A stretch of 64,000 bases of DNA from Octopus vulgaris (Eukaryota), in the NCBI GenBank assembly GCA_951406725.2, contig OX597815.1, positions 173,104,001-173,168,000 of the forward strand. The letters are read 5' to 3'. A model generated the notes under the pieces. That model made no database searches. It was not told where the DNA came from and saw only the letters and a program-made list of their open reading frames with translations. Below are positions 1 through 64,000 of the stretch, piece after piece; the first letter of the stretch is position 1; each line of letters begins with the position of its first letter. The position numbers were made by a program, and so were the translations under genes.

Positions 1-68
1 TGAGTCCGAAGAATCCAACGCACAACTTCTAGATTACTGATATCATTTCCTACTTGCAGTTCAGATTC
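1..68 (-). CDS. ACTR5: Actin-related protein 5, coding exon 3, runs off the window (ESELQVGNDISNLEVVRWILRT...)
   Basis: catag acceptor at 69-70, phase 0; resembles ARP5 QVGNALGSLEPLRWMLRS. Confidence 0.9.
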
Positions 69-544
69 CTATGTACAATTGAAAATAAAATTTTTTGAAA
101 ATGTATTTCTATAAAATAAAACACATAAGTCAAAAATGTGTGCGTGTGTGTGTATATGTAGATAGACATGTGTGTGTGTAGGAAAACTCAAATCATTTTT
201 CATCAGCAAGAATATATTATTGATGTTTATTTATACTTTTTGTCAATTTGTCACTGGAGATTTTGAATTCAAAATATATAAGGTGCCAAAACAGATTATG
301 TAAGTAATATTCTCTATTTAGAGATACTTAAGGGACATAATGATACCAACTAATAATATTGAATCTATTTCACAACTGCCAACGATATATTATAGTTAGA
401 GCACAACATATATTTAGATGTGATTGTTATAGAGATAAAAACTATTGTTTTGAACAGATACTAAGATATTTTGTCTTCTATAAAATCTTAGTTTTTGAAA
501 TTTAATGAAGTTAAAAAAAAAATTATAGTTTATATAAAAAATAC

Positions 545-633
545 CTTTTTCCCTCTCTGCTTAGCAGTCACGTTTTTGAATATTAACTGAGGTTTATCCA
601 TTGAGGCCCAGCCAGCACGGCATTGATAAGAAC
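545..633 (-). CDS. ACTR5: Actin-related protein 5, coding exon 2 ([30 protein letters not shown])
   Basis: tttcag acceptor and AAG|gtat donor; phase compatible with exon 1; GS-x-Q-x-RAGWA is typical of ARP5. Confidence 0.92.
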
Positions 634-1728
634 CTGAAATATACATGAAAAAAAAAATGCAATTCTCTTTTAGATTGTTCTTTAAATTTCAAAACAATTT
701 CATTTAGCTAATTTTGTATAATGAATAAATCAATCAATAATTATTTATTTCACTCTGATAGGAAAAGTGTCAACTAAACATTAGTCTTTTTCTAAATCTG
801 AGGTATCTACTTTATTGACTCAAAATACAGTAAATTGAAAGTTTATGAATCAAAACAGCTATTCATGAAGTTAAGGAATAATTCTTGCCACTTAGGGAAC
901 TATTTTAGCAAAACAGTGTGACAGTTCAAACAATAGAAAATTTCTCTAAAAAGTTGTGATTTACTGGTAAGTATGCAGCTGCTCAGGAAATTTATGTTGT
1001 TTATTGAAATAAATGCCTCAATCTAGACAATCAGTAAAAAAAAACATACTTAAACATATTTCATTTTGTAAAAGTAATTTTTCAATTATAAAACCAACCA
1101 GTTCACTCACAAGTTTTTTTTTTAAATACTGCTAAACAGAAGTAATCACTGAATTAAAAAAAGCATAAATTATATTAAATCTCAACATAGCAGGAATAGC
1201 GTCAAGTGAGTAGATTCTAACTACTACAAAAATATTTCACTGTTCAGTCCTTCCTTATTTTAAAGATAGAGTATTGAAAGTATAGTAGCAATGTTAGATC
1301 AGAGATTACAAAATTTAGTGTTATAAATATGTGTACAACAAGCCATTGTGACCTGTGTAAGCATGATTAAACAATGAAGATAATGGTGAAAAGAAAAAAC
1401 ACAGAGAATGATGCAATTCATATAACTTATTTTGAGTGAGATTAGCTGTTTGCTTTATTCATTAAACAATTCCTCAAAGATCTAGAGTTTCTACCATTTC
1501 AATGGAGACCTATTTTTCTTCCGGTATATTTATGGTTTTGCAAAAAGGAAAACTGGAAGAGTGTACAGTGAATAAACATTTACAAGTTTAACCGAAGGAC
1601 TGTCAGAGAGATAATATTCATAGAAACACCAAGTCATCTAGTATGTAATGGATTGGTTGACTCGAAAAATTCAGTTTATATCAAACCAGATAAAAGGAAA
1701 TGTTTATAAAATTAAATTGAAACCATAC

Positions 1729-1858
1729 CATTATCAATAACCAATGGAATAGCACTTTCTCTCAATCCTGAAGGATATGTGTAAACAGAGTCTGGTACTG
1801 GGCGATCATCTTTAAATGAAAAAACATTCTCTTCCTCCTCTTCTTCATCAGCAGACAT
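1729..1858 (-). CDS. ACTR5: Actin-related protein 5, coding exon 1 (MSADEEEEEENVFSFKDDRPVPDSVYTYPSGLRESAIPLVIDN|G)
   Basis: Manual translation from ATG at 1858; ends in the actin-fold motif PLVIDNG with phase-1 donor G|gtatgg; resembles the ARP5 N-terminus (NVFPFRD...PLVLDNG). Confidence 0.9.
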
Positions 1859-2104
1859 TCTCAGTTATAAGCTTAAAAAGATATTTGAACTAATCAACAG
1901 GGCATAAATTTTTACAAACTTATAAAACAAAAAAATGAATTAAAAATATACAATTAAAGTAGTATATGTGATAACAAGTTTTACAGTACAGAAGTAAATG
2001 AGATTTCTTTTATCATGAGAAATGTGAGATATTCTTAATATATATAACTATGCTGCAGAATGTTCTTCACAATGTTCTTAGATATTCTAGTATTCAAATA
2101 TATA

Positions 2105-3264
2105 TTGGGTCATCTCATGATCAAATGACCAAATAATGCAGATTTTTTATACTTCCTTTATTTTTCAAAATTAAGATAAATTTCTTTTTTAATCTAAAAT
2201 ATACTATCATTTTTTTTACAATGATCTTCCAGCTATCTGGTAGACTTGCAAAGCACTTCTTCCAAAATTCACTTGTTCGTGACAAAAAATATTCCTCCAG
2301 TACTGTTCTGACCTCATTTACAGAATTTATACTTTTTCTGTCCAAATGATTTTGAAGACTATGGAATAAATGATAATCAGATGGGGCAATGTCCAGCAAA
2401 TATGGTGGGTGGGGCATCGTTTCCCATTCAAACTGTTCCAGCCTTTGGAATGTCATTCTCGCTGTATGTAGCCAAGCATTATCTTGATGGAAGAACACTT
2501 TTCATCTTGAAACCAAAGATGGTTGTTTTTCTTCTAGGGCTGACTTAAGCTGCTTGTAGTCGATCTCCTTTGTTATTGTTTGGTTTGGGTTTAAAAATTT
2601 AAAGTGGACTAAACCTTTCACATCCCACTAAACAGATAACAGCACCTTACATGGGTGAAGACCTTCTTTAGCCTAGGGTGCCAGTGTTTCTCCTTTCCCT
2701 ACCCACTGTCTTCGGCACTTGACAGTTTTATAGAGAACCTATTTCTTGTCACCAGTCACTATTCGGTCAAAAAAAGGTTCATTTGTGAGTCAAGATAGCA
2801 AAGAAGAGCACATGTTCACTCTCTGCATGTGATTAGACTCGGAAAGTTTGTGAGGAACCCATTGACCTAATTTGCTGACTTTTCCAATGGCACACAGGTG
2901 TCAATGAATGGTTGAATGACCAAATTCAAGCTTCTCTGCTAGTTCCTCAACAGTTACGATGGGATTTTGATCCAGCAGGGTTTGCAGGACGTCTTTGTTG
3001 AGCTCATCTTCTAGGCTTTAGTTTCTCAGAATTTCTAGAACCACCGTTGGCACTGGTTTACACTTACTGTCCGATCCTCAAACTGGATTAATATTCCTTG
3101 TACTTTCTGTTGTGTTGTTACCTTTATTTAACTCATAAAGCAATAAGAATAAACCCAAGGTAAAATTATTACCTGCTCTTATAGCAAGGTGATGCAGGTA
3201 ATTTATCCCATCCCCCTCTGACTTTTAATTGATGCAATAGAAAAAAGCCCCACATTATTTATGG
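2105..3264 (-). mobile_element. Degenerate mariner (DD34D) transposon, family A copy 1
   Basis: ORF 2121-2498 reads FHQDNA...HPPY..DIAPSDYHLF with 34 aa between the two Asp; TA|TTGGGTCATC terminus; other end lost in a microsatellite; same family as the copies at 23926 and 62845. Confidence 0.9.
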
Positions 3265-3360
3265 TGTGTGTGTGTTTATGTACATACATATATACATATG
3301 TGTGTGTGTGTGTATGTATGAATACATGTGTATAAATATATGTGTGTGGGTGTGTGTATA
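3265..3360. repeat. (TG)/(TA) compound microsatellite
   Basis: Direct inspection. Confidence 0.85.
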
Positions 3361-6269
3361 AGAGAATTACAATAAGGAGATTAATACATCTGCACATTTT
3401 TATTTTTACAGTCAATTACACAACATATTTAAATCTGTCCTACATATGTTTCTACTGCATAGAATTTTAAGGTGAGACTAGCAAATCATTTAGTTTCATT
3501 TAAGGATAGAGAGCATAATATAGAACATAAGCTTAAGTGGGTTTATCTGGTCCCTAAAGGATAGAATCACTAACTTTAATATAGAATTGGAAATAATAGG
3601 CAGGGCAGAGCCTTATGTAATCAGAGGGGGAAAATGCAAGAAGAGATATTCTGTATTTTCACATCAACACACCAGTTACTAAATAATAAGCAAGAACTAG
3701 TCCTAAGGTGTCAGCACCGTTACAAAAAGGCATTAAAAAACTTTCAGAGAAAGGGTTTTTAATTAGGTAAGCACCTTGTACTAGAGTTACATAGCAAATA
3801 TCTAGTTTGCCTATATCCTAGTAGTAATTAGTATTCTCCAGATGTAAAACTCCAAATATGAAATAACTTACTACTTATCTAGGATGACAAAATCTACATG
3901 TAGATTTAAACTTGATTTATAAAATAAAGATTTGGATTGATCTTATAAGTAAGTTCTACCTATTTCATATCTCTAAATATATCTGACTTAGTGACCCATA
4001 ATTGTACACATATCTCTCTGAAACTCATTAATTTGTAATTTACCTAAGGCTACTAATTGAAATATACTCTGACCTAATTTAGGATCTAGTACCTATGATT
4101 CAAAATTCAAACCTGGGTCCTTATAGGATCAACCTGATGTTTTTATAGCTGTATCAGATCCTTAAACGTTCCTCTCACATTCTTTGCACTCAAACACTAT
4201 ATTATATTTAATAGTCCCCTATTAAATATAATACCAGCTAAAACAACAAACTCTAAGTTCACTTCAAACCAAGACAGTGGTTGAACCTAGAATAAAGCTG
4301 CATAGACTATTAACCAGATGAATGAAACTGGCAGCAAATGCAATTGCTAGACATCTATACAGCAGGAACATATTTCAGACAGATTTAAATTGAATATGCT
4401 GTGTAATTATCTGTAAAAATAGAAAATGTACAAATGTATTAATCTCCATATTCATTGTAATTCTCTTGGCTGTATACTCTGTTAACTATCATAATCCAAT
4501 GAAGCAAACCCAGGATTTACTCATTGGGTGAAATACATTTGGATCGCTTAGTTTAAATAATCCTAGATGTTTCTTACCACTTGTTATGGTTAGCCATAAC
4601 TTAGATTATAACTCAGTGTTTGAACAGTACCTGCCAGAATATATCCCTATCTATTCTCTCCCTCTCTCTCATATATGTGTGTGTGTAATCATAATTTTGT
4701 CCCATGCACTGTATATCAAAATGTGTGTGTGTATATATATATATCTCATTATTGCTTAGTCCTATGGATAGTGAAGTTAGGCCTCCTAGTGATATATTTA
4801 AAACTATTGCTGTAACATCAGGTGTTACAAAACTCACTGAGTAGAAGGCTCTTTTAATAGACATATATATTAGATAACTCATTATTACACAGACCAGTAA
4901 ACAACTATAACTATCACTTATAGAACGTTTTCTGCAGTTCGTTATTCATTATTTATTTTTAACGGCAGACACCCTCTAAGTCAACTCTGGACAAACTAAT
5001 GTTGAAAGGTATTCTAAATGTACCCGCTCATCTTTTTATTGTTAACTACATCATCTATTAGGTCCTTCTTTATGACAGTAGAAAAAGATTTGTTTGCTAC
5101 TTCTAGCGGGTTTTCATAGAGGCTCCTTCGCTGCTCATATAAAGGGAAAATTGATGTTATCGCTTTTGTTTTGCATGCAGCTCTGCACATTAATACAAAT
5201 TGCATAGCTGTCTAAAATACGAAATCTGAAAATACAAGAATATCGTTTTGAGTCTACTTTTTTTTTTTTTACAATAACGACTTATTTACCACCTGAATAC
5301 CTTCCATTAATAAACAAAAGAGGGGATTTGGTGTAATAAATAATTCTTTTAAAAGCACAATGTATAAGTGAAAAGAAATGGGATGATGACTTTCCAAGGA
5401 TAATAACGGCTTAAATGAAACCGGCTTAGTATTAAGCGAGGTACTGTACTTGAGTAAAACTAATGCATTTTTATTAATGAATAATCTATCAGAAATGGGA
5501 GATAAAGTTGTTGTGTATAAATATTAGTATAAGTTTTTATATAACAATTCCGACATACCAAAATTGACAAATTCGATTTAAATGTGTATAGTGACTAAAT
5601 TTTGTATACAGGAAAGATAACTAGATCTCAGATGAACGTTAGAGTTATTCAAATTATCTAATCCATGCATTAAAAATAAGAACGCTAATAAAATGTATAT
5701 TTAACTAAAAAATTTAAGTAAACACTATTTCAGAAAAATTTAGGTATACAAAAAAACTATTTTTACCTTCCGCTGCAACTCAGAAAAAGCGATAGACAGA
5801 CATGACACTATACAATTTATACCTCCACATAAGAGAGTTCTATTGATGGTAGAAGTGTTAGAAGGTTTTAAATTTATAATTGTTGATATTATTATGCTGC
5901 TTAGTTGTTTAATGTATTGAGGTAACATTTAAAGCATTCTTGCAAAAGTCTGCTCTCTAACAAACCTTGGGGCAATGTTTAAAAGCAATTATTTACCATT
6001 ACCAAAACATTTCCATCAAAACGGTGCCTGCTTATTTATATTACTATAGTAAATTTTATCCACAACTTTTATATAGTCGAAATAAATATCCTTTTTATCT
6101 AGACAGTTTCAAATCTTTTCTCAAGTTATTTCAAGTCAACAAAAAATGCCAGCAATATCCTGAATTTGGTAATTTTGCAACTCACCTTTGCAAAGAATTC
6201 TAGCCAACTAGAGCCTCTACTCAGTGTTGCTCAAGTTGGGGCCTAACTCAAGTTGGATGTAACACTATT

Positions 6270-6370
6270 TGGGTGGAGTAAGTCGGCGGGAATTGTTAGC
6301 ACGCTGGGCAAAATTCTCGGCAGCATTTCATCCATCTTTACATTCTGAGTTCAAATTCCGCCGAGGTCGA
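6270..6370 (+). mobile_element. 5' part of a tRNA-derived SINE, interrupted
   Basis: ...tttacattctgagttcaaattccgccgaggtcga, shared with copies at 58424 and 59476; B-box-like GTTCAAATTCC. Confidence 0.7.
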
Positions 6371-6382
6371 TTCCAAATTTTT

Positions 6383-6815
6383 GGCAATACTTCCGCCCGT
6401 CCCCGACCCCCGAAAACAACCCTTAAAAAAAAGGGGGAGGTCGACACAACCCACCCCCTTTTCGACTACGGGAAATACGAATCTGTAAAAAAATTGGCCA
6501 AAATCGGCATTTTAAATATACAACCTCCCACATCCATTTCCTTCATTTTTTCACTTTTTTCAGATTTTTTTTTTCAAAATATGCAGGAAAATGCGGAGAT
6601 TATGATTCTGAAAAAAATTTCCAAAACTTTTTGTAAAATGTTTTTTTAAGAACTTGTTTTTTTTTTCTAAATATGCGGGAAAATACGGACATTATGATTC
6701 GGACAAAAATTTCAAAACATTTCTGTAGTTAGGGTTAGGGTTTTATCAAAAAAAAATTTTTTTAATAAACAAAATTGGGTGAAAATGGCGGGGGGGGGGG
6801 GGCGGAAGTCTTTCC
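6383..6815. mobile_element. MITE-like element with ~16-bp TIR, internal ~85-bp tandem duplication and TTAGGG hexamers
   Basis: Left end ggcaatacttccgccc versus right end gggcggaagtctttcc; two copies of aaatatgc(a/g)ggaaaat..gga.attatgattc.ga.aaaaattt; gttagggttagggtt at ~6728; right end repeated at ~7600-7665. Confidence 0.55.
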
Positions 6816-7719
6816 AGCAACAGAATATTAGCAGTAGACTTCAACTGATGACTTTAGTGCAGGGAGTCCCATAGGTTTCACCCTCTCCTTAAAATTACTA
6901 ACCTTATGCCAAAATTAGAAAAGAATCTTAAATCATTCATCGTGATATATTCATGAATACATTAAGTGTAGAAAGAGTCGTGATTTTCAGTATAAGTGAA
7001 TATCAAGGAGTTGTGGTTTAGTAAGTAAAAAAAAAAGTCTATTAAATTACATTTTAGAGATTAGAGAAATGGTGACAAGTGTGTCTTTGTAAATGAAGTC
7101 TTTATTATTACTTTGAGAAGAAAGCATTTCCATCTTAATTGCTGAGCACTCGGAACAAGACCCAGCTTTAGGTTACAATTTCTGATTGAGCAGATGTTAA
7201 GATGGTCAAATGTGATGAAAGTGTCGTTTTGTTTTTCGGACTTCATACCTATGAAACCAAAATTTCAACAATTTGGGCGGTGTAGGTGTCTGTCTGTTTT
7301 GGTTTTTCAAACCTGATTTTAAATTCTTTCTATGAAAAATCGGCTTTCCTACACGTATACTCGCTCACGAATTTGTTGCCTCATAACTTCCAGGAATGAA
7401 AATTTCTACAAATATGCCTCAAATGGTGTAGATTCCGATTATATTACAATTTGTGGTGGAATTTTTTTTTTTCCGAGAGTAGAGTGAAAAGTTTCGGAAA
7501 ATTCACTTTAGTCAGTATTCTTCACTCATAGGGGCAATTTTTTTGCAATGCCGATTTTTGGCAATTTTCCGGAACCTCCGTATTCGAAAACGAGGGGTTT
7601 TAGCCAAAAAATGTTTTTAAATAAACAAATTTGGGAGAAAATGGAAGGGGGGGGGGGGTCTTTCCCTGTTGTTTACTAGAACACTCTAATTGACAATGAT
7701 TCAGCCCGCTTGTCAGAAA

Positions 7720-8240
7720 TATATTTCTTTACTACTCACAAGGGGCTAAACACAGAGGGGACAAACAAACGGATTAAGTCGATTACATCGACCTCAGTGC
7801 GTAACTGGTACTTAATTTATCGACCCCGAAAGGATGAAAGGCACGAAAGGGTATTTTCCGAGCCCCCTCCCCACGCCCCCGCTTGTCAGCGCGCATTTTT
7901 TTCTCGATATTTGTTGTATACACATTGCATGAGAAGTAGAAGTATTTAGACGGTTTCTGTTGCGCTCCTGCGACCGGGCGTTGAGGTTTATTGCTCGGAT
8001 CCTCTACGGTTGATCGTGGGAATTTTCCGAGCCCCCTCCCTACCCCACCCCCACCCCCGTATGTCAGCGCGCTTTTTTTTCGTCATATTCCTTCAATATA
8101 CGATGCCTTACACATATTTTTTTCCATTTTTGCCACCTGGGCGTGGATCTATATATTAACGGAATTTGAACTCGGAACGTAACAGCAGACGAAATACGGC
8201 TACGCATTGCGCCCGGCGTGCTAACGTTTCTGCCAGCTCA
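7720..8240 (-). mobile_element. tRNA-derived SINE split by a ~310-bp GC-rich insert (7844-8157)
   Basis: 8158-8240 is the SINE head (gagctggcagaaacgttagcacgccggg... on minus) and 7720-7843 the tail; insert carries two copies of ttttccgagccccctccc...tgtcagcgcgc. Confidence 0.7.
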
Positions 8241-10730
8241 GAAATAGGTAACAGTTCATCCCAGAATATTACCTGTCATCAACAAACACCTTATCCTATT
8301 AAAAATTTATCGCTCATCCTCTTCACGGAGTTCCTACTTTGTCACTCAACCTGCTAACATAGCACCCTAATATATATTTAAAATATTATCTTACAATCTT
8401 GCATATGTGAATGTGTTTGTCTTCATATGTCTTCCCACTGACACCACTTGGGTAATAGTTACGTTTGTTTATATTCGGCAACTCAGTAGTTCAACATACA
8501 AAGACCAGTGAAACACCTTACCTGAAAAACAAGGCAGGGCATCTAGCCATATCTCAAGAAATCTTGTCCAATCTATGGAAAAGTAGACGTAACAATGACC
8601 ATAAAGGATTGGTTTGAACATTTTATCCTTACAACCTTTATAAAGAAACCATATCTCTATAGAATGTGGAATTTGAAATGTCTATAGAATCAAGAATCCA
8701 CATTGAAAATGTAATATCTTGCTCTCGGAAACCAAATTATTTCTTCCAGATCATCCTTCATGTAAGCCCACAAATGTAGTTTGATTATTTATAATGCAGA
8801 AAACAGTCTTTCAACACTGATTTGGGTGGATGGTATTGCTATTACACCTCTAACTACATCACTAAAAACCTTTGTTTAAGAAGGAATGACTTCTATTGTC
8901 ATTTTGATGAGCAGTCATACTTTTCCTCTGCCAGTATTCAGCGTTTTTTTTTTAAATATATAGTGGAAATTCTTTAAATAAAAAATCAAGCAGTTGTTTT
9001 CTGAGTTTAAATAATGTTGCTTTAAGTTTTTCGTTTTGTTAAGATATTCTTTAAAGTTTCATGCTTCACTTGACGCGTTCTGCTTTAAAGCATATTTAGA
9101 CACAAAACATCCTCGACTACATGAGCCACCCAACAAATTGACAAAGTCACTAAGTGACACGATTCAGTCTCTGGTCAACAGGCATTGTTACACGTTCATA
9201 TCTATATGTATACGTTTTGTCAACTGCTATTATAATGGCTTCTGTTCCTCAGACCGAGCTAGACTCATGTTGCCTCCACTCAGGCATTCCTGCCTTTTAG
9301 TGAGTGAGTCCCCATTTGGTCTTGCAATAATCAGTGCATCCAGTCCTTCCTTTCAAGAGTGTCTTACATTCCGGAATTCACCACCGCCATCTGTGCTCAT
9401 ACCTTCCATACAGATGTTGATTTACAAATGTTAGGGAGGAATATTAATGACATTGGTCAAGCCAATTTAGGAAAGCCTGCAAAAGCTGTGCACCTCCACT
9501 TCTTCAGACCAGTCAGTTTAAAAGGGAATAAATACTGAGGTTGGAAGGTACAAAGAAAATGATGGTGTCTAGCATTAAAATATTAGCCGTTACCTGAATT
9601 ATGCATTGTCATTTTTGTAAAGTGGAATTCGTTTAGTTTTGATATTCAAAATTACAATGTATAAAACGTTCCTGATATGTGTGTGTTTAATCAACACTAA
9701 TAAGACTAAAATGAAAGCGGATGCTTCAGATTAGATACTTGAATATATGACCCTTTTAAAATGGAAAATGTTTCAACACCCGCATAAGTATCGAAAACCA
9801 TGAATATAAAGAGAATTTATATGAAATATAAGGTTATTAGCTTTGATACTTCTACTATTAGTAATTGTTAAATATTGTTACTTTATAGTATTTTTTACGT
9901 AATGTATCTACTTTCGCAAATCCATTCATCTATTTTGAATTTCAATTCAAAATAATCCTTTGCAATTGTTCGTTAACATTGAATGTCACAAAATCATGTA
10001 AATATAGTCTATGTAAACGCGTCGGTTTTTTTCGTTTTTTTTCGTTTTTTAAGCATAGGACAAGGGAGGCTACTCTTAAGAGTTTAAAATGCTATCTTTT
10101 ACTTGACTTTGCTGTGAGAGAGATTTTTTTTTGGCATCACACAACTGAGCTGGTAGCTTGCAGTTCATTGGGTACTCTGCTACCAAGTTATTTTTTTGCC
10201 TCTTCTTACATTATAAGTTGACAGCTAACTGTGGAGTGAAATGTGACAAATTCTAAACTGAAAACAATTTCCTTCTCAAAAGACCATAATAATAATATGT
10301 ATACAATATTACTGAAAGACCTTTTGTAATAGAGGCGCCCAGTTTCGTTTCCTCTCTCCTATATAGTTTTTTTCTGTCTACCTTTTTTTTTTGTGCATTG
10401 CCTCTTCCTTGTAACCAGGAGGAAGGGACAATGCTCATAAACTACACAGGTCCTCAGAGATTGATTCAACTGATATTCAAATTGACAATATATAAGCTGA
10501 TGTCCACATGAAAAGGGAATTCCAGAGGGAATTGAGAAACAGTGGGGCCAATGTTTCAGGTGGCAGTGGTATGCAATTAGCTGGTTCAGAGAAGCTGAGA
10601 CCATGAAGGGAGCAACAGAGGCTAGAGATTATGTGTTGGGAGTAAATCTTTGCCAATCAGCCAGGTGGCCTTCTTTTGGATGCAATCGTGTTGTATTAAA
10701 GGAAGGGGGTGAAGAATGGTATAATCTACA

Positions 10731-11052
10731 CTGGAGATTCTCAACCATTTTTTACTTATGGACCAGTTTGATTACTATTTTATTTTGGTGGATCCCCATA
10801 ACCATTCAATGTTTAAAAACTAGTTTTATAGAAACATCTTTCAAAATTCCTATTTTGTTTTTCACACATTAACTTGTTGAAATATGTAAAATGTTAGAGA
10901 AATAAACCTGGCTATTTCTTGCAATACATACCAATATATACAGCTAAATCAAAATTTTTTCAGGGCCCTTAAAAAACTATTGTGGATCCCCAATTTACTC
11001 TTTTGTTGTGGACCTAAAAAAATCTTATATGGACCCTGTTTGAGAACCACTG
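10731..11052. mobile_element. Possible hAT-type MITE
   Basis: Degenerate inverted ends (ctggagattctcaacc / tttgagaaccactg) and similar flanks atctacac / atctatgc. Confidence 0.4.
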
Positions 11053-11953
11053 ATCTATGCAGAAGTAGGCATTGATAGTAAGTTTTTTTACTGTACATAA
11101 CTTAAGAGAGTCTATGAGCCACAACCAAACCATGAGTGCACACAGTAGTTGATGGAGTGTTGGTTATATAGTGGCCCATCCACATATGGTATCATCTGAC
11201 AAGAAGCCTCCAATCTAAAGGCAGACAGCTTAACTAGAATCAACATTGGTATCATTTTGTATTTCAACAAAACATTAATGTCTGTTTATTTCTCATTTAT
11301 TAATTAGCACTTTGACTTTTGCTATGATGTGCTCTAGACTTCAAACCATTCTTGCAGGTTTGAACATTTTTATGAATCTCTGATAGATTCTGAAATGATT
11401 TTATAACCTCATACACAATAAAAATTTCTGACTCCTGTGTTACCTCAAAATAGAGGTCTGTAAACAGACCTCTGGTGAACAACTTCCTTTAGATTATTAA
11501 GATACCTTGTCAAGGGTCTTTTCTAAGTCAAATATTGATGACAGTAGGAGATTGTTGTTTTTTTAAAGAACTTTTACAGTTGTCACAGCAGGAAAACAGC
11601 ATCCATTCATCTCATCTCAACTCTCTTGCACTAAAACAACTATAATTCTCAAAAAAATGTTCCATCAGCCTGAGAATTCTGAAATGCATTTTTTTTCTTT
11701 CTGCACCATTAACTGAATAAGTAAGTAATCTCATTAACAAACAAGAAAACACCTTCATATCCTGTGCCTTTGGTATCTCAACAACTGTTCCTGATAGTCA
11801 TGCAGTTTTCGTCTGACTATAATTTTAATAATTTTGGGTATTGATACTGAAAATTGTATGGATCATCCTATTGTTATGTCTGAAGCTCTGTGTAATCCAA
11901 ATTATTGCAGACAATGTAAGAAATATTTGATTAATCAATTTATTTTCAATAGC

Positions 11954-12100
11954 TGCAGGCATGGCTGTGTGGTTAGGAAGCTTGCTTTCTAGCTATATGG
12001 TTTCGGCTTCAGTCCCACTACTTGACACTTTGGGCAAGTGTCTTCTGCTATAGCCTCAGGTCAACCGGAGCCTTGCTATTGAATTTGGTAGGCGGAAGTT
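11954..12100 (+). mobile_element. tRNA-derived SINE, 5' portion
   Basis: A-box-like tggctgtgtgg, B-box-like gcttcagtccc, core ttgggcaagtgtcttctgctatagcc. Confidence 0.75.
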
Positions 12101-12547
12101 ATAATGATGTGTGTAAGTGCTTGTGCATCCTATCAGCTTTTTTTTTTCATATTACCAATTTAAATGATCTTTTTCAAAATTGTATTTTATTTACAGGAAA
12201 AGCTATGAAGGCATCCTATTATTCAGTGATATTAATTTTAATTGCAAAAGCTTAGAGTGACAGGTAGAGGAAAAGAGACATGTTTTGCACAGAATTTAAG
12301 TATATAGTTGCAAAAAGTTGAAAAATTGAGTTTTTCTGGGTTACTGCATGTGTTTCTACACATACATCATAACAATAGTTCACCAACACAAATAACTTTT
12401 AACATATTAACACAAGTCAACACTCACATTTATACAAAACTTATTCTAATGAATTCAAAAGGGTTGCAGCTCCATTATAAACCTCCAGGCAAAACAAAAC
12501 AAGCAAACAGTTAAAATATTTTACATAGTGAACAGTAATTTCAAATC

Positions 12548-12853
12548 ATGAAAAAGCACCATCTGAACGTGGCTGATGCCAGTGCGTCCTGACTGGCTCC
12601 TGTGCCAGTGGCACATAAAAGGCACTATCTGAACATGATTGATGCCAGGCCTGCCTGACAGGCTCCTGTGCTGTTGGCATGTAAAAAGCAGCCACTACAC
12701 TTTCGGAGTGGTTGGCGTTAGGAAGGGCATCCAGCTGTAGAAACATTGCCAGATCAGATTGGAACCTGGTGCAGCTGCTGGCTCTCTAGACTTCAGTCAA
12801 ACCGGCCAACCCATGCCAGCATGGAAAACGGATGTTAAACGATGATGATGATG
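12548..12853 (+). mobile_element. RTE-type LINE 3' tail with ~65-bp internal tandem units and (GAT)n end
   Basis: Homologous to the 3' end of the RTE at 46351-48478 (ggaagggcatccagctgtagaaac...gttaaacgatgatgatg). Confidence 0.8.
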
Positions 12854-14591
12854 AAATCTCAGGTTAGTTTCAGCAGTCATGCAACAATTATGCTGAAACT
12901 AATACATATAGCTGATCTTTCTTTCAGTTCCACTCAGACCTAACAGGACTGGCTTTCATTATACTACTCATACTTTTCAGGCCTTGTGTTTATAATAGAA
13001 AAGATTATACTTCTCATAATGACATTTCCATGCACAAAACTATATTGTGTTGTCTGACTTTTTGTCTCACTGTACAAACTTCAGTTTAATAATCTCTTCT
13101 GGTGTGACTTCAAATGTATTTGTCGCAGATATGAAGCAATTAATTGAACTGGTTTCAATGACAAATTTGATGGTTTGTTACTTTAAAGATAGCATATCAG
13201 AATTTATAAGGGGAAAAAAAAATATAGATTGGTACAATAACCCTTAGGTAACAAGTATGAATTATTAATCCAACAAAAACAGCAACAAAAGACATTTTGT
13301 CCTTAATCTTCATGCAACCATTTAGTTATAAAGTTGGTTATAATTTTCATCAGTAAAAATGTTTCAGGTTTTATTTGACAAATTAAATTGCAAGATGTTG
13401 CAAACATTTCAATAAAATATAAGCAAATTCAGATAATGGATTATTTTGTTTATTTTACCAAAGTAAACTTTTCAATAATGTAAAAAATGTAATATATTTA
13501 TGCCATGTTTCCTTCAATGAAATGATCCAGTTACAGAATGTTTGCTAAATTAACCATGACAATGTTTACATGCATATCATCACTGGTTTCAATATAAATT
13601 AAAAACAAATTATATTTTCTTATCCACAGTTCAACATACAAACTATGGAATACACTATATATTAATCTATTTATCAGTTGCTAGGCACCAGTGGATTGCT
13701 GAAAAAAAATCCAGACAAAGCCATTGTTAACAATAACAGCACACAATTAAAAATCTTTAATAAATTAAAATATTTAAATTTCAATATGAGAGCTAACTTT
13801 TGTATGTTGTGAAATTAAATATCCAGATATAATTCCAAACCAAAGGTTGATCACATAAGTAATATATTTGTTATTCACTTTTAAAAATCTTAAATTACAA
13901 TCATTGGAAACAATGCTTGGAAAATAAAAGATTAAAGCAGAGTAAATTGAAAGTTAAAAGAATTCAGAGGCTTTAGACTGAAATATTTCATAACTCTTTA
14001 AACTATTTAAGACCAACCTTCCAACGAATTTAAATGAAGAACTGTTGATAAAGCTGAAATTATAAATAAAATAACAGCACTCCATTGCGTAGCCACATAC
14101 ATTATCTAGCTTTTACCACCTTGAAAATATTATTGTTCAATTTTTAACGCTGATCATTATCTGTTTGACATGTCTGTCATCTGGTGACACAAATGCTAAA
14201 GTGACCTAATTGAGTAAAAGGAAAATATATAGCTCTCGTTTCTCCTTAAAAGAGGTATTCAAACAGTTTAAATGTTTTGAAAGAAACCGTGTTAGGATGA
14301 TGAAAAAAAATCTTTCATCATTTTAATCTCTAATTGTAAAGAAAAGTTGCATTCTCTTGATATTATATTTTTCTCAGATCATTAGTTTATTAGCAGAAAA
14401 AGTTCGAGGTGAAAGTAGAAAAAGGTTTCTTAACTGAACTCATTTGGAAGAGAAAAAAAAAACAAAACAAAACTGGATATTACTTGGAACTTCCAATTTT
14501 TAAAATGAGATGAATTGAGATCATTGATAACTATTTGATATGATATGACTTTATATCATTCTTTTCTAAATCCTTTGTCAATTAAACAAGT

Positions 14592-15572
14592 TCAAGTAGT
14601 GTCCAGGCCTTTGGCTTGAATTAACGACACAACATAAGGAATCCCAGAAGTTTCTAAATCACTGTTACTGTCTCGTTCAAGTTCAATTTTGATAGGATAA
14701 GAGTCTTTGGCACTTTTAGTGTGAGGACTGAAATCTTCAGTATTTGAGTGAGATAAATTAGATAAAGAATCTTCAGGTAGTTCTGAAGATTTTAGACGCT
14801 TTGGAGGTGGAGGACTTTTTGGGTCTTCATTATCACAGTAAGAATGTGGTTGCCAAGGTTCTGATAAATCATCGTGGACAACAATATGTGTGTCTGAGTG
14901 TCTTGAAGGGAAAGAAGATAAGAAATCTTTTTTACTGCACCTTTTTTTCAAAGGACTTGATGGTTCTTGTTTTAATCCTACAGAATCATTGGCATAGCCT
15001 GAAACTGAAGAGTCTTTATCAGCTGAATAAAGGATCACCGGAGGAACTGATTGTTTTGTTTGGAACTGTATTTGATTTGTCATTGATTCTGTAGCTAAGT
15101 TCTGTAACTGTTGCACTGGTTTCGAGATTGATGGAGTAATATCACTATTGGGTAAACCCATGAAAGATACACCAGTTGATAAAGATGGGCCATCAGTTTT
15201 AGGCATTGTATCCATTGTATTAACAATCTCTGTTGAAATGGCATCCCTAATAATGCCTGGAGATTCAGTTGGTTGAGAGATTAAGGCCTTAGTTGTGACA
15301 GGATTGTCAATAGAACTCAAAACCTGCTTCCGATAAAGTTTACACATATCTAATAGATCACTTAAACCAAGGATTTTTGCAATATGCTCCATATCCTCCA
15401 ATACCTCCTCATTAAGGGAGACAACACCTTCATACATATATTTAGCAAATGCCCATAAAGCATCACCACCAATATCCTGAGAAAATGTCAACTGGAAACA
15501 ACCTGATGTTACAGTGGCATTTGGCAATGTTAAAAGTTGTGGACTAAGAGCAATCAACACAACTTTGTGAAC
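14592..15572 (-). CDS. Terminal exon of the BTB gene: C-terminal half of BTB/POZ domain plus S/P-rich disordered tail
   Basis: ttttctag|GTT acceptor, phase 0; VHKVVLIALSP...AKYMYEGVVSL...IAKILGLSDLLDMC is a ZBTB/Kelch-type BTB; basic NLS-like PPPPKRLK; SUMO-consensus LKQE and IKIE. Confidence 0.9.
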   Translation of the reverse strand, partial: VHKVVLIALSPQLLTLPNATVTSGCFQLTFSQDIGGDALWAFAKYMYEGVVSLNEEVLEDMEHIAKILGLSDLLDMCKLYRKQVLSSIDNPVTTKALISQPTESPGIIRDAISTEIVNTMDTMPKTDGPSLSTGVSFMGLPNSDITPSISKPVQQLQNLATESMTNQIQFQTKQSVPPVILYSADKDSSVSGYANDSVGLKQEPSSPLKKRCSKKDFLSSFPSRHSDTHIVVHDDLSEPWQPHSYCDNEDPKSPPPPKRLKSSELPEDSLSNLSHSNTEDFSPHTKSAKDSYPIKIELERDSNSDLETSGIPYVVSLIQAKGLDTT

Positions 15573-16542
15573 CTAGAAAAGAAAGAACACATATTTATAG
15601 AAAAACAATAAAAGCAGAATATTTCAAAGAATCACATTAAAAGCCTAACTGAACCCCAAACCCTGCAAAAATAAATTATTAAAAAATATATTTTGTGTAC
15701 AGAGACATAACACATTTCTTTGATTGGAAACATTAACACATTATTGACTTAGGAAATTAGGAAACTATTTTATAATTTAGGAAGAAAAGAGAAGATGAAT
15801 AATCCTTTGTATTCTAATAAATAGTGCATGATCATGAATAATCACAATATTACATTTCTTCATATATTTGCTCTTAACTTACATAGGCTAGAAACACAGG
15901 ACTCTATATACTTCTAACACAAGGTATGTTGAGAATCTGCCTCACAAAAAAATAATAAAAATTATGTATTAATGTATGTACGTATGTGCATACATGCATA
16001 CATACACACGTATATGTCTGTAAACTTGTGTCTTCATGTCATGACATTGCGTGATTGCTGTAAATGAATGTCCTTTATTTTCAATATTCTGTGGAAACAC
16101 GTCTGGCTATGGTGAAATATTACCAAGCTTAGAAACAAGGAAGGGTTGGCAGCAGGAAGGACATCTGGCCATAGAAAATCTACCTCAATAAACTCTGTCT
16201 GACCCATGAAAGCACGGAAAAGTAGACATTGAAACAATGATGATATATACACATACATAGTTGTCTCTTTGTTTGCATGGTTTAGTTTTAGCAATCTTTC
16301 TTTTACTTTTTTTCTTAACCAGTCAAAGAGCCCATGAGATTTCAGGTATCATAAACAATATTCATAATTTCAAACAAATCTGTTGTTGATTACACTGAAA
16401 ACAATTCATTGGCTTGTTTGGCAAATGCAAGTGATTTAAAATATAATATTATTATCAATTTCAATTTTCCAATTTTGATTGTTTTCATTACATTTAATTT
16501 TTCTTTTACCCACTTCACATTGTGGACTCCAATATGATATAT

Positions 16543-17590
16543 TATCATCATCTTTTAACATCTGTTTTCCTTGCTGGCATGGGTTGGATGGTTTAACAGG
16601 TGCTAGCCAGCTGAAGAGCTACCCGAGCTCCATGTCTGTTGTGGTATGGTTTCTACAGCTGGATGCCCTTTCTAATGCCAACCATTTCACAGAGTGTACT
16701 GGCTGCTTTTACATGGTACTGGCATAGGTGCTTTTTATGTGGCACCAGCACCCATGAACCAGTAAGATTAGGATCACTCAGCTGAAAAGGGATCCAGAGG
16801 TCATGCCTGTATGCAAGGACAACCACAATTTTACTTAGCTTGATGTGTCTTCTCAAGCAAAGCAAATCACTAGAAGTTTCAGTTCCCTGTTGTCCCCTCT
16901 GTGAGATACAACATTTGAAGATCCTTTTTTACCACTTCATCCCATGTCTTCTTGGGTCTATCCCTTCACAATAAGAGATCAGCATTTCTTGATGCATCTA
17001 CCTGCATTTATAAGCATTACATGAACATACCATTGCAGTCTTCTCTCTTGTACACTACACGTGATGCCTTGTATACACAGTTTTTCTCTCAAATCACTTA
17101 TACTCAGTCGTATATGCACACTGACATTACCCATCTGGCTTCATTTTTTTCATGCCTTCACATGTCATCAATAGTCACAGCTCATGTCTCACTGCCATGT
17201 AGCATAAATGTTCATGCACAGGCATCATACAATCTGCCTTTTACTCTGAGAGAGAGACCCTTCATTACTAACAGAGTAGCAGATCTCTGAACTTTACCCA
17301 GTGCATTCTTATTCTAGCAGCTATGTTTTCAGAACAACCTCACCTAAGTAACAGAAACTGTTAACTACTTCTAAGGATCACCCCGACATTTGAGGGAGTC
17401 TATTTTTTTTAACATTCCTAGTGTTTAATGTACTTGCACATTAGCCATGTGTAAAGACTACTGTCTCTGTTAATTTTCCAGTGATGTTATTGCACCTCTT
17501 ATGTGTCCAAAACTTGCACTGAGTATACCATTTGGAGTTTCTCCCAACAGCATTTCTACATGTCAAGCAGGGCCTTCACCCTGAAGAGAT
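16543..17590 (-). mobile_element. Degenerate RTE LINE fragment (RT C-terminus and 3' tail)
   Basis: Reverse-complement homology to 47150-48478; (ATC)n end. Confidence 0.8.
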
Positions 17591-17842
17591 CTGTCATTTG
17601 TCCCATATTTGTTATCTCGTATTAATAATGTAGACTGTCAGTGGAACCATTAAGTTAACCCCTATTTTAGCAGGGAAAATTGGCTTTAAAATACTTGTTA
17701 TGTGCTATAATGTCTGTGCTCATGATTTGGATTAGCAGCTGATATTAACATACTAAAGGAAAATACTTAAATAATAAAGAAAAACAAGTGTACATGAATA
17801 GATACAGAGTTAGATAATCATGATTTGATATTTAATACTTAC

Positions 17843-18005
17843 CATAATTTTCATTGTTCCATTTCCAATGGAAGCATCACAGAGTTTACCTTTTTTCCAA
17901 AGATTGGTCATATTGGAGAGCATGTGGCCCTGATGTTTGTGCACAACATATGAATGAGTAGGGTTTTCAACTGTTTTCATAAACGTTGTTGGTGTATTCT
18001 GCTCA
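17843..18005 (-). CDS. Internal exon: N-terminal half of BTB domain (shared constant exon)
   Basis: Acceptor tttctctttatgtacag|T (phase 2) and donor ATG|gtaagt (phase 0); HQGHMLSNMTNLWKKGKLCDASI joins VHKVVL to complete the BTB. Confidence 0.88.
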
Positions 18006-21000
18006 CTGTACATAAAGAGAAATGAAATATAATACATGATGGATGTTGGATATAAATTGACAAAAACATTAAAAATAAATTAAAATATTGCAATTCAATT
18101 GTTAACATTTTAGTAGTCACAAATATTTGCACCAAACATAGCTGAAGGGTAGTAACTGATACCTCCACTGATACCCTCACCTAGCTTATTTTGTAGTCAG
18201 GTCTCATTTTTACAATAACTGCCACCACAAAATGCTCAAAATAAAAATGAAGAGGCTTATAACATGAAGTAAAACTCAATTGCAACATTATTCATCAATC
18301 CAGCTTTAGAAACAATTCAGATGAGATGAGTGCTACGTCACTTATTTGAAAATCATCACACTAAAGACAATTATATCATACATTATTCTGCTACATTCTA
18401 CCAAATTTTATCATCCCAGAGCAGAACAACATCTTTTATACCTTTTTCTGGTGTGTATGTCACAGAGAAATAAATAAACATATATATATAATGTGTAAAG
18501 CAATACCATGTTAAAAAACAAATGTTAAAGTTACAGAACATTAATGAAATGTATTCACAGAAATCTCTCCCTCTCTCATATGTGTGTGTTATGAAAACAG
18601 AAACTGACTCTACATTGCTAGACAAAACAAACATTCTAAAAGAAGTTAAGTAATATTTCATTTCTTTAAGAAAATTCAAAGACTTTTATATAAAGAAACT
18701 ATCACTTCTATGTTTTCTTTTATTTATATATACACACAAACACACACACACATATGCATAACTGTTGTGTGTATATGTGCATGCACATATATAAGCACAT
18801 AATATATGAATAGTGAAATTTACATTTAATAGCATTTAATATAAAATTCTGTCAACAATATTTTACAACATAATGCTACCATAAATCAAAAAGCTTGCTC
18901 CAATAGCAAGCAAAAATAGGGGGAAATAGGTAAAGTAAGAGCTTAGGACTCCAGACAGAAACACTGCATTCACTTTTATAGATAGAAATATGTATAGATT
19001 CGCAGTGACCATACCGCTCATGATGTATGAAATAAAATGTTTTGGTTTCACTTTTAAATGTTATGCCAACAGAAGTAAAACATGGTTGCATATTTCTGCA
19101 AATGCTATGTAACAGTAACTGATTACTTAAGTAACCTTATTCAACTGTTCCAATTTTCAAAATGAGAAGTACATGGACATGAAAGATCTTGCAAGTGAAG
19201 AAAAAAAAATATGATAACAAATGTTATATTAGTAAATTACAGAAGAAAATCATTGAATAATCTAATAAACATACTGTCAAACCTGTCTCAATAACTTAGA
19301 TCAGCTTTAAAATTGTTCACTACCATTTGTTGTCAAGCCTACAAGAAATGGCAGTGAAATCTCTCACTTCTTAAAAAGAGGAAAGACACAAGTCAATGTA
19401 GTTTTAGATACATTATGTCTGAATAAAAATAGGTTGATCATAGATGGAACAGCTTTGAATAGAGGTCTACTCATTCAGGGATAATCTGGGGTTAAAACAA
19501 CACTTATTCACCTTTCTGAATGGACCCTGCATCTGTCTGTAATAATCGTATCACAAATTCAATAAACAAAAAGTTATTTAACCCAGCAAAACAACTTCAG
19601 ACACTTAACATTACCCTAAATCTAGATTTATTAATTCAAATAATTAAGGCTTACAAATACCAGGACCTGGCATTTAATTAGTTTTCTTTAGACTATCCAG
19701 TAGCTGTATAATTGCCTAAATGAGATGATAATGTAACTAATGCTTGCAAAGAATAAACTAGCCACATCCTAATTTAGTTATAGTAACAATTGAAGAGATT
19801 GCACCCATTCCAAATAACAGTTTTAGAACATACAGAGACTTTTAAGGGCACAACTAAGTTTTACTTTCATGACCATCATTCTGAAGGTATTTCAGCTGAA
19901 ACCAACCCATCTCTTTTTCCAGTAGATAATACAATCCATGATTGTATTATCCAGGGTAACCCACTTCTAAAGACAACAGGATGTAGTTTGGAAGAAATTA
20001 GGCTGTTATTTTTACCAGGTCAAGTAATCATAGAGTAGTCATGGGCAAACTACAGCCTATAGGGCTTTCTGAATGGCACACCTAAATGAAAAATTACCTT
20101 CAGTCTTTTTAGTAGTGTGACCCACCTGATGATGAACATCTCATGTAGTCTGCTTCTCAAAATAGGTTGCCCATACCTGACAGAAAATTCCTTAAAACAG
20201 AATGGCAATCACATTGCAAGACACAATGATACATAAACATAGATAATTCATTCCATGCATTCATCCCACAAAAATGCGTAAAAACATAAAATCCAAATTA
20301 CCCAAGTGACATAGTCAGCTTGATAAAAAACCAGGAACAACCACCTTAAACAAAACACTAATACCATACATAACAGAATTAAATTTCATTGAGAAATTAA
20401 ATAGAAAATGAACCAGAGAAAAGAAAGCTGTTAAAAATATGTACCTATGATAAATCACAAAACAAGCAAATTTATATTAAAAATTCAACTGACCCCCCCC
20501 CCCAAAAAAAAAACCCCCCAGCATTACAGGGACTCAACACTCACATACACGCCTTCAAAATCCCTGAAGAGGACTTATGTTTGATATCACCAACTCACAT
20601 ATTCCTCTTTGAAACTTGCAAAAAGAATTCAGATAACTTCACTCAACCACAATAATTCACAAATCTTATTCAAGGAATACATGATGGCTTCTGCAATGAA
20701 AGAGTCCTCTCAGGCACTATATAACTATTATCAATAGAAGCAAAGCATTTGACTTATTTCTTTATATTCACATATTAACAAACAATTCAATTCCATATGA
20801 GAAAAGAAATTTTTAAAATGTTGGCTCTAACATGAAACAAGAAACATTGGATTAATAGGAAACCTCTACACAATTCATTGACCTACTAGAAATAGTAGCC
20901 ACATATCCAACAAATACTTTATCAGCTTAACAAACGGGACACATTTGGATAATAGAGTCTTAGCTATAATATGTATGAAAAAAGGTGGGATCGTCATAGT

Positions 21001-21989
21001 TGGAATGCATTCAGCTATACATCTATCTGGTCAAAGTAGACCTAGGGTTAAACAACAATAACAGGTATACAAATAACAGACTGAACCAAGACTCCCACAG
21101 AACATCCTATACAATTAAAGGGTGACTACTTGGTTGTTTCAACCTGCTACAAAAGTAGCTCAGATTACACTCTTCCAGATACACTGGATAATGCAGTCTT
21201 AGATATGCAAAAGATGAGGCATTGCACTCTGTAAAGTGGTTGGTATTAAGAAGGGCATCTAATCACAAAAACCTTGTCACAGATGACATTGGAGACCAAT
21301 GCAACTCTCAGGCTAGTCAGATCCTGTCAAACCATCCAGCATGGAATACGGGTGTTAAATAATGATGATGAATCATGGCTGCAATACTTTCAGTCATACA
21401 TGAGTATGCATGGTCAAGGCTGACCTGAGGTTAAACAACATCAACAATCAAATATGGCCGAGATCACTCTGCGGTCATCTTTTAGACAGAGGTGAGGATA
21501 TCTAGAGCAATAGATCTTTATATTGCACTTTGTTGTTTAACCAATAACCAATAATCTAACTGAACAGCTACACAGTAATTAAGCCTGCTAGATATAGTAG
21601 GCAAATTCCTGTCAGATTATATTCTCCTGTCTGAAAATGCATTAGTTGCAATGTCTTTGATTAAAGGTCTGTTGAACAACAAACTACACTCAACAACCTG
21701 CTTGAAAAGGGTTAACCAAGTGAAGTGCTTTAAACATTAGCCTAAGTATTTGTAAGTTGGTGTTAATATTGGATAGTAATTGCAGATTTCTATGAAGCAC
21801 TAGTAACTGCATTATAACAGATATCTGTTCAAATGTTTGAGCATGATGCAGAACTACATTATAGCGTGTTTGTTTCTATATATTTTCACATTCGTTTTAA
21901 GGCCTGTAAGACTATGGTCAGCTAAGGAAACCTGTTAAGATCAAAACATTTCTGGAGTTGTCACTGTATGTACCTAAGATCAAACTATA

Positions 21990-22370
21990 GGTGCAGTGTA
22001 ACAGTGTGAGAAGAGGCTTGTTTCTTAATCATATGGTCTTGGGTTCAATCCCATTGTGTGGCACCTTATGCAAGTATTTTCCACAATAACTCCAGACCAA
22101 CCAAAACCTTGTGAGTGGATTTCATAGATGGAAACTGAAAGAAGCCTGTTGCGCATGTGTGTGCTTTTGTGTTTTTGTTTGTTCCCCACCACTGCTTGAC
22201 AACTGGTGTTGGTTTGTTTATGTCACCATAACTTAGCTGTTTGGCAAAAAGGGTTCAACAGAATAAGTAACAGGCTTAAAATAAGTACTGGGGTCGATTT
22301 GCTTGACTAAACCCTTCAAAGGAGTAGCCCAGCATGGCCACAGTTCAAAGACTGAAACAAGTACAAGATG
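21990..22370 (+). mobile_element. tRNA-derived SINE, full length, diverged
   Basis: gggttcaatccc B box, core, tail agcatggccacagttcaaagactgaaacaag. Confidence 0.75.
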
Positions 22371-23925
22371 ATACAATTTTCAACAAATTTGGACTCCAGA
22401 GTTGTCTTCCTTGCCTTTGACAATAATTATTATTCTTCACACTAATGATTTTCTTCAGCGTAATTTTTAATTTTAATTGATTTAACATTTCTTTTTAGGT
22501 TCACTACATTATGTTAATCCCTAGTTATGCTTTTTTGCATACAGAAGACAACTCTGAGAAAATTTCCCATGTTATAACTAGTATGCCAATTATATACGTA
22601 TAGAGATTTTGTTGAGAATTCTATGAGTGAAGTAGCCTTGATCAGTGTGAGAGAGTTGTAATCCCTTTGCAACCCATTTAGTTTAGTCCTAAAGATATGT
22701 CTAAAGTGGCCAAGACAGTAGATTTTGGAAAGTTTTTAGTCACTAATGCGTTATTAAGGACTAAAAATGTTAACAGGTGAAGGATAAGCTTAAACAGACA
22801 GGACAGGATTTGCTTTCATTATATAATTGTTGTTGTTTATCTGGGTCAGTTCTGATCCAGCATATCTATGATTAAAAGCACTCCATTGTGACCATCACAT
22901 CTTTTCCAGACATAGTGTATTTAGGGCTGCATTATTTAAGTGTCCTTCTAAATTTTTAAAAGATAGTGAAATGCTAGGTATATGCATAAAATCCATGGCT
23001 ACGTGATTAAAAGCAAAAGAAGTACAAAGGGTTATCAATGATGTAGAGATTATAGTGTCTAAGAGGTGAAGTATAAATCATCTTGAAAAATGAGAGACAA
23101 ACAAGATACTTTGTATGTCTTTTAAAAGGAATGCAACAGAGTCATGTTTCAGACAGAAGACATACCTGACATTCTGCAAGTTTGTTTTTTGTGTGGTTTG
23201 TAAAAGCTAATTTTGTGAAAATCTGTTGAGCATGTATATTGTATGATGTAATATTGCAGTTACTTTTCTATAAGCTAATCATAGGAGTATTAGCATTGCC
23301 TAGGACATTTGCAGAGGTTTCTCAACTGGCAAGATTGAAGAAGAACTGATTTAGTGGTCAATGAAGAAAGTCACTCAAAACTACTTAACTAGTTGAGCAC
23401 AGGTTCCAAATTGTGAAGAAAATATATGACTATGTGCCATATGATAGGGCAGCTTCCCTATATAATAATCAAATTTTCAGCTTCCTATGGTATCTAGTGA
23501 CAGCCCACTGGAAAACCTTTTCAACATGTACACATGCAGTAATGAAGTAGCACTACACAATGGAAGATGCAGTTGGAAGTTGCGCATCAAGATATTGGTA
23601 CCATCCACAAACCTGAATATCTGGACTTTGCAACGAAAACAACTACACTTAATGCACTCAGGAACTAGTGTACCCTTTTATTAGGCCTATGACCCCAAAA
23701 ATGTTTCAGCACAGGTCTGTTTGTTCTATTACAGAAGCTGACTTACTGTAGTCAAAGCCTTTAATTATGCAGCAGTTACATACAATTCCGAGTGAACAAA
23801 ACTACTAGGTGAGTTGTCTTTGTAGCAGCTCAATTGTTGATTGCAAATTTGCAAGATTACTAAGAGTGTAGGGATTCACTGAAATCATTGAAGAGCTGTC
23901 TACAGGTGCAAGAAATATATATATA

Positions 23926-24836
23926 TTGGGTCATCCCATAAAGAATAGCGGTTTTCTCAGTTGCATGAACTAAAAGTCAGAGGGAGACAGGATAAACTAC
24001 CTGCATCAACTTGCTATAAAAGCAGGTAGTAAATTTAACTTGACCTTATTCTTAGTTCAACTTTTGAAGAGTGCTGTTCAATTTTAACAGTTATTTTTTC
24101 AAAGCTATACTGGAAGTGGCAAAGGAGCATATTCAGCATATTTTGCTTTATGAGTTCAATAAAGGCAACAATGCAATGGAAAGTGCAAGGAATTATTAAT
24201 GCAGTATATGGGGATTAGACAATAAGCATAAGCCAGTTTCAATGATGGTTCCAGAAAATCCAAGCTGGAAACTATAGCCTCGAAGATGACCCTTGTCCTG
24301 GAAGATCTGTAGAGCTCAACAAGGACTTCCTGCAAACTCTGGTGGAACAGAATTCCATCATAACTGTTGTTGAACTAGCAGAGAAGCTTGGATTTGGTCA
24401 TTCAACCAGTCATTCAAGTCAGCGCTAGAAGAAAAGCAACCATCTTTGGTTTCAAGATGAAAGGTGTTCTTCCATCAGGATAATGCTCGGCTACATACAA
24501 AAAGGACGACATTCTAAAGGATGGAGCAGTTTGAATGGGAAACGATGCCCCACCAACCATATTTGCCAGACATTGTCCCATCTGATTATCATTTATTCCA
24601 CAGTTTCCAAAATCATTTGGACTGAAAAAACATGAACTCTGTAGACGAGGTCAGAACAGTACTGGAGGAGTATTTTTGTCACAGACAAGTGAATTTTGGA
24701 AGAAGGGCCTTGCAAGTCTACCAGATAGATGGAAGAGCATTGTAAAAAATGAAGGAGAGTATATATTTTAGATTAAAAAAGAACTTTATCTTAATTTTGA
24801 AAAATAAAGGAAGTATAAAAAATCCACATTATTTAT
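23926..24836 (+). mobile_element. Internally deleted mariner, family A copy 2
   Basis: TA|TTGGGTCATCCCATAAA left TIR; colinear with copies 1 and 3 apart from a deletion near 24415; many stops. Confidence 0.88.
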
Positions 24837-25499
24837 ATATGTGTGTATATATATATACCTGGGTGAAAGTGTACATGACTTAGAGAGAGAAACAGTATCG
24901 GTAATACTGGAAGTGTAACAGAGTTTAACAGAGATCAAAGATAGACATATTTTAGAATTAGGGTTAGCTAATGAATAGTTATTAAAGGACATAAAATGTC
25001 TAACCAGTAACTACTACTTGCTTCGGAAAGAATAATTCAAATAGGGTAAAAATAGAATTGTGTAGAACACAAGAGGATGAAAAAATTGTAATAAAGGTTG
25101 AGAATAATAGTACACATACACAAACAAAAATAGAAGTATAGTCACATATATAAACTATACTTTCCATATGCTTTGGTAAGTGAGGAAACTACACAAGTGA
25201 CAGTATTTCATTGTCATAGAAATGTGTGATGTCCCGCCCACATCCTCTCCATGGCCACTAACTTACAAGAACTTTGATGTTACTAGTCTAGAGTCCCAGC
25301 AAAATGTTTTCAGCACACTTATACATATGCACACAAATAAACTTAAAAAAAGATATATAAAAATATTCATGTATAAAATTATATATATAACCTTTAGGTT
25401 ATGAAATTTGCTTTTTAATCATGTGATTTTGAGTTCAACACTTTTAAGTTGGTGTCTTTTACTTCAGTCTTGGTTTACTGAATGTCTATTGAATGATGT

Positions 25500-25860
25500 G
25501 GAGGCACAATGGCCCAGTGGTTAGGGTAGCAGACTCGCGGTCGTAGGATTGAGGATTTGATTCCCAGACTGGGTGTTGTATTTATTGAGCAAAAGCACCT
25601 AAATCTCCACGAGGCTCCAGCAGGGGGTGGTGGCAAATCCTGCTGTACTCTTTCACCACAACTTTCTCTTGCTCTTTCAACCTGTTTCTGTTGTACCTAT
25701 ATTTCAAAGGGCCAGCCTTGTCACGCTGAATCTCCCCAAGAACTATGTTATGGGTACACGTGCCTGTGGAGTACTCAACCACTTACATGTTAATTTCATA
25801 AGCAGACTGTTCCATTGATCAGATCAACTGGAATTCTCGTCATAACCAACGGAGTGCCAC
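25500..25860 (+). mobile_element. tRNA-derived SINE, third family
   Basis: A-box tggcccagtggttag and degenerate B box gatttgattccc; body unlike the other SINEs here. Confidence 0.6.
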
Positions 25861-28102
25861 TGAGTGATATTTTGTAGATGGAAATTGTGTGAAACCTTAT
25901 GCAAGAGATGACAAAGGACAGTGTTGATTGGTGATATGCAGTGTTGGAGAAAACCTCTATTCAGCAATGTAAGCATGACAAATTGAAATTCACAAGGATA
26001 ATGGTAATGATGTAGACTGAGAGGTATACATTTTATGTGTATCCGTTTGCATGGGTATGTAGGTATATTTACAGCCTAGTTGACTATCACTGTTTTTTTT
26101 CTGTACTGTGACATTATTTCACTTCTCTGACATCCCTAGCCATTCATATGAATGGGACCTCTCCCATCATCCTTATCACCCAACCCCTTCTACTTACACT
26201 TTCATTTTCCCCATCATCCTTATCTGCCTATTTGTATGGGCCCCCACTAACTACCATACTCACCATTTGTTAACCCATCTTTAGGAGACCACACAACATT
26301 GGACCTGTTGTGTCCAGTACACTTTACTCTAATCTTCATCTTTCCCTCTTCTTGTTCACTCTACCTGCCATTATACTCTTACTTCTTTTCACCCACATAT
26401 CCTTGCTATCGCTCTCTCTCTCTCAAGCACATGGATCATCTTGCCACTGTTACTGCTCTATTCTCTTGCTCACAATTCACTGATTGTACATACTTGCTTC
26501 AGAATACTGAGTACCATTCTTATGACTATCATCCATACCTCTGTTTATCTTATCCTTAATGCTTCCCACTCTATAAACAGGTTCATGAGCAAGAAGTCAT
26601 GGAGTCAAGAGGTTTCTTCAGTCATGTCATAGACATAGCTACCTCTGAAGCACTGATGCTTTGAAAAAAATACTCAATACTTTTTTCTGCAAATTACTTG
26701 GAACTTGCAATACTGCAAAGTAGCTGGAACAAGGAAGGGCATCTGGCCATAGAAACCAAGCTGAGAATGAAACCCACAAGTGACATATAGTCTTCCAGCC
26801 CAACTACATTAGCAGCACCCTCAAATGTGCTAACTTGAACCATACTGACCACCAATCCATACCAGCATCGCTGGTGTAGATATAAATATTTAAGCAGTGT
26901 ATGATTAGAAAACCTATGATAAATTTAAAGTAGACAAACTTCAGTTTTTAAGCTTTTTGCTGTGGTGAATATATTTTTTTTATTCTTCAAGTACACAGAA
27001 TAATAAAGGAGATTGTCCTGACATGTTCCACAGTTTGTTAACCACTCATTTGATGGGCAAGTACCCCATTATTCTTCTGCCCACAAAAAGAACTTACAGT
27101 AAATTGCTATTTAAATTAAACACAAATAGAATTTATATGTAAAGGCTAGACTAACTGTATTGTCAGCCGTACGTTGAAGTAACAGATAAACTTAAAGTAG
27201 TTTAACCATTGTTTTTGAGGGCTTTTTTTTGTTGTTGTAGGACTTTTAAACAGATATTGATGAACACGATGATGATGATGATTATTCTCTTTATACACAG
27301 AAAAATAAAGAACACATTGACAACTGATCAGACAATCAGTACCCCTTCTCTTTCACTTTTTAAAGGTAAATTTGGACAAGTTTGTCAAAATTTACCCTTT
27401 GTAATGCACCTTCATTACATCGTGAGTGAATGAACACACCATAAAGTAGTAAGTACTAATGGGGTACGAAGCAAACTAACTGTACCATCATAAAATGCAT
27501 CCAGTCAAAACAACGCAGGGTCGAGAGGACATGCCAATCTCTTTAGTTGTGATGCCCCGAAAAATGCACACAATGCATTCTGTAAAGTGGTTGGTAATAA
27601 GAAGGGCAGGTACCCCACCCCTCCGGCCCAAAGTGAAACATACAAGCGAGAAGTTAACATTGAACCCCTTCAAGGAAAGCACAACCACGCACGTACATAT
27701 ATAAATGTCAGTTGCAATAAAATGTATTCAACTGTTAAAGTGAAAGTCACAAAACATTAGACACACACATGTATCTTTAAAGTATTTCTCAAGCGAAATA
27801 AGCGTGTGACAAAGCTGAATTATTATTACATAAACACAAACACTACATTACACACAGGACGGACCTCTGCAGTTTCCGACTACCAACCTCCACTCCATGA
27901 CATTGGTGAACCCGAATGCATCGCAGAAAACACGTGCGATAATTTTGGTTTGACATACAAACATTATATATATGTGTGTGTGTGTGTTTATTGCATGTAT
28001 GGTGTATGCGTGTGTGCAAATTAAAAAGCTTGTTTTTAAATATAAGAATTGTTCTATATAACAAAAATCTTGAGACTGGGGACGATCGTGTAAAAGTTAT
28101 GC

Positions 28103-29647
28103 TTACGTGAAAGAGTTGGCGCAAGAATGCACATCTGTAATCATAAAGGAGGATGTCTCTGAACTTTGGTCGGCAACACGATTCTCTTCCTGAGTTTCAA
28201 TTCTGCTAGAACTTTTTTCTTTCGATTCTCTCCCTCTTCCAAAATGTAAACTTTGTAAACACCGTAAGTTGTTTTTTGCCTCACTGGAACTTATCTGTTG
28301 TCTTCTGTTTGTAACTTGTTCTCTCCAATTGACAGATTTTTCGCTGGAATCTCCGGTTGTTGAAAGATGCGGCCTTGTAGCGTTAGATTTTGGTAAACAC
28401 GAAGTATTTAGGGATGATATTGGTGATGAAGTGAGGAGATTAATATTCTTTTTCTGCGATAAGGCAGTAGAATTATTTGAGAGATGTTGAAATTCATTTC
28501 TGAAATTATTTACCCTTTTGTTGGAGGTGATCTTAGAATTTAATCGAGCCTCTTCCAAGAAGGGTGCTGCTACTGCTGATGTACTTTGCTCTCCAGCAAT
28601 GTTACTAAGAATAGATGCCATCTTCTTTCTCTGTGAAACAGATGTTGGCTGTCCGAATAACTGACTGATAGCACGAACATCTTTTCTGTTTATGCCACCC
28701 CACAGTAGTTTCTCTATGGCCGTAGCTCTCAGACTGTGGTTAGTGTAACGTTTGGACAGTCCTGCCTTGTGGCTTAGCGTAGGCATCATACCACCCAGAG
28801 GAGTTTTACCATACGGAATGCGATCGAACCAATACGGTTGACTAGAATCAACCAGTTTTTTAGGTTTTTGGAAAAGTCTATCAAAATCCTGATGCAGTTT
28901 AGAAATATACAACTCGTATGCCCTCACTGGACAGAGCACATCTCCTTTCAACGATGGTATCAGCCCTCCAGCTAATTCCTCATCATTTTCCCCGTTTCCA
29001 TCCAGAGGTTCAGATTCGTTTTGAACAATGCTCCGCTCTCCCTGAGCATCAGTCCGAATAACAAATGAAGTTATCTTCAATTCTGTCTGTCCATCTCTTC
29101 CCAGTCTGCACATGTAATATTGCAAAATAAACCAAACATACTCCAAAAGTTCCCGTGGAGTTGGATTCTGCATGTTTGCTTTAAAATATTCTTTTAAACG
29201 AGCCATGTCTTGCTCTTCGACAGGAGGGTAATGTCGTATCAGGCCTTTGCCCTCGGCTTTAATACGCTTCTCCATAAAAACAAAGGATTCGTTCGCTTCG
29301 ACGAAAGCATCTCCTTTAATAATATCCAGATTGAGAGTTTCCTCAAAGTGTCGTTTGAGTGCATAACGAAGAGAACGGAAAGCTGTGAGCTGATAAAGTT
29401 CACATTTTTTTGTTCGCGCACCAGCATATAATCGCTTCAATACCTGACATAATAATGACACATCTTGGGTCGCAGACTCCACATTATAACCAACTTCATT
29501 GCAAAAATCGGTGAAAACTCGCACCCCCCATTGCGTACTATCTTTCGTTTTCTGACAGTGTTTATCTTCAGTAGTTTGTTTACTTGAATTATCGACAACA
29601 GTCAGATTACTACTAGGTTGGACCACCTTATGCCACTCAGTCGCCAT
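28103..29647 (-). CDS. Crypton-derived DUF3504 (tyrosine-recombinase-like) protein of the KCTD1/QRICH1/ZMYM/KIAA1958 type; 514 aa standalone, or first exon 28107-29647 spliced to the BTB exons
   Basis: Intact ORF with TQWGVRVF, SLRYALKRHF, EANESF, GKG..HYPPV, YMCRLGRD, CPVRAYELYISKL, WFD..P.GK..LG.MM, AGLSKRYTNHSLRATA; stop codon lies inside the donor AC|gtaagc. Confidence 0.9.
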   Translation of the reverse strand: MATEWHKVVQPSSNLTVVDNSSKQTTEDKHCQKTKDSTQWGVRVFTDFCNEVGYNVESATQDVSLLCQVLKRLYAGARTKKCELYQLTAFRSLRYALKRHFEETLNLDIIKGDAFVEANESFVFMEKRIKAEGKGLIRHYPPVEEQDMARLKEYFKANMQNPTPRELLEYVWFILQYYMCRLGRDGQTELKITSFVIRTDAQGERSIVQNESEPLDGNGENDEELAGGLIPSLKGDVLCPVRAYELYISKLHQDFDRLFQKPKKLVDSSQPYWFDRIPYGKTPLGGMMPTLSHKAGLSKRYTNHSLRATAIEKLLWGGINRKDVRAISQLFGQPTSVSQRKKMASILSNIAGEQSTSAVAAPFLEEARLNSKITSNKRVNNFRNEFQHLSNNSTALSQKKNINLLTSSPISSLNTSCLPKSNATRPHLSTTGDSSEKSVNWREQVTNRRQQISSSEAKNNLRCLQSLHFGRGRESKEKSSSRIETQEENRVADQSSETSSFMITDVHSCANSFT

Positions 29648-30300
29648 CTTGTTGAGGCTTTGTCAGGTTGGCTTAACGACAGTTAATACATATTCAATAA
29701 AATAGATTTTTTCTCATAGTGCAGAAAATTTCCCATAGTACAGGTTCAGAGGTATCTTTTTTTTCTGTATATTTTTTTCCAGCGAAAGAATTACAAACAT
29801 ACACAAACGCTGATTCGTTTTCAAAATATAATCTACATAGATCTGTTACAGTTGAGGATAATTTGGATAGATAGATTTTCGACAGAAGTTACATAAATTG
29901 TTTAAGACTGGGTAGTAGTACGTGGTAGAAGTCGACCAGCCAATCTAATAATAGCTGATTATAAACCAGACCCGCTGCTGTCAGTTAGCTTGCTAGCTGG
30001 CTATCGGTCCTGCAAAACAAGCAATAATACAGCAATAGAAAGCAGTTCGCTCGACTTGTAACTGTTGTTCCTCTTAAAACAAAACAACTTAATGGAGGAT
30101 AACAAATCTGATAGTGTATGTGCGCATGTTGTATATGTGTGTATCTCTCTCTATATATAAACACACACATACACGTTGTGCATATGCCAATATATTAATT
30201 CTGGCAATATCTGCAGTCACCCTCTCTCTCTCTCTCTCTTTCTCTCTCAATCTATCTCTTCGGTAAACTACAGAAAAGCTGAATAGAAATAAATCATTAT
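29640..30300 (-). promoter_or_regulatory. Putative CpG-retaining promoter / 5' region of the DUF3504 exon
   Basis: Local CpG retention; YY1-like CAAGATGGCG spanning the ATG; two degenerate ZNF143-like motifs (ttctcatagtgca, ttcccatagtaca) at 29711-29742. Confidence 0.4.
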
Positions 30301-30516
30301 ACATGAAAGATTATCTCATTATTTAAAAGAAATTATCAATTATTTTTGTCTAGTTCTTTTCTTTATATATATAAGAAAGTAGTAGAAGGGTGGGAAAGGG
30401 TATCAAGTGAAACATTAAAAAAATAAACTTAAAATTATCTGATGTAATAAATATCAATTTCAGTAATTACAATGACTGTGATCTTAATGAAATAATAATA
30501 TATATATATATATTCG

Positions 30517-30884
30517 TTTGTTTCATTTGACTGCGGCCATGCTGGAGCACCGCCTTTAGTCGAACAAATCGACCCCAGGACTTATTCTTTGTAAACCTAG
30601 TACTTATCCTATCGGTACTTTTTTTTGCCGAACCGCTAAGTTATGTAAACACACCAACATCATCGGTTGTCAAGCGACGGTGAGGGGACAGAGACACACA
30701 CGTGTGTGTGTGTGTGTATATATGACGGGCTTCTTTCAGTTTCCGTCCACCAAATCCACTCACGAGGCTTTGGTCAGCCCGAGGCTATAGTAGGAGACAC
30801 TTGCCCAAGGTACCACCCAGTGGGACTGAACCCGTATCCATGTGGTTGCTAAGCAAACTACTTACCACACAGCCACGCCTGCGC
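30517..30884 (-). mobile_element. tRNA-derived SINE, full length, CpG-intact
   Basis: Head gcgcaggcgtggctgtgtggtaag...gggttcagtccc on minus; several copies in the window. Confidence 0.88.
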
Positions 30885-32155
30885 ATATATTATTATTATT
30901 ATTATTATTATTACTATTAAAAGAGAAAAAGTTAAAGACATTTAATATTTATTTTCACAAAGACATCAAACCTATTTCTTTTTAGGAAACTCTTTTCAAA
31001 ATTAAAAACATCTCTGCAAAGAGGATCCTATTCCTGAAATAAAGCCCTAATTCCATGAAATTTTCTGGAGATTTTCTTACAATCTTTTCATTATTAAAAC
31101 CACATGATCAATGAGGAGAATTACTGACGGTGGTATACACTGCTTCAAAAATGAACATTGAGGGGTGAGCATCAAGCTAGAGAAACAGCTCTCCCTTATT
31201 AGGTTCTTTGAGTTTTTTAAAAGGTAATTTTGAACTGTTAACCATTCTAGTGTGTCCATTAATCTTAAATGAGAGAGGCATAGATTAGATCCTGAATTAG
31301 TTTAACATGAGTGGAGAACAGTCAAATTTTTTGTTCTAAGAATGTAATTAAGCTAGCAAGCCAATCAGTTATTGTTTAGCCTCAGGTCATTGGGTGATAA
31401 GATATGTTTATGATCAAAGACATTTCAGTTGTAACTATTTGGTCACTTATTTAGAAGTACAGAATCTGGAGACAACATTATTCAATTAGTCTTTGAAAAA
31501 TTGGAAAAATTTGAGGGAGATTTGGCTGATATTTTTGCAAGTGAAAGATAATGTGGAGAAACTCACACTGCCACCTTCATTGATAAAGGTAAAATGAGAA
31601 ATTTAAATGGAACTGTGGGCTTTAAAGTCACTGCAAGCAACAACTTCAAAGATGAAATAAAAGAGCTGAGATGAGGTTTCTCTATCTTTCCTGATAATGT
31701 ATCATGCAAATAAAGAAAGAAGATACTCCAAACCTACATAAAAACTATGGAAACAGGTTTTGTACTGAATTGAATGCAGAAAATTCTTTGGAGAGTAAAC
31801 AAAATGAAAGAAAATCAGTGATTGAAAAAGACAACCATAACATATGTCAGCAGCATCCAATAAACATATATGAAGGCAATATCAACTGGATAGTTAGTTG
31901 CTACGAGATAATTAGATGGAGGAAGAGAAATACAGGCTAAAGGCATTGACAAACTAATGTGGTAGATAAGATAAGCACACCAACCAATGACATTAAGGTT
32001 ATAATTGCCAATTCTAAAAGACATTTGATAATGTTGATGATGGCATGCATATATTTGTGTATATGAATTTGATTATGTTGATGGCAGTGGTGGTGTTTAA
32101 TGCTGATTCATGAGTATTCATAATAGGCAAAGGTTTTGTTTCCATCTATTTTTAA

Positions 32156-32319
32156 CCCTTTAGCATTTAAGCTGGCCAGATCTAGCTTCTCACACCTACC
32201 CAACAATTTCATTCTAAAGATAAACAATCACATCATAAAAATCTCAAAGCTGTGATTAATTCAAAGCAATGTGAAAAAATAAGCATTACATTTGACAAAG
32301 TAATCCGAGTGCTAAGGGG
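32156..32319. mobile_element. piggyBac-like MITE
   Basis: TTAA|CCCTTTAGCA ... TGCTAAGGGG|TTAA; homologous copies at 41004 and 42303. Confidence 0.8.
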
Positions 32320-35300
32320 TTAAGCAATTTAATCTTCTTTTGGACACTATCTAGAAACTAAAGCAACTAGTTTATTGACTGTACATTACCGATGGGAGTG
32401 CTATACAATCAAATTCATCAGCAACTACTGAATTGGATATATGAAATTTGATCCTTGTACTCTTTAGTAAATATAGTCTCTAAGCTTCATCCATACAGTG
32501 CTCTAGTATTTAGCTTCTTAGACATCTTCTTTTGGTAAAAGTCCTTGACTAATGCACACTAGCCAGAGGTTAGACCAACATTTAGTTGTGTGTGTATGTA
32601 TGCTTCTCATTTCTATAGCCCTTGCTTCAAACTATGACATAATCTGTTGCTGTTTTGACCATAGATTTTTTCCCCAGATGTTTTATGTATATTTTTCTGC
32701 TGGAAATGGTATAGTATGTCTGACCCTAATATAGATCATTGATGTTCCTCTTCACAACTTCATGTACATTCAAGACTGTTAACACACAAAGGAACAACTG
32801 ATTCCAACATTAAAGTCAACTTAACAAAACAATATACTTTTTGTGAGCAATCATACAAAAAGTTGGTATAGTAACACCTCTTGTATTATTGGCTGTCATG
32901 AGTTCCTAAGAACTCATAAACAAGTTACGTGAGTTTTTACCAGTATGAATACAATGAGACATTGGGGATGATTTGCAAGTACAAGCATGACTGTATAGTT
33001 AAGAAGTTCATTTCACAGCCCCATGGTTCTTTGGTTTGAGCCTACTTTATGGTACCTTGGGAAAATATCTATTACCATAGCTTCAGTTTGACCAATATCT
33101 TTTGAGTAGAAAATGTAGCAGACAGAAACTCTGCAGAAGTCCACTCCGTGTGTGTGTTGGACTTTATATACAGCAATGAATGATAAATATTTATTGTATA
33201 CACACACATTCACATAATGCATATATATGTGTGCATGTTTATATTTTTGAACAAACACACACACACACATAAAGGATGTCAATACCAGTGTAAAGCCAAT
33301 GCTCTTCAAAAGAATCAACAAATTTACAGATTCTCATTTGTCATTCTTGCTATCAGACATACAGTAAAACCAATAATTAGCCCATTGGAATCCTCTAACC
33401 AATGAAGCTATGACTCACAAAGTGCAATATAAATTTTTAAAAAAACAAACTATTTATGCATCATACTTAATGTAAATATATTGTTGAAAGGCACTTTACC
33501 TGGTATCCATCCTGAAATAACATTTCTTATGGACATGCTGTGTTTATAATATATAATTGTCTCGGCAGTGGCTAGTGAGAATGCCAAATGCATTTCAGTC
33601 TCATTGGGTATTATCATTGGCATGTACTCACAGCATGCAGAACTCCTTATGATATTGCTCTTTATGGCAAAGCTGATACTAGAAGGGTGACTGATACCAA
33701 CAAAATCTGCTTATCCAAAATAACCTAAGTTCACAGGTAACCTAATACCAAAATAACCTAAGTGCACATAGCCACTTCAACAAGAGTGGCTATGTCAACA
33801 GATTACTAAACAATCAAGCAAGAAAGGAAATCAAAGTTCCAAGTTAGTTCCACAAAGTATGGATGTCCCACAATGTTACAAACAGCTCTTATGTACTACT
33901 TTAGTTAGTCTAGTTACTGTTTAATACATCCAACATCTACAGATAATTGCAGCTTGAGATACTTAAGGACTCAGGGAATATATGTGTTTCTGGGTTAATG
34001 CATGTATGTTGTCAATACTGTGCCTGCATGTTACTGTGTTTATTGTCAATTAAGTTTGTGCAAAATAATCCAATTTGAGGTTGGAAATATTAATTTATAA
34101 TAAAGATAACACAATAACATTAAAGATTTTTGCAACAAAGATAACATAACTGAAATTAATATCAAATATTAGAATAGCTGTCAAATATTTTGTAAAAAAT
34201 AATGAAATATTCTATTGATAGCACTTTTTAGTTAAATTTCTTTCATTCCTTTTAGCATTGAAGCAAGTGAATAATAAATATTTATTGTATACAAAAAATG
34301 TTGAATGTAATAACAAAATTAAATACTTGTTTAGAAACTTGAAATATTGAGTTGAAACCTAGACCTGCCCTCACCTCTCCCACACAAGAAAATATCAAAC
34401 TAAATGAAAACAATCATAATAAAGAAAAAGAGTATTTTAATAAATTTCTGGTTTTGTTGTTCTATATTAGTATTGTTGGATTGTAACAGTATGGTAGGTG
34501 TAGGTTTTAGATAAATATATGTGCAAATAAAGAAACACAGAACAGAAATAATTTTAAATGTTAAATTTTAACTACAGAATGAAATAATCTTCTGAAAATG
34601 AGTTGGAATATTTGAAGTAATTGGTAATGGAGGAAGAAGGGGCAAAGAACAGAAAGAAGAAAGCTTGTAAGTAGCTAGATTTGTCTTCTAATCTAATTAA
34701 CTGTACACTGGACTAGAGCTAAATATACAATATAATTAACTAGCAGTTGACTAAGCATATCTGGAGTTTTATAATAGCTTCTGTTTGGGAATTCAAAGAG
34801 ATGAAGAAAAAAATGCATATAAAATAATTAATGAATAACTAGCACCAAACCTCGAGTAGCTTTTAAAAGATCAATAGAAGCAATCAATATCAGAAGTGTT
34901 CTAAATTTATCAGATGAATTCATAACAAGCCAAGAAATGCATTATCTAAATTTTATATAATTATATTACATTTAGCTTAAATAACATATTCTATGGAACA
35001 TGTTTCAACAAGGTAAATATATTCATACATTAGAATATAAAGCAAAACTATACATAATTCTTCTATTTTAAATGCCTTTAAAATGTACAATCCATTTAAT
35101 TAGAGTTAACAACAATAAATAACATATATTTCACTTTTTCCACACTTTTTATTATTACTATTTTTTAATTTTTTTTTATACCTATTTTCAATCTTTTACC
35201 AGTTGTGCAATGCATTAAATTTGAACATTTTTCAAGGTTCTAATTGCAATTGTTTTGTGGCTACATCCTTTCTAACTAGATAAACATAAAGAGGATACAT

Positions 35301-37355
35301 TTGTAATCTCAACATTTCCAAATGCATTGCATGGCATGAAGATAATGTATGAAGCAGAACATTAAGGTAGTAAAAGCAAATATGGAAATTAGACATTAAT
35401 GATGAACCAATTAGTCAGGAATCCAATACTGAAATGAGCATTATGACAACTATAATTATAATGAGGACTAATCTGGATTGTTGCAGTTTACTCTTCCAAT
35501 TCAGTTATCTGTGGGATGTTGAAAAATCTCATCATTGACAATCAAAATGTGTTTATTTTTACATTATTTAAATACTATACATCACTTAATAATTTATTTC
35601 CTATTTTTGTTCTGTTTTGTAAACTGTAGCTATTACATTCTTAAATATTTTTTACAATTAATTCTACATCAGCTACACTATGTTAACAACATTTTTATCC
35701 AATTTACTACTCTTATTATTTTCATCACATTAATTTGAAACAATTATTCTCATCACATATACAAGCAACATGCCCTTTTCCCCATAGCATAACTCAAACT
35801 TCTAAAATATAACAAATGCTTTATCACTAAAATATTAGATTGATATTGAAATAGTTCTTGATGTGAATCGTTTTTTTTTTTTTACTTTGTTTCAATATTT
35901 TATATTGACTTAAAAAATATTCATTTCAGTTCCAAATAAGTGAAATAGTTTTGGGTAAACTCAGATATTCAGCAGATTTAATCATCACATATATAAACAA
36001 GCTGACCAACAAACCAACAAAGGAACCTCTATATGATCAATCAATGTAATCAAAAACAGTAGTCAAATCTCATCCTACTGCCTGAAAAAAAACGACAAAA
36101 AAAAAAAAAAAAAAGGCTGCACTGAAGAGACAAAAAAAAAAAGGGACTAGACATTCAAGGCTGGAATCCTTTTTGTCAAAATAGGTTTGCTTGATTAGAC
36201 CTGACAATGGAGTTAATCAGCAAGATGACTGTACTTGCAGAAATTTTTACTTAGTAAAATATATGAACAAAATATTTCAGTTTTATCATACATAATATTC
36301 TACAAACCTACAAATTATGGGTTCAAAACCTATCATAAGTATTTTAATCTTCTTTTAAGAGAGAAACATTGCTCAACTTTAATTCACTTTGTTTCACTGA
36401 AGGTATTTGAAGAATTAGTTACCATTCTGATTGTATAATCAAATGGTGAGTGTTTAACATCAAGAGGGCCATCTGTTAAGTATCTGAATCAAATAAATAT
36501 CTACAAGAATTAAGAGATAAGTGACATTTGTTTCTATTTCCAGGTGAAAATATAAATAAAAAACATACTTTTATTGATCACTATGAAGTGATTACAATAA
36601 TTTAAATGATTTTTTTTTAATGTACACTTGATACAATTGAAAGAAGATGCACAGAAATTAGCTAAACACAAACAACAAAGTAACAATTAGTCTTGTCCAG
36701 TGTATAAAAAATGTTAGTAGTGTAGCAGTAGACCATGAAAATGTGTGGTGATCTATATATGATTATTAAATAATTATTCAAGATGATAAATGAATTGTCC
36801 TTTGGTTGTTCAGCAATTTTATGAGAAATTTATTTATTGACATAAAATAAACCAATATAAAATTAGAAATTCATAAAAACAAACCTTATTTATAGTGTAT
36901 AAAATAATTTCCAGTTTAGAAACTCTTAAATGGCAGTTGTACAAGCTAGTCAGTAAGACAGCAAACTTCACAGTAGAAGCAGTGGTTTCAATTCTAGATT
37001 TCAATCCAGATTTCACTGATATGTTTTATGTCCATTAATAAGGTGATAACAATGTAAAATAGTTGATAAAGTCAATATGCAGTAGACTCCTTGCTTAAAA
37101 TGAGCCCCAGTCCAAGGAGATCTGTAATCATGAAAGTTTTCTGTATTAATGAATCCAGACTTGAAAAATATCCCCTATGTTATTCATCCACCACTTCAAA
37201 AAGTGTTTGAAGAGAGGCTCTTAGATGTCAACAGGATAGACATACAGTCAAACGACAAGTCTTTATTAGAATTTGATGAAAGTTTGAGTTGAGTATTTTT
37301 CCAAAGCCTTTCTTCTACTTTGAAAGAACATAAACTAAGAGCTAGAAGAGTTAAC

Positions 37356-37760
37356 TTACCCATATAAGGATCTTTTGTTCTGTCTTTGTATTTGGTTTTG
37401 AAGTTCCATATTTTGTTGGGCATCTACAGTCATGTGTGAAAGCCTAGACTGTATTCTTGGAATCTGAGCATTATTAGGCATGGTAGATTGGTTGTAAACA
37501 GTGGGTTGTGCTAGGATGCAATCATTTAATGAAGAAGTTTGACTAAAATAGTTTGTAATATCAGGTAGATTAAAGTGAGTGGTTAAATTCTCAGAGTTAA
37601 TGTGAGATTGCAAATCTGCAGGAATGATTAGCTGGCCAGAGTTGTCAATAACATCTGAGGGTAATTTATCAATTAAATTCGATGATATATCAGTTTTAGT
37701 CCCAAATAATGGAAGATTTCTTTCAGAGAGTGGTTCTTGTTTGATTACCTGACAATCAAC
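37356..37760 (-). CDS. Exon 2 of the THAP transcript: low-complexity Q/N/S-rich linker (VDCQVIKQEPLSERN...QNKRSLYG)
   Basis: tcctttccag|GTT acceptor, phase 0, matching the THAP donor; 134 open codons; IKQE SUMO consensus; stop lies inside donor GG|gtaagt, so the exon ends at 37360 if spliced. Confidence 0.75.
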   Translation of the reverse strand, partial: VDCQVIKQEPLSERNLPLFGTKTDISSNLIDKLPSDVIDNSGQLIIPADLQSHINSENLTTHFNLPDITNYFSQTSSLNDCILAQPTVYNQSTMPNNAQIPRIQSRLSHMTVDAQQNMELQNQIQRQNKRSLYG

Positions 37761-39193
37761 CTGGAAAGGAAAAGCTGTGTTAGCAATTGAACAGTAGAGG
37801 TCAAGTTTCTTGGAACATTAATAACATTTATTATATATTGAGGATGTGAAGAACATAGCAATCTTCATATATTATTATAAATAAACACTTAATTAAAAAC
37901 ACTAGTTAATGAAAGAATTACACTTTTGTATTTAACATTAAAAAAAGTTTTGTATATACTACTATTTAATAAAACACTCATTTTAGCAACAACAATTCTA
38001 TTATAAATTATATTATTATTCATAGCTACTTTCCGGCTAAATTGATGCAAGAGAAAAACACAAACACAATTTTTAATTAATACTTAAATTATTTCTTCAT
38101 ATTATATTTTTAAAATATTAAGATTCATTTAGAAACCTAATTCATGCAGAAAATTATTACAATATATCAAACTATATTAGATGAAAAATTAGATTCAGAA
38201 AATTGATAGGCTATTTCAATCAATGATTTTAGAAATTCTAATTCAGTATAATTAAAAATCATTAATAGTCAATAAAGTATAGTGTGAACTGTAAACAACA
38301 GAGTAATTAGTTTTAGATGCACACACACACATACACACAATTACTAAGGATACAAAAGGTATAAACAGTGCAATTTTGCATATATTGACACAAAGATTAA
38401 CACACAATATTTCTTTCTTTTTGGTTTAAAATAAATACAAAATACTTAATTAGTCTTTGATTGTATTAGAAATTTGGAAAGTAAACAATGCTGGTTTCTA
38501 GCTCAATAACCAAATATTGAAACAAGATAAAGAAAATATTACTGAAAATGATGTTATTTTTCCATCATTATAATCTCTCCCAACATTATGTTTGAGATGC
38601 TTTCAAATAAATTACAACTTTGTTAGACATTACAATAAACTAAGCAACGAGCTTTAAGTATTATAAAATGTTACCATACAAATTGCCTCAATAATTTTAC
38701 TTATGCAACTCATGGTAGCTTGGAAAAAACAGACATAAAATCATCATCATCATCGTTTAACGTCCGTTCTCCATGCTAGCATGGAACAAAATATAAGAAT
38801 TCATTATGTGTAAATACAGGAGCTTATATAGTCTTTTTATGATGGAATGAGCACAAACTGTTCACACTGACAAAACAGAATTTTACAAGTAGCAGGAAAA
38901 AAGTAAGGAAAACATAAAAGGGGTTTTGTAGATTAGTTTTAGAATGGAATCTAAATTTTTTATGGCAAAAAGCTTCAGAGAACTACTGATTAAAAATCTC
39001 AATATAACACCATATATTGAATGATTTTGGGAAAATATAAGGAATAGGAATTGATTTAGGGTATATAATTTTTTTTTTTTTTTTTTGAATAGAAGCTAAT
39101 TTTTCTGGCAGTATATTTGGCAATGTGGGTCTAGTTGTAGAAATAGCCATGAATGAAGTGCATTGATTGACTTAAGGTAATCAACAATTTCTG

Positions 39194-40355
39194 TTAGGTC
39201 GTCAAGTATGAAATTTGTAGAAAAAAAAAGTTTTCTTATCTTTTATAAATACAAGGAATAGTTTTACTCATCAAAATATATTGTCAATACACTTTTGCCA
39301 TTTCAGTGGTAGCTTGTCCAGCCCAGAACTGTAAAAGCCTGGGAATCTAGAGTCAATAAAATCTTGGAAGGCCTGTTTTATAGTACCATTGAAATTAATT
39401 TTTTTTCCTATCAAAAAGTTATCCACATTCTGGAAGAAGTGGTAGTCAGTGGGGGCAAGATCAGGTGAGTATGGTGGATGATGGAGAACTTCCAACTCCT
39501 GCTCCTGTAGTTTTACCAATGTCATTTTTGTCTTGCAATAAAATAGGAGTGGATCTATTGACTAATCTAGGCTGTTCTTTGGTAAGTTTCTGCATCAATT
39601 GGTCCAGTTGGCTGCAGTATACTTCGGCCATGATTGATGAGCCAGGTTTAAGAAATCATAATGGATCATATCTGCGCCAGACCACCAAACACACACCATC
39701 AGTTTCTTTTGATGAATTTAGCTTTTTGGACTGTGTTTTGGTGGCTCGTCTTTGTCCAACCATTGCGCTGAATGTTTACAGTTGTTGTACTGGATCCATT
39801 TCTCATCACATGTTACAATTCGATTAAAAAAATTATTCATTTTTGTGACAAGAAAGTAGCATTGCTGTTTCTGATTTTCATTGTGTTCATGTGGAACCCA
39901 CTTATCCAACTTTTTCACTTTACCAACTTGAACTAGGTGAATCAATATTATTTGCTTGCTAACACCAAACAACAACGATAATTCACAGGCACTTTCAGAT
40001 GGATCTGACTCGATGGTGGCTTTCAGTTTGTCATTATCCACCTTTGTTTCTGGTTGACCGTGTTGCTCATTTGTGAGGTCAAAGTTACCAGAACGAAATT
40101 TTGCAAACCAATTTGATACTGTCTGCTGTGTAATAACATTAGGATGAAATACTCCATGAATATTCTGAGCTGTTTGTGATGCATTTCCAAGAAAGAACTC
40201 ATATTTCAAAACTGTATGAATGAGTTAGAATAAAGAAATAGACGTGTCAGCTTTCTAACAAAGAATAAAGATTCAAAATATAATAATGGTGCAAAATGAG
40301 CAGCTGTCAAAGTTTACTATATACCTTACTACAAATTTCATACTTGACGACCTAA
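39194..40355 (-). mobile_element. Mariner transposon, family B, frameshifted
   Basis: Perfect 27-bp TIRs ttaggtcgtcaagtatgaaatttgtag (39194-39220 and 40329-40355); motifs WVPHE, IVTCDEKW, HPPYSPDLAPTDYHFF. Confidence 0.95.
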
Positions 40356-40904
40356 TACTTAGGTGATGTAGTCTATACTGGAGGTAAAAGTAGTGAAAAT
40401 TATAAGACAAAGTAAGAAGTATAAAAAAATATAGGTAGTTATTATTTCTATTGGTAACAAAGGGTTTTTCGCTCTATGTAAAAAACAGACTTTGTAAAGC
40501 GTAAGTGTGATGCTACATAACAGCGAAACTTGAGAACAGGATGAAGCAGAAATAGGTATGATTTGTTAGACATACAATTGCACAAAAAGCAGAGTCCATA
40601 TGGGCTGAAAGTGTACTAGCCAACATATATAGCAAAGACAATTGGTAAGGATAGCTGTTGTAAATAAATACTGAGTGCTGGGTATTAAAAATATATATCT
40701 ATGCACATAAGATAACAAAGCAAAAGAAAATGGAGATAGACAACTTGTAAATGAAGCTTCATTTACAAGTTTATGTACGGTTTCAGAATAATTTTCAATG
40801 GTTTATATTAATAAGATGCTACCATTTCTCAAACAAAATATTTTGATCTGGTAAAAAGCAAGCCTCTCAGTTCCCTCACTTTTTATTTTTTTCAATTTGA
40901 AGTA

Positions 40905-41335
40905 TCTTTTATCTTGTTTTAGTCAATTGACTGCAGCCATGCTGGGGCACCGCCTTGAAGGATTTTAGTCGAACAAATCAACCCTAGTACTTATTTTATT
41001 TAATCCTTTAGTATTTAAACCAGCCATAACCAGCCCAAATATTTTACTTTATTTATGTTCAAACTAGCCAGATCAGGCTTCTCATATCTACCCTACAATG
41101 TCATTTTGAAAATATACAATCATGTCATTTAAATCTTAAAGCTACAAGATGATGCATGAATAATTAAAATGCGATATGAATAAATAGGCATTACCTTTGA
41201 CAGAGTAATCTGAATGTTAAAGGGTTAAGCCTAGTACTTATTCTATCAGTCTCTTTTGCTGAACTGCTAAGCTACAGGGTCATAAACACACCAACATAGG
41301 TTGTCAAGTGACAGTGGGGGAACACACACAGACAT
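40905..41335 (-). mobile_element. SINE 3' half interrupted by a piggyBac-like MITE (41004-41224)
   Basis: SINE sequence resumes at ttaagcctagtac after the MITE end aaagggttaa. Confidence 0.75.
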
Positions 41336-41384
41336 TAAGACAAATATGCATAAATATATGCACACATACACATATATATATATG

Positions 41385-42130
41385 GTCAGAGGTTTAGGGA
41401 TATCCTTACTGAGAAATTTGGTGATAGGGAGGAGGAGCTACAGTCCTGCAGCATAGAAGACAGCTGGGAATTCCTGTGAGACAGCTTGTTGAGTGCTACA
41501 GACCAAATCTGTGGCTGGTGCAAAGTCCCTTCCAGACCTAGGGTAAAATGGTGGTGGAACAATACTGTAGACAGGGCCATTAGAGCCAAAAACAGGCTTG
41601 GAAGGCCTGGAAGAGTTGGGGTAGCAGGAGAATGTATCAGATAGCCAAAAGGGAAGCTAGGAGACAGGTATATACATAGCCAAGGCAGTAGCAGAAAAGA
41701 AGTTTGCCAATGTTCAGCGATGTGAGGACCAAAGAACTGAAGTATTTCAGATCGCAAGACAGTGTGTAAGAGAAAACCGTGATGTCATAGGAAAGAAATG
41801 TGTCTGCATTGATGATGGTGCCCTTGCGTTTAATGATTCAGCAAAGAAAGAGGCTTGGAAATACCTTTATGAAAGACTGCTGAATGTGGAGAATGAATGG
41901 GAGGAGGTGGGTCTGCCAGAGGTTGACCCAATTGAGGGACCAGCTACCCGAATCAACAGTAACCGGGTAGATAAAGCAATTAAGGATATGAAGACAGGGA
42001 AAACACCTTACCCATCAGGAATCACCAATGAGATAGTTCATGAAGGAGTTATACCCAATGACCGGTGTGGCAGCACTATAGTCAACTACTACAAGGGTAA
42101 AGGTGATGCTTTAGATAGAAATAACTATCA
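41385..42130 (+). mobile_element. RTE LINE internal fragment
   Basis: AIKDMKTGK, IPNDRCGSTIVNYYKGKGDALD; homologous to the start of the 46351 element. Confidence 0.8.
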
Positions 42131-42149
42131 AATTATGGTAGTTATTTCT

Positions 42150-43690
42150 ATGATGGACAGGTCTCCTTGAGCACAGCAAAACATCAATGATCTCAGTCTT
42201 TTGTTACCTCTTCCATAAGACTCAACATCTTGAGATCAGCCTTCACTACTTCATCCCATGTCTTCCTGAGTCTCCCTCTTTTACAAGTACTATCCACTTT
42301 AACCCTTTAGCATTTAAACTAGCCCTATCCAACCTGAATATTCTACTAGTTTTAACTTCAAACTGTCAAAATTTGGCCTCTTGTACCTACCCTAGAATGT
42401 CATTCTAAAAATATAAAATCAACTCAGTGAAATCTCAAAGTTACAAGATACTGCATGATTAATTCAAAACTATACTCTTTACTCTTTTACTTGTTTTAGT
42501 CATTTGATGGCGGCCATACTGGAGCACTGCCTTTAGTCAAACAAATCGACCTCAGGACTTATTCTTTGTAAGCCTAGTACTTACTCTATCAGTCTCTTTT
42601 GCCAAACTGCTAAGTTATGGGAACGTAAACACACCAACATCGGTTGTCAAAGTGAAGGTGGGGGGGCAAACACAGACATATATATATATATATATATATA
42701 TACGATGGGCTTCTTTCAGTTTCCATCTACCAAATCCACTCGCAGGGCTTTGGTCGGTCTGAGGTTATAGTAGAAGACACTTGCCCAAGGTACCACACAG
42801 TGGGACTAAACCTGGAACTATGTGGTTGGGAAGCAAGCATCTAACCACACAGCCACTCCTGTGACTAAGTGAATTTAAAAGTATTAAAAATTTGATGGTA
42901 ATCTGAATGCTAAAGGGTTAAGTAATCAGCATTTCTTTATACAATTGTCATCATCCATACCAATGAGTGCAGTCTTCTCTCACAACATGTTTCTTCTTAT
43001 ATCCAAAATCTCGACCTCAACACATTTATACTTTGTTGTACCTGCACACCCATCAGAATATACTATGTTCATTCTTTTCTCATCTTCACATATCCTCTGG
43101 TTTCAGATCACACATCTCACTATCATGTGACATTGTTAATTGTACACAAGCATTGTGCAATATGCCTTTCACTGTGAGGGAGAGACCTTTTGTTACCTAA
43201 AGAGGTAATAACTCCTTGAATTTTCTCTATCCTCTTCTTATTCTAGTAACCATACTTTCAGAATTTCTTCCCCCACTGCTAATCAGGACCCTTTAAGTAA
43301 CGTAAATTATGTACTACTTCTAGGAAACTTCCTGGGCATTTGAAAGAATCTATTGTGCGTTCTTAATGTTTACTGCCACATACAAAGTTTACTTTCCAAT
43401 TAACTTTCCTGCGACTCCACTGCATCTTCTATGTGCTTATGAAAACTCCAAACTGTACACTAAATTTGTTGTTGTACATGTTACTAACAGCATTCCTATA
43501 CACGGCTTGTATGTCTCTCACAGCCTTTCATTTACTCCTAGCTTCTTCAGAGGCCATCAGTTCACCAGGCCAACAAATGCCAAGTACAATGACTTGCTTT
43601 TAGCTAAATACTTCTGTAGCTGTCTTACAAGAAAATGGCATCTATAGTGCTTCTCCCTGGCACAAAACCAAACTGCATCTCATCTCGACT
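42150..43690 (-). mobile_element. Degenerate RTE LINE containing a piggyBac-like MITE (42303-42917), which itself contains a SINE (42472-42863)
   Basis: Reverse-complement homology to 46600-47960; TTAA-flanked CCCTTTAGCA / TGCTAAAGGG ends. Confidence 0.8.
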
Positions 43691-44309
43691 AATTATCCAC
43701 TACATCACCTCAGTCTGGCCAGGACTTTGTACTAATCATAAATTTGGTCTTTTGCCCTTAGTAGGTTGTTCCAGAAGTTTATCAGAATAACTTTAACAAG
43801 CACTAAAGTTTTATGGACTCTCATGCTATCTTTCATGGATTTTCAGAACTTTTTGCAGACACCATCACACATTTTATTTTTCTATCTTGTATATTCAAGG
43901 AGCCCTTTCTCAGTTTCCTTGAAAATTGACTTCTTTGTAATAGATTTTTTTTTACTGTTTAATCAGGTAAGAAAGACAGTACCCACAACTTCTTCTGCTT
44001 AGCTACCACTCTAACAACAGAATGACTTAAGAGAAATCTCTATCAAATGCGTTAAACACATCAACATTCTGCTCCAGATATTTAATCACATAAATGTTTT
44101 TTTTTTCTTACATATGAATAATTTTAATACCTAGAAGCAGTAAAACAATAATATATACATGTATATTTATCACATTTTTTAATTGACTTTAATATGATTT
44201 ACAGACAAATCTCACTCAAATTATACCCTACTTTCATAAACACAGTTTTATATCCATTTCTTTTTGCATTTATATCCATTTTTACCCTTGGTTTGTATTT
44301 CTTTCTTTT

Positions 44310-44549
44310 ATTCTTTTACTGGTTTCAGTCGTTTGACTGCGGCCATGCTGGAGCACCGCCTCTAGTCGAGCAAATCGACCACGGAATTATTCTTTGTAAG
44401 CCTAGTACTTATTCTATCTGTCTCTTTTGCTGAACCGCTAAGTTACGGGGACATAAACACACCAGCAAGGCTATAGTAGAAGACACTTGCCCAAGATTCC
44501 ACGCTGTCGGACTGAACCTATGACCATGTGGTTGGTAAGTAAGCTACTT
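44310..44549 (-). mobile_element. tRNA-derived SINE with internal deletion
   Basis: Homology to 30517-30884. Confidence 0.85.
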
Positions 44550-45516
44550 ACCACATAACCACTCCTGCACATGTATATGTATTTTTTATATTCTTGTTGG
44601 GATAATTATTTTTATGTTTAGATGGCTTTCATATTATTAACTCTCAACTATGAAATAAAAGTGTGATACAATTTTCTTGATCTGCTAGGGAAAGTAGAGC
44701 TGAGTCACATTTCATACTCAGGGTTATTGTTATCAAAATTAGAGGGGGGGTTCCAAACATGCTCAGAACATTCTTATATCTTCTAGTTAATGTTATTAAC
44801 TGGTTGTTATTTAAAAGACTCCATCCCACAGTAGTCACAATAAACAGTTTCCTCTATATATGTGGGTGTACCTAAATAACCCACAAAGGAAAGAAGTAGT
44901 AGGTAGTTAAGAAGGTTTAGGGAGATAGGTAGGTAAATAAAAGTAAATTAAGAAGTAAATGTATCTATCGATTTTGACAATGAATATTCTTTTTGTTCAA
45001 TCAAGTGAACTGCCTACTCATTGGTATAGCAAGTAAGTGGCAGAGTATTCCATGCACATATGTACCTTAACATAATACTCAGACAGGATGGCCTTTTGAA
45101 ATACAGGTACAGTCCATCTGACAGCTTCCATACTCAGATTTTATCTATTCAATTTCATTCACAAAGCTTGAGGTGACCTAAGGATATGGTCAAAGACAAT
45201 TACCCAACATGTCATGCAGTGGGATTGAAACTAAGACCTCATGATTGTGAAGTGAACTTCTTAACCACTTGGCCATTATATATACACACACATAAATACA
45301 TATGTGTGTGTGTATGTCCAAAAACACTATATCCTTGGTATGTTTGAGGACAGAAACTATATTTCAAGTGAGCTAGGACCAGAAGTTTATGAAATAGAAT
45401 GTTCTGGAAACTGGGAGTTGTAAAATATTTGTAATAACTATAAGAATATTAGAAATGTGTTGCTGGGTAAGCAAAGTGGACAGTACCTACCCAAATAAAC
45501 ACTACAAACATAAGTT

Positions 45517-45750
45517 CATCATCATCATCGTTTAACATCCGTTTTCTGTGCTAGCACGGGTTGGACGGTTCGACAGGGGTCTGGGGAGCCAGGGAATGCC
45601 CCAGGCTCCAGTCTGATCTGGCAGTGTTTCTACAGCTGGATGCCCTTCCTAACGCCAACCACTCCGCGAGTGTAGTGGGTGCTTTTTACGTGCCACCTGC
45701 ACAGGTGCCAGAGGGGTCTGGCATCGGCCACGATCAGTTGGTGCTTTTTT
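45517..45750 (-). mobile_element. RTE 3' tail fragment
   Basis: catcatcatcgtttaac...ctacagctggatgcccttcc. Confidence 0.8.
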
Positions 45751-46350
45751 TAATTTTTTTTTTTTATTAAATATAAAATGTATATTTCCCTATATAACTA
45801 CTAATGGGTAAAATTCAGTATAAATTCAATAAATGACTACTATTTTGATGTGAGGTACAATTTTCACTGTTTTTCAATATCATTATATATACTAGTACTT
45901 AAAAGCTTTTAAACTCATGTGATGTGAGTTCAGCTGCAGAATGAATTAAAGAGTCATAAAAGCAGAAATTATTCTGCATACAGAGTGGGAAGTATGCATG
46001 TCTGTGTAACAGTGTATTTGCTTGTAATTATTGAACATTTATAGAAACATGAAACATTATACTGCATGTGGACACATAAAATAGTAATAATAAATATGTG
46101 TGAGAGTGTAAATACAAGTGTATAAAAAACAACAAATATATGCATCTACCTTGTATTTATAATAGTGTTTATGTTTGGTTACATGCATACACAAGTACAC
46201 CAACTCAAGTTTTTTTTTCTTTCTTACTGATGTATATTCATATATGTGTGCATGTGTATAATTTCTAAGTAAATATTTTTAATGTCAGAATATATTTACC
46301 AACAGTCTCAATAAGGTCTTTTATTGATGATTTACTTTATTAATACATAC

Positions 46351-48478
46351 TACCTTAGTAGTTAAAGCAATTAAGGGTATGAAGACAGGGAAAGCCCCCG
46401 GCCCATCAGGAATCACCGCTGAGATGCTCAAAATATCTGGCAGTGTCAGCTATAGCTTAGTCACCCATATAGTCAACCAAGTGATACGTGACGGAGTCAT
46501 ACCCAATGACTGGTGTAGCAGCACCATAGTCAACTGTTACAAAGGTAAAGGTGATGCATTATATACGAATAATTAGAGAGGGTCATAACCCAACTAATTA
46601 GGAAGAGAGTGTCAGCCTAGATGAGATGCAGTTGGGGTTTGTGCCAGGAGAAAGCACCACTAATGCTATATTTTGGTAAGACAGCTGTAAGAGAAATACC
46701 TAGCCAAAGATAAACCTCTGTACCTGGCTTTCGTTGACATGAAGAAAGCCTTTGACAGGGTCCCCTGATCGCTTATCCAGTGGTCAATGAGGAAACTAGG
46801 GATAGATGAATGATTAGTGAGAGCTGTGCAAGCCATGTACAGGGATGCTGTCAGTAAGGTGAAGGTTGGCAATGAGTACAGTGAAGAATTTCAGGTAGGG
46901 GTAGGGTCCACCAAGGATCAGTCCTCAGCCCTCTCTTATTCATCATAGTCCTCCAGGCAATAACAGAGGAATTCAAGACAGGATGCCCCTGGGAGCTCCT
47001 CTATGCTGATGACCTTGCTCTAATTGCTGAATCACTATCAGAACTAGAGGAGAAGTTTCAGGTGTGGAAGTGAGGATTAGAATCAAAGGGCCTTACAATC
47101 AACCTAGCTAAAACCAAAGTCTTAATAAGTAGGAAGGCAGACAAACCACAAATCCCTTCAGGTAGATGGCCCTGCTCGGTCTGTAGAAAAGGTGTAGGTA
47201 GAAACTCCATAAGATGTACCCAGTGTAAGCTATGGACACATAAGAGGTGCATCAATATTAAAGGAAAGCTAACTGTGAAGATAGTTTTTGTATGTGGCAA
47301 ATGCTCAGGAGCAATAAACACTGAAAATGTGCAAAGAACAGCTTCTGTTACATTCCAGAGAGAAAAACTACAAGTAGTTGATAGCTTCTGTTACCTAGGT
47401 GACTGAGTCAGTAGCAGGGGTGGATGCTCTGAAAGTGTAGCTGCTAGAATAAGAATAGCCTGGGCAAAGTTCAGAGAGCTCCTACCTCTGCTGGTGACAA
47501 AAGGTCTCTCGCTCAGAGTAAAAGGTAGACTGTATGACACATGTGTACAAACAGCCATGCTACATGGCAGTGAAACATGGGCCGTGACTGCTGAGGACAT
47601 GCGTAAGCTTGCAAGGAATGAAGCCAGTATACTCCGCTGGATGTGTAATGTCAGTGTGCATACACAACAGAGTGTAAGTGCCCTGAGAGAAAAGTTGGAC
47701 TTAAGAAGCATCAGATGTGGTGTACAAGAGAAATGACTGCGCTGGTATGGTCACGTGTTGTGAATGGATGAGGACAACTGTGTGAAAAAGTGCCATACCC
47801 TAGCAGTTGAGGGAACCTGTGGAAGAGGTAGACACAGGAAGACTTGGGATGAGGTGGTGAAGCACGACTTTTGAACATTGGGCCTCACCGAGGCAATGAC
47901 TAGTGACTGAGACCTTTGGAGATATGCTGTGCTTGAGAAGACCCAGCAAGCCAAGTGAGACCATAACTCGTGGCCTATACCAGTGATGTATAACCAGCCC
48001 ACTTATGAGTACCCTTCATTCACTGAACAATAAACTTTGCTTGCGAAGATCTGTTGAGGCAAGTGAAATCAAAATCGCTGATGTGACCGATAACAGTACC
48101 ACCTGATTGGCAACTCGTGCCAGTGGAACGTTAAAAGCACCATCCTAGTGTGATCATTGCCTTCCTGGCACATGAAAAATAATATTTGAGCATGGTTGTT
48201 GCCAGTGCCGCCGGACTGGCTCCCGTGCAAATAGCACATGTAAAACACCTTTTGAGCATGGTCGTTGCCAGTACCACCTGACTGGCCCTGGTAGCACGTA
48301 AAAGCACCCACTACACTCTCAGTGTGGTAGGCATTAGGAAGAGCATCCAGCTGCAGAAACTTTGCCAGATCAGATTGGAGCCTGGTGCAGCCTTCTGGCT
48401 CGCCAGTCCTCAGTCAAACAGTCCACCCCATACCAGCATAGAAAGCAGGCGTTAAACGACAACAATGATGATGATGAT
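46351..48478 (+). mobile_element. 5'-truncated RTE-clade LINE (RT pseudogene plus 3' UTR)
   Basis: MKTGKAPGPSGI, AFVDMKKAFDRVP, QGSVLSP, YADDL (47002-47016), FCYLGD, HGSETW; several stops; (GAT)n tail. Confidence 0.93.
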
Positions 48479-49464
48479 ACTGCCAATGCTGAGCAGTTAC
48501 TCATGACAGATGCTTAATATGTATGAACAATGTTAATGCTAAAAGCACTAAAGAGATGAGAAAACCTTTATGGAAGCACATCACTGACAAATTTGAAAAC
48601 AGTTACACAGCAATGACTTTCCCATAAGCTTATAATTAATTCACAGAGGCTGTAAAAGATCTAACAGAAATAAAAGCTTATGTGAAAGGTGTTATGTATC
48701 ATACATTGAGTCTCAGTAGTCAACTTCCCTGACATTTTGGATACTGAACAGCACTAAATGAAAAACCCTACACCTGTATGCATGTATATATACATGTATA
48801 TATACACGTATGTGTATATATATACATAACAATAAAATATTTCAAAAAATATTAAAAACAGAAAAAATTTTAGGAGTATGATAAATCTTACAATAGATGT
48901 GAGCAAATTGGTGATTAACTTGAGAAGGTACCAGACTACCTGTTAAAGAGTCTACTATCAGCATTGCATGGGTTCATGGACAAAGCATTTTACTCTCAAT
49001 TACCATGTTTTCTCTAACTTTAAAATCAATGTGAATTTTCTTAAATAATTGGGGTGTATTATATGCTATGCTGACAAATTCTGCTGAAGTTTTACAATTT
49101 TTCTTTCAGTTCATTTGAAAACCAGCAATATCGCCCATACTCTTTGTCAACTTTCTCAGACTGATGAGATTATGCTGCTGAATTTCAGTTTGCACTTCTA
49201 GCTAATATTTTGAATGAAAACATGTTCAAAGAATAGGTTCCAGAGGATAATAATACAGAGAAAGCAGAATTAAGCTTGTTTACAAGTCTGAAGAAGCGGG
49301 TTTTGACAAAGGAGAAATGATTACCAACTTATAAAGAGTAAAGACACTTACAGTGATCATAAAAAGACAAAGAGAATACAACACAACAGATGGTTAATAA
49401 GTTACTGCAATGTTAAAAAACAAAAAGGTTTACTAACATATAAATGACTAATTTTAGGAATAAA

Positions 49465-49868
49465 TCACTTGAAGGGGAGGGAAGTTATGAAAGAAGGAGA
49501 CCCAGAAAGACATAGGACAAAATATTGAAGGCCAATCTCAAAACGCTGAACCTTACAAAGGGGATGACAGAGGATCAAGATATGTGGTGCATTACCTGTA
49601 CTCAGGTATACCCACCCACCACAACAAAATTGAGATCCTAAAACCAAGGTGCAACATAAAAGGCATTGGTGTGGTGCTGATGCCACACAATAAGCACCCA
49701 GTACACTCTGTAAAGTGATTTGGTGTTAGGAAGAGCATCCAGTCATAGAAACCAAACCAAAACAGAGTATGGAACCTGGTGCAGCCCTGGCCTTGCGAGT
49801 TCCTGTCAAGCATTCCAACCTATGTCAGTAAGGAAAATGGATGGTAAATGTTGATGATGATAATGATG
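49465..49868 (+). mobile_element. RTE 3' fragment
   Basis: Homologous tail ending in gatgatgataatgatg. Confidence 0.7.
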
Positions 49869-51319
49869 CAAAATGTGAATAAAGATATAGAAAAGAATTA
49901 ATAGTATATCCTATACATGTCCAACTTAATTATAATTTAATGCAACACTACCCAAAACATTGTAAATAAAATATCCAAATTACTAAAGAGGTAAATTCTT
50001 TTAATTATTGATTTTTGTCTAATTTATTGCAGATTAATTCAGCTAATTCTCAATGTTTTATTCAACAAGTAACTGTTTTGAAACTGATGGAAATAGTACT
50101 CAGAAAATAGAAATCAAAGAATATTAAAAATAGAAAAAGTTCTCTGGAGCTGAACAAGGAGTGAGATGCAGTTTGAGCAATGATAATATCGGTGATAACT
50201 TAATGCAGCAAGCTCAGAAATTTTAATTAAAATTACATCCATAGTTAGATGAAAGAATCATTAGCTCAATGATCAATTCTATTCAAGAAATATAGGGGAA
50301 ACAACCCTAAAATGTTGAATATTTAAAAATAGAATGCACGCAATGAAGTGGAGAGTGAGTGGATCGTAATAGTACAGTGACAACTCTGGACATGTTTTGG
50401 TATTATTAGATCTCCTCAAACTGAAAATATAAACCTACAACTTCTAAATATTCATGTGCAGTGTCTCATTCTGTATAAAACTAATTGCATATCGTGTCTC
50501 TAGCTGGAGCACGTGATGCTGGATGGTAGTGAAATGAGAGCACTAAACAAAATAAATTTGCAATAATTGACAAGGAATGATTAAAAAGCCACTGAGTCTG
50601 CAATATTAATTTAGGAAAGTGTGCAAATAAATTGAAAAATCAACCAGACACTAAATAATATCTGCAAAAAGTGGATGCTACTGATAAATAGATGTAATAT
50701 ATTTTCCTGGACTGCCATGTTAGCTTGGCGATAACTATTAATATCCAGTACCGCTGCCGTAGTCTCCTTTAGAGAGACTTAGAAATATTAATATTTCTAT
50801 GGATGATACATATTTAAATGAAAAAATGCCATGCACTGAGGACAGAAAGTATTAGCAGTAGATGTAGAGCAAAAAAGACATGGAAAGTAGTTGGGTCAAT
50901 CTAAGAATATTAGACTTTCCAGATAAAATACCATATGATCAAGAATCATCCAAACCATTCAAACATAAAACGTAAATGTAGAACAATGATGATGATGCTG
51001 ACAATAATGAATAGATTTTCTCATTACTGAATGAGCCCCACTATTTATTGCCTTTGTATGTATTATACTGGCTTTTGCATGGACCACTACTCCAGCTAAG
51101 GTAGTTATTTACTCACTACTGTCTGCAAGTTGTTACCCTTAAATTTCATAAATATCATTATATGTAAAATGGAATCTTCACAAAAAAAAAAAAGGTTTAA
51201 CAAGAAGTAAAATCTAAATGATGTAATGAATATATTATTCCATATAAGGGACATGCAGGGTAAAACTTTATGCAATTCTTCTGATTGAGAGGACCCAGCA
51301 ACTAAAGTGAGTTGCAGCT

Positions 51320-51762
51320 ATGCATGTCCAGCCCAGTTAAGAGTATCCCTGATGCATCTTGAAATATGATACGCTTGAGAAGACCTGTTGAGTCAAATAA
51401 AACCAATTTCGCAGCTGTGACCAATGCCCCCTGATTGGCTCCCATGCCAGTGGCACTTAAAAAGCACCATCCAAATGTGGCTGATGCCAGTACCTACTGA
51501 CTGGCCCCTGTGCCAGTGACACATAAAAAGCACTATCTGAACATGATCGATGCCAGGCCTGCCTGACTGGCTCCTGTGCTGGTGGCACGTAAAAAGCACC
51601 CACTACACTCTTGGAGTGGCTGGCATTAGGAATGGCATCCAGCTGTAGAAACATTGCCAGATCAGATTGAAGCTTGGTGCAGCAGCTGGCTCTCCAGACC
51701 TCAGTCAAACTGTCCAACCCATGCCAGCAAGGAAAACGGACGTTAAACAAAGATGATGATGA
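51320..51762 (+). mobile_element. RTE 3' UTR fragment with ~65-bp tandem units
   Basis: Close match to 12548-12853. Confidence 0.8.
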
Positions 51763-52938
51763 TAAACCAATAAGTTTCATAAGTGCAAATGGGCAAAACT
51801 CTTGGCCTTTGAGCCACTCTGCAACTTCTGCTCGGTAAAATGAAAAAAAAAATGCAGTTCTTTTTAGAGATCTCATAATCATCAATATTTAGATTAATAT
51901 TTAATAAAAATATTTAAGAGCATATGATAAAAGGCGCTCAAAAGAAATGTTACGGGTTTTTATGTGTACAAATTAGATGAATAAAGATCATACAATCTTG
52001 ATGACAGACAGGGAGGTGACTGGAAGTAAATTGACCGGTACAGAAAAATAATAGAAAAGTTAAAGAATTTTTTGAAGAAACACAATATTGCAATTAAGAA
52101 AACACAAATATTAACATGCAATTCATGTGCCAACAAGATTCAGTAGACAATTGTTTGAATTTGAAATATATTTCTAAAATGTTAACAGCAATCTGATAAC
52201 CTCTTAATTTTGTTTAAAATATTTGTTCCTGAAAAGTTGCTTGATCAAGGAATGTTATGAATACTGTTGTTATAAGTGTTCAGTCAATGTTATCAATGCT
52301 ATAATACTGTAAAAAGTTATATGGTACTGCAAACTTAGTTTTTGATTATTTCTTATCGAACCCATTGCTACAAGGTATGCAGTACTAAGTTTGCTGGTAC
52401 AACAATATGCTTGTAGTAAATGTGAACTCTAGATCCATTTACAAGCTAGTTATTTAATAGTATTTCATTTTACTTCTACTTTAAAGCAGATGTTTAGATT
52501 CAGATTGTAACATTTGAGAGAAAAATTCCCTCCAGAAAAATGCTAGTCTATTTGCAGTTAACAGTCTTAAATTCAGGACTACATCCCATATATTCAAGTG
52601 CATTGTGTGGTCCTCTATGAGGCAGAATCATATTACATCAAGGGGACTGGAACAGTGGATTGTAACAAGGCATTTGATCGATTATCTATATACTATAAGC
52701 TCTGCTTCATTAGGAGTGACTAGAGCAACACAACAATGCATATGAATTAAAGAACCAAAGAGCAGTTACCATCAAAATGTAAATTCAGCTTTCCTTAAAG
52801 AAGAAATTGCTATTCCCTCATATATTTTAGAAAATGAAGATAATCACATAAAAAAAACCTCACTGAAATCCAAGAACTCAATCTTACTGAAATTAATGCA
52901 AGAAACTTTTGGATTCTTTTCTGAGCAAAATTTGCAAA

Positions 52939-53750
52939 TTGTAACAAGCAAAAATGCTAGTTCTAAAATCTCTCTAAGAGATCAAAGCAGTAGTTGTACT
53001 GACAAGTAATATTCATAACCACTTTAACATGGCAGTCCGTTTAAGCAGACTCTACTGGGATTTTTTAACCCCAAGAGGACATCTCCCCTAGCTGGTTAAT
53101 GATGCACAGCTGCATCCAATATAATTGTGAGCAGGAGAGCGAACACCCTACCATCTCCTGGAAACGGGACCAGTAGACCAGTCCTGGTCTCAAGCCATTT
53201 CTGCGACTCCTCAGTACTGGACACTTTGTCTGTCATTGCTAGGAGATGGTAGGGGTTCGCTCCTCTGCTTGCAATTATATCAAATGCAGCTGTGCATTAT
53301 TAATGAGCCAGAGGAGATGTCCTCTTGGGGTTAAAAAATTGCAGTAGAGTCCCCTCAAACAGACAGCCATGTTAAAGTAGCTACGAATATTATTTGTCAG
53401 TACAACTACTGTGTTGTTCTTTTAGAGAGATTTTAGAACTAGCATTTTTGCTTGTTACAAAATTGGTGTTCACTTGAAATATATATATTGCGAGCAGAAG
53501 TGAGCTACTATCATCTCTGGCAGATGAGGTGTCCAGTACTGAGGAGTGGCAGAAATAGCTCAAAACCAGGACTGGTCTACTTGTCCTGTTGTTAGGAGAT
53601 GGGAGGGGTTTGCTCTCCTGCTCGCAATTATATCAGATGCAGCAGTGCATCATTAACTAGCTAGAGGAGATGTCCTCTTGGGGTTAAAAACTCACAGTAG
53701 AGTCTGCTTGAATGGACAGCCATGTTAAAGTGGCTATGAATATTACTTAA
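52939..53750. repeat. Three-arm inverted repeat (foldback)
   Basis: 52939-53160 pairs with 53240-53460 (outer 39 bp perfect); 53520-53750 is the reverse complement of ~53003-53235. Confidence 0.9.
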
Positions 53751-54030
53751 CAAATTGTATATTTTATAAAAGTTAAAATTCCACCACACTACCTTTTCTT
53801 TAACATGTGTCCCCCTTCATTTATTAAAGAAAAAAAAAAGAACTTTGAATGAATTTGTAGTCCTCTTTCCTACAATCTCTAAATTCTTTCACTCAGATGC
53901 TGACCTGAGTATGCTCATTCCTCCATTATAAATTCTATTCTTTCAAACTAATCAACTGCATTACATCCAGTCTTTTGTATTATATCCATGCAGGCATTTC
54001 ACTCTTGAACTATGCTGGAATTTTCAGATT

Positions 54031-54939
54031 TGTACAGTTTCGCTCACAGACTTAAAAATTATTATATTTTAACTAAATAGATTGAAACTTCGTATACTGG
54101 TGTAATTTCTAATGTTGAACATGGTTCACTTTCAACATTTTTGACAAAATTTCGTATTTTAAAAGTTATTTTGTGTTAAAGTTATCGTACATGGGTAATT
54201 TTAACCAATCAACAACATGTATTCAGTTGAAGAAAGCTACTGCTGTTTGCAATAGTAATCGAAGAGGATCAACTTCCGGGTCATCTCTACTAAATGTCAA
54301 CACTCTGTTCTATTCATATGTCAAGCAAAGGTTGAGGGAAAAGTGTTGCTCCTTGGCCACAGCTGACACAAAAGAGAAGCTTTCTTCCTTTCTATTCAGC
54401 ACCATGCATTCCTTACTTTTTCCCGCTCTACTGGCAGACAGCCACTTCTACACTATCAACTACCAACCAGTGAGCGAACTTGTCACTACCACTACAATTA
54501 CTGCTGTATCTCTAACTACATTCAGGCAAATGAATAAATATATGTAAATAATATTTCTTCCTTCTTGGTGTTGATTCTTTGATGTTTACTGATTACTCTG
54601 ACGCAAGACACCCCCAAAAAGCATGTAATATGCAACATGGAGTAAACAAACATAAAATAGAAGAGAGTGGTGACATTTAGTAGAGATGATCCAGAAGTTG
54701 TTTCTCTTCAATTACTATCGCTAACAGCAGTAACTTTCTACAGCTGAATATACATCATTGATTGGTTAAAAATACCCAAATACGACAACTTTAACACGAA
54801 ATAACTTCTAAAATATCAAATATTGTCAAAAATGTTGAAAGTAAACCGTGTTCAGTGTGAGAAATTACACCAACATACGAAGTATCAAACTCTTTAGTTT
54901 AAAAAAAAAATTTTTTTTTTTAATCTGTGAAACTGAACA
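54031..54939. mobile_element. Non-autonomous DNA element with ~280-bp imperfect TIRs
   Basis: 54031-54315 is the reverse complement of 54656-54939 (e.g. tcatctctactaaatgtca / tgacatttagtagagatga). Confidence 0.85.
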
Positions 54940-55355
54940 GTTCCAAATTTTCTTGCCCAATATTTTAAAACAGGATTGTTTCAACTACAATAAAGAACTT
55001 ATATCCAAGGAAAATAGGGATGATCTGTGTTAGCAATTACTCAGTTCAAAAGTGTAATAAATTACCTAGGAAGAAGAAACATCTAATGTTTCAGACAGCA
55101 TCCTTTCTGCTGAGGAGTATTACTTGAAATACATTACTACTTTCAGTGATTCATTATCAAATAAATAAATAAATAAATAAATAATAACAATCTAGATATT
55201 TTCTGATGACGATATATAACTTTCTTGTCTAATCAATAACTGTATTAACCCTCATGGAAATTGAACCACAATGTTGTTAATTTCTGTAAGTTAAAGTTGG
55301 ACCCATTTTTATTATAATTACATTATGGGGAGGGGGCGAAACTTGTAGTTATGCC

Positions 55356-55386
<31 letters not shown>

Positions 55387-55389
55387 ACA

Positions 55390-55752
55390 CTTTTACTTGT
55401 TTGCCATGTGACTGCAGCCATGCTGGAGCACCGCTTTGAAGGGTTTTAGTTGATAAAAATCAACCCTAATACTCACTTTTTTTTTTTTAAGTCAGAAACT
55501 TATTTGGTCAATCGCTTATGCCGAATAGGCAACTTACGGGACATAAACAAACCAGCACCGGTTGTCAAGCGGTGAAGACAGATACATATATGTGTGTGTA
55601 TGACAAGCTCCCACACAATTTCCGTTCACCAAATTTACTCAAAAGGAATTAGTCGGTTCGGGACTATCGGAGAAGAAACATGTCCAAGGTGACGCACCGT
55701 GGAATTGAACTAAAAACTATGTGGTTGCGAAGCGAACTTAATGACACAGCCA
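55390..55752 (-). mobile_element. tRNA-derived SINE, diverged
   Basis: Homology to 30517-30884. Confidence 0.8.
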
Positions 55753-56502
55753 TATCGATAATGGTAATGTATCTACTACAATCTACTTGGTTTAGTTTAT
55801 GAAACCGAAATAAGAAAATGCAATCAAATAACATTTTATTATGAAATCTTTTGCTAGTTTTATACTAACATTCAATAAATAAAACCAGCTGAAAGAATGT
55901 CAAAGAAAAGGAGAGAGAAAGGTAGAGAAGGGGACGAGGAGAGAGAAGGGTGGAGGCGATATTGTATATGTTTCAGTATTGTAAATTTTACGTTTGTATT
56001 GATTAACTGTCATATTTTAATAAAAGAGATATTTCTAAAATATTGAGTGCAATATTAACAAAACAAATAATAAAATTATGATTGCGTTGGCTACTAACAG
56101 TTCGAAGGACTAAAAAGCTGGTGGTTAAATTGTCAACATTTAGCAAGTGTTAATTAAAATATACTGTATACAGTCTGTCCACAAGTTGAATATTTCCTCA
56201 ATAATAAACATTCAAGAAAAAGAAAGAAAAAAACGATACGTAAGTTTTTAATTATGGAAAAATAAATGAATTAATAAATTCGCAGATTTTTCCAAAACTG
56301 ATGCATGTGGAAGTTTACTAAAGGAATCACTTCTTGCTTCATTTGGGGAAACAAGACACGCGAAACAAAGATTTTTATATATGAAAATAAATAGAATATA
56401 AACGACACTCATACACACATGCATACACGTGTGTCAAGTGACCGTAGTGTATAAATAATAGCCTGATGAAAATTAAATGAGAAAATAATTGGATGAACTC
56501 AC

Positions 56503-56997
56503 TTCGATTTGATTGAGAAAATCCCGATTACTCGAGACCTTAGTTATGTCTTCGAAGTCGATGTCACATTGCAAAATCTTCGGAGAAAACAACTCATTCA
56601 AACTTTTTTGCGATGTCACATTAATATATTTATTAGCCCACGGACAAATGGGAGGAATTCTTAGCGTCATCGGCCGGTTCTTACGTTGTTGTTCTGGCGA
56701 CATGTTATCCAGTCCCAACTGGGTTCGCATCATGTTGTAGTTGTTGATAATTGCAGGCCATTCCTGTGACCAAGGGAAAAAAGAAGGGTCTTTTTTGTCG
56801 TGGGTTTTTTTGCCATTGGGAAAATGTAGACTACAAACACTTGTGTACTTAGAATCAATACGTAAGTTACTGTTTCTTATGAGTGCAACCCAAGTAGCAC
56901 GACGGGTTTCTTCCTTAGGGAGACTATAGAAACGGATTCTTGCATGTCTTTTAGAGTCGGCAGAACAGAAAGGGATGCAACAATTAACATGTGGCAT
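56503..56997 (-). CDS. THAP-domain protein, first coding exon (165 aa)
   Basis: N-terminal C2CH finger C-x4-C...P...W...CSLHF...DPSFF (AVPTIF-box variant); donor GAA|gtgagt, phase 0. Confidence 0.9.
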
Positions 56998-57099
56998 TAT
57001 TGCTATTAATTGATTTTTAAACGTCTCCCACCTTTTTTTTTAATTTTCATGTGTTGAAACGTTTTCATGGGGACTGGTGGAACTTAGGTGTAAACAGTT

Positions 57100-57230
57100 A
57101 TGGCGGTCACCTTCCCCGATTGAATCCCATAATGCATCAGCGAACTTAGAATAAGAGGTGAGAATGTAAAGAGAACAAGGGCTGGTTTTGATTATTCCTC
57201 TTTGATATTACAATTCCTTTAATGTCTTGT
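57100..57230. promoter_or_regulatory. Promoter with ZNF143/Staf-like site and YY1-like ATGGCGG
   Basis: tcccataatgcatcagcg at 57125-57142, ~130 bp upstream of the THAP ATG; degenerate attacaattcc...aatg at 57207; atggcgg at 57100. Confidence 0.55.
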
Positions 57231-57924
57231 GGAATGCTTGCGAAACTGGGTTATAAGTTTGGACTCCCTCATTGATTGACTCAATAATGCTTTAGGGGAC
57301 GAAATGTACTGAATCCTTTGATTTGAAAACGTATGGAGTTTATTTGTTAAGCAAACAGTAAGATCCCTACGATGCTAAACTTCAGTACTTGGTCTTCATG
57401 TTTATAATTTTGGTAAAGCCATTGTACTCTTGCATCCAGGTTGCAGAGACTGAAGATAGCATTCACATTTGTACATTTATATCTTGGATAAAGTGTTCTA
57501 GTTTGCTAGCTCTAATCAGGGGTAATTGTTTTTCAGTGTGATACATGGAAACAAGTTGAGAAATATAAATTTTATGTATTTAACATAATAGTAAAAGATC
57601 TGCAACAACATTTAAAACTGTGAACCCAGAAAGTGACAGTAGCATTCCAAGGCAATGGTTCTCAAATGTAATTTTGTTGCAGAAACTGATATAATTTTCC
57701 AAAATTCAAGAAGCCTATGCCTAAATTTTACAAAACACCTCTGCCACCTTAATGAAACCAAAATTATTTCAGAAAAAGAATTTATTAACAGGAAAAAAAA
57801 CAAAACAAAATGTAAAAAATAACTTACTATTTTGAAAATTGCATATTCTGTTTTTGTTTTAGAAAAAAATTCTGAAATTTTATTAAAAAATAGCTAATTC
57901 ATAACTTTTTTATTCTTATTCTTA

Positions 57925-58311
57925 TACTTGTTTCAGTCATTTGACTCCAGCCATGCTGGAGCACCGCCTTTAGTCAAACAAATTGACCCCAGGACTTATT
58001 CTTTGTAAGCCTAGTACTTATTCTATCAGTGTCTTTTGCTGAACTGCTAAGTTACAGGGTTGTAAACACAGCAACATCGGTTGCCAAGTGATGCTGGGGG
58101 GACAAACACTGACACACAAATGCATTCATATATATATATATATATAAATGACAGGCTTCTTTTAGTTTCCGTCTACCAAATCCAGTCACAAGGCTTTGGT
58201 CAATCCAAGGCTATAGTAGAAGACACTTGCTCAAGGTGTCACACAGTGGGACTGAACCCGGACCATGTGGTTGGGAAGTAAGCTTCTTACCACACAGGCA
58301 CTCCTGCACCT
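57925..58311 (-). mobile_element. tRNA-derived SINE, full length
   Basis: Homology to 30517-30884. Confidence 0.88.
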
Positions 58312-58423
58312 ACCTGGGAATGTTCTTTTTCCTTCTTTTTAATGCAGAGCACACTTTGGAAAACATTGCTCTAAAGTATTCAAACCTAGGCCTCATTATG
58401 TTATATTATTGCATACCATTCTA

Positions 58424-58620
58424 AGGTGGCAAACTGGCAGAATTATGAGCACACAAAATGCTGCTGAACATTACATTCTAAGTTCAAATTCTGCTGAGGT
58501 TGATTTTGCCTTTCATCATTTTAATGTTGGTAAAATAAGTACCAGTTGAGCACTGGGATTGATGTAATCATCTTAACACCCTTCCCTAAAACTGCTGGCC
58601 GTGTGCTAAAATTTGAAACC
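58424..58620 (+). mobile_element. tRNA-derived SINE (family of 7720-8240)
   Basis: ggtggcaaactggcagaa...gttcaaattctgctgaggttgattttgcctttcatc. Confidence 0.7.
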
Positions 58621-59475
58621 ATTATTACATATCATTCAATTTGAAATAATCTTAGGGTTGCCAAAATGACAAAGAAAATATAAGGTCGTGTCAGATGAAT
58701 TATTATAATTGGTTCAATTATTCTGAATTCAAATAGCTTACAGATCAATAAAATTGATATCTATAACATATTGAAATTAATTTGATTAATTATACTTTTC
58801 TACATAAAATAAATGAGAAAATAAACAAATCAAGATTTGTGTAGAGTCAAAAGGAATTAATTTGAAATTATTTTGGTAGTTAAGAAAGGTATAACTGACA
58901 ACTACATATCTATATAAATTTGAGAACTTGCAGCAATCAAAAAATAAAATTTTATCAATTTAATTTAAAGTTAAGAAACCAATCTTGTTGAGAATTAAGA
59001 GAAAATCTGATAAGTTTTGAAGGGAAATGTAGTTGTTTATTATTTTAAGACTAGTGGGGTACTTTTAGAAACTTCATAGGCATAAGTTATAAAATATACA
59101 TACAATTATATGTACATAACTCTATAGAATTTAAACATGGACAGTTAAACTTACAACATACATTTCTACTTTGCATTCAGCTAAAACAACTTGTGTTTTA
59201 ATGATATACAGGAATAGTGAAAGTATCATGGCAGTTAATTGGGATGGACAAACAGAGACAGAGGAGACATACTGTCAATTATATTAGTAGATGCTAGTTC
59301 AAATGATTGGCCTGCTGTATTATTAACAGTTAATTCTGTAGAGAGATACTAAGTCCCCAACACACCATGTTCATAATATGGTTTTGATTCCTAACTGCAA
59401 CCCTGTTCCAATTTTCTTACATAACTAGTGTTCATAGTAGATGACATAATATCATTTCTATTTCCTGTAACCTTT

Positions 59476-59650
59476 GGTGGTGAGCTGGCAGAATCATTAG
59501 CAGTATTTTGTCTATCTTTACATTCTGGGTTCAAATTCCGCCAAGGTCGACTTTGCCTTGATAAATTAAATACCAGTTATGTACTGGGGTCAATCTAAAT
59601 GACCGCCCCTTCCCCCAAAATTTCAGGCCTTGTGCCTAGAGAAGAAAAGT
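59476..59650 (+). mobile_element. tRNA-derived SINE (family of 7720-8240)
   Basis: ggtggtgagctggcagaatc...ggttcaaattccgccaaggtcgactttgcc. Confidence 0.75.
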
Positions 59651-59745
59651 ATTTCCTGTAACCTTTTGAATTTGAACCTAAGTAAGTAATCAATATTATC
59701 TAAAATTCATTCTTGGGAATCATGTGGACATCATTACAATTAACA

Positions 59746-61656
59746 GGCACAGGTATGGCTGTGTGGAAAGAAGCTTGCTTCCAGTATAGCGTTTGTCAGT
59801 TGGATTGTTGGTTTTGTTTGTTACACACGTGGTTTTTTTGCTGTCTTGGCAGTGCAACGTTTGTCCTCTTGTTTAATGGATGAGTGTCGAGTGAGGAGTT
59901 ATGAAAGTTTGAATTGTTCTGTTTCAGACGTTGTAAACCGCCCTTCTTTGGACTTTGTGTTATCTGAGGAAGAAATGGTGGAATGTATAAAGAAGATAGA
60001 CAAAGCAATGGAAGCAAGGAATTATGCTGCAGTGACAAAAGAAAAAAGCGAGGATGTGAGCAAGTTCAAGGGAATGCTTAAAAAGGAGGGTAATGAAGTG
60101 AAGTTGTTCCCCACTAAAGAAGTTTTAATGGAAGCAGCAGAAAGAACAATAATTTACCGAACATACTCAGTGGCAGCCAGGAAGATTGAGATCATGTCAA
60201 TGGCTCAAATAGAAAAAGCACTTAGACCAAACTTTATTTCTGACAAGGTAGGAAATCCCTTGCTAGAGGAAAAAAGTTTGGAATGGTGGAGGTGCAGTTC
60301 AGAAAGGTAGCTACCGCCCGGCTGCACTCAGCAACACCACTGAAAACTGATTAAGTGGTTCTTAAACCCGTACACCTTGGGAGACGTACTTCCAGGGTTA
60401 AGGTGGAGGAAATATACCCCCCAGAAGTGGATGTAACCTGGCTGATGGCTGCCATACTGCTAGGCATGGAGGAGAAGGTAGTGGTCCTCCAGGCCACCAG
60501 AACACCCCCTAGGAACTGGCAAGGACAAACCCTTGATATGATGGTGCAAGTTGTGGAGGAAGACTTAGAAAAGATGGTCAAGACCATCACAATCGGAGAG
60601 ACAACATTGAAAGTCAGAGTGGAAGAGAGGATTCCGCGGTGCTATAAATGTGGCCTGAAAGGTCACATTAGAGGGTTTTGTCCACCACCACTGGAAAAGG
60701 CTAAGGAGAGACAGGAGAGTGAAAGGGTAGTTGGTGCTCCACTGCCCATGGAGGAAAAGGAAAATGATGTGGCACCACAGACGAAAGCAAGTACCAGCAT
60801 CAAGGAAGAGGCAAACACCTGCTGGGAAATGGCAGAAAAAGAGAAAGAAAAGAAGAGGACACACGTGGTAAAGGATGACCGCCGCCCCCACCCACACCCA
60901 TTCTATCCCAACCACTCCCTAGACACCAATCCTCCCCATGCCCTGTCTGACACAAAAACAAGTGCAAACACACAGGAGCATCAAACGTACCCACTCCCAC
61001 CCTGTAAGGAAAAATATGTAATAATGTATAATGGACAAAATGAAGAACTGTATAATGGACAAAATGAAGAACTGTACAATGAGGTAGACTCATGGGATGG
61101 AGTAATTAAAGTGGATGTAATGAGAGTAAGGGGTCTGCTTGAGAACATTCATTACATGCTGGCAGACCCAGAGTACCTGATGAGATTACATGATTATGTA
61201 GAAAATTTTGACTGCAAGTGGTGGGTTTGAAGAAAATAGACACTAGTACAATGCAGGAACGGATAAGGTATGTCGATATTTAAAAAAATATAACATAGAC
61301 ATTCTGAAAAAAACATGCTGAGTAACTGTTGCAAATGGTGGTGTAAATAATTGTGTTCCAAAAAAAAGTTGTATTAACAGGTTCAATGAAGTTTCTCGGA
61401 GGTGGGACCGTACAGCTTCATTTCATCTTTCATTATATTAATTCATTCTTTTCTTTTTTGTCCCCACCTTGTGCTGTCCCTTCTATGTAAGGCCTTCATG
61501 GCCAATTTCCTAAAATAAGAAGTTTGCTTCCAAATCACATGGATTCTGGATTCAGTCCCACTGTGTGGAACTTTGGGCAAGTGTCTTCTACTATAGCCCA
61601 AGCTGACCAAAACTTTATGAGTAGATTTGACAAATGGAAACTGAAAGAAGCATACC

Positions 61657-61660
<4 letters not shown>
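59746..61660 (+). mobile_element. SINE split into 59746-59783 and 61517-61660 by a retroelement insertion
   Basis: A box lies before the insert; B box and core lie after it. Confidence 0.8.
59784..61516 (+). mobile_element. ORF1-only (gag-like, CCHC knuckle) non-LTR element, L1/Tx1-like, with 16-bp TSD
   Basis: TSD aagaagcttgcttcca (59768-59783) / aagaagtttgcttcca (61517-61532); ORFs 59846-60310 and 60355-61230 join via one frameshift and one stop; CYKCGLKGHIRGFC; no RT motifs seen. Confidence 0.8.
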
Positions 61661-61687
<27 letters not shown>

Positions 61688-61689
61688 TA

Positions 61690-62533
61690 CAGGGTGCAGT
61701 GAATATATTGTCTAAATTATGCAAAAATGTAAATAATACTGACATCTCATTTTAACAGATATATTTATCAAAATTACTTTAAAATATCTTGAAATACTAA
61801 AGAGTAAATATATTCAATAAAATCGCCATCAGCTTCAACCATGGTCTCCAGACGACTGCAGAATCTTCCATAACTCTTCGGGACGGTCTCCTTGTTTAAG
61901 TCGTTGAATGCTACCATAATCCTTGCTTTCAGTTCATCTTTGGTGTTACAAGGAGTTTTGTCAGTCTCTCACTCAACTGCGTCTCATTCATAATAATCAA
62001 AGGGGTTGCAGTCTGGGGAGTTAGGTGGCCAGATGTTAGGGGTGATGTGGTCGCAGAAATTGTCTGACAGCCATGACTGGGTTCCCCTGCTTGTGTGGTT
62101 TGGTGCAGAGCCCTGTTGCCAGACATAGGGTCTTCCAGCAGCCACCCACTTGACCGAGGGCAGCACTACCTTCTCCAGACACTTGATGTAGGCCTCTGTG
62201 TTGAGTCTGAGGCTGTGTGGGAAGATGAATGGAAGCATAACGTCACCATCATTAGTGATCACTCCAAACATGATGTTTGATTTTTTATCACTCCTGGTAC
62301 ATGTTTTGGGGACAATGGTTGTTCTGTGTGTTCACATTCTGTTCGTATTGGAGCTTCTGGCATGAATGCCAAGCAGTACAGCATGTCATTTCCAAACTTC
62401 TGGCAGAGCGAATTGCATCAGACAGTGCCCAACTGACCCTACCATACTGTCTTGTTGACAAAATCAAAAATAAGCAATGCATATGCACAAAATTATAAAT
62501 ATAAAATGGCGACAATTTACCCATTGCACCCTG
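61690..62533 (-). mobile_element. Internally deleted DD37D (maT/Bmmar1-like) transposon
   Basis: TA|CAGGGTGCA...TGCACCCTG|TA imperfect TIRs; WQQ(D>G)SAP-H...WPPNSPDCNPFDY with 37 aa spacing. Confidence 0.85.
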
Positions 62534-62588
62534 TATATGTATATCATCATCATTTAACGTCTGCTTTCCATGCTAGCATGGGTTAAAC

Positions 62589-62589
<1 letters not shown>

Positions 62590-62647
<58 letters not shown>
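62590..62647. repeat. (GT)n(AT)n microsatellite
   Basis: Direct inspection. Confidence 0.95.
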
Positions 62648-62649
<2 letters not shown>

Positions 62650-62833
62650 AGAGTTTATGAAAAAAACAAAAGACGAAGACAGGTGCTGTACAAAACAAAC
62701 AGATGTATAAGTATAACGCTCAGGAATAGAAAAAGTCTTTTACGTTTCGAGCCTACGCTCCTCTACAGAAAGGGACACAGAAAAAACAAGGAGAGAAAAA
62801 AATATGTGTAGTGGCTAACGATCTATCATGGCG
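62648..62833 (-). mobile_element. Possible Penelope-like terminal-repeat fragment
   Basis: Inserted in (TA)n; minus strand ctgtagaggagcgtaggctcgaaacgt resembles the hammerhead-type motif of PLE termini. Confidence 0.4.
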
Positions 62834-62844
62834 ATATATATATA

Positions 62845-63908
62845 TTGGGTCATCCCATAAATAATGTAGTTTATTCAATTGCATGAACTAAAAGTCAGAT
62901 GAGGACAGGTAAACTACCTGCATCAACTTGCTATAAAAGCAGGTAGTAATTTTACCTTGTACTTGTTCTTAGTGCAAGTTTTGAAGAGTGTGGTTTGATT
63001 TTAACAATTATTTTTCGAAGCTATAATGGAAGTGGCAAAGGAATATATTTGACATATTTTGCTTTATGAGTTCAATAAAGGCAACAGTGCAATGGAAAGT
63101 GCGAGGAATATTAATGCAGTATATGGGGATCGGATAATAAGTATAAACCTGTGTCAATGGTAGTTCCAGAAATTACGAGTCGGAAACTACAGCTTAGAAG
63201 ACAAGCCTTATCCTGGAAGATCTGTAGAGCTTAACGAGGACATTCTGAAAACCCTGGTGGAAGAAGATTCCATTGTAACTGTTGAGGAACTAACAGAGAA
63301 GCTTGGATTTGGTGATTTAACCATTCAGCAACACCTGCAAATTGAGTCAATGGGTTCCTCATGAACTTTTCAAGTCTAATTGCATGTACATAGTGAATGT
63401 GTACTCTTCTTTGCTGTCACATCTCACAAATGAACCTTTTTTTTTGATCAAATAATGACTGGTGATGAGAAATGGGTTCACTATTAAAATGTCAAGTGCC
63501 GAAGACAGTGGGCAGGGAAAGGAGAAACACCGGCACCCTAGGCTAAAGAAGGTCTTCACCCATGTAAAGTGTTATTTGTTTGGTGGGATATGAAAGATTT
63601 AATCCACTTTGAACTTTTAAACCCAAACCAAACAATAATACAGGAGATCTACTGCAAGCAGCTTGAGTGGCTTAAGTCAGCACTAGAAGAAAAATGATCA
63701 TCTTTTGTATCAAGACGAAAGGTGTTCTTCCATCAAGATAATGCTCAGCCACATACAGCAAAGATGGCATTCCAAAGGCTGGAACAGTTTGGATGGGAAA
63801 TGATGCCCCACCCACCATATTCACCCCATCTGATTATCATTTATTCCGCAGTCTTCAAAATAATTTGGACAGGAAAAATATGAATTCTGTAGATGAGGTC
63901 AGAACAGA
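62845..63908 (+). mobile_element. Degenerate mariner, family A copy 3 (3' end missing)
   Basis: TA|TTGGGTCATCCCATAAATAATG TIR; WVPHEL, TGDEKW and FHQDNA remnants. Confidence 0.9.
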
Positions 63909-64000
63909 TACTTTTTAACAAAACTTTCACCAAATAATCGCTTATATCCTGTAGATTGAGAGTATGTAAAGATTTGTTGGAAAAAAAATTTTCTGAGGGG

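Follow-up and report, generated by a model that had tools for sequence, protein, structure and literature searches.

The feature described here occupies positions 14592..56997 of a 64,000-nt stretch of the Octopus vulgaris genome (GCA_951406725.2, OX597815.1:173,104,001-173,168,000), referred to below as the window, and its exons lie on the minus strand. It is probably one complex gene in which two putative promoters serve to place either of two transposon-derived heads on a shared BTB tail, and as such the two-head member of a cephalopod family. Its parts are as follows:

54750..57500, no strand: CpG-retaining island (CpG o/e >0.6) covering the THAP first exon and the stretch immediately downstream; putative promoter A
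56503..56997, minus strand: variable first exon A, coding part, with the THAP zinc finger (Pfam THAP, E 1.5e-11) and the start of the linker; phase-0 donor
37360..37760, minus strand: linker exon of the THAP isoform, from splice signals and frames; phase-0 acceptor, phase-2 donor, SUMO-type motif
27250..31250, no strand: CpG-retaining island (CpG o/e >0.6) across the DUF3504 exon; putative promoter B
29985..30009, minus strand: alternative acceptor of phase 2 with a terminal coding piece of 7 codons, lying 360 nt before the DUF3504 ATG
28107..29647, minus strand: variable first exon B, coding part, with a Crypton-derived DUF3504 (Pfam E 2.6e-7) and a low-complexity linker; phase-2 donor
17843..18005, minus strand: constant exon 1, with a phase-2 acceptor, a phase-0 donor and the N-terminal part of the BTB, to which the swapped strand and first helix belong
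14592..15572, minus strand: constant exon 2, with the remaining BTB and about 235 aa modelled as disordered, two SUMO-type motifs and the stop at 14592

An earlier note on this DNA had proposed that both heads splice in frame to the one BTB, and its gene structure was borne out on recalculation: the acceptors at 18005, 15572 and 37760 and the donors at 56503, 37360, 28107 and 17843 are all present, the phase-2 donors at 37360 and 28107 are both in frame with the BTB exon acceptor at 18005, and the exons, of 495, 401, 1541, 163 and 981 nt, give predicted products of 2040 nt (679 aa) and 2685 nt (894 aa), each a single open frame whose sole stop is terminal. The DUF3504 donor scores just 3.5 with a rough donor matrix, and as two phase-2 donors are by themselves weak evidence, the claim is carried by identity to the models of independent species. 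The THAP-BTB prediction equals XP_036368416 (isoform X2 of O. sinensis LOC115230799; also CAI9718551) at 679/679 aa, with exon A forming residues 1-165, whilst the DUF3504-BTB prediction is identical at 893/894 aa to isoform X1 of the same gene (XP_029656788, of which exon B forms residues 1-513) and at 880/894 aa to O. bimaculoides XP_014776313. The BTB part common to X1 and X2 amounts to 381 aa, hence one BTB under different DNA-binding modules. The expectation that annotation would call three unrelated genes here proved wrong: RefSeq has one gene carrying both isoforms in O. sinensis, and in O. bimaculoides two genes, the THAP being separate as LOC106873460 (models of 299 and 306 aa). The RefSeq isoforms are predictions, the names of CAI9718551 and of the Argonauta proteins having been transferred from the O. 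sinensis model, and the proposed splicing of both isoforms rests on gene models. A sequencing-run search with the DUF3504 exon gave 24 rows, 19 of which contain at least 95% of its words, and none of those listed is recorded as RNA.

Pfam recognises a domain in three of the five exon translations, namely the THAP, the DUF3504 and the BTB (E 1.3e-4 with BTB exon 2 alone); it finds no family in the linker exon and only a sub-threshold match in BTB exon 1. As had been claimed, the BTB exons carry no DNA-binding domain of their own, the scan giving BTB only, with no C-terminal C2H2 finger array. The THAP domain is N-terminal and of the C2CH type (45.3 bits, profile positions 1-68 of 87), its top structure matches are THAP11 and THAP2, and exon A is matched at 84% in Argonauta P0002 and at 55% in the Logan protein P0009. 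The DUF3504 frame is intact, scoring 31.3 bits on the exon against a cut-off of 29.7; the head retains the HxxR motif with no Tyr after it, so that the catalytic tyrosine is lost, and it resembles XerA weakly (E 0.72). Nothing marks it as a mobile multi-copy element in this genome, where its other matches are at most 34% identical, nor were terminal repeats present around its exon among the repeats listed; the repeat search gave no element ends around either head, its sole finding being an inverted repeat of 297 nt at 54018-54952.

The CpG o/e was calculated in 1-kb windows, 0.6 being exceeded at 15% of window positions. Those above this value start at 54751-56501 around the THAP exon and at 27251-30251 around the DUF3504 exon, in agreement with the claim that each first exon sits in its own CpG-retaining island (o/e 0.79-1.0 at the THAP start and first exon, 0.95 at the DUF3504 ATG). 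At the three downstream exons in the window the ratio is 0.11-0.13 (0.13 at the linker exon), CpG retention thus being a property of first exons and absent from shared exons. No additional head was found among the island ORFs within the window, and of 14 CpG-associated ORFs in the 60 kb upstream of it none was head-like by eye, nor was a BTB present there.

Either head may also be read without the BTB, a point absent from the earlier note, as are the KCTD1b precedent for DUF3504-BTB and the membership of the locus in a family with a far larger cluster. At the linker exon donor the read-through frame ends one codon on, giving a 299-aa THAP-only form that corresponds to P0011 (O. bimaculoides XP_052832365); the piece at 29985..30009 encodes the C-terminal peptide of the 306-aa THAP-only model P0008 (O. 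bimaculoides XP_014776314), and read-through at the exon B donor stops immediately, giving a head-only form such as the Logan protein P0006. There is the possibility that these heads are neighbouring head-only genes or recent relics, and the fusions minor conjoined transcripts or chained models. The head-only models and proteins (P0006, P0008, P0009 and P0011) are in keeping with this, as are AATAAA/ATTAAA hexamers soon after both donors (37267 and 27992), although such hexamers are common in AT-rich DNA here. However, we regard it as unlikely: the BTB has no separate CpG island between 18 and 27 kb that could give it a promoter of its own, and the head-BTB join is retained from Octopus to Sepia. 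The conservation of the joins raised by the earlier note was found on the THAP side, in Argonauta P0002 and Sepia P0007 (a model which begins after the THAP domain), whilst complete DUF3504-BTB proteins turned up in Octopus alone; in Argonauta P0003 the tail of the DUF exon meets the BTB at the same point, but with another head. The reading of variable heads on a constant BTB is supported by both fusions being present as gene models and by a THAP-side join conserved to Argonauta and Sepia.

The BTB homodimer model scored 0.78 against 0.00 for the best control, its runs agreeing in at least 90% of contacts with a pLDDT of at least 83; the mark is reached by 21/30 solved pairs and 0/23 single chains in microbes and by 7/16 animal pairs, and the score is probably owed to likeness to solved BTB dimers. 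In the model an N-terminal strand (316-319) and helix (323-336) form the extension of swapped dimers that is shared with KLHL-type BTBs; residues 317-320 contact 402-405 of the partner and 313-334 lie within the dimer interface. The closest folds are BCL6, Keap1 and ZBTB9, the nearest sequences and folds being ZBTB and KLHL BTBs, with no KCTD among the matches listed. The N-terminal FxLRWN (TTK) motif, read by eye, is absent from the aligned BTB starts; BTBs of the TTK type are reported as arthropod-only (PMC11426971). The presence of the Cul3-type KLHL3, Keap1 and gigaxonin among the fold and sequence neighbours would suit a different function for the same proteins, in which the BTB would be a scaffold or Cullin-3 adaptor and the heads would bind proteins instead of specific DNA sequences. 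DUF3504 has indeed been suggested to serve in DNA binding or protein interaction (PMC3212892), and in nematode F-box genes a captured Tc1/mariner HTH has been proposed as a protein-interaction platform (PMC12062965). We think such a role very unlikely, as Pfam finds no BACK domain, the region after the BTB is modelled as disordered (pLDDT <50 over 443-609 and 614-676), SUMO-type motifs recur in the BTB tails, and the heads belong to eight or more unrelated families that have nucleic-acid binding in common.

We favour instead a regulator whose DNA-binding head would be selected by promoter choice. Promoter A would give the THAP exon, the linker exon and the two BTB exons (679 aa), and promoter B the DUF3504 exon followed by those two BTB exons (894 aa), and either head might also terminate as a head-only product. 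From what is known of their families, the heads, as domesticated transposon domains without catalysis, would direct the protein to DNA or chromatin; the ZBTB-like BTB common to both would dimerise, and together with its SUMO-motif tail could recruit co-regulators, most likely co-repressors. Co-translational assembly may favour homodimers from the same mRNA (PMC11426971). The sequence, frames, domains and database models, the layout across the family and the agreement of phases are observed, whereas the promoters, the cis-splicing in this genome and the dimerisation are what we infer.

Genome-wide, the family of the window's BTB comprises 26 matches. Within 200 kb upstream of the BTB paralogues and on the same strand, a target region of 0.045% of the genome, lie 16/31 THAP and 8/15 DUF3504 matches, with none on the opposite strand; the corresponding counts, taken by eye, are 7/71 for FLYWCH and 7/114 for CENP-B_N. 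The paralogues at C23, C24 (two), C15:14.06, C5 and C11 were assessed from search coordinates alone, and those at C15:14.06, C5:47.68 and C11:20.86 have no upstream head in the four family searches. The BTB intron position of the window recurs in all 12 C3-A units, in all five C3-B units and at C14.

The largest array, at C3:149.17-149.35 Mb, has about 30 CpG-rich first exons feeding a ladder of shared exons that ends in one BTB, with heads of the THAP, DUF3504, FLYWCH, CENP-B, Brinker, psq and Tc1 HTH types. On the BTB strand of C3-A, DNA-binding-type Pfam matches occur in 32 of 105 ORFs (five added by hand), against 0 of 77 on the other strand; in C3-B the figures are 9/17 and 0/13. First-exon matches found without a CpG filter have a CpG o/e >0.6 in 18/18 cases against a background of 39%, and the distal shared exons have 0.09-0.19, though CpG richness is also a trait of young transposons; no convincing common 7-mer emerged as a shared promoter word in the 400 nt upstream of 32 C3 ATGs. 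In 25 of 31 heads the best-scoring donor is in the phase needed by the next shared exon (binomial p 9e-8), a test that was not blind, the domain-end cut-offs having been set by the analyst and four heads picked by eye; two of the six failures have a model-supported donor of the right phase. Phase 1 occurs in 5/6 heads before the sole phase-1 acceptor and in 4/25 elsewhere (Fisher p 0.004). Published model proteins place 14/14 tested junctions on in-phase GT donors in this genome, and all 14 tested models join the ladder at the closest shared exon downstream. For two others, XP_014782194 and XP_014782201, a search as far as 149.38 Mb recovered the internal psq exon but not the first exons. The Logan-derived P0028 and P0186/P0189 have different heads on a BTB-containing remainder that is 99% identical.

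That the heads are separate genes or relics gains something from KOF74710, an early model which chains several C3 heads, so that gene-prediction errors do occur at these loci, and from some heads, a few, that resemble mariner/Tc1 remnants. However, relics would not be expected to show such strand and phase biases, and four short C3 THAP exons end just before the zinc-finger His, which is provided by the shared exon, making these exons incomplete alone. Joining of heads to BTB by trans-splicing, which is known at lola and mod(mdg4) (PMC11426971), or a single distal promoter with alternative splicing, is exceedingly improbable; in favour stand P0033, where the first BTB exon of a C3-B unit is joined to exon 2 of the unit after it, and acceptor 30009, which could link the upstream promoter to the DUF3504 exon. 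Against both, each head has its own ATG inside its own CpG-rich patch and the 14 tested models all use the nearest downstream shared exon. Cis-splicing suffices, since every head was found upstream and on the BTB strand. We retain head-specific promoters, with about 30 heads at C3 that would enter a four-exon shared linker ladder at the nearest downstream rung. The cephalopod BTB could in this way be the landing pad of incoming transposase heads, any transposon-derived coding exon upstream on the same strand yielding a new isoform if it has a promoter of its own and a donor in phase.

In the abalone Haliotis, LOC124116851 has at least 12 isoforms (numbered X1-X14) with C2H2, MADF, FLYWCH or THAP heads and one BTB, and from its gene models it is built on the same design. 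In a BTB tree of 76 rows (a quick IQ-TREE run), 26 cephalopod-type head-first BTBs, including that of the window, form one branch with P0019 (SH-aLRT 99). Haliotis P0101/P0122 and P0041/P0049 fall outside it, in a placement that a quick tree does not settle, and orthology to the abalone BTB is therefore not claimed. When the split THAP of abalone was searched against the atlas, generic THAP clusters alone came back.

At the clustered protocadherin and UGT1A loci, variable first exons with a promoter apiece stand in tandem and splice to constant exons on the 3' side, and these variable exons are paralogous duplicates. The octopus loci likewise line up first exons whose donors are in phase with shared exons further 3' (2/2 in the window), but most of their variable exons are unrelated domains, and C3 is a nested ladder of shared exons of differing phases. 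In Drosophila, lola and mod(mdg4) have one BTB common to 20-30 isoforms with varied DNA-binding modules, FLYWCH included (PMC11426971), and the octopus isoforms similarly share one BTB under different modules. The fly BTB, however, is N-terminal and TTK-type, with variable 3' exons and trans-splicing (PMC11426971), whereas the octopus has variable 5' first exons with putative promoters of their own on one strand, an internal, non-TTK BTB downstream of them, the mirror design of which the earlier note spoke, and heads from many transposon families. In vertebrates, isoform b of KCTD1 has a single-exon Crypton-derived DUF3504 upstream, giving an N-terminal DUF3504 and a C-terminal BTB (PMC3212892); there a single head has been captured, next to an isoform with the BTB only, and it sits on a KCTD-type BTB, a type described as pentameric (PMC11426971), as opposed to two to about 30 alternating heads on a dimeric ZBTB/KLHL-like BTB, and we infer an independent origin for the octopus DUF3504-BTB. 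In KRAB-transposase fusions, transposase DNA-binding exons are spliced onto a host regulatory domain (bioRxiv 10.1101/2020.05.07.082677). Such host-transposase fusions are separate genes with one capture each, the host domain being 5' in KRABINER, whereas in the octopus many captures are stacked 5' of one constant domain and kept as alternatives.

The proteins themselves are already known, from RefSeq and, as separate factors, from a 2023 catalogue. Mukherjee and Moroz (2023) list octopus THAP-BTB, CENPB-BTB, FLYWCH-BTB and psq-BTB proteins (PMC10027918), and many from C3 and other loci stand in its supplement, 11 rows under LOC106877732, whilst the O. bimaculoides loci of the window are absent from the supplements. 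The catalogue counts these proteins as separate factors and calls the BTB transposon-derived; in its main text 'isoform' is absent, and the title of one reference is the sole place where 'splic' occurs. In a literature search that drew largely on open-access journals no account of how the locus is laid out was found, and five LOC ids gave no papers; the architecture has perhaps gone unremarked because gene-level or 3'-end counting would merge the heads of a locus. Many 'separate' octopus THAP, CENP-B, FLYWCH and psq factors would be recast as isoforms of few loci, with one host domain repeatedly capturing transposase heads at its 5' end and many transcription factors coming from one gene, arranged opposite to the fruit-fly examples. 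This would provide cephalopod biology with a combinatorial regulator, the promoter choice of which is open to study with 5'-end, long-read and single-cell data that already exist. A wider and doubtful reading, which we offer tentatively, is of a protocadherin-style transcription factor cluster present in molluscs since before the gastropod-cephalopod split, with dozens of promoters, transposon-derived heads on one BTB, mixed dimers pairing two specificities, and an octopod spread to about ten loci with continuing head capture and swapping. If true, 30 heads at the C3 locus alone would allow about 500 head pairs, which could be a cell-identity code, or adaptive transposon recognition in the role of the tetrapod KRAB fusions.

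The splice sites that the earlier note had placed at the THAP/DUF3504/BTB locus of the window are all present in the sequence, and both in-frame joins that it predicted hold: exons of 495, 401, 1541, 163 and 981 nt give open frames of 679 aa (THAP-BTB) and 894 aa (DUF3504-BTB), with THAP, DUF3504 and BTB each recovered by Pfam at the positions claimed. Searched against longer proteins only, the last exon gave four matches from 3975 candidates; the clusters of these four, and that of one THAP match, include isoforms X1 (894 aa) and X2 (679 aa) of Octopus sinensis LOC115230799. The THAP-BTB product is identical to X2 at 679/679 residues, and the DUF3504-BTB product matches X1 at 893/894 and O. 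bimaculoides XP_014776313 at 880/894. The finding is real, and the products are already known as unnamed RefSeq isoforms, one of which has vertebrate precedent; splicing of the locus in this genome is predicted from gene models. In RefSeq the locus is a single O. sinensis gene, and in O. bimaculoides the THAP is a gene to itself; there a 299-aa THAP form reads through the linker exon into the following intron, and the C-terminal peptide of a 306-aa form is encoded 3' of an acceptor at window position 30009. The Logan-derived protein P0006 is the DUF3504 exon continued to its own stop.

The THAP of the window has the usual C2CH form. In the DUF3504 the HxxR motif is retained and no tyrosine follows it, for which reason recombinase activity would not be expected from its sequence; other matches to this DUF3504 in the genome are at most 34% identical. 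In the structure model the BTB has an N-terminal strand and helix, the nearest folds being BCL6, Keap1 and ZBTB9. Its two-copy model scored 0.78 (best of three controls, 0.00), with contacts agreeing to at least 90% between runs and pLDDT of at least 83; with microbial proteins the mark used for such scores was reached in 21 of 30 solved pairs and none of 23 single chains, and with animal proteins in 7 of 16 pairs. As BTB dimers have already been solved, the pass may reflect likeness to those structures. The tail after the BTB is modelled as disordered and carries SUMO-type motifs. Two motifs are common to the otherwise divergent tails in an alignment (A1), a lysine motif of the SUMO type and a YP-x-x-hydrophobic motif late in the tail, the second possibly a cofactor site.

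CpG observed/expected is 0.79-1.0 at both heads (the variable N-terminal first exons) versus 0.11-0.13 at the downstream exons. From what is generally known of methylation in molluscs, this contrast is read as putative promoters that lack methylation next to a gene body that carries it. A third CpG-retaining region, at 4750-10500, lies 3' of the BTB stop, has no clear coding frame and is perhaps a neighbouring gene's promoter.

The THAP-linker-BTB layout is found in Argonauta (protein P0002), and a Sepia protein (P0007) begins in the sequence after the THAP and continues through linker and BTB. Two other Argonauta proteins, P0003 and P0004, still have the end of the DUF3504 exon joined to the BTB in the same way, but the head is different: by appearance we take it to be an IS1595-type ribbon with a BED finger, and a Pfam scan of it returned no family. 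These two copies with a new head on the old tail may possibly represent head replacement. The window BTB unit seems to be triplicated in Argonauta (P0002, P0003 and P0004; GAB1597304-6).

The BTB segment encoded by the last exon matches the genome at 26 places. Same-strand sequence up to 200 kb upstream of these, amounting to 0.045% of both strands, contains 16 of 31 THAP and 8 of 15 DUF3504 matches, counts which take in the window's own matches and in which clustered matches are not independent; the opposite strand of these intervals contains none from either family. By eye, at least 7 of at least 71 FLYWCH and at least 7 of at least 114 CENP-B_N matches are likewise upstream on the same strand. 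Paralogues with one to five heads each are as follows.

C15:71430000-71502000 (71.43-71.50 Mb): BTB paralogue with three FLYWCH and two DUF3504 heads
C24:13420000-13452000 (13.42-13.45 Mb): BTB paralogue with one DUF3504, two FLYWCH and one CENP-B head
C24:25656000-25670000: BTB paralogue with same-strand heads upstream
C23:26793000-26819000: BTB paralogue with same-strand heads upstream
C14:52069000-52079000: BTB paralogue with same-strand heads upstream

Database proteins bear out the alternative heads at C15 (P0035 with FLYWCH, P0037 with DUF3504), and those at other BTB units are found in database proteins likewise.

The largest array lies on C3, of which the stretches 148.95-149.38 Mb and 151.24-151.39 Mb were examined; they hold 12 and 5 tandem two-exon BTB units, respectively. 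ORFs starting with ATG, of at least 55 aa and at CpG-rich sites, were passed through complexity and hydrophobicity filters and then scanned with Pfam. In the first region, DNA-binding-type families are matched by 32 of 105 ORFs on the strand of the BTB units (100 filtered, five added by hand), 27 of these 32 falling in the 177 kb upstream of the top unit, and by 0 of 77 on the other strand; the second region gives 9/17 versus 0/13. The heads belong to the THAP, DUF3504, FLYWCH, CENP-B/Tc5, Brinker, psq, Tc1-type HTH, DUF4817 and zf-C17orf113 families.

C3:149173000-149355000, minus strand: some 30 first exons encoding different DNA-binding heads (counted up to 149.38 Mb, the far end of the cluster lying beyond), upstream of four shared exons arranged as a ladder and of a single BTB unit
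149322248, minus strand: shared exon 1 of the ladder, phase-0 acceptor
149268118, minus strand: shared exon 2, phase-1 acceptor
149197473, minus strand: shared exon 3, phase-0 acceptor
149173585, minus strand: shared exon 4, phase-0 acceptor
149173262 and 149172600, minus strand: BTB exons of the top unit, after the ladder
C3:148960000-149173000: 11 more BTB units in tandem, several having heads of their own
C3:151250000-151385000, plus strand: a second cluster, made up of five BTB units that have THAP, IS630-type HTH+DDE, Brinker-Tc5, CENP-B and STPR heads

The 30-head cluster corresponds to O. bimaculoides LOC106877732, of which P0016 is isoform X5/X6, and to O. sinensis LOC115209932. Proteins of LOC106877732 and of related rows appear in the PMC10027918 supplement, and in these the heads are C3 ORFs and the remainder is the top BTB unit. 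Every head tested joins at the next downstream shared exon. In a donor test that was not blind (31 heads, 27 from Pfam and four picked by eye) the required phase was that of the best-scoring donor in 25 (p = 9e-8 versus one third), and a phase-1 donor was best in 5/6 heads above the phase-1 exon versus 4/25 elsewhere (Fisher p = 0.004; permutation 0.0036). When junctions of model proteins were placed on this genome, 14 of 14 tested coincided with a GT of the required phase, three further rows being left out. For the head-BTB fusions in general there are two rival readings, namely that read-through of independent genes makes them, or that heads and BTB are joined by trans-splicing; in the reading that we prefer, the head would be attached to the BTB in cis, through splicing into whichever in-phase shared exon lies nearest. 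CpG observed/expected exceeds 0.6 at all 18 first-exon matches found without the CpG filter (39% of the region does so) and is 0.09-0.32 at one internal THAP exon and at the distal three of the shared exons. Four short THAP exons stop just before the zinc-finger histidine, which the third shared exon provides.

Among the eleven further units, heads include FLYWCH and CENP-B (second unit), STPR-like basic repeats and ZSWIM3_N/FAR1, and the units are interspersed with Helitron and retroelement remains. In the second cluster best donors are mostly phase 1, one head retains its DDE domain, and a GSKIP-domain ORF at about 151291500 on the opposite strand adjoins a THAP start. The database protein P0033 joins BTB exon 1 of unit 4 (C3:151363881) to exon 2 of unit 5 (151381709), bypassing a nearer exon 2, which is either a choice of tail as well or a model artefact.

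A search with the Sepia protein against 50% representatives gave 201 matches, 150 of them listed; among the 49 scanned, many have THAP, CENP-B, DUF3504, FLYWCH, STPR, CG-1 or ZSWIM3_N ahead of the BTB. Argonauta P0015 follows the order of the C3 ladder. The Logan-derived protein P0028 differs from P0186/P0189 in its head and is 99% identical in the remainder, and the multi-exon frame on single contigs of 3.5-4.2 kb suggests spliced RNA. In the abalone Haliotis rufescens, isoform numbers of LOC124116851 reach X14, and the 12 examined have one common BTB behind C2H2 (two), MADF (one), FLYWCH (two) or THAP (seven) heads. Nine of the 12 diverge exactly before a THAP-completing motif that is the same as in Octopus, and five are split THAPs; abalone and the four octopus split THAPs share 27-40 identical residues of 66-70 in 24 pairwise comparisons, which include one H. 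cracherodii protein. A common origin of the loci would be the simpler reading of these sequences, it being also possible that one THAP subfamily was captured repeatedly; the BTB tree leaves common origin undecided.

Other related BTB proteins (the pairs P0065/P0066, P0087/P0092 and P0042/P0043) have an N-terminal BTB, share 369-563 residues and differ in their ends (DUF3504, C2H2 and CENP-B; BEN and zf-Tnp_2 in close relatives), a layout like that of lola. Molluscs make up most of an Atlas cluster with such a layout, and hence may use both BTB orientations.

Sequence, gene models, layout and phases were observed directly for locus and family. The head would be selected by promoter choice, and a gene structure of this kind we hold to be very probable; the BTB would then dimerise and recruit co-regulators. 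DNA binding and repression would be expected from knowledge of the domain families, the rival being a non-DNA-binding adaptor role, and we lean slightly towards a repressor or chromatin-architecture function. Mixed-isoform BTB dimers are a plausible candidate, maybe limited by co-translational assembly (PMC11426971).

In Drosophila lola and mod(mdg4) one BTB is common to variable 3' exons (PMC11426971), and we regard the present family as a variant of these and other known complex loci. The accessible parts of the literature describe KCTD1b as DUF3504 plus BTB from a single Crypton insertion (PMC3212892), transposase capture via splicing as general in tetrapods (bioRxiv 10.1101/2020.05.07.082677), and Octopus THAP and CENPB factors as mostly carrying a BTB and as separate genes (PMC10027918); those of PMC12111275 and PMC12062965 describe no head-switching layout. 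No account of a variable-first-exon architecture was found in the literature searched, which was of limited coverage. The window locus leads into a family that includes a 30-head cluster, which merits separate study, and has an abalone counterpart; such head switching is likely to surprise specialists and can be tested at once.

Within the window, the first THAP intron holds an inverted repeat at 54018-54952 (297-nt arms, 80% complementary, 341 nt between them), probably a small non-autonomous element. Introns and flanks of the locus also contain frames which, by eye, we take to be mariner/Tc1- and LINE-fragment-like, at 2121-2501, 39718-40224, 41661-42170, 47074-47736, 59744-61230 and 61984-62331.

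Follow-up and report, generated by a model that had tools for sequence, protein, structure and literature searches.

A large minus-strand exon encoding a Crypton-derived DUF3504 domain lies upstream of a BTB-coding region in the genome of Octopus vulgaris, and the initial annotation proposed an independent capture of the recombinase, convergent with the long isoform of vertebrate KCTD1. This raises the question of whether the two domains belong to one product and how this product relates to KCTD1. We analyzed a stretch of 64,000 nucleotides (contig OX597815.1, positions 173,104,001 to 173,168,000), hereafter the window. Three minus-strand exons encode an 894-aa product, with an open frame and one stop at its end, in which a catalytically dead Crypton tyrosine-recombinase domain (DUF3504) comes first, followed by a BTB of ZBTB/Kelch type and then by a disordered tail. 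The DUF3504 exon joins exon 18005-17843 and then exon 15572-14592, in frame; its phase-2 donor (CAC/GTAAGC, after 28107) is compatible with the acceptor TACAG/T at 18005. The features of this isoform are as follows:

29648..30098, minus strand: 5' untranslated stretch of the first exon that encodes DUF3504 (contig 9 from run X5, colinear up to the ATG, has its end at 30098)
28107..29647, minus strand: alternative first coding exon A (Pfam DUF3504, fold matches, phase-2 donor)
28103..28105, minus strand: in-frame stop in the sequence, used if the donor is skipped and giving a 514-aa DUF3504-only product
17843..18005, minus strand: shared exon with the N-terminal BTB part (beta1, alpha1 dimerisation extension, LCD), covered at depth 30.4 in the spliced contig and supported by the strands and helix of the model
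14592..15572, minus strand: shared last coding exon with the remaining BTB and the disordered tail (PF00651, intron phase common to the paralogues examined)
13434..14591, minus strand: 3' untranslated region (contig end at 13434)

Direct RNA support within the window concerns the DUF3504 isoform only and comes from one sequencing contig of a presumed RNA run; no run registered as RNA was among those listed as containing the sequence. This contig (X5 contig 9; depth 30.4, 4,294 nt) aligns to 13434-15570 and 28107-30098 with zero mismatches, and its length corresponds to the three exons spliced (1992+163+2139). It agrees with the spliced mRNA at every base. Its end at 13434 is 20 nt beyond an AATAAA at 13454. 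Raw reads X23 and X24 covered the exons sparsely, at about 1-4 per strand, and the 15 joints listed out of 442 did not include the exon junction. Taken together, the PF12012 match, the 894-aa open frame and the spliced contig bear out the annotated DUF3504 exon with a compatible donor upstream of the BTB. The BTB motifs quoted in that annotation are present as well; most of the BTB, however, is encoded by exon 15572-14592, outside the interval it had delimited. The CpG o/e is 0.70 in 29700-30300 vs 0.32 for the window, and the DUF3504 first exon likely has its own promoter just upstream of 30098. Its 5' untranslated part contains six upstream ATGs. Given that database proteins P0007, P0011 and P0014 terminate at the read-through stop, a BTB-less form may also be produced. 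In the tail, a motif survey found psi-K-x-E sites and, at the C-terminus, PYVVSL, a possible CtBP-binding motif.

Exon A contains the whole tyrosine-recombinase fold (about aa 27-352), a disordered linker and a terminal ITDVHS motif; as a possible ATF7IP-binding (FAM) motif, the latter resembles the ITEFSL-like motif of PMC7706265 only loosely. In ORF 29647-28103, DUF3504 was detected as PF12012 (E 2.6e-7, 31.3 bits; cut-off 29.7). The predicted model, with pLDDT mostly >90 over aa 31-350, retains both recombinase lobes, and its top fold matches are Cre and QRICH1. The first catalytic Arg is replaced by Leu182, the Lys and His/Trp are lost and the Tyr is deleted, leaving HxxR alone; all six catalytic residues were found in 0/17 BTB-linked DUF3504 domains vs 97/137 others. 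Exon A has one DNA match in the genome, where other DUF3504 copies are just 22-26% identical to the window domain. On trees, this domain forms a long branch whose position shifts, with a best relative at <=34%. An active Crypton element was rejected, the R-K-H-R-H-Y set not being intact and copies not being dispersed. As for conservation, the window product differs from XP_029656788.1 of Octopus sinensis at 1/894 residues and from XP_014776313.1 of O. bimaculoides at 14/894. The recombinase part is identical to that of O. bimaculoides at 326/326 residues and to that of the cuttlefish-type orthologue at 276/326; in the cuttlefish-type cluster, the fused orthologue P0013 shows 85% identity in the recombinase, 76% in the BTB and 25% in the linker. 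The domain thus has the attributes of a domesticated Crypton: a recombinase fold, a lost catalytic set, a single copy, conservation and transcription.

The BTB is ZBTB/Kelch-like by three routes (Pfam, PDB sequence and fold), in agreement with its initial classification as non-T1. PF00651 matched at aa 547-650 (E 2.7e-9) and was the only one of the two BTB families found on P0010, where PF02214 had no match at E 0.05; PF02214 was also absent from all 29 long database matches scanned. The best PDB sequence match was the Kelch-family NS1-BP (E 7.7e-6), and the TTK-type CG6765 ranked 15 of 17. The fold matches listed comprised BCL6, ZBTB, KLHL and BACH1 proteins, with BCL6 and other ZBTB on top and no KCTD among them. 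In the Sepia orthologue model, elements E65-69 and H75-85 correspond to the N-terminal strand and helix of a long-form dimerising BTB. An ESM Atlas search with the BTB alone returned generic clusters only. No C2H2 array or BACK-Kelch followed the BTB of the window protein in the Pfam scan.

These data bear directly on whether the gene could be the cephalopod orthologue, or a remnant, of the long KCTD1 isoform. That isoform shares the identical domain order, and one Sepia paralogue is automatically named KCTD1_15. The KCTD1/15 C-terminal domain PF20871, like PF02214, was absent from P0010 in the Pfam scan; its single genomic match is on C1. The true KCTD1/15 orthologue, with PF02214, lies on another contig, carries no DUF3504 within the 60 kb examined there and scored 0.6 bits (E 0.79) against the window BTB. 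In addition, PMC3212892 dates the KCTD1 Crypton insertion as more recent than the vertebrate KCTD1/15 duplication. A constraint placing the octopus KCTD1/15 fragment within the family clade was not rejected (p-AU 0.164), though the row of this fragment is almost unalignable (branch 7.2). On the Pfam types, the separate orthologue and the 0.6-bit score, we rejected KCTD1 orthology, and consider this reading to have a negligible probability. In the window, a non-T1 BTB has captured a Crypton.

The Crypton exon is one of two starts of the window gene. A THAP finger encoded 27 kb farther upstream is the predicted second start, an isoform annotated in Argonauta and Sepia:

56503..56997, minus strand: alternative first coding exon B1, which encodes a THAP zinc finger (PF05485, E 2e-11) and has a phase-0 donor
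37360..37760, minus strand: exon B2, a linker between the THAP exon and the shared exon with its acceptor at 18005, entered in phase 0 and left in phase 2 (four-exon frame)

The four-exon THAP-BTB frame is open for 679 aa and, along its whole length, shows 80% identity to Argonauta P0025; exon B1 is 85% identical to aa 1-165 of that protein, and the tail of this exon matches Sepia P0233. The read-through product of the THAP exon was absent from the protein collection. Comparison of 148 minus-strand ORFs with known N-termini gave no additional family-type first exon, either in the window or within the 30 kb upstream of it.

Genome-wide, about 25 paralogous BTB modules form one clade (support 100/99), and a phase-0 intron preceding [VML]H[KR] was common to 18/18 paralogues examined. 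The 8 best of 15 genomic DUF3504 matches and 16/31 THAP matches precede family BTB exons as upstream, same-strand neighbours. Other loci include a second C3 cluster (151.2-151.4 Mb), C5 and a second C24 locus. At one locus (G000:C3:149.17-149.36 Mb), upstream of one BTB module, DNA-binding-domain families were found on 26/102 sense vs 0/74 antisense ORFs (p 1.6e-7); the kinds in this 26-exon array are THAP, DUF3504, CENP-B, Brinker, psq, FLYWCH and Tc1, and no exon matched a DDE core. A strong phase-0 donor fitting the acceptors was present in 13/16 proximal array exons and missing from 3/16 in the motif list. Ten database proteins from three species carry ten different first exons on the same constant BTB exons, and the order from first exon to BTB holds in all mapped isoforms; isoforms other than the window DUF3504 form come from automated annotation and assembled proteins. 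Such automated models, together with the broken mariner, Helitron and LINE pieces present in the family's introns, would fit transposon debris in long introns, linked by gene predictors or noisy splicing. The strand bias, the missing DDE cores, the fitting splice phases, the single DNA match of the window exon and conservation through octopods and cuttlefish argue against debris, which we regard as very improbable.

A single clade for the BTB-linked DUF3504 domains was rejected (p-AU 0.00038), and their history on the tree required 6 changes, at least 4 of them forced. The trees were built with domains spanning 230 profile positions or more (154 rows from 161 proteins) and subsequently with hand-chosen subsets of 60 and 35 rows. 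On these trees, about six separate captures would account for the eight BTB-linked DUF3504 exons. The proposal of an independent capture thus stands for a Crypton on a non-T1 BTB, separate from KCTD1; as a single event mirroring KCTD1 it is incomplete, because of the second first exon, of THAP type, the repeated Crypton captures and the other transposase DNA-binding domains.

We consider it probable that the coleoid BTB family consists of a constant module onto which transposon-derived DNA-binding domains are spliced as alternative first exons. Transposons inserted upstream would have been spliced as first exons, each with its own promoter, and the DNA-binding parts alone retained. The dead recombinase fold may clamp DNA without cutting, the BTB would dimerise so that co-expressed isoforms pair unlike DNA-binding heads, and the disordered tail could recruit co-repressors. 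Initial targets may have been the ends of the donor transposons, and host enhancers later. One gene would thereby probably yield many candidate transcription factors, with putative DNA-binding and repressor activity.

The recombinase could instead be a protein-interaction or DNA-structure clamp aiding other factors, as QRICH1 does in Zincore, with no sequence-specific reading. QRICH1, as present in the Zincore-ZFP91-DNA structure 9hjt, ranks sixth among the fold matches (E 4.5e-7), and Kojima and Jurka left both protein-DNA and protein-protein roles open; the plain DNA-binding domains of the sibling first exons and the retention of both lobes and HxxR make this unlikely. Candidate partners for such a clamp would be the C2H2 zinc-finger proteins of cephalopods. 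We judge it less likely still that the proteins target transposases rather than DNA, the captured domains co-assembling with active enzymes while the BTB delivers these to Cul3 or poisons the complex. Recombinases and THAP transposases form multimers, and NS1-BP tops the PDB sequence matches. Against this stand the lack of any BACK or Kelch match across the scanned members, the lead of BCL6 and other ZBTB among the fold matches, the strong octopus-cuttlefish conservation and the distance to any Crypton in the genome.

Under the favoured reading of transposon-derived heads on a constant BTB, the arrangement resembles clustered protocadherins, in which tandem variable first exons are spliced onto constant exons; the protocadherin variable exons are duplicates of one ancestor encoding adhesion domains, and stochastic promoter choice belongs to that system. 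It is best read, by analogy, as an inverted lola/mod(mdg4)-like system, with variable first exons and a constant dimerising BTB. According to PMC11426971, the Drosophila genes also join a constant BTB to 20-30 alternative DNA-binding exons, FLYWCH included, but their BTB is N-terminal and TTK-type, and their variable exons lie 3', represent one or two kinds of domain and are joined by trans-splicing. In the octopus family the variable exons lie 5' and follow a cis order; they derive from many transposon superfamilies, and the system recurs at several loci. The KCTD1 long isoform, as described in PMC3212892, likewise has a single-exon Crypton DUF3504 upstream of a BTB gene, spliced as an alternative N-terminus and with the catalytic site lost; it differs by its T1-type BTB, its KCTD1/15 C-terminal domain and its one capture, vs a PF00651 BTB, no such C-terminal domain, about six captures of Crypton and many non-Crypton heads in octopus.

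The locus also resembles KRABINER-type host-transposase fusions (bioRxiv 10.1101/2020.05.07.082677), a transposase domain being joined in frame by splicing to a host regulatory domain. Those fusions, as described in that preprint, are tetrapod and mainly involve KRAB, whereas in octopus dozens of captures are gathered at one locus; BTB, Crypton and DUF3504 are absent from its main text. Octopus THAP-BTB and CENPB-BTB proteins were already catalogued in PMC10027918, which, differing from our reading, regards the BTB itself as transposon-derived. Its supplementary table has 11 entries of LOC106877732; 'isoform', 'fusion' and 'Crypton' have 0 occurrences in its text, as have DUF3504 and the window locus in five supplementary files. 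As about half of the genomic THAP and DUF3504 matches lie in arrays, published tallies of independent transposon-derived factors in octopus may in fact reflect isoforms from a few loci.

Overall, these results describe a gene family that has repeatedly trapped transposase domains of many superfamilies, with the lola/mod(mdg4) order reversed. They also add a second BTB joined to a dead Crypton recombinase, which can help to clarify DUF3504 function. More speculatively, and with considerable doubt, the family could form a coleoid-specific combinatorial system, with own-promoter array exons, a few cross-dimerising BTB modules and ongoing transposon trapping, as the cephalopod counterpart of KRAB zinc-finger transposon control and a cell-identity code by promoter choice and dimer mixing. 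Members of the family are candidates that could be tested for roles in transposon control and in the regulatory novelty of cephalopods.

We observed that the DUF3504 domain found by a Pfam profile search of the window is carried by a minus-strand ORF (29647-28103). Splicing from the donor after 28107 to exons 18005-17843 and 15572-14592 gave an 894-aa open frame with canonical splice sites. A RefSeq protein of Octopus sinensis differs from its product at a single residue and one of O. bimaculoides at 14; O. vulgaris-labelled database proteins possibly come from the same genome as the window and were not counted as independent. Junction support came from a 4,294-nt contig of run X5, presumed to be RNA; raw reads of two other runs (X23 and X24) were sparse and added no junction counts. 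This contig covered the middle exon, showed no mismatches on 13434-15570 and 28107-30098, equalled in length the exact sum of the three spliced exons and contained an AATAAA 20 nt before its end. Its depth was 30.4, compared to 2-4 for intronic contigs among those listed. The open frame and the mismatch-free contig confirm the initial annotation, which had proposed splicing of the DUF3504 exon to the BTB through a compatible donor, and the DUF3504-BTB fusion is real. Six upstream ATGs are present in the 5' UTR of this isoform (29648-30098), a possible translational control.

The BTB had also been described as ZBTB/Kelch-type rather than T1-type and as separate from KCTD1, and both points held. 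It belongs to PF00651, with an N-terminal strand and helix as in dimerising BTBs, and its PDB sequence and fold matches were NS1-BP, BCL6, other ZBTBs, KLHLs and BACH1. In the tree check, 17 family BTBs grouped together in a single clade (100/99), apart from 26 further octopus BTBs and a KCTD fragment. The true KCTD1/15 orthologue, located on contig C1, gave no alignment to the window BTB, and no DUF3504 was present beside it in the 60 kb examined. The auto-name KCTD1_15 of a Sepia family member (P0269) is a database misnomer, the protein having neither a T1 BTB nor the KCTD1/15 C-terminal domain.

The structure model of the window DUF3504 (from 60 sequences) was confident over about aa 31-350, and a fold search ranked Cre recombinase best and QRICH1 sixth; a rival explanation gives the recombinase protein a QRICH1-like scaffold role. 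Among the six catalytic positions, HxxR alone is kept: Leu182 stands in place of the first Arg, Lys and the second His have been lost, and the Tyr is removed by an 8-residue deletion relative to the fused cuttlefish-type orthologue (P0013). Judging from sequence comparison, the domain is conserved despite this loss, with 326/326 residues identical to O. bimaculoides (linker, 152/162) and 276/326 to P0013 (linker, 37/147). At the DNA level, its exon matches a single place in the genome. Within the linker, FMITDVHSC (28120-28146, minus strand) is invariant from octopus to cuttlefish in surroundings 25% identical, and loosely resembles an ATF7IP-binding motif. A motif survey of family tails found a common Y/F-P-V/I-x-L motif and psi-K-x-E sites, which may point to CtBP and SUMO.

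A second start was found in the window, with the following features:

56997-56503, minus strand: THAP exon, spliced in frame via a linker exon to the acceptor at 18005
37760-37360, minus strand: linker exon, joining the THAP exon to the acceptor at 18005

With the BTB exons, these give a predicted second isoform of 679 aa. Its identity to Argonauta P0025, a protein named for the X2 isoform at the O. sinensis locus, is 80%. In Sepia P0233, the orthologous BTB follows the tail of this THAP exon. Both starts (DUF3504 and THAP) are thus older than the octopod-decapodiform split. Two broken Mos1-type mariners lie on the minus strand, one in an intron of the THAP isoform in sense orientation (39400-40224) and one at 2121-2501. 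On the plus strand, a pair of long ORFs containing a CCHC knuckle (59744-61230) form a gag-like retroelement part. Argonauta also has two extra copies of the window's BTB module (P0026 and P0027) that keep the linker and its motif, the recombinase being replaced by a zinc-ribbon (weak IS1595-type match, E 0.13) and a BED-like finger; these copies could have arisen by recent duplication or be artefacts of gene prediction.

The last BTB exon has 25 matches in the genome, and all 18 family members examined share an intron in phase 0 ahead of the HK motif. The best 8 of 15 genomic DUF3504 matches were stop-free and upstream of family BTB exons on the same strand, spread over five loci (C2, C3, C15, C23 and C24); likewise, from coordinates, 16/31 THAP matches were so placed. 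The remaining seven DUF3504 matches were 22-26% identical, four with stops, and those that were read resemble copies of a single Crypton element. Near-identical copies of one such element occur on C4, C9, C17 and C12 (L015-L018), distant from the captured domains; one has a long open frame with all six catalytic positions and others have stops.

C3 carries a tandem row of 12 BTB units. Over the 190 kb upstream of the first unit, DNA-binding families were matched by 26/102 sense ORFs and 0/74 antisense ORFs. These 26 comprised 11 THAP, 3 DUF3504, 3 CENP-B/Tc5, 2 Brinker and 2 psq, with one each of FLYWCH, DUF4817, HTH_29, Tc3/Sleeping Beauty and zf-C17orf113; a profile search found no DDE core among them. 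A strong phase-0 donor fitting the constant acceptors followed 13/16 proximal exons. Smaller arrays of FLYWCH, CENP-B and DUF3504 exons were present on C15 and C24. Ten database proteins (P0200-P0209, from O. sinensis, O. bimaculoides and Argonauta) carry ten different first exons on the same constant exons, and Sepia P0222 and an assembled protein, P0219, carry another head on the orthologous module. RefSeq shows the isoforms as uncharacterised proteins, and a rival explanation is that annotation noise lies behind them. A constant exon of the upstream isoforms (G000:C3:149197375-149197473, L033) resembles the final portion of a split THAP domain (HF...GPT..HPDP); the second exon of an older THAP gene thus seems to be where later first exons are spliced in. 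The array has a nested structure, and another shared exon lies near 149.268 Mb. Another 11 BTB units in tandem at 148.96-149.16 Mb (L039-L048, L019-L030) bear heads of their own, of FLYWCH, CENP-B/Tc5 and ZSWIM3/FAR1 type, together with several STPR-like basic repeats resembling Helitron N-termini.

The proposed independent capture of a Crypton by a BTB stands as separate from KCTD1 and is incomplete in that it is not a single event. On a 60-row tree, the BTB-linked DUF3504 domains required 6 changes (4 or more of them forced), and on a 154-row tree 5; one clade appeared in 0/200 bootstrap trees of the 60-row tree and was rejected in a 35-row tree test. The other rows are mostly unnamed, only 97/137 keep all catalytic residues, and the window DUF3504 is a long branch with no relative above 34%. 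Sister pairs across loci (C3 with C23, C3 with C15) suggest that BTB loci duplicated with some heads already present. Other DUF3504 fusions among the matches involve KRAB (newt), SCAN, ATF7IP, C2H2 (catfish) and a MYM finger (scorpion) (P0067, P0137, P0132, P0107, P0168, P0095 and P0065); those checked (P0067, P0107 and P0132) retain most catalytic residues.

All 51 named proteins among 72 family matches were cephalopod, a weak test of absence elsewhere with only 7,996 candidates scored. Two ESM Atlas clusters, labelled Mollusca without finer taxa, pair BTB with DUF3504 (11%) or zf-Tnp_2 (52%). Each ingredient is already known: the DUF3504-BTB precedent KCTD1 (PMC3212892), mod(mdg4)/lola (PMC11426971) and transposase capture in KRAB-transposase fusions (bioRxiv 10.1101/2020.05.07.082677). 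Mukherjee and Moroz list octopus THAP-BTB and CENPB-BTB proteins and interpret the BTB as transposon-derived, mentioning neither isoforms nor Crypton (PMC10027918); the accessible text of PMC13465315 and PMC12062965 does not mention cephalopods. A literature search with limited coverage of subscription papers turned up no description of either the DUF3504-BTB fusion or the arrays.

We propose that a sense-orientation transposon insertion upstream would supply a promoter and an N-terminal DNA-binding part, that a right-phase donor would link this part to the nearest constant acceptor, and that selection would retain the head as the rest of the transposon decays. The constant BTB should dimerise, so different heads of one locus could pair between isoforms. 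A rival explanation is that the proteins act on transposases via Cul3. Because of the analogy with BCL6-type BTBs and KRAB-transposase fusions, transcriptional repression would be the likeliest output of the family.
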